Shown: one piece after another, positions 1 to 64,000 of the stretch
Numbering within the stretch: position 1 is the stretch's first letter
How the letters are laid out: the number at the start of each line of letters is the position of its first letter
Assembly: GCA_047495785.1 (NCBI GenBank)
Contig: JBLDXI010000054.1
Span: 2,914,001 to 2,978,000 of the forward strand
DNA from: Lepidodermella squamata
Lineage: Eukaryota; Animalia; Gastrotricha
Length of the DNA stretch: 64,000 bases
Direction: 5' to 3'
The notes under the pieces: generated by a model
Told to the model about the DNA's origin: nothing
What the model saw: only the letters and a program-made list of their open reading frames with translations
Databases searched by the model: none
Position numbers and translations under genes: made by a program

Positions 1-952
1 GGCCAAGCGGCGCTCTTGTGGCGATGATCTCACCAATCTGAGTTCTTTTTGCAACATTTTCATAGCGGACGCAATCGAACTCGGCGGCTTCGTGCCGTCT
101 GTCCTAGCTTTCAACGTCTGATACCTACCCCCTTGCAGTTATTCGCCAAGCGTGAACTGATCTAAATTATGAATAAATAATAGATTACCATAGTTTATTT
201 GATTGCTGCAATAAAATTGCACTTCTCGTTTTAGAAAACCGGTGATGCCTATGAATAAAGAGTTTTCCGATTTTTTTCATAATTAAAGAGTGTCTCACTT
301 TTTGGATGAAAACTGTTACTTTCCGTTTTTGAGTGGCCAAAGTCACCCCAAATTACGGTTTCTAAATTATAGCCACATAAAGTATTTTGCAGCCTTTCAC
401 TACGTTTTCGCCACAGAAAATCCAAAAAACCCGTCGGAATGCTTTGGTTAATGTCGGAATTTAAACCGTCTTACCTATACCTATTAGCTATATTTTCATT
501 CGGTTTCTAAGTTGAAAACAGACGCGTTTCCATGGCATTTAAAATTCTGGCAGACCAAATTGCCTCGGGTTTTTAAGAATTCATGACCTCCTTTCAAATG
601 CCAAATTGCCTCGGGTTTTAAGACTTTTTGACCCCCTTTCAAGGTACTTTAATTTGATGCATTACTTATGGGACACCGGTGATTTTTCGCTTGTTCACAA
701 TCTAATGCTCAATTATTTGTGTCATCTCAAGAGGTGCATGAAATTATAAGATTGATGGGCAGAAACAGAGTTCTATTTAATCTATCATGCAATATTCGCA
801 CATGATTTTATGACTCCGCTGAGGGTCCCGGTCTATCGATTCAGCGCAGCTCTCAGGCGGTGAGTGGAAAATGCAGAGTGGATTCTTATTGAATTTAACA
901 GGCATGGAATAGTTCACCCACAGTTAAAGCCACAATATTATTGGACATTAAG

Positions 953-2270
953 ATGAGCACTGTTATTTTCTTGATTATGACTTATGCCTCTTGTGCTATG
1001 GCTGATTCTACGAGCGATGGCAATGATGCGACGCCTTTGATGTTCAAGGACTGCATGCTGATGCCCAGCGCTGTTGTCCCGAATTTAGCAACACCAGACG
1101 AGCAAATACTCGCCGAGTCTTCATTTTCTCTCGACACTCTCGTTGAAGTCAGTGAATTGGAAGAAGTCGTGACGCTGATGGGAGGAATATTCATCAACTT
1201 TTATTTCGGATGTTTAGCAAAATCAGCCGCTATACATAATGAAACACACGCCATTCCAACTTACGGGGTCATTACAAATCCCAATGATTACTGGCGACCA
1301 CCGATCGTCTTCATGAACAGCCGGAATGACTATGGACTAACTCAAAACGTATATCCGGCAACGATGATCTTCCCCTTTCAGGGAGTTGTGGTTTACGCAA
1401 TATCGGGATTTTTCACTCCCAGGTGCTCTATGAACTTTCAAGCGTAATTTAAGTAGTGCATCGCTTTTTCAAGATTTTACTGTAGCTTCATTTCATTTGC
1501 CAAGGTTTCCTTTTGATCAACAGACATGCACTATCAAGATCGCGCTTTGGCTATCAAGCAGGGTATTAAAAGTTAGGCAGCATATATGCTGCCTAACTTT
1601 TAATTACTTCAGTGGCCGCAGCAATTTCATTTCACCGAATCTCGGCTGGGACCTTGTCAATGCTACCAGCGAAGTAGCAGCGCCTCCATTTATGCAAGTT
1701 GATTATTATCTCATGTTAACTTCATTCACCATCAGACGCCGGCCTGACTACTTTATTCTGAACATTATCATGCCATGCTTCTTCTTGACCGCTGCTCAAC
1801 TGGTGACATTTACCCTGCCGACTGAGTCATCGGATCGTGCAAGTTTTGCAGTTACTATTCTGTTAAGTTTCACAGTAATTCAAGCTCAAGTTCAATCGAA
1901 TATTCCGAAAACACCTGTCAACATTCTAATCAACGACGTGATACAAGCTGAGTCTATTTCGGCACTTTTGGTCACTATCTACGCCGGTGTAACATGCGCT
2001 TGGTGCAGCTCGGCTCATGGAGCCGTTGAAAAGTTAACTACCATCGGCTCGAGGAAAATCCGACTTTGCCGCTTAGTAGACTTGGTTGCTGGTATCTCGT
2101 TGTTTACCTTATTGCTCGTAGTCAATGTTTCGGCTGGACTCTTGATCTATATGCTAGTTGATAGAAATAATATACTGTACTATAATCTATACCATTTAGT
2201 ACCTTTAGGTACTTGCCGATTCCGAAAAATGAAAACGAAAATGAAAAATGGTTTTTATGTGCCGTTTTAA
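953..2270 (+). CDS. Divergent Cys-loop ligand-gated ion channel subunit 1 (subfamily A); intron 1444-1504; C-terminal frameshift read-through, possibly impaired
   Basis: Signal peptide, YWRPP (WxPD-equivalent), spliced Cys-loop C-SMNFQAFPFDQQT-C (C-x13-C), pre-M1 RRRPDYF, M2 SDRASFAVTILLSFT, four TM helices. Relative to paralog 5 it has a 12-nt palindromic insertion and a 2-nt insertion that bypasses the stop near 2158. Confidence 0.88.
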
Positions 2271-2514
2271 TTGTTTCGATCTGTCAATTAAAACGAGGTA
2301 ATAGCCTAGCATAGGATATTAAGGAGCCTATATTCGTTACAATAATATACTGTACTATAATCTATACCATTTAGTACCTTTAGGTACTTGCCGATTCCGA
2401 AAAATGAAAACGAAAATGAAAAATGGTTTTTATGTGCCGTTTTAATTGTTTCGATCTGTCAATTAAAACGAGGTAATAGCCTAGCATAGGATATTAAGGA
2501 GCCTATATTCGTTA
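2166..2514. repeat. Exact tandem duplication, 2 copies, period 175 bp
   Basis: aataatatactgtactataatc...gcctatattcgtta occurs at 2166-2339 and 2341-2514. Confidence 0.9.
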
Positions 2515-2925
2515 AGGCGAACCGTAATATGAATTTTCCGGGAAGATAACCAAATCTGCTTACATCACCAATAACCCAATCACATCACAGTCAAGTATGC
2601 CGTCTGTTTGATGCGTCGAGCGTCGACCCATCCATGGCCACTCTGTCAGGAAGCATTTAAACTGCAAATAGGACCCTATTTTTTAGGGCAAACTTTTCCC
2701 CAGGGGTGCGCGGAAATCGTAGACTAAATAATGCTTAGTGATTGCTCCAGTTACGGCATAAAATTCTCGCTAAAAATCACATCCCCACATTTGCCATGCA
2801 TAACTTAGCGTATGCTTTTATGGCGTCGCTGAGAATCACGGATTTACAGATTTCAGCAAAACTAAGCAACCGTAAAATAGCAAATTTATAAAAATTCCCA
2901 GTATAAACACAGCACAATCTCAAAA

Positions 2926-4125
2926 ATGAAGAATAATGCTCTCCTCATCATCATATCAAATTTACATATCATCAGTTACGCGATGGCTGATACTGAAAAC
3001 GAAGGTGGAGACGGGACGCCATTGATGTTCAAAGATTGTATGCTGACGCCCAGTGCCGCCGTCCCGAATATGGCTTCACCAGATCGACCTGTTGCAGCTG
3101 AATCTTCATTTCTATTTGACTCGCTTGTTGAAGTCAGTGAGGTTGAGGAAATTGTCACGCTGACAGGTGGTATTTTCGTAACGTTTTACTACGACTGTTT
3201 AGCGAAATCAGCCGCCCTTCGTAATGCCACCCACATCGTTCCACCTTATGGTGTTTTAACCAACCCGAATGATTACTGGCGACCGCCGCTCATCTTTCTA
3301 AACAGTCGAAATGATTATGGACTCTCTCAAAATGTCTATTCAGCGACGTTAATGCTTCCTTTCCAGGGCGTCGTGATATACACAATATCAGGATTCTTCA
3401 CTCCCAGATGCCCCATGACATTTGAAACGTAATTACCTGCACCCATATGCATTAGCGCTCGATTATGATTGTTTTTCAGATACCCGTTTGATGAACAAAC
3501 GTGCACGATTAAAATTGCGCTTTGGCTGCCTAGCTCCGTTGTAACACTCAAGCAGCATAGTTTCACTTATTTTAATGGTCGGAGCAATTTTATTTCTTCG
3601 AATCTTGGGTGGGATCTTGTCAATGCCTCTAGCGAATTCGACGTACCACCGTTCTTGCAAATGGATTACTTTCAAATGCTGACGTCATTCACCATCAGAC
3701 GCCGGCCTGACTACTTTATACTGAACATAATCTTGCCATGTTTCTTTTTAACCGGGGCGCAATTGGTGACATTTTTGTTGCCAACTGAAGCACCGGAGCG
3801 TGCTAGTTTTGCGGTCACAATTCTCTTGAGCTTCACAGTCATTCAAGCTCAAGTTCAATCGAATATTCCGAAAACACCCGTCAACATTCTTATCAACGAC
3901 GTGATACAAGCTGAATCTATTTCGGCGTTGTTGGTAACTGTCTACGCCGGCGTTACATGTGCTTGGTACAATTCCGCATCGGTCGAAGTGATAGAAAAGT
4001 CAGTCAGCATCGGCTCAAAACGAATCAGACTCTGTCGGTTGGTGGACCTGGTCGCTTGCGCCGCGTTATTTACGTTACTGCTTGTGGTCAATCTTGCGGC
4101 TGGAATTTTGATATATTCAGGCTGA
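2926..4125 (+). CDS. Divergent Cys-loop LGIC subunit 2 (subfamily A); intron 3429-3479
   Basis: ORFs 2926-3432 and 3469-4125 join through a phase-2 GT-AG intron to give CPMTFETYPFDEQTC; M2 APERASFAVTILLSFT. Confidence 0.92.
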
Positions 4126-4492
4126 TCTAAATACTGTTCTATCAGTGTTCCCATCCGAACAAAGTAGTTTGTTTGAACTGAATTCTAAACATATTCACAA
4201 TGCACTATAAATTCATAGTTAAATTCATACATGCATTCTAATCGGAATTGCGGTAGGATGCTGAACAACTCATTCGTATTTCGGCTATCAACGAAAATTA
4301 CCTTCATAGAAATAAATGAGTTCACGCCGTGTTATCCGGATTTTATAATATTTGACGCCGATAAGGACCATATCCGGTTGTTATCTCTGGACACCGATGA
4401 ATATTCGTCCTTCAGCTCGCTATTCCTGCGCTTCGGTTTTGCATAGCTAGCATTCGGGCCGATAGTCATCGTGATATTCAGCTAAGGATATT

Positions 4493-4925
4493 TGTAACGC
4501 GCTTCACGAGTGCTCGAAAAGTGTCGTACCCGGGGATTGAACCCGGGCTGCTTTTCTGAGAAGGCACGGCTCTAACCTTTGAGCCACCATGGCCGACACT
4601 CACTCCGTGTTCCGTGAAGCGCGTTACATATGGTGGCAGCGGCTACGAAACGATCCCACGACCCCGTCCGAACCCGTGTCAGTCCCAGGCCGGCGTTCTC
4701 TTGGCATCTACGAGCAGTAGAGAGGGGGTGATTCCTTTGAGGGAGGGGGTGATATAGGGAGCGAGTCCACCTCCCATCTCCCCTCCTGGTCTCCTTACAA
4801 CCGCGTAAGCGAACACGGAGTGAGTGTCGGCCAAGGTGGCTCAAAGGTTAGAGCCTTCTCAGAAAGGCAGCCCGGGTTCAATCCCCGGGTACGACACTTT
4901 TCGAGCACTCATGAAGCGCGTTACA
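4493..4925. mobile_element. 433-bp non-autonomous element: TGT...ACA ends, 5-bp TSD (ATATT), ~120-bp inverted arms with tRNA-like Pol III cassettes, PBS and polypurine tract
   Basis: Arms 4493-4612 and 4811-4925 are reverse complements (3 substitutions, one 5-nt indel). ATATT at 4488-4492 and 4926-4930. TGGTGGCAGCGG at 4631-4642. Purine tracts at 4716-4728 and 4739-4749. Confidence 0.85.
4824..4901 (+). ncRNA. tRNA-derived (SINE-like) Pol III cassette in the right arm; mirror copy on the - strand at ~4517-4599
   Basis: A-box-like TGGCTCAAAGG with D-stem GCTC/GAGC, B-box GGTTCAATCC in T-stem CCGGG/CCCGG, closing stem GTGTCG/CGACAC, then TTTT. The anticodon arm is irregular, so this is not a functional tRNA. 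Confidence 0.65.
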
Positions 4926-5878
4926 ATATTTTTTAATATTTTTAAATAAATTTATATCGCTATCTTTCATTTTTCATTACTTCGGATTACTTCGCTGCGA
5001 ACAGCGACGTAACAGGCGACGTAACTAGCAGTCATCGTTTCAAGTTGGAATTCAGAGTGTTATTAATTGCTCGGCTTTCGCGCAGCACCACGATTCACAC
5101 CGTGCTAGTCCCTCTTGCATTAGACCATCGGAATCGACCCAAGACGGGCGCGCAGAAAAACTCGGTGATGTAAAGTGAAGGAAGGAACGTAATATAACGC
5201 AGTGTAAACTGATGCAAACGGATGTCATTTTCGATCGAAAATCACGGATTTACATTTTACATCATTTTACAACGGTTTCCATTAACAATTGTTGAGTACC
5301 GGAGAACAAATATATTGGCTATGTAAATATCACTGTAAAATCGAAACGTAGTCACTTGTAGCCTGTATAATTAGCAGCTGTTTTAATTATAATACCTTAT
5401 TAGAGCTCAGAAGCAATTTTGCTCAGCTTATTCTTATTATATTATGACGTTAGAACTTTAAGCCCGATGAATCCCAGCGCCGGATTCCAAGCCCATAGCG
5501 GTCGAAAAGCTGAAAATAGATATGATTCTGGACGCTTTCAATACATTCCAGCTTCGACCTGGCTTCATCTCGCATGTTATACTTCGGCATTTTGCTGTCT
5601 GAGAAAAAAGATGGCTTCGGTATATACACAGCTGAAAAGGCTCATCGTCGCCATCTTGAATGCACATTTTTCTCAATATTCAGGCGCTTAATATGAAATT
5701 TTATTTTTTGCTCACTTTTTACCGTTTTTTAATTGGTGTGCTCGTTAGGCTCATAAAATTCATATTTGCAGACTGCGCCGCTGAATCCATTCGAGGAGCT
5801 GTATATTTACATTTTGACACTTAGTGTCTGCCGTGCAAGCTTCAGTTTTTATCAAAATTGATTTTCCGACACTGCGAA

Positions 5879-7078
5879 ATGATTCGCTACTTAGCGTATT
5901 TCGTAACCCTTCTCGTCATTGCTTGTTGCTCTGTGAATGAATCCGAGAGCGATGAAGACATCATACCGACTATCTTGAGACAATGCAAGCTAACGCCAGG
6001 TGCTGTCGTTCCGAATCGTGCGAACCCAGGAATACCTGTAGTTGCTGAATCGCAATTCTCGCTGGACACGTTAGTGGAGGTCAGCGAGGTGGAAGAAGTG
6101 GTAACATTGACTGGTGCCATCTTTGTGACTTTTTACTTCGATTGTGTTGCAAAAGCTGCTGAAAAGTACAACAGCTCTAACGCCGTTCCAGACTACGGCA
6201 TCATTACTAACACCGACGACTACTGGCGCCCACCGATAATCCATATGAACAGCAGATATGACTACGGGTTAACGCAAAATGTCTATCCAGCAACGATAAT
6301 CCTACCGTTTCAGGGCGCCATGATCTACTCGCTTTCTGGCTTCTTCACGCCAAGGTGTTCTATGAAATTCGAAACGTTAGTGGATTCTTATATGAACATT
6401 TTAAACTTGATATATTACAATTGATAATCCAGATACCCTTTCGATCGACAGACGTGTGAATTAGATATTGCCTTATGGCTGCCTCGCAACGTCATCACGA
6501 TGAAACATCACGACTTCGTATACTTAGAGTCAAAAGATTCGTTCATTTCAAATAATCTCGGCTGGTACCTTGATAGCGCAAACAGCAGCCTGGAGACACC
6601 TCCGTTTCTCAATGTTGACTATCATATGATGAAGACAAGCTTTACAATCAAACGTAAACCGGTGTACTTTGTCCTGAATATTATCATGCCGTGCTTCTTT
6701 TTGACTTGCGCAACAATGGTGACTTTCGCCCTCCCTACGGAAGCCCCCGAACGAGCAAGTTTCGCGGTAACTATCCTGCTTAGTTTCACGGTCATTCAAG
6801 CTCAAGTTCAGACGAATATCCCGAAGACGCCGATGAACATTCTGATCAACGACGTGATTCAGGCCCAATCAATTGCTGCCCTGCTGGTAACAATATACGC
6901 AGGGGTTACATGTGCTTGGTATGATTCATTCCAAGAAAAGGCGGAGAAAATCATTACCGTCTGGTCGAAGAAAATTCGACTTTGCCGGTTGATTGATTTG
7001 ATATCAGCGTCTATTTTATTCACTCTGATATTAACTGTTAATGTAGTTTGTGGTGTTTATCTGATAGTTCTGTATTAG
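5879..7078 (+). CDS. Divergent Cys-loop LGIC subunit 3 (subfamily B); intron 6376-6432
   Basis: Spliced Cys-loop CSMKFETYPFDRQTC; M2 APERASFAVTILL; four TM helices. Confidence 0.92.
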
Positions 7079-7139
7079 GCTCTATTGACATTGAAATAAG
7101 AAATAAAACCCCGTGAAAATCAGGACATCAGCGTGCATC

Positions 7140-9170
7140 ATATGTAGTAGTATCAGGATAGTCACCTAGCAGGGCGCACTGCCTCCTCGCATGCTCTTCT
7201 CCACTGGTCCCGGTCCCTGGCCAAGACCCGAGCCGATCCCCAGCTCAGTCCCACGCTGCGCAGGTCATTTTTAATTGAGGCCCGCCATGTAGTCTTTGGC
7301 CGCCCCACCGCCCGGCTGCTCTGTGACGTCCACCGAAGGTCAACTCCTGCGCCTGGCATCCATTCGCAGTACATGTCCCAGCCAGCGAAGTCGACGGAGT
7401 CTGATCTCGTCCGACAAAGGGCGACATATGCAAATGCGATGGAGCTCCGCATTCGAAACGATCCTCGGCCAGAAGATGCCTTGGATTCGTCGAAGGCATC
7501 TGTTGTGAAAAGCATCAAGCCTCCTTACGTCAGCCCCCCCTCCCAACTCCCGCCAGCACTCCGAGCCATATAGCAAGACGGCAAGACGGGTTTGACAGTG
7601 GAATTGTAGATTCGCACCTTGGGCGCCTTGCGCCTTGGGGACTGTTTCGATCGCCAGACCGCTTTCAGCGAGGTAAAGATGTGCCCGGCTTTTTTCAGAC
7701 GAGAGGCGATGCATGACCTTAGTCTTAGCGATGTTGATTTCGAGACCGATCGTTGCCGCGATGTTTTGCAGCCTCGTCGTCTTCGCCTGCAGATGTTGGG
7801 CGCAGGTTGCCAGCAAAGCCAGATCGTCGGCGAAGTCTAGGTCATGGAGCTGCGTAAACATCATCCACCAGATCCCGTCATGCTGATCTTTGGTGACCGC
7901 ACACATCACGAAATCAATCGCGACGCAAAACAAGATCGGTGACAGGATGCAGCCATGCCTAACACCGGAAATGACTAAAAACTCTCGCTCTCCACTCCAG
8001 CCTCCATCAGTACTCTGCATTCGAAGCCAGTGTAAAACATGGCAATGAGTCGAACAATTTTGTCCGGAATGCCGTAATGACGGAGGATTCTCCACAAGGT
8101 CTCGCGGTGAACGCTATCGAACGCCTTCTTGAAGTCGACTAAGTTGATGAGCGCCCTCGAGTTCCATTGGAGGCATTGTTCCACGACGTTCTGCAGGGCA
8201 AAGATTTGGTCTATACACCCACGAAGCGAGCGAAAGCCAGCCTGTTCTTCGTGCAACAGCTTATCCACCTCGTCCCGTATGCGGCACAAGATGACCCGAC
8301 AAAACACCTTGCTGGGAATAGATAGAAGGGTGATACCACGCCAGTTGTCGCAGCTGGTCAGGTCCCCTTTTTTCGGGATTCTAACAATCAAACCGGTCAG
8401 CCAATCGCTTGGCGCTCGCTCTTAATGCCAGATCTCACGAAACAGGCATTCAAGCGCGCTGGCTGTTGTATCAACATCGGCCTTGAGCATTTCGGCCGTT
8501 CTTCATTGCCAGAATAGCCTCCTTGATCTCGCTGAGGGTTGGTGGTCCAGTCAAGATTTCAAGGTCGACTCCTCTGGGCGATGGCCGAGCTTTGATCTCC
8601 GGCTCCGGCATGTTGAGCACTCCATTGAAATGCTCGACCCACCTTGCCATCTGCTCCCGTTCGGTTGTCAGCTATCTGCCATCTTTGTTTTTGATGGGTG
8701 CCGAACAACCGCCCCGCTTTTCGCCTCCAAGAAGCTTGATGACTTAGTACAGCTTTCTGAGGTCGTTCTTCGCACTTGGTTCTTCCGCTTCTTTCGCTAG
8801 CCCGTTCACGAACTCACGTTTGTCGTGCCGAGCGCTCCTCTTAACCTGACTGCAAACATGTTCGTAAGCGGTCTCAGCTTGCTCACGTATTTGCGGAGTC
8901 GAGGTCTGGAGTCGTTCAACTTGCAGACGTGCCCTGTCCTCGATTAGCGCCCATGTTTTGTCGGAGATCCAAGGCTTCCTCACATTCTACCTCCAGCCCA
9001 GGACCGCCTCAGCAGATTTCGTGAAGGCTCCCTTAACGAGACGCCACTTCTCTTCCACACCTTCGGCCGTGTTGAGCACGCGGGTCGCCAGTCTGTCAGC
9101 TAGACTTCGCGAGAAATTTGCCCGTACTCCGGGATCTTTCAGCTTGCCAGCGTCGATTCTCTTTGTGCAG
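7140..9170 (-). mobile_element. 5'-truncated, frameshifted RTE-clade non-LTR retrotransposon (LINE)
   Basis: RT motifs spread across broken minus-strand ORFs: IPKKGDLTSCDNWRGITLLS, EEQAGFR, DFKKAFDSV, GVRHGCILSP, FADD, LLYGSECW, RLRWLGHV, GRPKTTW. Ends are approximate. Confidence 0.88.
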
Positions 9171-9977
9171 GGTTCGGGTAGTCGAGACGAAGCCCCCAAA
9201 CCGCGGCAAGGTATCAACAATGGGGGGTGCCACCATATGCATGTTTTAATTGCATGAGTTTGAAGAGAAAGTACTATTATCCTTCTATTATTGGCTACAG
9301 CGACAAATAATGCCGATGATTACTTGCGCCCTCTTATATTGTTCAACTTAATTAACAAAGCCTTCAAAAAATTTGAGGTACTTTTATTCCCGCTCTTAAT
9401 GGCCAATCTCATTAGCATTCGCTGGCGACGGAACGCTAATAGGAACTAGCAAAGAAGAGAATTACTACCAATTTTCGAGGGAAATTTTACAGAGTTAGGT
9501 CTGTTAATATCTTCGCCAAAATCAAGTTGATGGTGTATGGTGGTCAAAGCGAAGAATCGGACAAACTGCCTGAGAATCCTGACGATCCCCAATTAAAAAT
9601 AAATGTGGAGAGTTCAGAAACAAATTACTTCAAATATTTACGGTTGAAATCATAAATGAATAGAATCCATCCCCGGTCAAATACGTCTGTGACGCATTAT
9701 ACGTCTGTGGTGTACACAGCTGAGCTGGGTTCTTGATTGCCATCTCAATAACATTTTCCTAAAATTTCAAGCGCGGAATGTGATATTACTTTTACTTGTT
9801 TCTTGATTTTGACCGGTTTTTAAATTGGTGGGATCGTTTAGCGCATAATTATTAATTTTATTTTATTTGCAGACTGCACCGCTGAATCCATTCAGGCAGC
9901 TGTATCTATACATTTTAACTCGGGTGAGAGCAGCGGAAGCTTCAGTTTCCTAAAAACTAATTTTCCGACACTGCGAA

Positions 9978-11177
9978 ATGATTCGCTACTTAGCGTATTT
10001 CGTAACCCTTCTCGTCATTGCTTGTTGCTCTGTGAATGAATCCGAGAGCGATGAAGACATCATACCGACTATCTTGAGACAATGCAAGCTAACGCCAGGT
10101 GCTGTCGTTCCGAATCGTGCGAACCCAGGAATACCTGTAGTTGCTGAATCGCAATTCTCGCTGGACACGTTAGTGGAGGTCAGCGAGGTGGAAGAAGTGG
10201 TAACATTGACTGGTGCCATCTTTGTGACTTTTTACTTCGATTGTGTTGCAAAAGCTGCTGAAAAGTACAACAGCTCTAACGCCGTTCCAGACTACGGCAT
10301 CATTACTAACACCGACGACTACTGGCGCCCACCGATAATCCATATGAACAGCAGATATGACTACGGGTTAACGCAAAATGTCTATCCAGCAACGATAATC
10401 CTACCGTTTCAGGGCGCCATGATCTACTCGCTTTCTGGCTTCTTCACGCCAAGGTGTTCTATGAAATTCGAAACGTTAGTGGATTCTTATATGAACATTT
10501 TAAACTTGATATATTACAATTGATAATCCAGATACCCTTTCGATCGACAGACGTGTGAATTAGATATTGCCTTATGGCTGCCTCGCAACGTCATCACGAT
10601 GAAACATCACGACTTCGTATACTTAGAGTCAAAAGATTCGTTCATTTCAAATAATCTCGGCTGGTACCTTGATAGCGCAAACAGCAGCCTGGAGACACCT
10701 CCGTTTCTCAATGTTGACTATCATATGATGAAGACAAGCTTTACAATCAAACGTAAACCGGTGTACTTTGTCCTGAATATTATCATGCCGTGCTTCTTTT
10801 TGACTTGCGCAACAATGGTGACTTTCGCCCTCCCTACGGAAGCCCCCGAACGAGCAAGTTTCGCGGTAACTATCCTGCTTAGTTTCACGGTCATTCAAGC
10901 TCAAGTTCAGACGAATATCCCGAAGACGCCGATGAACATTCTGATCAACGACGTGATTCAGGCCCAATCAATTGCTGCCCTGCTGGTAACAATATACGCA
11001 GGGGTTACATGTGCTTGGTATGATTCATTCCAAGAAAAGGCGGAGAAAATCATTACCGTCTGGTCGAAGAAAATTCGACTTTGCCGGTTGATTGATTTGA
11101 TATCAGCGTCTATTTTATTCACTCTGATATTAACTGTTAATGTAGTTTGTGGTGTTTATCTGATAGTTCTGTATTAG
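9978..11177 (+). CDS. Divergent Cys-loop LGIC subunit 4 (subfamily B), protein identical to subunit 3; intron 10475-10531
   Basis: ORF translations match those of 5879-7078 (offset 4099 bp). Confidence 0.92.
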
Positions 11178-11251
11178 GCTCTATTGACATTGAAATAAAA
11201 CCCCGTGAAAATCAGGACATCACATACTTGTTTTGTTTCATTGTATAGATA

Positions 11252-11388
11252 GGTTAGGCCTAATAGCATGATTCTCAGGCCTAGGATGGGCCTAAAAGTT
11301 GCTTGCTAGAAAATCAAAACCCTAGGGTGGGCCTAGTTTTAAAATGTAGGCCTCCGGTGGGGCTACAAAACCTAGCCCAGGCCTAACC
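11252..11388. repeat. Short AGGCCT-rich MITE-like insert with 10-bp inverted ends; identical copy at ~19651-19787
   Basis: ggttaggcct ... aggcctaacc; absent from the homologous 3' flank of subunit 7. Confidence 0.5.
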
Positions 11389-11949
11389 GCTTCCATCTGG
11401 GTGCTTGAGTTCGATCTGTAACATTATTGTCTACGGCATGGTAAGTAGGTTTATTCAACCTACCAGGGACGCAGTGTGTTGGAAAAAATTGCTGCTCGCT
11501 TGTTGCGCTCGCTCGCGAAAACTTATTATCATTTAGTAACGGTGCTTGTTTCACCTTTCGGTTTTCCTCATAGTTCTTCGCATTAGATTAGCCAACAATA
11601 GATGCTAGTTTGAGAATATCTTGTGGTTCCTTTATACACGTACCCGCCATTGTGGGGAATATTTCGAGCGAAGCGAGCTCAAGTCACGCTTTTCTGCGAT
11701 GAGAAGTTAACCAGGAAGCCCCATATCGACCACGTGCTCAATCGCTGTGGGAAGAATCTGTTGTGGTTCCGCTCGGTTGTTTTAGCCGACCAGGGCTATG
11801 ACCGCTACATCACGAAAAACACTAAAAACGTCATACCAACCTTAAGCTAACGTATTTTTGGAGCGACTTGGTCTATAAACATCGTTAAAACTTCCATACG
11901 GTCAATAAATATCTAAAACCAGTCAGGCCATTTTCGTTCGGGTAACATC

Positions 11950-12880
11950 AAAAATATTCCGAAAAACCCGAAAAAACCCGAAAATTGCATGCCAAGCCAC
12001 TAATACCGAAAAACCGCGCTGACCAACCTAAAAGTAATGGTAACTAAGATATACCTATACACCATATTCTACAAGAAAACGATGAGAAAGATTGTTCTTG
12101 CCAGATTATTTTAAGAGATGGACCATCTTTAAGGTAGCTGATCTGGCCTAATGATGACGTCTAACCGGAGTGGGTATGGCAGACGAAAGTCGATCCTGCG
12201 CTCGAATTACGGCGGCAACACCAGCTTTTTCCTGCTTAATTGTCATACTGATATAGTCTCTAAGAAAAATCAACCAATGTTACCGCAATCTGACCGTTGA
12301 ATGATTTGCTAACATCAATAAAGTTCCGATAAACCCGAAAAACTCCATTTCAACGTCTAAATGCATCCTAAGCCATAAAACCTGAAAAACCACGGTGACC
12401 CCTCAAAAAGACATGGTAACTGAGAAATATACGCTCTGTTCTACAAGAAAACAGTCAGTAACAATGCAAATAAAGTAGATTTCATCATTAGGGGCCATCT
12501 TGAAGATTGTTCATCTGATCAGATGATAAGATCTAACACAGCAGGTATGGCAGAAGGAGATCAATCCTGCTCACGAGTTAGTATGGCAACACCGACTTTT
12601 TCTTGTTTTATTGTCAACTTATCTATGTCTCTGAGTAGATTCACTCATTTGAGTGCCCATTTGACCGCTGAATTGTTTGTTAATATCATAAATGTTCCGA
12701 ATATACCGAAAAACTCCATTTTCTGGACAGAATGCATCCATAGCAGCAGCAAGTGAAAAACCGCGGTGACCCCCCAAAAAGTCACGGTAGCTAAGAAGTA
12801 TTTACTCTGCTTTACAAGAAAACATCGAGATGCAGTATTTTTTACGGGTGATTTGTAGCCATAGACCACCTTGAACATGG
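11950..12880. repeat. Degenerate ~370-bp tandem repeat, about 2.5 copies (probable TE-internal repeat)
   Basis: Recurring blocks ccgaaaaactccattt, cgg/ctgacc, ggtaactaag and tacaagaaaac near 12000, 12380 and 12750; ggtatggcaga...gatcctgc...ggcaacacc near 12170 and 12545. Confidence 0.6.
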
Positions 12881-14780
12881 TGATATTGAGATCTTTACTC
12901 TGAAAGACCGACTGGCTGTTCGGGCAAGCTTGCTAAAAATAACCATCATCCTAAAGAAAGGCTGTGGTCATCTTGTAGAGAATACATAACTATACTTAGA
13001 AACACTGTTTCCGCAAGGTATTACCGCACTTAGGTTAAAGTTTCTGGGGTTAAACGCCAAAGAACTGCGAAAAACGTCACAAAAAAGGCTTGTTTAGGCT
13101 TAGCGGTTACATCTAATTGAGCCATATTTAGAAAAAAGACGCCGGCTGCCATAATAAATGCTTGAAATGCTGTCAGAAAAACACTAACAAAGGTGTCGTC
13201 ACCGGTGATAAAATGCGGAATTACGGGGGAGAAGTTGCGCGCCAGGGAACTTGCGGTGCGCGGAGCGGCTACAACGCGAAAACGCGCGGCATCGCGCAGC
13301 ACGCTTTTCCGTAGCAACAAAATTTTTATTAAAAAAAAATTATTAATATAATAAAATAAAAATATTTTTAAAAGGATATTTAATTTTGTGCATAAAATTT
13401 TGCGGTAGCACGCGATTTTCCAACGCGCGCGGCGGATGTTCGGTTTCGAAAGGAACACCCTGTAGCAAGTTTATTTGCGAAGCATAAGTACAACCTAGAT
13501 TCAATAGAAGTACATGGACTATATATCGGTGCCCGCGGATCCCTGACAACTGAAGCCGTAAAACTTCTGCGCGACTATGGAATCAACGCCGGCACAGCCT
13601 TCGAAATCACTTCACAGGCCCTTAAAGACAGCATTCGAATTCTTCACCGCCATCTATATTCCAACCAACGATAAATAACCAATACTTATTATTAAGAAAT
13701 ATCACCTATACTGAAGTTAATTAATTCATATCTCTGTGTCTTAAAGGCAATGTTACTAAGAATTATGTAACGCAGACCACCAATAAATCGGTATCTCTCT
13801 AAGGTTGATGTTTTTAGAACATATTGAAATTATGATCCGATTAGCCTTTCATCTTCTTCTTGCACTTCTCATGGAATATTAAAAGAATACAAGACGGAAA
13901 TAAAGCCAGGTGCATTACGCTAACCTGTCATATAAATGAGCAGTGATTTTGTATTAGCCCGGGTTACTATTTTGGTAACTACGGTCTAAGTATATTCCGA
14001 TTTCCTAAGCTCGACTGTTTGTTGTTTTATTACTATTTTCTAGCTTAATTTCATAAATATGCTGACGTATAAAGAACATGTTATGTCATTTTATGTAGAT
14101 CTGTCACGCAGGCTCGGCAGATGTCAGGGATCGCCCATTTGCTATCAATCAATCGATAATTTCCATGGCATCGATCCCTTGCGTCAAACCTGTTGCGGTG
14201 AGCTCAACCTTTTGGCGAGTGACTGTCCGCGACTCAAAAGTTCGGCACGACGTCCGTCTTCGCCTTGTGACACGTGTGACAGGAGCTTCAAGCATCCTCG
14301 GTATTCGGTATATGCTCCAATTGCACAGATCTGTCCGGCATGCTTAAGTAGATGGTAGATGTAATGATAACAAAACGGAATGTCTATTCGAGCATAATTA
14401 TTTACGCGGAAATTGCTATTCGTACATTCGAAAATTGCATACACCCAGGCCGAGAAGAAACCGTCACGAGTTTTCACTTTCTTCATTGACGTTACTTATA
14501 TGAGACACCGGTGTGCGCATCCGATCGATTTCCGCAGGAAAGAATCATGATTTGTTGTCGCATTCATGCTCAATTATTTGTGTCTTCTCAGGAGGTGCAT
14601 TTATAGGTTGATAATAAAATTGAGTTCAATATTCGCACATGATTTTATGACTCCGCTGAGGGCCACGGTCAATCGATTCAGCGCAGCTCTCAGCAGGTGA
14701 AAATGCAGAGTGCATTCGTATTGAATTCAGCAGCCAAGGAATAGTTCACCCACTGTTAGCTCGTGAAATATTATCAAAAA

Positions 14781-15980
14781 ATGAAGCAGAACTTTATTAT
14801 TTTCATGCTAAAAAATATTGTTACCTTTGCTATCTCTGATTCTACAAGCGATGGCAATGATGCGACGCCTTTGATGTTCAAGGACTGCATGCTGATGCCC
14901 AGCGCTGTAGTCCCGAATTTAGCAACACCAGACGAGCAAATACTCGCCGAGTCTTCATTTTCTCTCGACACTCTCGTTGAAGTCAGTGAAGTGGAAGAAG
15001 TCGTGACGCTGACGGGAGGTCTATTCCTCAACTTTTATTTCGGCTGTTTAGCAAAGTCTGCCGCTATACATAACGAAACACATAGAATTCCAACATACGG
15101 GGTCATTACAAATCCCAATGATTACTGGCGACCACCGATCGTCTTCATGAACAGCCGGAATGACTATGGACTAACTCAAAACGTATATCCGGCAACGCTG
15201 ATCTTCCCCTTTCAGGGAGTTATCGTCTACTCGATATCGGGATTTTTCACTCCCAGGTGCTCCATGAATTTCCAAGCGTAATTTGAGCAGTGCAGGCTTT
15301 TTCAAGATTTTACTGTAGCTTCATTTCATTTGCCTAGGTTTCCTTTTGATCAACAGACATGCACTATCAAGATCGCGCTCTGGCTATCAAGCAGGGTTTT
15401 AACTATTAGGCAGCATACTTACAACTACTTCAGTGGCAGCAGCAATTTCATTTCATCGAATCTCGGCTGGGACCTTGTCAATGCTACCAGCGAAGTAGCA
15501 GCGCCTCCATTTATGCAAGTTGATTATTATCTCATGTTAACTTCATTCACCATCAGACGCCGGGCAGACTACTTTATTCTGAACATAATCTTGCCGTGTT
15601 TCTTCTTGACCGCGGCTCAACTGGTGACATTTACCCTGCCAACTGAGGCACCGGAGCGGGCTAGTTTCGCAGTTACAATTCTGTTAAGTTTCACAGTAAT
15701 TCAAGCCCAAGTTCAGTCAAACATTCCCAAAACACCTGTCAACATTCTTATCAACGACGTGATACAAGCTGAATCTATTTCGGCGTTGTTGGTAACTGTC
15801 TATGCTGGCGTCTCATGTGCTTGGTACAACTCGTCTAATGGAGACGTGGAAAAGTTGATTAGCGTCGGCTCGAGAAAAATTCGACTTTGCCGCTTGATTG
15901 ACCTTGTTGCTGGTATCACGTTGTTCACCTTATTACTCGCAGTTAATGTTTCGGCAGGTTTCTTAATCTATTCTAGTTGA
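14781..15980 (+). CDS. Divergent Cys-loop LGIC subunit 5 (subfamily A, closest to subunit 1); intron 15278-15337
   Basis: Spliced CSMNFQAFPFDQQTC; M2 APERASFAVTILL; ends LIYSS-stop. Confidence 0.92.
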
Positions 15981-16470
15981 TAATTATCAAATTACGTGAG
16001 ATCTGCTTCTTAAACAAGAGTGACTTCTAATAAAAAGGTAGATCTACGTTTATGCTGTATAAGTCTGGAGTCCCCTTTGCTCTCTACCTAAAACTGTCTG
16101 ACATTTTCACGCGAAATAGAGAAAGGTCGTAACTGTTCTGCTTTTCTCTTGCTTACAGCTTTCTTTATATTTTCTTGAAACAGGAAATTATAATTTTCAG
16201 CTCAAAATGGCTAACTCTTATCGTTCCCTGAAGGCCTTAAAAGTCTACGCCGTAAAACTAAACAATATTCCTACCTTTTCTCGACGGTTTTAATGAGGAA
16301 TATTTTTGGTAAGTTCCATTGCGACGATGCATGATCTAAGATGTCTAAGATCTAAGATGTCGGAAGGGCCAGCGGCAGCTGAACGCTGATACGTAATGAA
16401 AGCATTGAGTTATAGTCTTTCCCGTGACGAAGATTCTCATGGGAATCATTTACTTAACCATATACCATAT

Positions 16471-16786
16471 ACCTGAGCCCGCGAGCCTGAGCCTGGTTGG
16501 AGCCCTGACCGAGCCAACTGGTGAGCCCTGGAAATATAGTAAACAATTTTGCTTTGCCTTTTACAGAGCCTTGACTGAGCCTTTAAGCCTTTGAGCCCAG
16601 AGCCTTGACTGAGCCTCCACCCTGAGCCCGCGAGCCTGAGCCTGGTTGGAGCCCTGACCGAGCCAACTGGTGAGCCCTGGAAATATAGTAAACAATTGTG
16701 CTTTGCCTTTTACAGAGCCTTGACTGAGCCTTCGCCCTGAGCCTACGTCATACGTGCCTACGTGCCTTGAGCCTTCATCTGAGCCC
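16471..16786. repeat. GAGCC-rich array including a ~149-bp direct duplication; probably part of an unclassified TE
   Basis: cctgagcccgcgagcctgagcctggttggagccctgaccgagcc... at 16472 and 16621; many GAGCC units. Confidence 0.75.
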
Positions 16787-18378
16787 TTCGTCTGAGAAAC
16801 TCACCCATCACCTGCAGTCGCGGAAAAATCTTATTGAGTAAACTTGAGCCTCCCCTCGTGCTTAATTTATTTTGTGTTGAGGACCAATCCCGAAACCCGA
16901 ACTCGACTCGGAACAACGGAGCAATCCTACGAACAGAACAAAGCGTCAAGCCAAGCGAACCACCCAAACAAACCAGCTGCAAACCAGTCACCCAGAATCA
17001 AAACGAGTCAATATAACAAAAAAATAATAATAATAATAAAATATATAATGATAAACAAATTAATCATAATGATGTATGATAATTTGATGATATAATGATA
17101 TGATGAAATACCTGACTCTGCCCCTGGTCCGAGAGCAACTTTATTTAATGTTGGATGGACTTGAAACAATAAATCTGAAAAACTGCCATACCATATATAC
17201 CATATCAAATATGTAGTATCTAGTCTTTCGATGGACTGCTGAAATACCATTACGTATAATTGATATTTCGGGCTTGTAACGGAAAAGAACCTCTGATTCC
17301 TGATTCTTGAGATAAGGTATGGGTAAGTATACAAGAAAAGTTCGAGCCGTGAGATGAATAAACAACAGGTATTTCGCAATACCTCGCTTTAAACGTAGTA
17401 AACACCAAGTGGGCTTCATCGGATCTTTTCGACAAGCGCCTCAGGGCAGTATTCCTCGGCTTGGTTTCATCGAGGTTTGGTACGACGAGCTGAAATCCCC
17501 ACTGCAATTTTCTCCCTCGCCGATAGTCCGCTACCCGAAGTACAAAAGTTTTCCACTAATACGCTCCACCGCAATCATCGATCATCGTCAGCTTAGACAA
17601 TCCTATGGAACAACGGCACCGACGACAGCGCAGTTCTATGTAAAGCTGGAGCAGACTGTGGTTTTTTAAAAGGTACCCACAGTAGATCAATTCAAGAAAA
17701 ATTATGCATTGGTATATTACGTGCAATTAACAACAAGTGAAAGTGACATCATGACAACACCTACGCTCCCAGTTCGCTTAAGAACAAATTTAGTCAATGT
17801 TGTCTATGCAAATATAATTGTAGATTAGAAAGCCCGAAAGGTAGCCATTTGTAAACAGCCCCCGGATCACTGCTGTTTCGATTATTCATACTTAAGACTA
17901 ATATTAGAGATCAGTTCTCAGGTGCAATTTAGCTCAGCTTTTTTCAAAACCTGATTTTATGAGCGTATGCATTTATGCCGGAATTCGAAGCACACATCGG
18001 CGCAAAGCTGAAATTGGGTAAGATTCTGGACGCTTTTACCATTATCCAGCTACGAACTGGCTTCATCTCAAAAATTATAATATGCAGTCTTGCTGTCTGA
18101 GAAATAACCCCTCGGTGTACAGAGCTGAACTGGGTTCTTGAGCATCGTCATATTGAATACAATTTTCACCAAATTTCAAGCGCTGAATGTGATATTCCTG
18201 TTTTGCTCGATTTTGACCGTTTTTCAAAATGGCGTGCTCGTTTATCGCATAAATATTCATATTTGCAGACTGCACCGCTGAATCCATTCAGGCAGCTGTA
18301 TATATACATTTTGACGTTTTTTAGTGATAGCCGTGCGAGCTTCAGTTTTTATCAAAATTGATTTTCCGAAACTGCGAA

Positions 18379-19576
18379 ATGATTCACTACTTGGCATGTT
18401 TCAAAGCTCTTCTCGTCATTGCTTGTTGTTCTGCGAATGAATCCGAGAGCGATGAGGACATCATACCTATCATCTTGAGACAATGTAAACTAACGCCAGG
18501 CGCTATCGTTCCCAATCGAGCGAACCCGGAAAAGCCTGTCTTTACTGAATCACAATTTTCCCTGGACACGTTAGTTGAGGTCAGCGAGGTGGAAGAAGTG
18601 GTCACCTTAACAGGTGGCATCTTTGTGACCTTCTATTTTGATTGCGTAGCAAAGGCTGTCGAACAGTACAACAGCTCTTTCGCGATACCCGACTACGGCA
18701 TCATTACTAACACCAATGACTACTGGCGCCCGCCGATCATCCATTTGAACAGCAGATATGACTACGGGTTAACGCAAAATGTCTACCCAGCAACGATAAT
18801 CATGCCATTTCAGGGCGCCATGATATACTCGCTTTCTGGTTTCTTCACGCCAAGGTGTTCCATGAAATTCGAAACGTTAGTAGATTATTCAGAAAAGTTA
18901 ACAGTTGAAATATTATAATTGACGCTGTAGATACCCTTTTGATCGACAGACGTGTGTATTGGAAATTGCCTTATGGCTGCCTAGCAAAGCGATAACGATG
19001 ATAAGTCACAATTTCCTATACTTCAAATCAAAGGATGCGTTCATTTCAGATAATCTCGGCTGGTACCTTGATAGCGCAAACAGCAGCCTGGAGACACCTC
19101 CGTTTCTCAATGTTGACTATCATGTGATGAAGACAAGCTTTACAATCAAACGCCGACCGGTGTATTTTGTCCTCAATATTATCATGCCATGCTTCTTTTT
19201 GACTTGCGCAACAATGGTGACATTCGCCCTCCCTACGGAAGCCCCTGAGCGAGCAAGTTTCGCGGTAACCATCCTGCTTAGCTTCACAGTCATTCAAGCT
19301 CAAGTTCAGACAAATATCCCGAAGACACCGATGAACATTCTGATCAACGACGTGATTCAGGCCCAATCAATAGCAGCCCTACTGGTGACAGTCTACGCTG
19401 GGATCACTTGTGCTTGGTATGATTCATTCCAGGCAAAGGCCGAGAAAATCATTAACATCTGGTCGAAAAAAATTCGACTTTGCCGATTGATTGATGTGAT
19501 ATCAGCGTCTATTTTATTCACTCTGATACTAATTGTTAATATCGTTTGTGGTGTTTATCTGATAGTTCTGTATTAG
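18379..19576 (+). CDS. Divergent Cys-loop LGIC subunit 6 (subfamily B); intron 18876-18930
   Basis: Spliced CSMKFETYPFDRQTC; M2 APERASF. Confidence 0.92.
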
Positions 19577-21101
19577 GCTCTATTGACATTGAAATAAAAC
19601 CCCGTGAAAATCAGGACATCACATACTTGTTTTGTTTCATTGTATAGATAGGTTAGGCCTAATAGCATGATTCTCAGGCCTAGGATGGGCCTAAAAGTTG
19701 CTTGCTAGAAAATCAAAACCCTAGGGTGGGCCTAGTTTTAAAATGTAGGCCTCCGGTGGGGCTACAAAACCTAGCCCAGGCCTAACCGCTTCCATCTGGG
19801 TGCTTGAGTTCGATCTGTAACCATATGGATGTTTCGATTTTAAAGAGAGTTGCTCTTTTTGAATCTTCATTTCACCAATATTACCTATGAAGAAATCGCG
19901 ACCCTATCTGGTAAGATTGGCAATTGTTTGCCGCATAATGAGAGAAGGCTGTTTGTTGGTATAAGAAAGATGATTTTCATTCATAATTTTCGCTTGAAAA
20001 AATACTTCCGATTTAACCACTTTTTGTACCCTTCCGAATGTGGATTGTCGAGTCCATCTTCTATCAGTGCCAAGCTGTTTGCAGGGTATGGGTGTTGTTT
20101 CTCTTTCCTTCCTAAAATATCTTAGTCTTGTTGACAATCTTGCCGACAAGAGCCCCAAATCCTCCTCTATAGCCTTGGCATTTTTTATTCCGTTCTTATC
20201 CGCCGGCTAAAACTCAGCCGTTCCAGTGTAGTTAGGCCTCGCAACCATGTAAAGTGGATCTACGTCATATGCTCGTAACCTCTACCGCGTACCTTTACTC
20301 ATTAGTCACAGTGCCCGTGGCTGCGGCTGCGGCTGCGGCTGCATAAGCCCAAATTATCCCATGTATCGCCAAACCTTTCGAATTTTTCGTCCGAAATAGC
20401 CTCGGTGTGTGAAATGTATCTGGCTACCGTGAAATGTTTCATGCTTTGGTTTGAGAACCAAGTACATACTTATTTCTGAAAATATTGCTGCCACCAATGT
20501 AAATATGCTCCGATTTACGCTGTAAACACCTAGATCAATACCTAGATGCTAGATGAGACCGGGCTTTATTCCTTCTTCTGTGTTTAGTTACCGAGCTCGA
20601 ACGGCATGCAGCCCAAGTTTCCGTGCGGCTTCCGTACTGCGTTCCGATATTTCCGTTGACACACTTTAGGAGGCACGTCATGCAAAGCTTCCCGTGTGCA
20701 TTGCTTTCCGCAGTTTCACCTCTGGGACCAATAAGCTTACTGCACGCGCCACCGCTCCAGCTATCCGGGTTGCAAAAGAGTGACTGAGAGATAAACACTA
20801 AATAAACGTTGATGAGTTGCGACATAATTTCACTCAGTTTATAGCTAAAGTCATCTAGAATTGCAACTTGACCTAGACACCCACTCGGATCTTGCGTGTC
20901 CACCGCCCATTACTCAAAATTTCGACAATCAGCTGCGAGGTTTTTGCGACGCTCGCCAAATCACTCATTTTTAAAGTGGAGAGCTCGAGTAGCGCATAAA
21001 TATTCATATTTGCAGATTGCGCCGCTGAATCCATTTGAGCAGCTGTGCTTGGGTTGAGAGCAATGCGAGCTTCTGTTTTCTAAACATTGATTCACTGTTA
21101 A

Positions 21102-22300
21102 ATGATTCGCCTCGTAGCTATTCTCAACGCTATTCTCGTCATCGCTTCATGCTCTTCGGATGAAAGCGGTAGTGACGAGGACATCATACCAACTATCTTG
21201 AAACAATGCAAGCTAACGCCCGGCGCTGTCCTTCCGAATGGAGCAAACCCAGAAAAACCTGTATTTGGCGGATCGCTGTTTTCCCTGGACACGTTAGTTG
21301 AGGTCAGCGAAGTGGATGAAGTAGTCACACTAACAGGCGGCATGTTTGTAACAATCAACTTTGATTGCGTCGCAAAGGCCGCTGCAAAGTACAACATATC
21401 TGACGCCATTCCAAACTACGGCATTATCATTAACGTCAATGACTACTGGCGCCCGCCGATTGTCCATATGAACAGCAGATATGACTACGGGCTAACGCAA
21501 AATGTCTACCCAGCAACGTTTGTGTTTCCAGCTCAGGGTGCTATAATGTACTCGCTTTCTGGCTTCTTTACACCACGGTGTTCAATGAAATTTGAAACGT
21601 TAGTAGATCGTACTAGTTTCGCAAAAAGAATTTTAATCCTCTATCCTATACTAGCTATCCTTTCGATCGACAGACCTGTGAACTAAAGATCGCTGTATGG
21701 CTGCCAAGTAAGGCTCTCACGATTATGGCTCACAACTGCGTATTCTTCGTATCAGCAGATGCGTTCATTTCCAGTAATCTTGGCTGGGACCTTGATAGTT
21801 ATAATAGCAGCATGGAGAGTCCTCAATTTCTCGGTGCTGACTATTACTTGACGAAAACAACATTCACAATTAAACGTCGACCAGCTTATTTTGTTCTCAA
21901 TATCATCATGCCATGCTTATTTTTGACATTTGCTACAATGGTGACATTCGCCCTGCCGACGGAAGCCCCCGAACGAGCAAGTTTCGCGGTAACTATCCTG
22001 CTTAGTTTCACGGTCATTCAAGCTCAAGTTCAAACAAATATCCCAAAAACACCGATGAACATTCTGATCAACGACGTCATTCAGGCCCAATCAATTGCTG
22101 CTCTGCTGGTGACAGTCTACGCAGGGATCACTTGTGCTTGGTATGAATCATTCCAAGAAAAGGCCGAGAAAATCATTACCATCTGGTCGAGGAAAATTCG
22201 ACTTTGCCGCTTGATTGATTTGATATCAGCGTCTGTTCTATTCACTGTGGTACTCATTGTTAATATCGTTTGCGGTGTTTATCTGATAGTGCTGTATTAG
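21102..22300 (+). CDS. Divergent Cys-loop LGIC subunit 7 (subfamily B); intron 21599-21654
   Basis: Spliced CSMKFETYPFDRQTC; M2 APERASF. Confidence 0.92.
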
Positions 22301-22521
22301 GCTCTATCGAAATTGAAATAAATCCCCGTGAAAATCAGGATATCATCACTGCATACTTGTTTTGTTTCATGATTTTGAAGCGAAATGACCGACTTTACAC
22401 CCCCGGGATTGCTCTCATAAATGTCAAGCGAATTCATGTAAATGAATAATTTATTGTCACTGTTGGCGGTTCATGCTTTCAACCTTGGCTACTCATCCAT
22501 TGATTCTATCCTGATCGAAAA

Positions 22522-23837
22522 ATGTGGAGATTTAGAGCCTGCCTGGTTGCCGTATTACTGGCTACTGATAATTACGAACAAACTTCTGCGGCTGATGACG
22601 ATGAAGACATCAGGAAGGTTGTGTTTCGAGAATGTAACATGCTGCCATCTGCAACTAGTCCGACTGAATTTTTACGCAAGCCTCAACCTGCTATGGGATC
22701 CTTTATGTTCATGCGATTTGTTGAACTGGACGATGTTTCGGAGACTTTCACGCTTCTAGGAGGCGTCGCTTTGGGTTTCCCAGTCGAATGCATAATGAAC
22801 GCTGCCATTCGTTACAACAGTTCTGGTCGTATTGTACCACCTCATTGGATGATGACAAATGCCAAGGATTACTGGCGCCCTCCTATTGTTCAGCTTAATA
22901 GGTAAAGCTTTCACAGGAGAGTTGCGGAGAATGACTTTATTACTTATTTCAATAGCCGATCTGATTATGGAATGAACAAGGACATTTTCCCGGTTATTAT
23001 GACGTTTCCGTTTCAAAACGGATACGTGCAATATGTTATCACTGGACCCTTCACTTCGACATGCAAGATGGATTTCTACAAATTTCCATTCGATAAGCAA
23101 AGCTGCAATATGACATTCGTAAGACATCAGCGATAGTAATTTAATTGATGATTTCAGCCTGTGATTTTCATCAGGCGCTATGGCTGACTCCTGAAATGCT
23201 GTATTTGATATCATTTGATTCCCAATTTATGGATGGCAACGGCAAAGACTTCATATCGGAAAATCTAGGCTGGGATTTAATGGGTAACATCACAAGCGAC
23301 AGTAAAATCGTTTACAGCGGAGGATCTAGTTACTACCAGCTTGATGTCAACTTGAAATTCAAACGCCGACCTCTATACTTCGTAATGAACATCATAGCTC
23401 CATGCTACATACTAACCATAATTCAACTCGCTGCGTTCTTCGTCCCTCCTGAGGAACCAGATAGAAGCAAGTCAGTTGTTTGGCTCATTCTATGATTGGG
23501 GGTTTAATTTGATTGTTTTCATAGTTTCGCCGTTACAATTCTGCTGGCCTTTACTGTTCTTCAAGGTTCAGTGGCAAATAACATACCGAAAACTCCTCAG
23601 AACATCTTGCTTGTGGATATAATTATGGGAGAAACGATATCAACTATGCTGGTTACTTTCTACTCGGTGATAACGTGCGCCTACCCGGATTCATTTCGCA
23701 AAAAGGCCGAGAGAATCGTCACAGTGTTTGGGATTCATGCTCGGCACTGCCGTGCCATCGATGTTTTTGCTTTCATTTTCACAGCCTTCACGATGACAGT
23801 TCTGAACAGCGTAATTTTGTGCATAATGATGGGCTGA
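22522..23837 (+). CDS. Divergent Cys-loop LGIC subunit 8; introns 22902-22955, 23119-23174, 23471-23524
   Basis: YWRPP, uninterrupted Cys-loop CKMDFYKFPFDKQSC, RRPLYF, spliced M2 EPDRSNFAVTILLAFT. Confidence 0.88.
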
Positions 23838-24060
23838 TACTTGTGACTTGAGAGGGGGTTAATTGCCTCGAGCTGGTTTATTTGCTGGATCTGATAATTG
23901 CAGTCAATCTGATTCTATAAAGTCAGTCAAAAACTGAGTGAAGTGCTAGTCTTATAAGCCCACCAGGGGATCGAACTTTTAATGCATGAATAAATCATCG
24001 AGTTAGTTACTAACAACACAAGCTTTACACAACATTTTTCAGTATTTTTTGGCTTTCTAA

Positions 24061-25384
24061 ATGATTTTACCTACGCTGATAATTTTCGCTGTACTGGTTA
24101 ACGTGCTGAATGCGGCCGCTGCTACCTCGACGCCGGCACCAATAATTTACCTTAATGATGACTTGAAAGAGTACTTCCGCAATGAATGCCATCTATTACC
24201 TGAAGTCACATGCCCGAACGACTTTGATGTTCCGAAAAGACCTCTTCCAACGACAGTTTCAATGGTTCTTTCCAGTTTTGTGGAAGTAGACGACCTACAC
24301 GAAACGCTGGTTCTTTCTGGAGCCATACATTTTTCGATCACCATGGATTGCATTAAACGTTTGGCATTCAAGTTGAACAAAACGCAATACGTCCCTCCGA
24401 ATTGGGTGATTACAAATCCAGATGAATATTGGCACCCGCTGTTGACTCACATGAATAGGTATGAGCTATCAAAGTTATTGAATCAGATTATTAATAGCTC
24501 ATTCTTTTTCAGTCGCTACGATTACGGCTTATCGAACGACGTGTTTTTGAGCATAATGATGTATCCTTTCGAGGGACAATACAGCTACACAATATCGGGT
24601 TTGTTCAGCTCCATGCTGCGGGTCAACTTCAAACAATTTCCATGGGGCATCACTAATGCTCAGATGAATGTAATTTTTCTGATGAAAATATTAAGGTTCA
24701 CGTCTGACTTCATCATTTCAGTTTGGGATATGGCAATCAAATGGAATGCTAGGTATAAATTTGACAAATCCTGAAGTCTATTACTCTGACGGAAAAGAAA
24801 ACTTCATTTCGAGCAATGCCGGCTGGAATCTAGGCAATGTATCCGCGAAAGTGTTTATGCATGAAAATGCCGGCCCAGACGGTTTCAACTACTACGAAGT
24901 TGTCGTGGAGTTGAATTTGGATAGAAGACCGGATTACTACGTCATCAACATCATCGCACCATGCTTGGTTCTAACTTGCGCTCAACTCGCATCCGTTGGA
25001 ATTCCGCCAGACTTGGCTGCAAGACCAGCGTATTATACTCCGAATTTCATTGCTACTTTACTACTCATTTTTGCTAGGCTATCTGTGACAATATTGCTAT
25101 CATTCACCTTAATTCAAGCAAGTGTTGTTAGCAACATCCCGAAAACACCTGTGGACATAAAATTGAGCGATTTGATCCTCGGCGAGATGATGCTCGCAAT
25201 GCTGATCACATTCTACACCGCAGTCATGGGCGCTTGGACAGATTCTTACCCAGAGTTGGCTGAAAAAGAAACGAGTCTGGGTTGCCGGCGCTCTCGGCTG
25301 GTCGACGCATTAGCTTTTGTTGCGTTTCTGTCAATTGCCGTAGCCTTGAATCTTGTTTTTATTAGAGCTATGTTTTTAGGCTGA
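24061..25384 (+). CDS. Cys-less pentameric LGIC subunit 9; introns 24459-24512, 24670-24721, 25030-25077
   Basis: YWHPL; the Cys-loop region reads L-RVNFKQFPWGITN-A; RRPDYY; spliced M2 DLAARPALSVTILLSFT; PKTP; M4. Confidence 0.85.
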
Positions 25385-25446
25385 TATCAGTTGTAAATAA
25401 TCAAATTCTGAAATCACAACGGAATAATTTGGAAGCAGTTTGCTTG

Positions 25447-26610
25447 CTAGAATTTCGAAAAAAGTCGTTTTCCACCTTTGAACCATAAGATAGCAAGGAT
25501 TGTGACAGTAAAAGCCAAACCAACAGATAGGATGACCAAGGCTGCTATTATTCCTCCATCTAGGCCATCATCTCCACTGTTGCTCTCCGGCTGCATCTTC
25601 GTGATGAATTTAGCTTCAGTAGCTGTGGCAGTGCAGGCTGGTCTGAAGGAAAGACTTCGCGGCCGTGATACGCCCCGGCAGAACTTCCCGCTGCACGATT
25701 CTTTCCTTTCAGGTAAATCAGCAACATTAGGACAATCGTCATCGCTATTGCATGGCTTATTGCTCCCGCTATATGGGGCGTCGTAGATGAAGTATGGTTC
25801 GGAAATATGCGCCTCTCCAGTGAAAAGCTTGTACCATGGAAATGGCACATTCTTCGAGTAAATTCTTGTTATTTTGATTGGCCCATAAATTTCGCCATCT
25901 GGGCCCGCCAAGTTTCCAATCTGATCAACTACGGCCTGAAGTAGATCTGGGTAAAAACCAACAGGAGGGTCGACCAGATAGTTGCCATCGTTATCGCCCC
26001 AGTCATAAGGGCCATCGGCTAAAACATTGATGTTACCAGTCTGAAGGATTGTCTTCAAGGCACCCTGTGCGTCCTTTTTGTTAGGCACAGTGAATTGAGT
26101 AAGATCATCGTCTTTGCAAGTATGGGCTCTAGCTATCTCTTTCGGAGCATTTTTCACCGCGATCTGTTGATCCACTCCGAGGAACTGAACCCTAGCAACG
26201 GCTGCATTTACAGCCCGACCAAGATCATGGGTCGAAAGGTCAGGGGAAACGATACCATGTGGGGTTTCAGCTGCGTAATTCGGGGCCATGAGGAATGAAT
26301 GCATAGTGATAACTGTGCTGCTGAACACGTTCAACTTGCCGTCGTATTGTTTCTCAGGTAGGCCAGTCATTAGCGAAGCCGTAACAGTGCCGTTGAGAAC
26401 TATGGCTACCAGATCTTCATCGTGCATCACATAGACAGGGCGAACAGTTGCGGGCAGAAGGGATTTTACTGATGCGTAATTCGAAGAGGATAGGAATCCA
26501 ACTTTCGGGTTCGGGGTGGAACCCAATTGCTCGAGAAGCTTCTCGATCGTATCAATCTGGACGTCGGCATTTGCAACACCCAGAAGTACTAGCAAAAAGT
26601 AAAATTTCAT
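25447..26610 (-). CDS. Intronless type I membrane protein with a periplasmic solute-binding (PBP type 2 / SBP family 3-like) domain, apparently circularly permuted
   Basis: 387-aa ORF with signal peptide and C-terminal TM plus basic tail. SBP-like segments: KVGFLS, DLGRAVNAAVARVQFLG, LKTILQTGNINV, VGFYPDLLQAV, LFTGEAHI. The CDS is secure; the domain call is by eye. Confidence 0.75.
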   Translation of the reverse strand: MKFYFLLVLLGVANADVQIDTIEKLLEQLGSTPNPKVGFLSSSNYASVKSLLPATVRPVYVMHDEDLVAIVLNGTVTASLMTGLPEKQYDGKLNVFSSTVITMHSFLMAPNYAAETPHGIVSPDLSTHDLGRAVNAAVARVQFLGVDQQIAVKNAPKEIARAHTCKDDDLTQFTVPNKKDAQGALKTILQTGNINVLADGPYDWGDNDGNYLVDPPVGFYPDLLQAVVDQIGNLAGPDGEIYGPIKITRIYSKNVPFPWYKLFTGEAHISEPYFIYDAPYSGSNKPCNSDDDCPNVADLPERKESCSGKFCRGVSRPRSLSFRPACTATATEAKFITKMQPESNSGDDGLDGGIIAALVILSVGLAFTVTILAILWFKGGKRLFSKF

Positions 26611-27545
26611 TTCCTGTTAGAATGAAGAATATTTATTCAATTAAGGTCATTATAGTAATTTTGAACGCATGTGATTTCACAATGATGAGTAGAATAGCGC
26701 TCATGCTTGACTAAACATTCAGGGTGATTCCGGTACAAAGCTGGAGATTACCGGACGAGAAATTCGGTTAGAAATGTCGTTAATTGGCGTTTTCTTTATT
26801 AAAGCGCAGCTGAGGTGACAAAGTGCTGCACGATACTCCCAGCTGTTGAGTTTTAGATGTGCTCTGCTCTATCTAGCGAGCTGATTAACCCCATACGGTT
26901 TCATTTATTGCCGCTGTTTCGGCATTTATTACACCCAATTCAAAACGGACGAGATAAACAATCATGGATATCACCTCGCAAATTTTATTATGCTACGTAT
27001 TAACTTTTCCTTGCACCCGCTGGCCTCGGCCATATGCGGACCCATAATAATACTTCTATTAAAAGTTGTGGTTAATTCGCGATTATTTTTCAAGGATACC
27101 TTCCAATTGGAAGAGTGTAAATGCGGCCGCGTGGATGTGGTCGACTTTGGACATGTACTGAAACCTTCGTAGAAAATGATAAAAGATTAGATTCATCGCC
27201 ATTCAAAGAAAGGACATCTTTCGGGAGATAATTTGGGCAGTTCCTGTCCTTAAAGATTGAGGATGAATAAACATAAATCGATCAACATCAGCGCAGGTCT
27301 TAAGTAGCGAAAATGAGCTTGAATTGCGTGATAAAACGAGTCAGACCTCTCCGAGAAAGCATGAATAAACCACAGCAGTGCGATTGCGGAAAGAGAAATT
27401 CTGAAACCAAAATCGATTTTCCAACCATTTACTCAATTAATTCTTAAGAGCCAAATATATGTAGTTTCTAATTATATGTATCGTATCACAAATATTTCGC
27501 GAAAATACTGCAAATGAGCATTTCGAACCCAATTTACACCTAAGA

Positions 27546-28774
27546 ATGCCGATATTATTCTTCATGATATTAACGTTGATATCATGCGTCCATTGTGAAA
27601 CTGGTAATGACGATATTAAATATCGAATTTTCGAGGAATGTAATCTTCTGCCATCTGCAACCACCCCAAACGAGCGCAACCAGTCGGCACCGCCTACGCC
27701 GTTGGATATCACTTTCATGTTCATCCGACTGGTGGACGTCGATGATGTAGCAGAGACCCTAACTATCACTGGAGGCTTCTTCCTCCAGTTCAATATACCT
27801 TGCGTTGCCGAAGCCGCGAAACGATACAATGAAACACGTTACGTGAAGGAGAACTGGATGATAACGAACACCAACGAATACTGGCGTCCACCGTATGTTC
27901 ACGAGAACAGCCGTTTCGATTACGGGCTGGGCAAAGATCTTTACTTGGTCATACTTGTAGAGCCATTCAAAGGCCTCGTGAAATATGGCGTGACAGGATT
28001 CTTCACTCCAAACTGTGAATTCAACTTCGAGAGGTAGGACTCTTCGTTTAAATCACGAGTAACTCAACAATTCTTAGGTTTCCATACGATCGCGAAAATT
28101 GCTCAATTGAACTGCAAGTCTGGCTGGCCTCAACTGACGTTAAAACCACATCACTGGGGGTCTTTTTCCTCGAAGGCGAAGAGAATTTCATAACTTGGAA
28201 TCTAGGATGGGATTTCCGTGGATACAGCGCATCCCATAGAGTTCGGCCGTTCCCACCTGTCGACTACGTAGCTGCCTCAATCTCAGTAGCTATTCAAAGA
28301 AGACCCTTCTACTTCATCTACAACTTGCTGGTGCCGTGTTTCCTCCTGTCCATTGTCCAATTAGCTGCATTCTTCATACCACCTGAGGCACCAGATAGAG
28401 CAACGTGAGATTCTGATATTACTTTCTCTGTCAAGAATTATTTGTCTCCATTCAGATTTGCTGTAACAATTTTGCTGAATTTCACTCTACTTCAGTCGCA
28501 GGTGCAAAATAATTTGCCAAAAACACCGGAGAACATCCTGATTTCAAACATGGTTTTTTGTCAAACAATCTCTGCCATGTTTATTACTCTATACAGTGCC
28601 GTAACTAATGCGTGGGTTGAGTCGTACCCCGCGGCTTCGGGTAAAAAGATGAAGCTTATCTGCTGCAAGGCGAGATATTGCAGGGTTGTTGATGGCATTG
28701 TGATGGCATTTGTTCTAACATTTTTAATTGTCGCTAATTCGACTCTTGGTATTAAAATGGCTGTGGGCGATTGA
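27546..28774 (+). CDS. Divergent Cys-loop LGIC subunit 10 (subfamily C); introns 28034-28077, 28405-28455
   Basis: Spliced CEFNFERFPYDRENC; M2 APDRATFAVTILLNFT. Confidence 0.9.
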
Positions 28775-29332
28775 AATTACGCATCTCGCCCATTTATAGA
28801 TTGCCCAGTATAACACTGTTACATGTCCTCTCGTATATATTGGTTCCTCTTGGCATAAGTTACTACAGGAATTTTGTTACCGAAGCGACGCTAAAACAAA
28901 CGTTTCTCCGCACTCATGTTGCCACTCGTTCTTTCGGCTCGCTGGCGCCTCGTCTCGTTTCCCTCGGTATACATATAATTTGGCGTAATTTTCCTATCTT
29001 TCCATGTTATCATATTCCATGAAAAAGCTGAATAAAAACAGTTATCTGAATGGTATCGAAAATATCGAATTCCTGAACATCACATTAGAAAATTTGATAG
29101 TGTTTTTCATGATTAATAATTACTGTGGTCAATCTTGATACCCAAGAAATATCCAAAAAGGTATTTCAGGCCACCAGAAAATTTCAAAATTTGGTTCCGC
29201 TAACAGGCAAACCTGGTTCCGCTACTGTAAATTAGGTTCCGCTTGTGCCTTACCTCATTGACGCCGCTGTAATTTTCTGGAAACCCCAGGCAAACCTGCC
29301 GGTTTCTACCAGCCGTTTACCGTCCTGAAATA

Positions 29333-29533
29333 CAGTGCTCCCCCGATAAAAGCACGTGGTCCGGAGCCAGACCCGTTCCTTTTAACAAAGGGTGCTTTTA
29401 CCAAATTCGGCGTACATTTATTACGAAAAGCAAATAATTGGCACCATCTGATGCGCTAATCCTTTTCGATCGTAAACAGCACTAGATAACAGAATGTGCC
29501 TTTAACCGGAACGCTTATATCGAGGGAGCACTG
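29333..29533. mobile_element. Tc1/mariner-type MITE
   Basis: TA|CAGTGCTCCCCCGATAAAAGC ... GCTTATATCGAGGGAGCACTG|TA: imperfect TIRs with a TA duplication. Confidence 0.8.
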
Positions 29534-30775
29534 TAACCTGTTTTACTTTTTGTTCTCAAAATTGCTGGAAACGCAAAAAATGAAGAATTCTTAGTGCTAA
29601 TCGTTTGTTTTACTACTTACAGGCTTTACTAATCAGTTCACTATAATCACTTCCAATTTTTTATCAGAGTTTACCCGTTATTTTAGGCCAAATATCGTCG
29701 AGATAGGCCTCTCGTAGGATCACACAGGCCTCGACATTGTTAGAAGCTCATTTGCGTTGTAGTATAATTTCCTGGTTAACCAGTCATTTTTTGATCAAAC
29801 CTGACCAAACCAGACCCATACCGGTAACCTGTTTTTCCACCGGCCAGTTTACCCACCTCTGAATCGTGCCGTGCCTCAGATTAATCTTGCCTTGGCATCT
29901 TTTGAAGTGCTCTTGCAGAGCCACTGTGTCGTATAGAAGAAGTTTCTTCTTCTTTCTTGTTGAGAGTAGTAGTATTAATCGTGCAAATTTTAAACGGGAT
30001 TTCAGGATTTTTATCCGTCTTCGAAATTTCCGAAATTATTCGTCGTTAATTTTTGATTGGCGCACGGGAGTGGATGATTTCTGGCCTAGAAGTAGTTCAA
30101 TGAACCCAATTTTTGTAATTTTTAATAAATGACAGCGGACGCATTAACATTCTCACGGCCAGTGTGGTTATTTTGGTTTATATCCTAATTTCCAAAACCA
30201 TTACATCGATTTTCCCCTGCAAAGTTTGGTGCTTGTCATTCCTGGCCTTAGCATTAGCCAACAGTATGTACCAAAATGACCAATAATCTCATACTCTGAT
30301 GAAAATGGCATATAAATCGGTCAAAATCACGATGGAGCACTGAAAATGGCAAAATTAAATGCGTGAGTAATAAAAAATTAATTCGCAAATGAGAAATGCG
30401 CAACTGGGGGCAACTTGATGGGAATGAAAGGAAATAAATTGAATGAATGTGATTTCCGCGATCCTTAATTGGAGGAATCAATCTGAAAATAAGTTGTGAA
30501 TTTCTTTGGATTGATATTATCTACATTCAATTCTCAAACATAAATTTCCTAAACTCTGCTATCGTCCTGCATAGTTCTAGTTTCCCCATTTATGCGTTGC
30601 CGAACTGAGCTCTCTGGGGCTTTGAAGCTTTTACAAAATAAATTAATAACATCCATTCTCTCAACATCGATGAATTAATAATTTAGTAGCGAAATTTGCA
30701 AGAATCAAGAATGCCTCGTATAAATCACAAATATTTATACAGCATACTGAGTAGATATAACCAATTTTTGATTGA

Positions 30776-32018
30776 ATGATGCAAACGTTTTATTTACCTT
30801 TAATATTATCATGGGTGTCGTCTTCTCTATGCGACTCTAAAAGTGATGACGTTAGATATCGAATTTTCGAGGAATGCAATCTTTTGTCAGCCGCAACCAG
30901 CCCAAATGAGCGCGACCAATCAGCACTGCCTACGCCGTTGGATATCACTTTCATGTTCATTCGACTGGTGGACGTCGATGATGTAGCAGAGACCTTAACT
31001 ATCACTGGAGGCTTCTTTCTCCAATTCAACATATCTTGTGTAGCCGAAACTACGCAACGTTACAGTGAAACGCGATACGTGAAGGACAAGTGGCTGATAA
31101 CGAATACCGACGACTATTGGCGACCGCCGTATGTTCACGAGAACAGCCGTTTCGATTACGGCTTGAATAAAGATCTCTTCCCAGTAATCCTGGTGGAGCC
31201 ATTCAAGGGCCTGGTAACATTTGGCAATACAGGATTTTTTACCACTAGCTGTGAGTTCGACTTCGAGAGGTAAGAAGAATGAGTCAAGAATGAGTTATTT
31301 GAATCAAGCTTATAAGGTTTCCATACGATTACGAAAATTGCTCCATTGAACTTCAAATCTGGCTAACTACTTCTGAGGCCATAACCACGTCTCTGAAAGT
31401 CTTTTTCCTCGAAGGCGAGGATAATTTCATCTCTAAAAATCTGGGTTGGAAGTTCCTCGGATATAACGCAATACATAGGGTTCGGCCATTCCCGCCGTTC
31501 GACTACGTAGCCGCGTCAATCTCGATTTTAATTCAAAGACGTCCTTTCTACTTCGTATACAACTTACTGGTGCCAGGATTTTTGCTTGCTATCGTCCAAT
31601 TGGCTGCATTCTTCATACCGCCTGAAGCACCTGATAGACCAACGTAAGATTTGAAAGTGTGTTTCTTGATGATATTTTTATTTGTAAGCATTCTGTCACC
31701 ATTAGATTCGCTGTTACAATATTGCTGAATTTCACAGTGCTTCAGACGCAGGTGCAGAATAACTTACCGAAAACCCCCGAGAACATCCTGATTTCAAACA
31801 TGATATTTTGCGAAACTATTTCTGCCATGTTCATTACTATTTACAGTGCTGTAACCAATGCGTGGGTTGAATCGTATCCGGGAATTGCCGGGAAAAAGAT
31901 GGTCTGTTGTGGTTTGAATGCGAGATATTGCAGAGTTGCTGATGCCATAGTAATGGCATCTGTTTTAACATTTTTAATAGTTGCTAATGCAACTCTCGGC
32001 TCGAAAATGGCTTTGTGA
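30776..32018 (+). CDS. Divergent Cys-loop LGIC subunit 11 (subfamily C); introns 31270-31316, 31644-31705
   Basis: Spliced CEFDFERFPYDYENC; M2 APDRPTFAVTILLNFT. Confidence 0.9.
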
Positions 32019-33133
32019 GACATTAAATACAGATTCCGTGCATTGGGCTAACCCGGTGTAACTTTGTACCTATTCACTCCACTTACCTCCGTTCCGATGC
32101 ATCAAGGTGGCACGCTGTTTCTTTCTTCTTGTTTCCTTTTATTTCTTTTTGGGGCAGCTTACTGCCAACGAGACTGCCCCATGTCGACTGATGCAAGACC
32201 TCGTGCCGTTTCGATTCCTCACGGGAAAGCGGCAGGTAAATCCGTTAAAAATAGCGTAACCGTTGCACAAACGGTGAGGATTTTAACGGGGCTTTCTGCC
32301 TATCCGGCCTTTTCTCAAGGCTCTGAGCTTGTCTTCAACCTGATGTTCTTCTTATTACTGGCGACGTAGGGTGGTCAGTTAATGGCACCGAACCAATGCT
32401 TCACTTCTACTCAACTTCCAGCGAAATAGTACTTGGCTGATCTGCTCAGCAGCGAACATATAGATCTTGGTGGCATTTTGATCGCGATGATGTTAACAGG
32501 AGCCGCGATATAGGCCACTACTAATTGTCGGTAAAGAGTACACGTTTGTTGTCTGTAATTGCGGCAGTTGCATTGATCAAACCCCTTTGAATATGGTCAG
32601 GATAAACAAACGAGGATATCGCATCGCCCATATTCAGTAAACTGCGAAAATCTATGTTCTGTAGTCACGCGACTGCTTCGTTGGCATTATGAAGAAAGAT
32701 AATAACTTCACTGGAAAAACAGAATTAGTGGCCATGGCCATTGTGGAGGCCTCATTGAGCTCATCCTGTCTTTTAATGCTTTTAAATATCTACATGCCAA
32801 TGGTATTATTAATAGGAACTGAGATCAATCGATTAACAACAACAGCCGCACAGGTCTTGAGAAGCGGAATTGAATGTGATTTGCGTGATATCGCGTCTTA
32901 TAATCAATTAGGCCACTCATTCCCCGGTATGAATAAACTAGCCAGGTGAACAAAATGCTAATAAAAGCTTGCAATTGCATAAAGAGAAGTCATACTACTC
33001 ATAATCGATTTTTCGAACCATTTACTCAACCTTGATAAATCGATTCTATAAGAGAAAACATAGTGGCTACTATCCCTCAGATTTTTGGAAAATAACACTC
33101 AGTGAGCATTGCAAACCTGGAAGAGATTGGAGA

Positions 33134-34375
33134 ATGCACGTAAAATTGGTGATAATAGTGTTATCGATTACATTGGGCATATATTGCGAAACTGGCAACG
33201 ACGACGTCAAATTCCGAATTTTCGAAGAATGTAATCTATTACCGTCGGCAACAAGTCCGAACGAGCGTGACCAACCGGCGATACCAACTTCAATGGACAT
33301 AAATTTTATGTTTATCCGACTGGTGGACGTCGACGATGTTGCAGAGACCCTAACTATCACAGGCGGCTTCTTCCTCCATTTCAACATTTCCTGTGTTGCC
33401 GAAGCCGCGAAGCGATACAATGAAACACGTAATGTGAAGGAGAATTGGATGATAACGAATACCAACGACTACTGGCGGCCGCCGTATGTCCATGAGAACA
33501 GTCGATTTGATTACGGCTTGACTAAGGACCTTTACTCGGTCATACTGGTCGAGCCATTCAAGGGTCTCGTTAAATATGGCGTGACTGGATTTTTCACCCC
33601 GAGTTGCGAATTCAACTTCGAAAGGTATGAATAGCGTTTCTCGATACTTTTTTAAATGAAATTCTAGGTTTCCATACGATCGGGAAAATTGCTCGATAGA
33701 ACTGCAAGTCTGGCTGTCCTCATCAGACGTTAAAACCACGTCATTGGGGGTGTTCTTTCTGGAGGGAGAAGACAATTTCATATCGCCGAATCTTGGCTGG
33801 AAATTCTTGGGCTACAACGCAAGGCATAGAATCAGGCCGTTTCCTCCCATCGACTACGTAGCCGCCTCAATCTCAGTAGCCATTCAAAGAAGACCATTCT
33901 ATTTTATCTACAACCTGCTAGTACCATGTTTTCTACTCGCCATCGTTCAATTAGCTGCATTCTTCATCCCGCCTGAAGCACCAGACAGACCAACGTAAGA
34001 TCCAAAGGATTTATATCTCTACTTTCATAGATCGAATATTTTCTGCTTAGATTTGCTGTAACGATATTACTGAACTTCACGGTACTCCAGGCGCAAGTTC
34101 AGAACAACTTACCGAAAACCCCGGAGAACATCCTGATTTCAAACATGATATTTTGTGAAACCCTCTCTGCCATGTTTATCACTCTCTACAGCGCTATAAC
34201 CAATGCTTGGGTTGAATCTTACCCCGATACTGCAGGGAAAAAGATCAAGATTCTATGTTGCGGCTGTAAAGCAACATATTGCCGGGTGGTTGATGGTATA
34301 GTTATGGCATTTGTTTTAACATTTCTAATTGTTGCAAATTCGACTCTTGGTATTAAAATGGCGTTAGGTGAATGA
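33134..34375 (+). CDS. Divergent Cys-loop LGIC subunit 12 (subfamily C); introns 33625-33667, 33995-34050
   Basis: Spliced CEFNFERFPYDRENC; M2 APDRPTFAVTILLNFT. Confidence 0.9.
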
Positions 34376-34612
34376 AATAAACAAATTAAAGACAGATTCC
34401 ATGCATATTTCAGGGCTCGGCGCACTTGAAATTAAACCTTCGTGGAATCCAAGTTCTCATAATGCTTAATCATTTGAAGCCTTTAGCTTACAGCATAGCG
34501 TATGTTTTATACTTTGACGCGAAGAACAGCCCGGTGCGTGTAGTTAAACTTTCTTTACTTATGAGGAGTGCGTTCAAAACCTCTTTGACCGGACAGGAAT
34601 GAGAAAACGCTT

Positions 34613-35648
34613 ATGTTGATGGCTACTCGAGCCCTATACAAGCCAACACACTGCCTTCTCAAAACTATCGCACTGATCCTAATCGTGCTAGTTCTGTACT
34701 ATTGCTACCCCTTAATCAGTATTTTACGAGCTGTGATATCGCCAAATCAAGTAACCATGCTTGAACTCAGCCAAACTCGAAGAGATCTGAATTCAACGCC
34801 ATTCTCAGCTGAATCTTGCATAATCCATCAAACATACGCAACTGAAAAAATTCCCTATTATTGGTACCCGACGTGGCAAACATGCCAGCGATTCAACGAA
34901 CACAACTGTCAAATCCTACTATGGACGGACAAACTCATTCGAGAGTTCTTCGAGGCTGAATATCCGTGGTTTTTAGACGTCTACGATTCCTACCCGTATG
35001 ACATTCAACGAGTTGACGCTTTCCGATACTTTGTCCTCTATCATCATGGTGGAATTTATCTTGATCTAGGTAATTATCACACCGAATATTAGTCCCTATA
35101 TTTGCCTTATTTCGATAGACATTGGATGTAAACATTCAATCAGCTATTTTATGAAATTTGGTGGCGTTATTCCTGTGACAACTCCCTTCGGTTTCTCGAA
35201 TGATTTCCTATCAGTCGGCCGGAGCCAGCACCCGTTCTATAAGCGATTGATAGAATCGCTAGTCGTCTGGAACCGGTGGATTTTGAGTCCTTATTTAACT
35301 GTTCTCATGACAACCGGGCCTCTGTTCCTGACGCTACAATATCATTTAGCTGCAGAGGAAGAAATTCAAGATATCGTAGCAATTGGGCCGGCTCTCTACA
35401 GCGAAACGGGCCTGTTTTTCTGGCATATCAGCGGAAGTTCTTGGCACGGGTGGGATATAATTCTCATCCGGAGAATACTTGACTATCCTCAATTATTCGT
35501 TGCCAGACTTCAGAGTGTCATCAATTTTTCTGTTGTAATTATCATTGTTGTAGCGATATTTTTGAGATTCAAACGGTATATGAAGCCCTTAATTTTGTAT
35601 TGCACAACGTATGCCTGTAATATTAGATGTACGCTGTGTAATAAATAA
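34613..35648 (+). CDS. GT32 DXD glycosyltransferase, SUR1/CSH1 (MIPC synthase)-like, copy 1; intron 35070-35118
   Basis: N-terminal TM, IIHQTY, YPYDIQRVDAFRYFVLYHHGGIYLDLD, PFGFSND, TGPLFLT, GSSWHGWD. Confidence 0.87.
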
Positions 35649-35763
35649 CGTTGAGCATGATATTTTTGAAAACAAAACAAGAATGGGTAATACTACGTGT
35701 GACCTCCAAGAACGACAGCACAACAACACAACACCAGGTGAAATAATACGCGATACAGAAGAG

Positions 35764-36820
35764 ATGAGCGCCACCGCGTTGTCGCACAATGTTTGCTCAC
35801 GTATATTCTCTACATTCTCGTAATATATTTCTCGTCGGCTAAAAACTGCTTCGCAGCAATTCTGCTCGGCTGTCGGAGGTTTTTCTACCTGTTGTCCATG
35901 CATCGGCTCTTTTCGTATTCTTCGGGCTCGCTGGAAATATCTTCCCAATTTTATGCGCTATCAAGGCGGCTATCCTACCGAATGCTATAAATCTCTTGCC
36001 ATCCTCGTCCAATTTCTCCGAAGCTGCAGTGAAAAGTCGCCATCAATATCAGCCTTGCATCATCCACCAAACTTACAAAACTAAGTCTATCCCGTTAAGG
36101 TGGTCGGAATCGCGATATGCAGTCATAGAAATGCATGCAAACTGCACTTATATGTTTTGGACCGACGATGACATCCGGCAATTCATAGAATCAGAATACT
36201 CATGGTTTCTACCAACTTACGACGCTTATCCGTACGCTATCCAGCGGGTCGATGCTTTCCGCTATTTCGTCATCTACCATTTCGGCGGGGCTTACATCGA
36301 CCTAGACGCTGGATCTAAGAAATCCGTCGAGCCTCTGCTTGATAACTTTGGTCTGGTACTAGCGGAGACATACCCGTTTGGGTTTACCAACGACGTAGTA
36401 ATCGGCCAAAAAGGCAATCAATTTCTGAAACGTTTAATTGACCAGCTTACGATCTGGAATCGGTGGTATTTGGTGCCTTACTTGACCGTAATGCTGAGCA
36501 CAGGCCCGCTTTTCCTCACTATTCAATACCATCTTGCCAGTCTTGATGAAATCGGGGAGGTAGCCGTACTTTCTTGGGACGCGTATGTCGGAAAATCCGG
36601 GTTTTTCATGCATCGGGCTGGTAGTTCCTGGCACAATTGGGACGCAAAGCTGCTCGGACTTCTGTACGAATTCTCCCTCGAAACGTTGCTGCTAATAACT
36701 ATTTTACTTTTAATTTATCATCTCCAAAAGCATTTGATGATGCTTTTTGTTGCCGCCTCAAAGTTGCTGATGAGAATCTCCCAGCTGTGCTGTAATTCCC
36801 CTATTGTTGTGATAAATTAG
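35764..36820 (+). CDS. GT32 SUR1-like glycosyltransferase, copy 2 (start exon uncertain; possible intron 35820-35856)
   Basis: Same motifs (GGAYIDLD, GSSWHNWD). The reading frame is open upstream of 35996 through a TM segment but has no in-frame ATG without splicing. Confidence 0.8.
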
Positions 36821-37432
36821 GTTTTAAAATAAATGGATTCTGATGAACAAAGCCGCGAAATTCGTCTTTTTAATCGTTTCACTGACGGCGCTGATTTACT
36901 GCGCTACATTGCTCAATTTGATCAGTGCAGCGATTTCCCAGAATTCAGCCCCGTTATTCGACAATTTTCACCGAATTCCACTTGCCAACAGAACTTCGCC
37001 CTGGACAAAGAGGGGCAGATAAAAGTACGCCCTATAACGGACGCTACCAATACCTACACCTCCAGATTGGACAAGGCCCTGTATAAAAAACTGGCCCACA
37101 GTGTGGACCAACTTTATACTTGCATTCAATCGAGTACCGCCGCCTTAAGGGGAATCAGAAATATCCCAAAAGACAAAATCACCCCGGACCTGACTTTCGT
37201 CACAGCGGATATCACGGACATGTACAATGTAATCCCACCAAAGGAGGCTATAGACGCCCTGTTTAACTTCCTATGGGACAACAATATCCTAGATTCGGAC
37301 ATCAGGAATTTGTTCTGCGAAGCGGTATTTCTAGTGATCTCCCACAATATAGTGGAGTTCAATGGAAACTTCTACAAGCAACTTAAGGGACTAGCCATGG
37401 GGGCATCTCTAAGTCCTTTCTTAGCCAACTGC

Positions 37433-37848
37433 CATGAGACGTACCAGGACGCAGCGGCTTCGAAGCTCCCGTTATCCGGGTTTGCGAAAAAATCACGTGA
37501 TGTGTTTAGCATAAGTGTGCATAAAAATTACTTTCGATGGCAAATTTTTTATTTATTAAAAAATAAATTTGCCATCGATAATAAAAATTAAAATTGAAAA
37601 CAGAATAACTGATCTTTTTCGCGACGCGCCGTTTTCTTAAAGATCGAGATCTTCAGGCCACTGCAAAAAGCTGATCTTTGCGTAAATAAGTGCTTTTCGT
37701 GAATGAGATTTTTTGCTGGTCGCAGCAGAAAAATAACGATCGCTGCTAATGAGGTTATTTTTAGCCACAATGACCTTTGGACCTTATTAAAAAATAACAC
37801 AGAAATCAGACATTTAAATCGAGGCGCTGCGTCCTGGTACGTCTCATG
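37433..37848. mobile_element. hAT-type MITE nested in the Penelope-like RT
   Basis: 24-bp perfect TIR CATGAGACGTACCAGGACGCAGCG; 8-bp TSD CCAACTGC at 37425-37432 and 37849-37856. Removal restores the RT frame SPFLANCWLHMKE. Confidence 0.92.
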
Positions 37849-39013
37849 CCAACTGCTGGCTCCACATGAAAGAACGGAATTTATTCAGAACATGTGAGGC
37901 CATCTTCATCAAAAGATATCTGGATGATCTCCTAGCTATCTTCGCCAGTTTGAAGCAAGCCGAAGAATTCATCCACAGATATGAATCCTTGTCACCCCAC
38001 ATCAAACTGGAGTTCAAAATCTCGTCGACAAACTTTGACTATTTGGATTTCACTGTCAGGAAGCTTAACAACTTTCTAGACATCTCGGTTCACTTTAAAT
38101 CCAACGACAGCTTAGCCTTACTGCATAGAAACTCACACCACCCCCAACATGTGTTCGGAGGGATCGTCGAGAGTCAAACCTTGAGATATCTAAGAATTTG
38201 TAACACTGTCGATAACTTCCTAACGGCTTGGATCAGCCTCGCCAATAGCCTTCTGAAACGGGGATACGACTGGAAATTTCTCGTACGTTACTCACTTCAG
38301 ACAATCAAGAAATACAGCCAGTTGCCCTGGCCTTATGAAACCCTACACCTCAACACGGATAGAGATGACTACCTTTCCAGAACCTCCCTAGTCTATTGCG
38401 ACGCGATCAAACCTTTGATTGATCTCTACCGTTGCCACAACAAAGCGTCCACTTCAGTCGGACGAAATGTCAAGAGTAGGTATACCTCTTCCAAGGTCCA
38501 GGGTAAAGGAAAAATATTTTCCTCTCTCTCCCTACAACCAACCGAATTTTTTGTCAAAAAGTAGCGAGATTTAAAGAGAAAAGTTTTCTCGCAATTTCTC
38601 GTAACTAATTTAACCTGTCTTTGCAGAACCAGACTAGCATCGGCGATCGGTGAAAAATGATGAAGTGACGGCGTTTACAGTGAGCGGAAGAAGAATGATC
38701 CACGAACTTCAATGAGTATGTATCATCAGAATCATAATAAAGAAATGCGAAGGAATTAATCTGTTTGAGTCTTGATTATTGTTGGAGCCTGAGGAGAATA
38801 TAAACATGCAGCGGTCACTTCTCAAGTAACTGTTTTATTTATATTAAAATAATTTTCCTGCCCTGCAACAAGGAGTTCTAAAAACCTTCTGAAAAAGAAG
38901 AAAATAACCTTCAAACATCCGAAGGCGCGTAAACTTGTAGTAACCTCCTACGAGACTTCGGCATGTACCTCGGATTCTCCTTGATTTTCTTGAAAAAGGG
39001 TTAAATAAAATCA

Positions 39014-39068
39014 TGTCACTGATGAGTCCCTCTGACCAAGGGACGAAACCGGTCTGACGGAATGGTCA
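39014..39068 (+). ncRNA. Type I hammerhead ribozyme
   Basis: UGUCA-CUGAUGA-GUCCC-(UCUGACCAA)-GGGAC-GAAA-CCGG-UC^-UGACG: complete core, stems I and II, palindromic minimal stem III. Predicted cleavage after 39054. Confidence 0.92.
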
Positions 39069-40375
39069 CCCTATATTGAGAACTCTCATTGGTTCCCCTT
39101 TGAAGGAAAGCGATAATAGTCACTTCTTCAACTTTATTTCAATATTTTATTTTCTGGGGGGGCAAAGCCCCCCCAACCCCCCTTATTTTATATTATAGGT
39201 TTATGATTTTACAATTTCCTCGACTGGGGGGGCTAAGCCCCCCCAACCCCCCTTGTTCTTTTGACAAATCTCCTGATTTTCAACAGAACAATGAATGGTT
39301 GTCTAGTTTGTCTTTTCTCTGCATTCTGAGCAGAGGCATCTTCATCTAGGTGTCCCCAAAGCGTTCACTTAGAGAATTGACCACTCATATTCACCGAATT
39401 CCACTTGCCAACAGAACTTCGCCAGCTTGCATCATTCATCAGACATATAAATCTGAAGATCAAATACCTGACTCATGGTCTCTTACATACAAATCAGTTC
39501 GTACGATGAACAAAAACTGTACGATCTATTTTTGGAGTGACGAAAAAATCGAATTATTTTTCCAAGACTATTATCCTTGGTTTCTGCCCGTATTTCATTC
39601 TTACGCTTACAAAATTCAGCAAGTTGATGCGTTCAGATATTTTGCCCTATACCACTTCTCTGGAATTTACATTGACATGGACGTCGGCTGCCAGCGACCC
39701 GTGCAAGAACTGCTGCAAAGTGACTACAACATTTTCTTGCATTCAACACAGCCATTCGGGTATTCAAATGACGTCATGATATCACGAACAAAGCAGCATA
39801 AATTTTTCAAGAGACTGATTGAAAACCTTGAGCTTTGGAACAGATGGTTCTTTATACCTTATTTGACCGTTCTGCTCAGTACAGGACCTCTATTCTTGAC
39901 TTTTCAATTTTATTCAGCCCGAAAAAGTGAAATTCAAGATATTGCTGTTGTTGATGACAACTTCAGCCGAGGTGGGCCATATTATTTCTGGCACATCGAT
40001 GGTAGTTCTTGGCACAGTTGGGATGCCAAGTTAGCTATTTTTATGTACACAAATCTAAATGCTTTTTGTTGTGTGATTTTAATTTTACTGATCTCAATTT
40101 TTACTGTTTTAGCTTTTTCAAGGAAATTCAAGAGTAAGATGAAAAATAAAACATAATAATTAAGCTAAAATCGCAATCAGTCTATTTTAGCGGTTGTAGA
40201 TACAGAGTTTTCCGCCTTCGCATCACACCCCTCAGAGTCGAATTTACAAGCCATCGATCGATGGCCGTACCTGCAATTCATTTGCGCACTTGAATTGCTA
40301 ATGCGCTCGCTAATGTTAAAATGCCAGCCATAAAAAAATCACGCAAAATTTAAACTAGTAACTCAGCTCAACAAG

Positions 40376-41691
40376 ATGAGCCTGGTAAATTTAGTGCTCG
40401 CACTCCAGCAGTTGGTGCTGCTTAGTTGGTGTCTAAGCAATGAAGATGACGTGAAATCTCAGATTTTACGGGAATGCAACTTCATACCAGGCGCGACCCA
40501 TCCGAATGAATACAACACCACCGCCCCACCAACACCCGTTGACATCTCTTTTGGCTTTCTTCGTCTGGCTGCTGTTGATGACACGCGAGAAACAACAACA
40601 GTGACAGGGTATTTCAATATTCAATTTCATTTGGAATGTCTCCGAGCGGCAACGCATCGTTTCAATCAAACTCGTACGGTTTCTCCATTTTGGTGCTTCA
40701 GCAATACAGATGATTACTGGAAACCAGGCATAGTATTAGAAAATAGGTTTGGGTTCTTATGCATTATCACCTGTGTTATTTAAAAGTGCTCGAATTTAGC
40801 AGCGACGATTTTGGGATTCAAAACATTCAACCATCTTTGACTGGTTTCCCTTTCGAGGGAAGAATTCAATGGACTTTAACTGGGCTTTACTCAGCTTTCT
40901 GTGACATGGATTTCGAACGGTAGCGCAAAAAAATCGACAAAATCTCTTGCCTTATAACGAAAATGCTTTCTAATGTAGATTTCCAATAGATCAACAGCTC
41001 TGTTCCATTGTTATCGATGTATGGATGAATAACGATTCCATGCAAGTAAAGTCGATTTACAGCTTTGTACAACCCAGTGCTCTTAATGTAACGACTAAGA
41101 ACGTCGGATGGGCACTTGGGGATAGACGGGAGTCTTACGCTATACTGCCATACAGCACAACGAACTTTCACTCATTCACCTTTCATTTCACCATAACAAG
41201 AGAGCCGCGCTACTTCATCCTCAATATTGTCGCACCCTGCTTCGTTTTGATGGCAGTTCAGCTAGTCGGAGGATTCCTGCCCCCTGAGACGGCTGAGAGG
41301 TCCAGGTATACTACGACAAAAAGCTCAATGCTGCACAAGCATCCACCTTACTTTCTTGTATTTCAGCTTTGCTGTGACCGTCCTGCTGAGCTTCACGGTG
41401 ATTCAAAGCCAAGTTCTGTCGAATTTCCCGAAAACATCAGCCAACATCTACTTGTCAAATCTCACTTTCGGCCTACTGATTTTCTCAATGGTTATAACAG
41501 CTTACTCAGCCTTAACTTGTGCCTTATGTGAATCTTCGGAGGCTTATGCGTCCAAGCTCGTTGTGTTGGCACGAGGTCGAAAAACGATTCGGTTATGCCG
41601 ACTCGTTGATATCTGCTTCTTTCTTGCGATGCTTTTGATTATCACTATTTTCAGCTTGACTCTTCTTTGGCTCATAAGAAACGGGGATTGA
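40376..41691 (+). CDS. Divergent Cys-loop LGIC subunit 13; introns 40747-40799, 40920-40978, 41306-41366
   Basis: YWKPG, spliced CDMDFERFPIDQQLC, REPRYF, M2 TAERSSFAVTVLLSFT. Confidence 0.88.
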
Positions 41692-42191
41692 AAGAATAAT
41701 ATCAAATCAATGCTGCTTGGACGATCCTTTACTAACCACAAGGTTCTATATGAATAATCCTGAGAAGCACCAGTATCACCTGATTATCATAAAGTGACGT
41801 TTGGCCTTCTGATATTGCCGATGGTCATTGCCTCGAACTCTGATTTGAGCATGGCGCGAATGGTCGGAAAATCACATCAAGCGTATTGAATTGCCGCCGT
41901 GCAACAGAGATGTCTCTTTGTCGGCTCATTGACTCTATCTTTTTCCGTACAATGGTACCTAGCGCTTCTGTGCTTGATTCGAAACTGATCCTCAAGGAAA
42001 TTACAAGTGAAGCGAATAAATTTTAATATAAATGCTTGGTAATGCCTAGCCTTTGCTTTCAGAGTTGTGTCGCTTCTGGCTCGATATCAAAATTAGCATC
42101 CTTATCTTGTTGTCTGCAAAGTGCATGTTTGCATTATTGCATATATGATGCGGACAGTTTGGTTTTCTGGAAACTTATTCTCCGAGATAAT

Positions 42192-42900
42192 ATGGCAACA
42201 CAGCCCTCGGCTCAGCCAAGGGGAAGCTTTGCAAGAGGGGCCGAGAAGGGCTTGGCGTTATTCTCTGCATTCGAGGCCAAGCACGTTATAGTTCCTGTTT
42301 TGGCCTATCTTCTTTTCAGGTGAAGTTCACCGTTTAGTCTTTGAAAAATGCAATTTTATTGTTTTAAGCTGGGTGAATGAGTATGAACCCGATGGTATCT
42401 ACATTGATGCACCAGATTCAGCCGAGCTACGCTGCCAGTGGCGGTATTGGAACTTACTGCGGCATTTGAGAATAGTTACGCAGATCAACGCGATGGAGCG
42501 GCTCAACCGGTTTTACTTCCTCGAACTTACAGAAACAGCCATGGCTTGTCCTGAAACTGAGTACATCCTCGATGAACATCTCAAGAAGTTTTCCAAATTT
42601 GCAAAGATACGAGACCAATTGAACACTGAAATCATCGAAATTCACAAAAATGGAACGACGAATAATGCTACAATCGCGGAGGTGTCCAGACCGTATTTCT
42701 CCAACGTTGAACCGTCCGAGGAGCTGTGCCAGGTCGTTTTTCATTATCTAACATGGACAGATCACGAGTTGCGGAAACATTTATGGTTTTCATGGCAATT
42801 TCACAACTTTTTCTTGAATAAGATGGAACACCATCCTATGGCTACTGAAATTATGTTCGGCCTATTCTCGCTACTTGTTACTAAAATCATTTTTAAATAA
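42192..42900 (+). CDS. Uncharacterised membrane-associated protein, paralog 1; intron 42320-42368
   Basis: Spliced ORF MATQPSAQ...VLAYLLFSWVNEYE...; clear paralogy with the next gene (CQWRYWNLLRHLR, AMACP, NFFLN.MEHHP). Confidence 0.75.
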
Positions 42901-43267
42901 AATGTTATCTGTTACCAACTCCAAATTGGTAAAACTCTTATCATGAACCCTGAACTGAATAAATCATATCCTTTAGTTCAAACTTGATTGACTTTTATTT
43001 AAATACCAAGCTCGCAATTCTCTCAACTGAATTCAGAATTGTCGCGGGTTTATATTTGGAATGTACTGAACCTCATGCCTCATGGTAATAGCCTATATTC
43101 GCACATATTACAACATATTACAACGACAGTTATTGATTTGTTGGCATTGTGAGTGCACTCAGTCGCTCGTGTCTCTGAAAACAACACTTTTCTTATCAAC
43201 ATAAAGTGTTTTACTGATATGCGAACTGGCCCATGAGAATGAGAATAAGGCTCAGAGGAGAAAAAGA

Positions 43268-44241
43268 ATGGACTTAATTCAACGGAGCGTGATCTTGCTT
43301 CAAATTTTGCTGTTTTCAGCTTTGAGGTAAGGCATTTAGGGTGTTTCTCAACCGTATTACTGCGCTTAGAGTGTTATGCTCCCCAAACATGGTTTATGAG
43401 GCATTTTGAATTACCCCGATTATAGTTACTACTATAAATTGAGTTGCAATAGCGGCATGGCACTCACAGAACGGTAATACGGTAACTATGGTACATCTTA
43501 GTCTAGATTTGCAGAGTCAAAGTCCAACTATTTTTTGCTTGGATGGTCGATATGATACGTAGCATCAATGGTGCTCGGCAGCACGCGATTCTTTGTTTTC
43601 CTTAATATTGCTTATGAAAAATCACAACTGCATATCCCTCCACCGTGACCGACCCAGCTAAACACAGTTAGACTGTGACACTGCAAATCTGGACGAGAAT
43701 GCTAGATATCTAAAGATTTTCTAATTTTCACAGCTGGATAACGAATTATGATTTTGACATCGTCTACAGCGATGACAGCAACAATACAGAACTGCTGTGC
43801 CAATGGAGATATTGGAATCTGCTACGGCATCTCCGACAGATGCATCTCACCAAAATGGAAGAAATGTACAACAAATTGTACATGCTAGAAATGGCAGAGG
43901 CTGCGATGGCTTGCCCAAACATCCGCTACATTTTAGACGAGCATCTGCTTAAATTGAAGAAATACGCCAAGATAAGACGGAAGCTCAACTCGAAACTATC
44001 TGTTCTTCAAGGTGATAAGTCGAACAAGGTTATCTACTTCCCGAACGTAGATCCCACTGAAGAAATGGCTCAAGTTGCCTTTCATCACATTCATTGGACT
44101 GATCGAGAGATACGGAGTCATTTATGGACGTCGTGGCAAGTTTATAATTTCTTTCTCAACAGAATGGAACATCATCCTCTTGCTGCTGATATTATTTTCG
44201 GACTTCTTACAATCTTTCTAACTAAAGTGATTTTCGCATGA
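43268..44241 (+). CDS. Uncharacterised membrane-associated protein, paralog 2; intron 43327-43733
   Basis: MDLIQRSVILLQILLFSALS/WITNYDFD...CQWRYWNLLRHLR...; same intron phase and position as paralog 1. Confidence 0.7.
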
Positions 44242-44294
44242 AATCTATACCTGTAGTTAACCTTTTTTCCAATTCCAATTTTAGATTTGTTAAA

Positions 44295-45227
44295 ATGGCT
44301 GGAAAAGTTGTGGTTGTTACTGGAGCCAATAAGGGATTAGGCTTTGCTATTGTCAAGCTGCTCCTTCAACAACATCCAGATTGGAAGGTTCTTTTGTGCT
44401 CGCGAAATCAAGAGCGTGGCGAAAACGCTGTGAGCAAGTTGAAGAACGATTTCGGCCTAACAGCTCACCTTCGAATTCTCGACATCGACTCACGAGAATC
44501 CATCCTTGCGTTTAAAAAGTCAATCCAGCAGGAATTTCCTGATGGGATTGATATACTCATCAACAACGCTGGCGTGTTCTTCGACATCAAAGACCCGAAC
44601 AGTGCGGAGTTTAAGTTTAACCTAGAAAATGTCCGCGCGACTTTGGCGACTAATTTTTTCGGAGTCTACAACGTTTGCGAAGAACTGATACCCCTTCTGA
44701 AGAGCGATGGCAGAGTTATCAATGTCTCCAGCCGTCTTTCGCAAATTATCTTCTCCCATTGCGACGATTCTCGTAAAACGAAAATCAGGGATGTGAAAAC
44801 GCTTAAGGAAACGTTTGACATGATGGCTGAGTTTCGAGATATGGATCCGGCGAAATACGCCTCGGATGGATGGATGAAGAACCCCCCTGAAATGGACTGT
44901 TTACCAGGTTACCCGCTTGGCATTTGTCTGGCTTATGGTGTCTCTAAAGTTGGAGTGAATTTGCTGACGAAAATCTACCAAGAGCAGTTCGACCGAACCC
45001 CTGGGTCGGAAAGGCGGACGATCAGTGCAATGTGCCCTGGCGATGCAGCTACTGACATGGTACCTACTGCGAAGAATTCAGCCGAATTTAGCGCTGACAC
45101 TGTCATCTACCTAGCCTTGCAGCCGGATGACGAAAGGTACCGCGGGAAATTCTTGGCCGAACGCAAAGTTATGGATTTTTTCGAAATGACGAGTGAGGAA
45201 TACGATGATTTACTGAAACTTATGTAG
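44295..45227 (+). CDS. CBR1: Carbonyl reductase [NADPH]-like short-chain dehydrogenase/reductase
   Basis: TGANKGLG, LINNAG, TNFFG, GRVINVSS, YGVSK (YxxxK), CPG..ATDM; intronless. The symbol is a family-level call only. Confidence 0.85.
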   Translation: MAGKVVVVTGANKGLGFAIVKLLLQQHPDWKVLLCSRNQERGENAVSKLKNDFGLTAHLRILDIDSRESILAFKKSIQQEFPDGIDILINNAGVFFDIKDPNSAEFKFNLENVRATLATNFFGVYNVCEELIPLLKSDGRVINVSSRLSQIIFSHCDDSRKTKIRDVKTLKETFDMMAEFRDMDPAKYASDGWMKNPPEMDCLPGYPLGICLAYGVSKVGVNLLTKIYQEQFDRTPGSERRTISAMCPGDAATDMVPTAKNSAEFSADTVIYLALQPDDERYRGKFLAERKVMDFFEMTSEEYDDLLKLM

Positions 45228-45735
45228 TAAAATGGTAATAACTGTAGGCTGGAAGGAAAACATGAAATAAAGTATCATAAATTATTATTAATTTCACGTT
45301 ATAGCAACGCAATCATCTCATTATGCGCTAGTTATATATTGTCTCATGCAGCAAATGTGAGAGATACCTATTCAAACCGGTTACATCTTCTAAGATTTAT
45401 TGTCATCTATCGAATGCTTGAAACGAGATGCTTGCCGCCAATATCTATGCCAACTCTGCCATTCAAACCTGACATTGAACTTACATCATTAGTTGTTTTA
45501 TTCCGTCTTGGAAGACAATAAATTACGCTATTTCAACCCTCGCTGCCCTTTTCCGCACGCCCCTCGATGTAGAATGTTCTCGAAAGTCCACGTTTTCAAG
45601 TTTATAAAATTATCGATCTGAAACCAATTTTCCGATGCTTCAATTCACAAAAGTGCATCAGCAAATAAATAATTTATTGAGAACCAAAATCCGGCTTCTG
45701 CCGTTGAGAGTTTGAACACTAGGCAATTAGCTATA

Positions 45736-47018
45736 ATGTTGCTTTTATACTTCTTACTTTCGATCAGCCAGGCTGTTAATTCGGAAGACAGTGTCCAGAC
45801 ACAAATTTTGAAGGAATGCCGCTTCATTTCCTCTGTCAGCCATCCGCTGGATAACAATAGAACTGCAGAGCCGATTCCCACGAGAGCTGGGTTTGGCTAT
45901 CGACGACTAGTTGGCGTAGACGATAGGGAAGAAAAAATTATGATCAATGGCCTTTTCTTTGTCGAATATCAGCTCAACTGCCTCCGTGAGAAAGCGCTCG
46001 CTTACAATCGAACCCGGAATGTGCCAGAGTTTTGGACGATCTCGAAGAATCTGGACGAGCTTTGGCGCCCATATTTGGGCCTTGAAAATAGCCAAGAGGA
46101 CTACGCTATGAATCAATTCATCACATCATCCATCACCGTTTTCCCATTTCAAGGAAAAATCTACCACAACTTCGTTGGAGAATTCATCGTCTTCTGCGAC
46201 ATGGATTTCAAAAAGTTGGAATAATTTCATTGCATGAACTCTGTATGAACTCTTCTTGTTAGGTTCCCATCCGACTCACAATTTTGCATGCTTTCCATTG
46301 AACTCTGGCTTGACAATAGATCTCTGTCTATGGAGTCGATTTTCAGCTTCATCCAACCGAGTAGCTTAGGACTTAAGTCAAAGAACACCGGATGGAATTT
46401 TGTTGGTCGCTCAGAGAATTTTGCGATTAAGCCATATGCTTTGCAAACGAATTACCACGTTTTCATGTTCTGCTTTAACATCGAGCGTGAGGCGAGCTAT
46501 TACATTACAAATATCATAAGCCCTGGTTTCATGCTGCTTCTAACGCAATTCGCAGGTGGCTTCCTTCCAGCAGATGCTCCGGAACGTGCAAGGTAAACAT
46601 CGCTTTATTCAGTTAGATTTACCAAAATTCTAACTTTAACGCTGGCTTTAGCTTCGCCGTGACGGTTATGCTGAGTTTTACGATTACCCAAGGCCAAGTC
46701 CTGGAGAATTTCCCGAAGTCATCAGCTGAAATTCTGCTCTCCAATTCAGTTTTTGCACAAATGGCGTGTGCTTTGTTAATCACAGCTTACTCAGCCATAA
46801 TGAGTGCCGTTTGTGACTCTGATCCTGATTACAGCCAGCGTTTCGTTCGAATGAAATGCACCGCGAAGCCGCTTAAATTGCGCCTGGTTCGCCTTGTGGA
46901 CATTTTGTTTTTCGGTTCAGTTGCCCTTGTATATGCGATGTTTTCATTGCTATACATCACACCCTACTATTTCCCTATCTATCCGCAAAACTCAACCCGA
47001 CTATGTGGCTCTCCTTGA
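45736..47018 (+). CDS. Divergent Cys-loop LGIC subunit 14 (subfamily D); introns 46215-46262, 46593-46651
   Basis: LWRPY, spliced CDMDFKKFPSDSQFC, M2 APERASFAVTVMLSFT. Confidence 0.88.
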
Positions 47019-47639
47019 GAGTATGCCTGTAGATGTCTGCAGATGGAAGGGCAAGCCAGATGAATGAAATGACCATTTTACTTTATTTCATTTGCTTGAT
47101 AAAATGCACAAAAATGATAAAAATAAAGAAACGCATACATCCTATGTCCTGTAGGGAATAAGCCTCACGAGGCTCGGTTTAGCCTGAAAGCAAGGCACCT
47201 ACCCATTGCATCACCATCAATCCGATGGCATACATCTTTGCCGTCCTCATCTGTTGCTGCTACGAGGTTCGATCCACATGTCATCAAGAGTATTTGGGAT
47301 TTTCGAAATAAAACACCGATTAACCGAATTGAAACACCGATAAAACCTATTATTAAACTGAGCTGGATCATGACCCTGAAAAATAAATTTTTCCAGTGAC
47401 TCAAAATTCCTTTGTAGTTTCCAAAAAATTTCCTTCGTTGACTGCTTGCAACCGGCTTGGAATATCATGGTCTCGTCAGTCTAGTTTTTCGAGTTTGAAA
47501 AATAAAATTGATCAAAACCACTTTGCAGCGATTCAAAGTGGATGCGTTTTGTATGGCTTATGTGTATTAATAATTTATCGAAAAGTGATAAAATACTGGC
47601 AAGAGTTGAATTACGCCCGAAATATACAGACACAAAAGG

Positions 47640-48925
47640 ATGATCAACGTTTTAGCTTTTTATTGCTTATTGGCATTCAGCCGCTATCTTAGTGCGCAAG
47701 ACAGTGTTCAGACACTGATTTTGAAAGAATGTCGCTTCGTTTCCTCAGTCAGTCATCCACTTGATAACAACAGAACGGCCGAGCCCATACGTGCTCGTGC
47801 TGGGTTCGGCTATCGTCGGCTAGTCGGAGTCGACGACAGGCAAGAGAAGGTTATGATTAATGGTCTCTTTTTTGTGGAGTATCAACTTGACTGCCTGCGT
47901 GAGAAAGCGATCGCTTACAATCGAACTCAAAACGTCCCAGAGTTTTGGACAATCTCCCGGAATCTCGACGATTTTTGGCGCCCATATTTCGGACTTGAAA
48001 ATAGCCAAGAGGATTACGCCATGAGCCAGTCCATCACTTCTTCCATCACCGTTTTCCCGTTCCAAGGAAGGATTTCACACATTTTCGTTGGTGAATTCGC
48101 TGTGTTTTGTGACATGGATTTCAAAACGTAATTAGTTTATTTCAAGAAGGATTGTGTGACTGAATTATCCGATTTTCCAGATTCCCCTCTGATGAACAGT
48201 TCTGCATGATTTCCATCGAGCCTTGGTTGGACAACAGATCTCTTTCGGTAGAATCTATATCAAGCTTTATCCAGCCAAGCAGTCTCTCAGTTAAGTCTAA
48301 AAACACTGGGTGGCTTTTGATGAGTCGTTCGGAAAATTTCGCAATCTTGCCATACGGTTTGCAGACAAATTACCACGTTTTCATGTTTTGCTTCCAAATC
48401 AAGCGGGAATATGGCTATTACGTTTCTAACATCATCCTGCCTGGTTTTATGCTACTTTTGGCAGCATTTGCGGGAGGATTCCTGCCGCCTGATGCACCAG
48501 AAAGAGCAAGGTAAAACCGACAATCACTCTGCTGTGATCAATTTAATTGATCTCTTTTCAGCTTCTCTGTAACAGTCATGCTAAGTTTCACGGTAGTTCA
48601 AGGTCAAGTCCTGGAAAATTTTCCCAAGTCATCGGCCGAATTTTTGCTGTCAAGTTCTATTTTTGCGCAAATGGGCATCGCTTTCTTCATCACAACTTAT
48701 TCAGCTATAATAAGTGCCGTCTGTGACTCCTATCCGAGTTACGTCGAGCGTTTTGTTCACCTGAAGTGCATGGCCAAGCCGCTGAAGTTACGTGTCTGCC
48801 GCCTGGTTGACATTTTGTTCTTCACTGCAGTTGCGATCGCATTCCTGATTTTCACCTTCAGCAACACCACTCCCGAAACTTTTGATTTGAAACAAAACTC
48901 AACCATGAAATGTGGCTCGCGTTAA
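47640..48925 (+). CDS. Divergent Cys-loop LGIC subunit 15 (subfamily D); introns 48128-48180, 48511-48561
   Basis: FWRPY, spliced CDMDFKTFPSDEQFC, M2 APERASFSVTVMLSFT. Confidence 0.88.
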
Positions 48926-49116
48926 ACGGATTAACATTAATCAGGGTTATTTCATCATACTCAGTCCTGTCGATTGTGGGTCAAAATTTGGTTGTAATGA
49001 GATAACACATGATGATTTTTTATCTTATCTTAATTTCCACAGACTCGACCCTCCATTACGCAGCTCCTTTTCTACTAGATTATAAGCAAATTGTAATTCG
49101 TTAGAATCTAATAAAA

Positions 49117-51193
49117 ATGGCACAGCGTGATGTTTCAATTGAAGTCGACAAAGCGACTCACAATGCTTCAGGGTCTTACAGCCGGTTCCATGAGGTGGAC
49201 GAGAAGGAGCAACGCAAATGGCGAAAGATAATCGTTTTATTCGGAATAATATTCGTTATTGGCTTGATAATCGTCGCAGCTGTCTCAGCTACAACAATTA
49301 TCAAATCCTTACCCGTGAAGAGGACAATTCATTTCCCGGTTTCTGACGAGAAACTGAACTCATTTACCGTAGCCGCTGCAGCTGCAGATGCCGGCGAGTG
49401 TTCTAAAATTGCGAAGGACATCATGCAGAACGAGAACGGAACAGCAGTGGACGGCGCGATTGCCGCTGCGATTTGCACCGGGGCTTTCAATATCTATGCT
49501 GCGGGAATAGGCGGCGGCTTTATGATGACCTTCTGGAACCAAACTGAACAGAAAGGTTACACAGTGAATGCTCGCGAGGTCGCTCCATTAGGCTCATCGC
49601 AAGATATGTTCGATAGAGCATCTTCTGTGATTGGCCCATTGTCCATTGCAGTTCCAGGTGAGATTGCTGGTTACTGGGCTGCCCATCAGCGCTTTGGCAG
49701 GGCTCCCTGGGCGAGTTTGTTCCAGCCCACTATCAATATTTGCCGCAAAACGGGAGTTGTCGTATCGAAAAATGTTGCGAATGCTGTTCGTATCGCCATG
49801 GACCGAATTAAAGATGCAGAAGATCCTAAACCCTACGCAAGTCTCATGTAACTGAATTTGACATGTCCGGTTATTTCTTAATCATTGGCTTATCTATCTA
49901 GGCAATTCCTCTACAATAAAGAGACTGGGACGTTTTACGCCGCAGGTGACACCTTTCGTTGCCATGAATTAGCCAACTTTCTCGAGCGAATTGCCGAATC
50001 TACTGGAGATGATTTTTACACTGGCGCTCTGGCTCAAGATGTGTTAGCCGATCTTGCCGAGTTTGGCGCGCTCGTCAACGCAACTGATCTCGCAAATTAT
50101 CAGCCTGTTATAAGCGACCAGCCGTTAGATGTCGAAGTTGAAGCTGGCATCTATCGAATGATCTCCACCCGGCCTCCAGGGAGTGGCGCAATCTTAGGCT
50201 TAATCCTCAACATCATGACTGTGAGACGCCCTCTTTTTCAAGAAGTCGGATTAATGTTTCAATATTTCTTTTTTCCAGACTTACCAGCTTGATTTTGAAG
50301 CGAGTCAGAACACTTTGACTTACCATCGCTTTGTCGAGACCCTCAAATTCGCCTACGGCCAACGAATGCTGCTTGGCGATGAAGCTTTTAATCCAGAGGT
50401 AGTTGATCTTGTCAACTCACTGATCACGGTTGAAACGGCTGATGAATTCCGAGCCAAAATCAATGATTCAATGACTCAGCCGACAGCTTTTTACCTGCCG
50501 AATATGGTGGACCGGGTTGCGGACCACGGAACTTCTCACATTTCTGTTATGGATTCAGAGGGAAATGCTGCCTCCTTAACTAGCACAATCAACAATGAGT
50601 AGGTTTCAATTCGCACTTCGCCCTGGATAACTATTTTTTTATTCGTGTTTTCCTTTCCAAGGTTTGGAAGTGGCATTATGGGATCGAGGACTGGCGTAAT
50701 TTTCAACGATCAGATGGATGATTTCTCGAAACCAAATCAGCCTAATGAATACAACCTGCCCCCAAGCCCTAGGAATTACATAGAGCCTGGAAAGAGACCG
50801 CAGTCCTCAACTTGCCCAGCTGTGGTCCTCGTTCCTCTCGACCTTGAGAAGGGTACGTGGAAGGTCGGCCTAGTCATCGGGGCATCCGGTGGTTCTAGAA
50901 TCACCTCTGGAACGGCCTACGCTGCCATGAGAAACCTTTGGTTCTCAGAGGACATGAAAATGTCCATTGACGCCCTGCGTTTGCATCATCAACTGATCCC
51001 AGAGGTGCTTCGCTACGAAAACGACATGCCGCCTAAGATTTTGAATGATTTACGCGCAAAGGGTCATATCAATCAAACTGTTTATGATGGAACCATTTCA
51101 GCCGTCCAAGCTATTTCCATTTCTCCGGCAGACGGTTCTAAACTGCCATTCTCGGATCCTAGGAAGCAGTACGCATATCCTGATGGTTATTGA
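49117..51193 (+). CDS. GGT1: Gamma-glutamyltransferase / glutathione hydrolase proenzyme; introns 49848-49901, 50221-50278, 50599-50661
   Basis: Type II TM anchor, GIGGGF, AREVAP, IAVPGE, catalytic HGTSHISV, NDQMDDFS, PGKRPQSS, GASGGSRI, RLHHQL, SDPRK. Confidence 0.93.
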
Positions 51194-51446
51194 ATTCGAT
51201 GAACTCGATTAGGCCTTTGATTTGATGAATAATGCGAAATAAAATGGGCAGTTTTGAGAAAATGTTTCTACAGTCTTCTGTCTACTTCTACGGAAGACGT
51301 GATTAATTAGTACCTCGTGACCTTTGCAATAGTAATATTTCAGGGGCAACAACAGCCGATAATACCCCTAATTACCTGAATCTTCGAGAGTATAATTTTA
51401 TTTGCTGTTGCGAAAGCGCTAAAACTAAGGTACTTCTCAACAGGAA

Positions 51447-54209
51447 ATGCAATTCGTTATCATGCTTAAGGCAAGCGTGTTGCTAAGTTTTTTCATGCAT
51501 GTCTGCGCTCTCATAGATGAAGCCTTGATTCCACTTGCACAAACATCAGCATTTCAAAGGCAAGCTTCCATAAACAACAGTTCGATGCCTAAATACGTTG
51601 CTTCGCTCCTTTCCTACAAAAACGACCAGCCGACGCGAACCAAATTGATCACCGTGGAAGCATCCATCAGCTACAGCGGGGCTACACCTCTTGGAGCTTT
51701 GTGCACTAAAGCCATGGAATTGGCCCTAGATCGATTGCGATCTGATTCTAGCTGGATGTCTCAATATGACCTCGCATTCGAGCTACTCGACGATAAGGTG
51801 AAGAACAAGTAAATTACTCTCTTTAGTTTAATTACTCTTTTGCGCCCATAGTGTGACGATGCTGTTGCTATTGGGAAAATGATTCCAGCTTTGAGAGGGA
51901 TTACTGATAAAAAATCTTTCAAAATACCACTGAGCATCGGCTTGGGATGTGCTGCTAAGGCTCAAACTGTTATCGGCGAATCATTGAAATACTTTAACTT
52001 TCAACATGTAAGGTGACTTGATCTGATGTAACCGGTTGTCTATATTTTTCTAATTACAGATCGACGCTATCCAGCTCGATCCGGAGCTATTTCTCGATCG
52101 GTTACGCTTCAGTTCATTTCACGCATTGAGTGATCGAGGTGACAGCACATGGATAGCTCTGATCGAGTTCATCAAAGTCATGAAGTGGCGGAAAATTGCC
52201 ATTTTGTCCGATAAATTTACCTTTTACGACGCGGTAAGATTCATCAGACTCTTACGTTATATCGCAAAACGTCATTTTTGACCTAGGTCGAACGGGTGCT
52301 GATCGACATGCTCCGCAGCAACAATATATCAGTGGTATGGCTGGGTAAAGTTTCGCATGACTCAGTTGATGGGGACGAAATGAGCACGTCATTGTCCGAG
52401 ATGATCGTTAACGACCCGAGAATTATTCTAGTACATTCGAACCTCGCCACCGGGAGAGCGTGTTGGCTGCATAGATACGGCCTTCACGGACCGTACTACG
52501 TCGTCTTTTTCTTCTACTGGACAAACATTTACCCTAATCCCGAGGTTCCTAGCAATATGAAAGATTGGTGCTCAACTAATATGATATCAGAGGTAGGAAC
52601 AAGACGTTGCTTATTCGATGTTAAAATTTCAGATTCGATAAAAGGTTCTTGAAAGCGCGATTCTTCTCGGTCCTGCATCATTATCGGACACTTCCGGGTC
52701 AAACTTCACGGGCCTTTCCGGGCATGGTTTCGACTTTTTGATACGGAGGGCTGTAATCAACGCATCTGACTACCCTCTGTGGAGTTATTGGCGCAAGCAA
52801 TGCTACGACATAGCGCTTTTCACTGGGTACCTTCTCAATACAACAGAGAACCTCCTTAAAAAAGGTTACAATAATTGCCCTATAATTTTACTCATTAAGA
52901 ATTAAGATTGGTACTCTTTTTGTAACATATCAGGACATGAAACCTTAGGTGACTGGATGGTGACGTCTGATAATTTCAAGAACAATGGCGGGCATTTTTC
53001 ACATTTTATCCATCAAGCCATCTCCGCTACCAAGTTGCGTGGTCAAAAAAGCGTCTACGACTTTGATGATAGGGGCATCTCAGAAGGATTTACCCCGATT
53101 ACGTTCTCACAATACCATTCGATTGATGGACAAGCCGTTGCGGAGACTATCGCAGTCTTCACTCCAAACTCTCAACCACTGCTACAGATACTCTATGACA
53201 AGTTCCGATGGCACACACATGACGGGCTCCCGCCAGATGACGAAGTCTTCATTGTCGATAAGTCAGTTCCTCCAATGTCACAGTATGGTGTCGGCATTCT
53301 CATCACAATTTCTGCAGCAATCCAAGCTACCACTTTATCGATCTTGATCCCACGAATTCGGAACTTATTTTCTTCTAGGATAAAGTTCAACATCAATAAG
53401 GACATCAAAATTAGAAAAGACGAAATCTTAATGATGATGGGTAACATGATAATGCTTAGCATGGTTTATGCACTACCGCTGGATGAAACCCAACTTATCA
53501 ACCAAAGATGCAATGCGATTGCTGTGACTTTCTTGCTGGGCTATTCCATTTCAATCTTCTCCTATTGCATGAAGATAGAGCTTCAGTACCAAGCCAAGAA
53601 TGGAGTGTTGATTCAGAAACGAATTACACTCAAAACACATTACTTTAGCAATGATTTGGATCGCTGTACCGAGTACGCTTCGAAGCCAGCTTTGACTTCT
53701 ATTGGTCTAATGGCTTTTTCGCAAGGTGTTTTGCTCATTCGTGGAATCGCATGCGGTCACTACATACGGGCTTCCGAGAAGCGGAGGAGGGCAACACTTC
53801 AAGTGAGGATTTTATTATGCTATAATTATTACATTTTAAATGAAATTCAAATTTTCAGCGAATTAACATTAGGGGTAAAATTCGAGAATTCAAGGAAATT
53901 GCGAATGACATGAAATTCACCTGCTTTGGTATCGACTACATCGCGGTTGTGCTGATAGGTGGATTCGGTTTGGCAGCTTTGTTTTACGAAAGTTCTTCGA
54001 TCATTCTGGCATGTACTACCTTTCTTCTAACAATTCTGACTACTTCATTCTCTATCATTAGCAAGGTTTGTTGTCCAGACAATATGGTTTCTCTTCATCA
54101 ATTTTGAATGTCTTTTTTCGAACAGTTCCACCGCAAAAAGCAACCTGATCTCAAACCTGGGGCAAAACTTGGTCTCATTCATATGAAAAGCCCGAATGTG
54201 AAGGTCTGA
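51447..54209 (+). CDS. Divergent class C (GABA-B-like) GPCR copy 1, about 8 exons, lacking the TM4 segment
   Basis: Venus-flytrap motifs (AMELALDRL, YDLAFELLDDKCD, MKWRKIAIL, DPRIILV, ACWLHRYGLHGPYYV), W...PPDD stalk, TM helices. Colinear with copy 2. Confidence 0.78.
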
Positions 54210-54673
54210 CCAGGAAATTAAAGTTATTCTTGAAGCTTAGTGCCGCGAATTTCATGCGAAAATGGCGAACGATAAGAGTTTTTTATTATGGTGGAAAAGA
54301 AATAATAAATTCTCAATTTCCAAATAAAACTCGAAAATTTTGCTTTCAATCAGTCCTAAGGTTGCGAAGCCTTGACTTTTAAATGAAATCGGTCTACTAA
54401 ACAAGTATAGGGCTTGCAATTTAGCCTACAACGTGTTAACTGGTCACGTGATCAAATGAGATCAAGCTAATATTTGCCGCACCTACAACGAACTTGAAGG
54501 CCTGGCGTTTCGATTGTCCATAATGCGGACTTTTCGTGCTGTTCTTAATATTTTCCCAATTATCGGCTAATTGAATTCGCAGTTCACAGTCGTTGCGCGG
54601 ATGAGTTGTAATTTGCATGACACTTCATGGCGATATTCTTAGTTTTCAATAGCTAGGTATTCAGTTTACAAAA

Positions 54674-57522
54674 ATGTTATACTCATTCCTGGTAATGTCC
54701 ATAGCCATCAATCCGCTGGCGGCTTGGTACCATCAATGCGAAATGAATAATTCTAAACTGGAAAGTATGCGAGGCGCGGTACCCTTCAGCGATACTACAG
54801 CTGCAAAGGGAAAAGTTGCCATCAATCACTCAATGCCGAGCTTTGTCTCGTCCACACAGCTGTTCATGGGCAGTCGTAATCCTCAGAGTAACATCTGCAT
54901 TAATACCCGCAATAAAGTCGTGGTCGTCGATGCTCTGATCAGCTACAGCGGGGAAATGCCAGTCGGCCCGTTGTGCACGAAAGCGATGGAGCTTGCAATA
55001 GATCGCCTTCGGTTGAACTCTGACTGGCTCCCGAACTATGAACTAGTTTACGAGCTGCTTGATGATAAGGTTTGAAAATTCATGGAATAACTCGATTTTT
55101 TGCTATAATATCAGTTATAGTGCCAAGATGCAACTGCGATCAAAAGCATTGTTCCGAAATTGAGAGGGGACCACAATAGCGATGGGGCTTTGCGACTGCC
55201 CCTTTCAGTTGGCTTAGGTTGCGCTGCGAAGGCTCAGACAACCCTTGGCGAGGTGATGAAGCACTTCAACTACATTCACATCGATACCATTCAGTTGTCA
55301 CCGGAGTTGTATAACAACAGGAATCGATTCAGCTCACATTTCGGCCTGGGTGATCAAGGCGACTTTACTTGGATTGCCTTGATTGAATTCCTGAAAGTCA
55401 TGAATTGGCGGAAAATTGCCATTTTATCAGACAAATTTGCCTACTATGATGCCGTAAGAAACAGAACACTTTTCACTCCTCCTCCTAATACTGTTTTTAT
55501 ACCCAGATTGAGAGACCATTGCTCCAACGTCTTCAAAACAACAGCATTGCCCTTCTTTGGATGGGGAAAGTTTCACATGAGGTAGTCGATGACGAAGAAA
55601 TGATGCGGACATTGACCGAGATGAAGCACCACTATCCACGCATCATTCTCGTGCATTCCGACCTCGCAGCCGGACGAGCTTGCTGGTTTCACAAGTTCGG
55701 AATGTACGGCCCTTACTACGTAACTTTCTTCTTTTATTGGGCAAACATTTACCCCATACCGAAAGTACCGGAAAACCTGAAAGACTGGTGCACCCTGAAG
55801 ATGATACACGAGGTGTTAGATAGCTCGATAGTTTTAGGTGATTCGTCCCTCTCCGAGTCATTCGGAGAAAAGGCTGTCGATTCAACTGGTCTCACAGCAA
55901 TCCAATACCAGTTTCATCTGAAGGAGGTAATCGAAAAACCACATGAGTATCCACTTTGGAAGTATTGGCACACTCCATGCTACGACTTTGCTCTCTTCGC
56001 CGGTTACGTCTTGAACGCCACCGAAGAAATTCTTCAAAAGCGTAAGCTTATTCCTCAACGTAATGCAATTCTATTAATGAATTTCCAAACCGCAGGGAAT
56101 GAAACTCTTAGTGATTGGTCAACCGCATCTGAACTATTTCAAAATAATGGAACGGAAATTTCTGAAATCTTGAAAAGGGCAATATATTCCACAAAAGTTA
56201 CGGGATTCAAGGGTGTTTATGATTTCGAACCTCACACTGCAGTTAATTCGAAGGGATTCACCCCGGCTTCCTTCTCTCAATTCGTTACAATTGGCGAAAA
56301 AGTCGAGCACATCATCGTCGCAGTATTTGTTTCAAATTCTCGCGAACCCCTCCAAATTTACCATGATAGGCTACACTGGCAAACTCATGACGGTCTACCG
56401 CCTGAGGACGAAGTCGTTATTTTGATGGTCGCTCAGCAAGACTTCGTTCCTTATGTCGTTGGGTTGTTAACCTCACTTGGTGTCTTACTTCAATGCGGGT
56501 TGCTGTCGCTACTTTTCGACAAAGTGCGTCTGAAACTGGCTAATTTAGTCAAGGCTGAGTTCGATGATTCAACCCTAAAACTGAACTATGAAGACAAAAC
56601 ATTGATCATTGGTAATATGATCATGTTAACTAGTGTTTACGTCTTGCCATTCACTGCGGAGGCTAAAGATCTTGGCAGACGATGTGCAGCCTACGCTGCA
56701 CTCTTTCTGATCGGATACTCGCTGTCTATCTTCGGATTTTACATCAAAATTGAATCGCAGTACCTTCGGGAGCGTGCGTTGTTGTTTTCAAAGCAACTCG
56801 GAGCATCGATCTTCTTTGGATGCATCACCCTCTGGTTGGGGTTCCAAGTGTCTCTAGGCGTGGCATATCTTGCTGCATTTCCCATCGAAACAGTAGTTAA
56901 GAATACAACACTGGCCGATGCTTCGAACAAACGTCACTATCAAATCCAGTATTTCAAGTACAGATGCCATCTGGAAATGTCGGATCCTGTTGCAGCAGGT
57001 CTGCTGGGGGTTTCGATTGCAAGTCAAGCTATGCTACTCGTTCGAGCTGTAATGAGCAGTTATGACGTGAGATCGACTCAAAGGAGACGAGTATCCGCTG
57101 TTAAGGTTAGTGCTGTGCTTATTTTCAAAGTCGTATAACTATTTATGTTTTTCCAGACCTATCGCCAAAAGCCGAATCAAGTGAATATGCTCGCCAATGA
57201 AGTCAAAATGGCTTGCATAGGCATTGATTACATGGTCCTGGTCATCATAGCTGGTTGCTTCATTGCCGTTTTGATATCGGAATATTTTACAACCATCCTG
57301 TCATGCGTGGCGATACTTCTCGCTATTTTGAGCACAGCTTTTTCGATATTGAGCAAGGTAACGATTTCAGCTTTAATTTACGTGGGAATTCAAGTTATTT
57401 TCTTTCAGTTCCATCGACCTTATAAGCCTTCAAAACTTATTGGCATTCAAAATTTGGCAGTTCGCCCAACTCTCGGCTTACACCACGCCCATGTTGTTAT
57501 TCCAACAGGGCGCCGATTCTAA
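54674..57522 (+). CDS. Divergent class C (GABA-B-like) GPCR copy 2, multi-exon
   Basis: WLPNYEL..ELLDDKCQ, MNWRKIAIL, GMYGPYYV, WQTHDGLPPED; seven hydrophobic segments with TM3 Cys/YxK and ECL2 Cys; no Cys-rich domain. Confidence 0.82.
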
Positions 57523-57668
57523 AACCACAAAAAATGAGCTAGACTTGTAAACAGTGGTGTATAACATTCATTTGAACTTCATTGTCACGTGTGTTGTTGA
57601 GCCACGAACCCCGAAAAAAACTTGCGGCCGAATCCTCTCCAGACGTACACATGTTTACCTGCTCAGGA

Positions 57669-57676
57669 TATATAAA
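57669..57676 (+). promoter_or_regulatory. TATA box
   Basis: TATATAAA about 120 bp upstream of the peptide-precursor ATG. Confidence 0.5.
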
Positions 57677-57788
57677 GCTCGCCGAATATCCACCTTAATA
57701 TCATTTCTTTCTGAAGCATAATTTTGATGTTCACAAGTTTTCCGAATCTGGGGATATCACTATTCCTCACAGTTTTCATGTTGAGAAG

Positions 57789-58394
57789 ATGATAGCGCGT
57801 TTGATTATACTCTATGGTGAGATGTGATTCCTATGCTACGAACCTTTTTACTAAGAGTATGTAACAGGATTGATATCAGCAGCGGTTTATGCCGCCGAAT
57901 CTGAGCAGCCTTCCGGCGACTCTGAGGCCAGTAAGACCAAGGACAAGCGTTTCCTCATGTATGGCTGCGGATTTTATGGCTGCCCTTATGGCTATCCGTA
58001 CGGTTACCCACCTTATGGATTCCCGCCACCGATAATCCTCCGCAAAAAGCGGTCGCCGATCGACGAAGCGATTGAGCAACATTTCTTACAAAAGCGCAAT
58101 GCGGAAAGGTAGTAAACATCTTCAAAGAAGTGTTAACATTATAAAAATGTCTGAATCAGCAGCTCGAGCGAAGAGTTCGTTCATTTTCCGGTTTACGGTC
58201 GAAACCGCCGTGATGCTGAGAATGGAGGCGGCGACAAAGCTAAAGAGAAGCGGCAAATGTATGGGTACCCCGGTTATGGTTATGGGGGATACGGCCAAGG
58301 TTACGGATATGGCGGCTATCCATACTACGGTGGTGGTGGCGGGGGCTACGGCTACCCTTATGGAATGGGCGGGTATGGCATGTACGGCCGCTAA
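57789..58394 (+). CDS. Secreted Gly/Tyr-rich peptide precursor (neuropeptide-like or antimicrobial); introns 57817-57867, 58109-58159
   Basis: Signal peptide MIARLIILYGLISAAVYA; KR/RKKR/RNRR cleavage sites; final peptide QMYGYPGYGYGGYGQG...GMGGYGMYGR-stop. Confidence 0.85.
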
Positions 58395-58566
58395 AACAAA
58401 AAAATACAATTTTTTCATCATTTCGGTCACATTTTTAATATTATTATTATTCTTTAATATTTATTTAATAATGAATAAACTGTAATAAAATCGCGTGCCA
58501 CTGAAAACGTGAATTGAATGAAAGAATCAATTTTTTACTGATTACGAATTTTCACTATTTTTTACG

Positions 58567-60232
58567 ATGCTTGTCAAAATTGAAGATCCGAAGCCAAGTG
58601 AGCAGGAAAAATTTGAGAAGCATCTATTTGCCGTAATCATCATACTGACTTCAATCCCGATTGTTATATTACTGAACGTGGAGGTTTTTTCCAATGATGG
58701 TCTTCTTAAATCGAGCTGTCCGCGGAATGAATCGTCAGATTTTGCGTCGAAATTGCTGAAAATTGTTGAATCACCGCATCGAAGTGTTTACGAACAGTTT
58801 TACAGCTATTCGATATCCCATCTCGGCGAGCAATTGACTATTCGCAGTAAGATAACGGAACTGCTTGACGATCGAAGATTAGCGGATAAGAAGCTTCGTA
58901 TGGCTGTAATTGGGGAATCTCATTCTGTCCCTAGATCTATTCCGGTAAATATTGAAATTTCCGAAATTTCTTTAAAACTTTTCCAATATTTTCAAAGAAA
59001 GGTTTCGGCTATTTCGAGCAAACTTGTAGCTGGTTTAATAAATCTCTATTTGATTTTGGTGTGGAGACAAGTTGTGACAACTGGGCGATCGGAGCAACTA
59101 ATAGGTTTCATTTTTTTATTAATATTTAGTTCTGGAATAATTAATGTTTTGTTTTAGTCGCTATTATACCTTTTGTATGGAAGAGCTGTTCAACAGGCAA
59201 ATTTACGACATCATCTTCCTTCAGTTTTCGCAGAATCCCGACACGCTGGAAAGCCTAAATCGACTTATCAGAATCCTTCGCTACAACAACCCTGGAATTC
59301 ACATTATTCTGATAGACATTACGAATCTCAGATATTTAATAACCGACGCAAAAGGCTGTGATTTGTACACAGAGGGGAATTTTCAATCTAATCGCCAGTT
59401 CGTTGCTGCTAGGGAAAATAATGCAACTTTGCTGCATTTCGCTCATGTTTTCTGCGGCAGAGATGGACACAACATGAGCGCGCTTGAAATGTGGCAACGA
59501 AACCAATTAGTTGGTCAGCTATTTAAAAAATTGTTTTGTCAATTTAGTTTAATTTAATTTCAATTTTCAGAATTTTATCGCGCTATCGGAGATTTTCATG
59601 TTGGAATCGCGATTCACTCGATGTTAAGCGAGTTCATTGTAAATTATTTCAAAGAAGTCTTCCTTCACCTTGCCAACAATACAATATCTGAAACCAGTCG
59701 ATTTCCACTCGAGCTGCCTAGCCAGCCTTGTCCCAAAACTCAGTGCTTCATGTCTCATAGGCTGCGAAATGGCGTCGAGAAACACCTATTGGACAGCGAT
59801 TGGCCAGTGACGAAAACTATTGACTACTTGAAAGGGTACAAGTTGCAGTCAGCAAATAAAGACGAGATCAATTTCACGTTGAATTTTTCCTCGAAAATGG
59901 CGGCGAAAATTGGTATCGAAAACGGGCAATGCTTCCTGCCTCGCATTGGGTTGAGCCACAAACTGCTGGGTGGTAACGTGAATGGAGGCCGGTTCAAAGT
60001 TGAGTACACAATAAAGCTGGCAAATGGGGAGCTGATAGCGGCAAATCAATCGATTACGGCAAGAAAAACACATTTCAAGCCAAGGGCGGTGGAGATTGAT
60101 GAACATTCACGATTCTCGAAAATCTCGTGTCCTAGTGACACGAAAATCGATCAAATATACCTGAAAATAAAAAATGTGACGCCTGGTAACTACATTAGCT
60201 CAATTGATTCGGTAATTGTTCTTTTTCATTGA
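58567..60232 (+). CDS. Type II membrane SGNH-hydrolase-fold protein (putative esterase/O-acyltransferase), about 4 exons
   Basis: N-terminal TM; block I VIGESHS, block II IGATNS, block III DIIFLQFSQN, block V DFH after splicing of introns near 58945, 59104 and 59513. Confidence 0.6.
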
Positions 60233-60284
60233 AATATTATTGTAAATAATAATAAAACATCGAATTCCGAACTAAGTTTATTGT

Positions 60285-61721
60285 TTATTTATCAAACGGT
60301 TTTCTATAGCCAAATAGTTTATAATCGAAATTAAAATGTTTTTGTATGACCTCATCCAACAGGCCTTTCCATTCAGGTTTTATTAGAGACTTGTAATCCC
60401 GCTTGACCCGACTTGCCCGCTCTTTGTCAGGCAATAAAACATCGCGTCGACCTGTTAGCAATCGCAAAATGTAATCTAGGTCACAGTCTGAATTGACGCC
60501 GTCCATTTCGCCAATAAAATCGTAGTCAATGGCGCAAAAGTTGCAAATATGAGTTTGAGGTCGCCAGTGGTGGTCCCAGTCTAGATAATTGCTTTTACTC
60601 GAATTCAAGTATAGTAGAAATTCTTCTAGTCTAACAGGGAAGCCTCGCGATATTTCAGAACTAGTCGCATTCTTGCGAAATCGCTTCACGATGTAACTTG
60701 ACATTTCCTTGAAAATAAACAAAAAATATTCTGATTTCCTTATGAAATTACAGAAAAAATGACCCCGAAGAGAACGCCTTGTTGAGATTTGTTTCTAGGA
60801 ATAGACAACTGTTCCCGCCATCCTGAAACCAGTCGGTCGAAAGGATCTCGAACAAAAGCAACCTTGCGATAGGTGGTCATTACTTCCTTGGCGCGATTTA
60901 TTGGCATCCGCCGCAATGGCGTAAGGTGTTTCGTGTGATTCTGTTCAAGAAATCGGTACATCTTCATTTGCTGGGTTCGATTATAAAAAAATGAGTCGTC
61001 GATTTCTCCGGCGAGGCGAAGAATATTGCTTCTGAAGGCCGTATTTCCAACCTTTGGAGTTCTGGAAAAAATAAAATTGATTTTAATAGGGTTTTAGTTT
61101 TAGCGGAACCAAATATTTAAAATTAATTCGACCAAAAAAGCCTTATCTACACTTTCTGGAATTTCGTGATTCAATAAAAAAATCCAAATAAATTACGTTG
61201 AAATTCTCCGTGATTTCCAATATAAGGCCTAGGCCTCCCCTTTTCAGACCGTCGTAATCTTAATAAAAAATATTGCAAATTGCAAAATGACATTTTATAT
61301 AAGTTTGCGTGCCAAGTTTCGAAATTAAGTTCCGATAAAAGATATTTTGATTGGAATAATTTTTTTAAAATAAATGACCAAAATCAACTCACGCACAGTA
61401 AACGAGCTGCAAATCGTCGTCAACCAGCAGGTCACCCCACCATTGATGTTTAGGTCTCCGGTGAAGTTTATTCCAGTTTAGTTCAAATAGAGGCGCTGAT
61501 GATGAATAAGAGCCATTCAAGGTCAATTTTAGCCGCATACATGCGTTCTTTATGCGGTTAATTCTCGCGTTGACGTTTTTCTGGATCTCAGAATCAGCAG
61601 GACATTTTCTGGAGGCTATTACAACCCAGTCAACGGGGGGATAAATGAATGTAAATAAGGCCAAGCTCAAAAAAGGTATCACTAGCAAGATATGGCGCAT
61701 CAGCCTTGTTTGTAGCAACAT
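60285..61721 (-). CDS. Carbohydrate sulfotransferase (Sulfotransfer_2, CHST8-14 family); introns 61062-61392, 60708-60763
   Basis: N-terminal TM, 5'-PSB YCATPKVGNT, 3'-PB FVRDPFDRLVSGW, DHHWRPQ...C..C.IDYDFIG. Confidence 0.9.
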
Positions 61722-61987
61722 TTTCAATATTTCAAGATGTTATTAGGCTTCATGATAACATAAATAATCACGCATCATTCAATTTATTAGTCGCGTGCTT
61801 TCGACTTTTTTATGTTTTGCTGGAATAAAATCATAAACAAACACGGTAAAAACGAATCCACAGATTATTACAGGGAGCGGAAGAATTTTAACAATTTTCT
61901 AAAATTTTCAAGAATTCTAAAATAATTCTAAATTTTAATCCTCATTAAAATTTTAAAATTTTAAAATTTCGATTTTTTTGTATTTTT

Positions 61988-63749
61988 TGACCCGCTAGAA
62001 GTTGGCAGTCCACTTTGGTATTTATATCAGCGGCCCACTTTTAATCAACTGTCATCCACCTTGCCATGTGATACCCTTAATCATTATTTAAGGCAGTTTC
62101 ATATTTTTATTGACGCGAGATTATACCAACTAATTAGGGGTGGGCCGCTGAGTGTGGGCCGCCAACTTCCAAAAAGACCGTAAAAATAGAAGTTGGCGGC
62201 CCACTTGTCAGCGGCCCACCTTGCCAATACACCAATCGATTTGCCATAACGTGACCATCACAAATCTATTTTCACTTCGTACCTATGACTTCGGTAACCG
62301 GATTTATTTGTTATCGAACTTGAAAAGCAATATGCCTTTATAACAAGAAAATGAGTTCCGACATGTTACTGCTTTAAATGCTTAATCATGTTCAAACTAA
62401 ATGAAAAACTGGGTAAATTGAGAAACGGTGCAAAAGCATGCGTTTTGCAGATGGCGCGATGTCGTGCTATAGTTTACGAAGGCTATCGTAATGGTCGCGG
62501 CCGTTAAAGAAAATGTTCAATTCGGCCGCGTGTCCCTCTGGCGCCGCCACGACAGTCCTCGGGCCATTGTAACGGTGTATAATTATTCGTGCTCCATACA
62601 TTTCGGCGATCGCGACGAGCGCCTCTTCGCCGGCGAACGAACCAGGTAGGGCCAAGTTGTCTACTACGTAGAAAAATTTGAAACTTTTAGCAAGGTAGAA
62701 TATTGCAACTAACCCCATCCGTCGTAGTCGTCGTCCGAGACTTCGCCGCTCATCTCTTCTGCGAAAAATCCTCGCAGGAAGCCTTTCATTCGTGCCTTGT
62801 TAATCCTGAAGTATTCTACCACGTCTTGACGCAGTTGAAGCGCCGAAATTAGCTGCTCGCATACGACAGCCAGCTGGTCCCCAACCGAGCCGAACAGGCA
62901 TGACCCGTCACCTGCAATCTTTTTCAGGAAAAACTGTCTTTCTCGGAAATAACGCCTCAGCTCGCTTAGCGAAGGTCGGGGTGCTTCTTCAAAGGCTGGC
63001 GCAGCAGAGGCTGGCGCAGCAGAGGCTGGCACAGCAGAGGCTGGCGCGGTAGAGGCTGGTGCAGTAGGTGCAGATGAAGCCAAGTCAGTAGCAAAGCGTG
63101 TCGGGGCGGTTTCACGCGGACGCAAACGCTGGCTACGGGGCGCCACATCTTCGACCAGCTTCCTTGGTCTTCCACGACCTCTCTTTTGAGGAATCTGGGG
63201 TAATTCAGCCTGCGAAGGTTGCTGGTTTTCGCGTGCAATTTAGGATCACCTTGTCAACACGCGTTGTAGCCCGACATCGCGCCATCTGCGAAACGCACGC
63301 CTTTGCACAGTCTATCAATTTACACACTTGTTCCATTTAGTTTGAACATGATTAAGCGTTTAAAACATTGAAAAGTCGGGACTCCTTTTCTTGTAATAAC
63401 GGCATGTTATCTTTCAAATTCAATGACAAATAAAACCAGTTACTGAAGTCATAGGTACAACGTGAAAATAGATTTGAGATGGTCACGTCATGGCAAATCG
63501 ATTGGTGTATTGGCAAGGTGGGCCGCTGACAAGTGGGCCGCCAACTTCTATTTTTACGGTCTTTTTGGAAGTTGGCGGCCCACACTCAGCGGCCCACCCC
63601 TAATTAGTTGATATGATCTCGAGACAATAAAAAAATGAAACTGCCTTGATTAATGATCAAGGATATCACATGGCAAGGTGGATCACAAATGATTAAAAGT
63701 GGGCCGCTGTTATAAATGCCTAAGTGGACTGCCAACTTCCGGCAGATTA
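61988..63749. mobile_element. Long-inverted-repeat element (~480-bp arms) enclosing an OTU gene; MULE-like organisation, superfamily unconfirmed
   Basis: Arms ~61988-62471 and ~63265-63749 are reverse complements, identical over 62127-62247 / 63490-63610. No clear TSD. Confidence 0.8.
62467..63285 (-). CDS. AT-hook + OTU-domain cysteine protease (deubiquitinase), 242 aa; introns 63210-63249, 62664-62713
   Basis: Spliced MARCRATTRVDK-AELPQIPQKRGRGRPRK (AT-hook), Ala/Pro/Ser linker, GDGSCLFGSV (catalytic Cys), LRQDVVEY, FAGEEALVAIA, HYDSL (catalytic His). Confidence 0.85.
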
Positions 63750-64000
63750 ATTTTTGTAATTTTGTTTAAAATCAGGATTGTTGAATTTGGGAAATCTGAT
63801 GACTTTCTGTGGCCGGTGGCGATATGTTAAATTAGGTTAAGGTCGTTGTAACACGTGTCAAGGTCGTTTCCTTTAGCAACGCTTATGATTCACCTTGTCA
63901 CGTGATCGCCACGCGGCGTGCTTTGCCATGTGCTCCTAGCCATGTGCCTTCTATCATAATAGTTTAGGTCAATTGTCATTTGTCACAATATGTTCTTATT

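Follow-up and report, generated by a model that had tools for sequence, protein, structure and literature searches.

The 64,000-nucleotide stretch of Lepidodermella squamata DNA analysed here (the window) carries a cluster of genes that probably represents, on the evidence of its sequence, 15 functional subunits of pentameric ligand-gated cation channels (pLGICs), whose ligand preferences would differ and whose channel output would be the same. The subunits appear to belong to the broad nicotinic/5-HT3-like branch, with a minimal intracellular domain, an extra N-terminal cysteine pair and no acetylcholine-type pocket.

Layout and expression of the array

A tblastn search of the window with the exon translations recovered exactly 15 pLGIC loci between positions 953 and 48925, all on the plus strand, and the 15 co-oriented genes claimed in the initial annotation are thus borne out as intact models. 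Every spliced model is a single uninterrupted reading frame from ATG to stop (15/15) encoding 377-418 aa, interrupted in the genome by one to three introns of 43-62 nt, all GT-AG, and the exon translations match Pfam Neur_chan_LBD and Neur_chan_memb. The start of g14 was set at the first ATG of the open frame, and the acceptor of g13 intron 1 may lie at 40799 or at 40802, which changes the protein by one residue.

g1, subfamily A: 953..2270, plus strand; exons 953-1443, 1505-2270; 418 aa
g2, subfamily A: 2926..4125, plus strand; exons 2926-3428, 3480-4125; 382 aa; Pfam Neur_chan_memb 2e-09
g3, subfamily B: 5879..7078, plus strand; exons 5879-6375, 6433-7078; 380 aa
g4, subfamily B: 9978..11177, plus strand; exons 9978-10474, 10532-11177; 380 aa; coding sequence identical to g3
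g5, subfamily A: 14781..15980, plus strand; exons 14781-15277, 15338-15980; 379 aa
g6, subfamily B: 18379..19576, plus strand; exons 18379-18875, 18931-19576; 380 aa
g7, subfamily B: 21102..22300, plus strand; exons 21102-21598, 21655-22300; 380 aa
g8, singleton: 22522..23837, plus strand; exons 22522-22901, 22956-23118, 23175-23470, 23525-23837; 383 aa
g9, singleton: 24061..25384, plus strand; exons 24061-24458, 24513-24669, 24722-25029, 25078-25384; 389 aa
g10, subfamily D: 27546..28774, plus strand; exons 27546-28033, 28078-28404, 28456-28774; 377 aa
g11, subfamily D: 30776..32018, plus strand; exons 30776-31269, 31317-31643, 31706-32018; 377 aa
g12, subfamily D: 33134..34375, plus strand; exons 33134-33624, 33668-33994, 34051-34375; 380 aa
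g13, singleton: 40376..41691, plus strand; exons 40376-40746, 40800-40919, 40979-41305, 41367-41691; 380 aa
g14, subfamily F: 45736..47018, plus strand; exons 45736-46214, 46263-46592, 46652-47018; 391 aa
g15, subfamily F: 47640..48925, plus strand; exons 47640-48127, 48181-48510, 48562-48925; 393 aa

The description of the cluster as a tandem array holds for the 15 same-strand copies but not for their contiguity, as other genes interrupt the series. An unrelated minus-strand gene separates g9 from g10; the g12-g13 gap holds a retroelement and three glycosyltransferase-like genes, and the g13-g14 gap an SDR gene and two unknown genes. For the SDR gene, which has a single exon, a search gave no relative above 38% identity. 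At the other end of the array, four extra residues, including a CC, are inserted in loop F of g1, whose C-terminus is also extended by 40 aa. The extension starts at about 2163, where similarity to g5 (88% identical to g1) stops, and its start adjoins a perfect 174-nt tandem duplication (2166-2339/2341-2514).

Reads of the public RNA run X1, placed on positions 21001-27000 only, revealed spliced transcripts for all three genes examined (g7, g8 and g9). The junctions 21598/21655 of g7 (word depth 20-25), 23118/23175 of g8 and 24458/24513 of g9 were matched exactly, and coverage over the three genes is confined to exons. In the same single run, g10-g12 fell below the detection threshold.

Binding pocket, pore and linker

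The superfamily hallmark, an extracellular beta-sandwich domain (ECD) followed by four transmembrane helices, is supported by the Pfam matches, by the 321 solved pLGIC chains that the profile hits and by the model of a relative. The latter is an AlphaFold model (pLDDT 95) of the g8-like protein P0002, which is 47-49% identical and is not itself a window protein; it comprises the beta-sandwich, the four helices and, as linker, some 19 non-helical aa, and matches nAChR, 5-HT3 and GABA-A chains, with TM-scores of 0.7-0.8 to nAChR chains.

Motifs were checked by regular expression and alignment, and pocket positions were numbered by alignment to nAChR alpha1. The initial annotation had proposed that the loop-C vicinal CC and the loop-A Tyr are missing throughout and that the loop-B Trp is always kept, and all three statements stand. 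The CC is found in 0/15 window copies and 0/100 family members; the position aligned to Tyr93 is M, L or E; and the equivalent of Trp149 is present in 15/15, with the C-x13-C-x6-W spacing from the Cys-loop in 14/15, the exception being g9. The loop-C Tyr, described as universal, is slightly less so: the Tyr198 equivalent is Tyr in 14 copies, but Phe in g13. At the position aligned to Tyr190, the consensus has a non-aromatic residue; of the nicotinic alpha aromatic box (Tyr93, Trp149, Tyr190, Tyr198), only the Trp149 and Tyr198 equivalents remain. The predicted pocket is non-cholinergic-looking, without an acetylcholine-type site. A conventional nAChR alpha subunit was rejected as an identity for these genes, given the missing loop-C CC, the incomplete aromatic box and the lack of a long M3-M4 domain.

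Counted between a conserved Trp and a conserved Asp, the M3-M4 linker has 22-29 aa in the 15 copies; it is very short, as had been noted (about 20-25 aa in the initial annotation). The long M3-M4 intracellular domain with its MA helix is absent from the window proteins. In classical receptors, this intracellular part serves synaptic anchoring and trafficking; given a linker that lacks it, we infer that action outside synapses or in the periphery is favoured.

The membrane part is far more conventional in its motifs. The 9' Leu, the pre-M1 Arg and the 0' Arg are invariant in the 15 copies and in 85 other relatives examined, the -1' position of M2 is Glu or Asp in 14/15 (an acidic ring of the cation type; Ala in g9), and the FPFD core (F/Y-P-x-D) accompanies a C-x13-C Cys-loop in 14/15, g9 again differing. 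Gating and cation selectivity of 14 copies can be predicted from these motifs. Judging from the superfamily in general, five subunits, like or mixed, would make the pore, and a small molecule would dock at the ECD interface between loops A-C of one subunit and loops D-F of the next. The contact between Cys-loop and M2-M3 would then open the pore, with the 9' Leu as the gate and the -1' Glu/Asp ring conferring cation selectivity. The window proteins and their relatives have an additional pair of conserved cysteines close to the N-terminus, and since both residues are invariant, a disulfide presumably joins them.

Among solved structures, vertebrate muscle and alpha7 nAChRs and 5-HT3A come closest in sequence and fold, and they share with the window proteins the Cys-loop, FPFD, the loop-B Trp, the -1' acidic ring and the 9' Leu. 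However, identity is only about 16-21%, and the window proteins lack the CC, the Tyr93 and Tyr190 equivalents, the MA helix and the intracellular domain, while possessing an extra cysteine pair at the N-terminus and, in the P0002 model, a helix following strand beta2. The prokaryotic pLGICs GLIC and ELIC have a similarly minimal architecture and a very short M3-M4 linker, but the window genes have introns, signal peptides and the Cys-loop disulfide of eukaryotes, and their highest scores are to nAChRs of animals. Alpo4 of Alvinella pompejana, an orphan placed between nAChR and 5-HT3, likewise has no loop-C vicinal disulfide and keeps the loop-B Trp; it has, however, a long intracellular domain, of which residues 308-412 were not modelled (PMC10338036), in place of the roughly 20-25 aa of the window proteins.

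These features bear on whether the genes encode ordinary transmitter-gated receptors of the nervous system, synaptic or extrasynaptic, with an unconventional pocket for ligands such as choline, betaine, amines or ACh bound in a non-alpha manner. The cationic nAChR/5-HT3 branch to which the family belongs, together with the loop-B Trp and the one loop-C aromatic in all copies, would fit such receptors. A precedent is provided by orphan LGCs of nematodes that lack the CC motif and turned out to be gated by amines, ACh or betaine (cf. PMC8536830). Given that just two of five aromatic-box positions are kept without a CC, that the intracellular domain for synaptic clustering is missing and that fifteen copies exceed what is typical of one transmitter, ordinary transmitter reception is nevertheless unlikely.

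Relatives and duplication history

An exhaustive representative search retrieved about 150 short, CC-less relatives from bivalves, one hemichordate and many metagenomic contigs, whereas word-indexed searches, whether queried with part of exon 2 or with the family alignment, gave only P0001 and P0002. Among 30 relative clusters looked up, 25 are ENA metagenome proteins. The nearest named relatives are bivalve proteins (Mactra, Tegillarca, Pinctada) predicted as fused tandem units, and the closest of all are intronless genes on metagenomic contigs, at 37-49% identity. The short linker, the extra cysteine pair and the lack of a CC are common to about 100 relatives in other organisms, which contradicts the proposal that the stripped-down design is a lineage-specific invention.

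Placement by bit-score ranking against solved chains gave at most 110 bits for the family profile against any nAChR or 5-HT3 chain (muscle nAChR alpha1, alpha7 and alpha4, then 5-HT3A, at 110-89 bits), compared with 124-526 bits against the 150 other short orphan pLGICs. These scores agree with the earlier expectation that the genes have no one-to-one orthologues among conserved transmitter receptor subunits, and they count further against the transmitter-gated reading. Neither Alpo4 nor any cephalopod chemotactile receptor (CR) is among the best 60 of the 321 solved chains. There is thus no sign of a specific relationship to the CRs, and the ranking is consistent with a separate origin.

The expansion of this gene family is real, and it is of a kind already known in molluscs and other invertebrates. 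Molluscs and annelids carry expanded, tandemly arrayed, intron-poor nAChR-like genes in arrays of up to 12 (Jiao et al., 2019, PMC6896357), and since such orphan arrays have been described, the cluster is a further case of the same kind. It shares with them the tandem arrangement, the paucity of introns, pronounced sequence diversity, lineage-specific duplication and bivalve relatives, but differs in having 15 genes with one to three tiny introns, all of the short-linker type with the extra cysteine pair.

The proposed division into four multi-copy subfamilies and three singletons, ranging from identical to divergent, was recovered: A (g1, g2, g5), B (g3, g4, g6, g7), D (g10-12) and F (g14, g15), alongside g8, g9 and g13, with pairwise identities from 100% (g3 and g4) down to 29%. 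In the tree, the clades A+B, D, F and g13+F each have 100% support, g13 being the sister of subfamily F, and monophyly of the 15 window genes is rejected (AU p=0.0006). Recent duplication within this lineage is clear from the sequences for A+B, D and F, because these clades are fully supported. The singletons g8 and g9 instead pair with metagenomic proteins, g8 with P0002 (support 98/94) and g9 with P0005, also a supported pair. P0002 and P0005 neighbour each other in the same orientation on metagenomic contig L003, as do g8 and g9 in the window, and appear to be an orthologue-like partner pair in another genome.

In g9, both Cys-loop cysteines are replaced (by Leu and Ala), FPWG stands in place of FPFD and the -1' residue is Ala, so that the set consists of 14 Cys-loop genes and one Cys-less gene. 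P0005 has likewise lost the first cysteine and has FPWG and Ala at -1'. By this comparison, g9 is an old, conserved odd subunit, whose ion selectivity may be changed or which may serve as an accessory.

The identity of g3 and g4 extends over a 1233-nt tract (5861-7093 at g3) without a single difference between the two loci. The 230 nt upstream show only about 75-80% identity with many indels, and the identical tract within diverged flanks is therefore read as a gene-conversion tract. Assembly duplication was considered as a reading and rejected. The cluster would have begun from at least five old lineages (A/B, D, g8, g9 and g13/F) and grown in this lineage by tandem duplication and the one gene-conversion event at g3/g4. 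A search of the window for pseudogenes uncovered just one marginal relic (41791-41957) and no other significant fragment outside the 15 loci. The suggested birth-and-death evolution is therefore shown for births alone, in the fully supported in-lineage clades, death being barely visible.

Selection and candidate roles

Pairwise Nei-Gojobori dN/dS, with dS saturated between subfamilies, is 0.05-0.2, also in old pairs with dS >1, which places the copies under constraint. This bears on two readings grouped here, that the genes are redundant young duplicates drifting to pseudogenes or that they form channels gated by protons, ions or physical cues. The identity of g3 and g4, the disturbed 3' end of g1 and the failure to detect g10-g12 in the one RNA run could be taken to favour them, as could bacterial GLIC, a short-linker pLGIC that is proton-gated. 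Against this are the 15 intact reading frames, the low dN/dS even in old pairs, the oddities of g9 conserved in its orthologue-like partner and the spliced transcripts of g7, g8 and g9, so that both are very improbable; the intact frames, the dN/dS and the transcripts led to rejection of the pseudogene reading as such.

The variation is unevenly distributed. Conservation is greatest in M2 and the M2-M3 loop, and dN/dS is higher in the ECD than in the transmembrane domain (Fisher p=4e-4), in keeping with the initial annotation, which had ectodomain loops varying more than M2. The dN/dS check on the binding loops that it suggested, run by region, found raised values in loops B, C and F, the least constrained (0.14-0.58), but always below 1, and no region showed the pairwise dN/dS >1 expected of positive selection. 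Variability of the binding loops did not differ significantly from that of the remaining ECD (p=0.14). Ligand diversification among the copies is suggested by these patterns, and not more. With most of the difference in loops B, C and F and the least in the pore, the cluster is best read as a receptor repertoire, whose members would have differing ligand preferences and a common channel output.

Such a repertoire could be peripheral and chemosensory, made of sensory-cell channels for food, conspecific or environmental molecules and independent of the cephalopod CRs; a role in smell or taste is possible, but this reading is less likely than not. The tandem amplification, the lost ACh pocket, the variable loops B, C and F around a constant pore and the short linker without synaptic-anchoring sequence all point towards it, and nAChR-derived chemoreceptors have a precedent (PMC11526382). 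Cephalopod CRs, too, are expanded nAChR-like pentameric cation channels, duplicated and with ACh binding lost (van Giesen 2020; Allard 2023; Kang 2023; reviewed in PMC11526382), and the window set is, as judged from its residues, also without an ACh-type site. The CRs are expressed in sensory cells of the periphery and respond to external, hydrophobic molecules. However, strong diversifying selection on the octopus CR pocket is reported in that review, whereas dN/dS in the window copies is below 1 everywhere tested. Moreover, related bivalve expansions have been tied to stress, immune and developmental expression instead (PMC6896357). The more specific proposal, a peripheral ionotropic chemoreceptor repertoire derived from nicotinic receptors independently of the CRs, on the minimal scaffold without intracellular domain of a large bivalve, hemichordate and microscopic-eukaryote family, is rather doubtful.

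Should the channels prove to be sensors of external chemicals, they would constitute another independent case of a transmitter receptor becoming a chemoreceptor. Insect IRs derive from iGluRs, and cephalopod CRs from nAChRs. The window channels would also provide a eukaryotic pLGIC that is minimal by nature, about 380 aa long and free of an intracellular domain, which is attractive for structural and ligand-screening work. Even without a sensory role, the genes point to a sizeable short-linker branch of Cys-loop receptors, most of it concealed in genomes and metagenomes that lack annotation. The branch includes, in g9, a conserved subunit that has neither the Cys-loop cysteines nor the acidic ring.

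Gene models, transcription and protein anatomy

The 15 plus-strand genes of this eukaryotic window (g1-g15, numbered by position; G+C about 42%) form a functional and transcribed family, amplified in tandem, of nAChR-like subunits that are predicted to make cation channels and that have neither the acetylcholine pocket nor an intracellular domain. Translated searches of the window with exon pieces placed all 15 pLGIC-related loci on the plus strand within 953-48925, and a lenient search outside these loci returned nothing more except a marginal 3' relic at 41791-41957. This segment lies just 3' of g13, shows weak similarity (E=0.012) to g13 residues 304-362 and is possibly what is left of a dead copy. 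Exon junctions were chosen by listing GT..AG pairs and keeping those that left the frame open and restored the sequence of intron-less paralogs. All 15 models are single ORFs from ATG to stop with 1-3 introns of 43-62 nt, and the proteins measure 377-393 aa, g1 (418 aa) being the exception. The tiny introns of the window genes, up to three in each, occupy three sites: one follows loop A, one lies within the Cys-loop or immediately behind it, and one falls in the M1-M2 loop. The metagenomic relatives are intron-less.

Expression is documented by public RNA-run contigs on 21001-27000, whose joints at 21598/21655, 23118/23175 and 24458/24513 coincide exactly with the introns predicted for g7, g8 and g9, and which show no coverage of introns or intergenic DNA in that interval. 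A second, genomic-DNA-like run covers everything in 21001-27000 and contains none of those joints. Since the splice joints occur in the RNA run and are absent from the DNA-like run, at least g7, g8 and g9 are transcribed and spliced. Their word depth in the RNA run is 3-25, as against 84 for an unrelated minus-strand neighbour; g10-g12 fell below the detection threshold in the same run, which is not evidence of silence.

Both the ligand-binding and the transmembrane domains are recognised by Pfam. Alignment of the 15 proteins, together with explicit motif checks, reveals a common plan in which a signal peptide is followed by a short N-terminal segment, invariant cysteines close both this segment and strand beta2, and loop A reads W-R-P-P. 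The canonical C-x13-C loop with F/Y-P-F/Y-D is present in 14 of the 15 genes, the C-x6-W that supplies the loop B Trp follows the Cys-loop in all of them, and a loop-C Cys-Cys occurs in none. The pre-M1 Arg is present, M2 carries Pro at -2', Glu/Asp at -1', Arg at 0', Thr at 6' and Leu at 9', and a linker of just 22-29 residues runs from the conserved Trp that closes M3 to the Asp with which M4 begins. When the family profile is aligned by HMMER to human muscle alpha1, the positions of Trp149 and Tyr198 are conserved and those of Tyr93, Tyr190 and the Cys192-Cys193 pair are not.

Individual members depart from this plan. In g9, the Cys-loop cysteines are replaced by Leu and Ala, FPFD by FPWG, and the -1' residue by Ala. 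Loop F of g1 bears a 4-aa insertion containing CC, and its normal stop is replaced by a perfect 174-nt tandem duplication (2166-2339 and 2341-2514), which starts where the similarity between g1 and g5 stops and gives the protein a 40-aa C-terminal tail. All three proteins of subfamily D (g10-g12, 27546-34375) carry a Cys-Cys at position ~341 of the short cytoplasmic M3-M4 linker, which may be a lipidation site.

Relatives and history of the cluster

Among solved structures, the family profile ranks muscle nAChR alpha1 first (110 bits), followed by alpha7 and alpha4 and then by 5-HT3A (89 bits); the best 60 solved chains include neither a chemotactile receptor nor an Alpo chain, a ranking that is consistent with an origin independent of the cephalopod chemotactile receptors. 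HMMER, run exhaustively against 1.8 billion cluster representatives, yielded 161 proteins at E<=1e-30, the window's own proteins being absent from the collections searched. The best 150 of the 161 score 124-526 bits, exceeding any classical receptor. Most of these are 360-410 aa long and align with the profile over its full length, so the short linker is common to most of them. Of 30 clusters looked up, 25 derive from ENA metagenome assemblies only, and those that carry names are gene models from bivalves (Mactra, Tegillarca, Pinctada) and a hemichordate (Glandiceps) in which two to four tandem units are fused.

Feature frequencies in 100 full-length family members aligned to one HMM
Loop-C CC: 0 of 100
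9' Leu: 100 of 100
-1' Asp/Glu: 90 of 100
Both extra cysteines: 25 of 25 in the close clade (the tree clade holding all window genes) and most of the remaining 75
Linker length: median 25 residues

These frequencies make the 'stripped-down' design a trait of the broad family, and it was therefore not invented in this genome. The AlphaFold model of P0002, a metagenomic homologue 47-49% identical to g8, has a mean pLDDT of 95 and displays the usual beta-sandwich and four TM helices, with about 19 residues in the linker. One short helix stands at the N-terminus and another, of 12 residues, directly follows the second extra Cys. The model's Foldseek matches are nAChR, 5-HT3, GABA-A and GluCl chains.

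Maximum-likelihood trees (a quick one of 100 rows and a careful one of 37) recovered one clade of 24-25 sequences (100/99) comprising the 15 window genes and the metagenomic proteins P0001-P0007, P0010 and P0011. Subfamilies A (g1, g2, g5) and B (g3, g4, g6, g7) together, D, and g13 with F (g14, g15) are each monophyletic (100/100). The singletons pair outside the window, g8 with P0002 (98/94) and g9 with P0005 (99/98), and P0005, like g9, has lost the first Cys-loop cysteine and carries FPWG and the -1' Ala. Moreover, the P0002 and P0005 genes are adjacent on a 4.1-kb metagenomic contig (L003:122-2608), in the order and orientation of g8 and g9 at window 22522-25384 and, unlike the window pair, without introns; this g8-g9 micro-synteny is conserved across 37-49% protein identity. 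A tree grouping all 15 window genes together was rejected (AU test, p=0.0006), with the caveat that the grouping had been chosen after the first tree was seen. The tree pairs, the synteny and the AU rejection therefore indicate that the cluster has an old core, founded by at least five lineages, and that it was enlarged later in this lineage.

Duplication went on for a long time, as dS of close pairs spreads from 0 (g3/g4) through 0.28-0.6 (g1/g5, g3/g6, g6/g7) to more than 1. The g3 and g4 copies are 100% identical over 5861-7093 and 9960-11192, a tract that takes in coding sequence and intron together with a few bases of flank, and their upstream 230 nt are just ~75-80% identical with many indels. 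So sharply bounded a tract is the pattern expected of gene conversion, and not of a recent duplication or of an assembly that simply doubled the locus.

Selection and possible function

Pairwise dN/dS, computed over the mature protein by the Nei-Gojobori method, lies at 0.05-0.20. Within subfamilies, the ectodomain has a higher share of variable columns than the membrane domain (Fisher p=4e-4); such columns peak in loops B, C and F and in the M3-M4 linker, and they are scarcest in M2 and the M2-M3 loop. When all six binding loops are pooled, their variability is not significantly different from that of the other ectodomain (p=0.14). Region-wise, dN/dS is 0.14-0.58 for loops B, C and F as against 0.03-0.13 for the membrane domain, which fits a part of the pocket evolving in a relaxed or locally diversifying manner on a strongly conserved channel; positive selection is not demonstrated.

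The gating and pore elements conserved throughout the superfamily suggest that a ligand would bind at the ectodomain interfaces and that a cation pore would then open. As a 'works like' comparison, the analogy with cephalopod chemotactile receptors (PMC11526382) drawn by the initial annotation is reasonable. The closest published parallel comes from molluscs and annelids, in which orphan nAChR-like genes have expanded massively into intron-poor tandem arrays of up to 12 genes, with expression tied to development, stress and immunity (PMC6896357), and the orphan Alpo4 is still ligand-less after wide screening (PMC10338036). Given these precedents, the cluster is of a kind already known, and a chemosensory role would appear rather unlikely.

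Interrupting and neighbouring genes

The array is broken up by unrelated genes and elements, and further genes lie downstream of it.

Genes and elements interrupting or following the array
7160-8400, minus: decayed reverse-transcriptase ORFs in several frames, between g3 and g4
25447-26610, minus: intron-less gene inside the array, encoding a 387-aa membrane protein that has a signal peptide and, at its C-terminus, a TM helix
34613-35648, 35996-36820 and 39350-40156: three paralogous DXD glycosyltransferase-like genes (PF04488), splitting the array between g12 and g13
36833-38564, plus: reverse-transcriptase ORF (retroelement), between two of the glycosyltransferase-like genes
42373-42900 and 43840-44241: a pair of paralogous ORFs, both ending in the same type of hydrophobic C-terminal tail, on the g13 side of the SDR gene
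Between g13 and g14: SDR gene
51447-53913 and 54674-57522: a tandem pair of paralogous genes, downstream of the array, whose products are large multi-pass membrane proteins with an extensive N-terminal domain
Downstream of the array: gamma-glutamyltranspeptidase, sulfotransferase and OTU genes

The 387-aa protein has the highest RNA depth (84) in 21001-27000. No Pfam family was found for it or for the two ORFs with the hydrophobic tail, and the homology search gave the SDR gene no relative above 38% identity. The multi-pass proteins look receptor-like, and a 539-aa exon of these genes had no Pfam match. Finally, an inverted repeat of 473 nt with 89% identity (61998-62469 and 63267-63739) lies on both sides of the OTU-like protease ORF.
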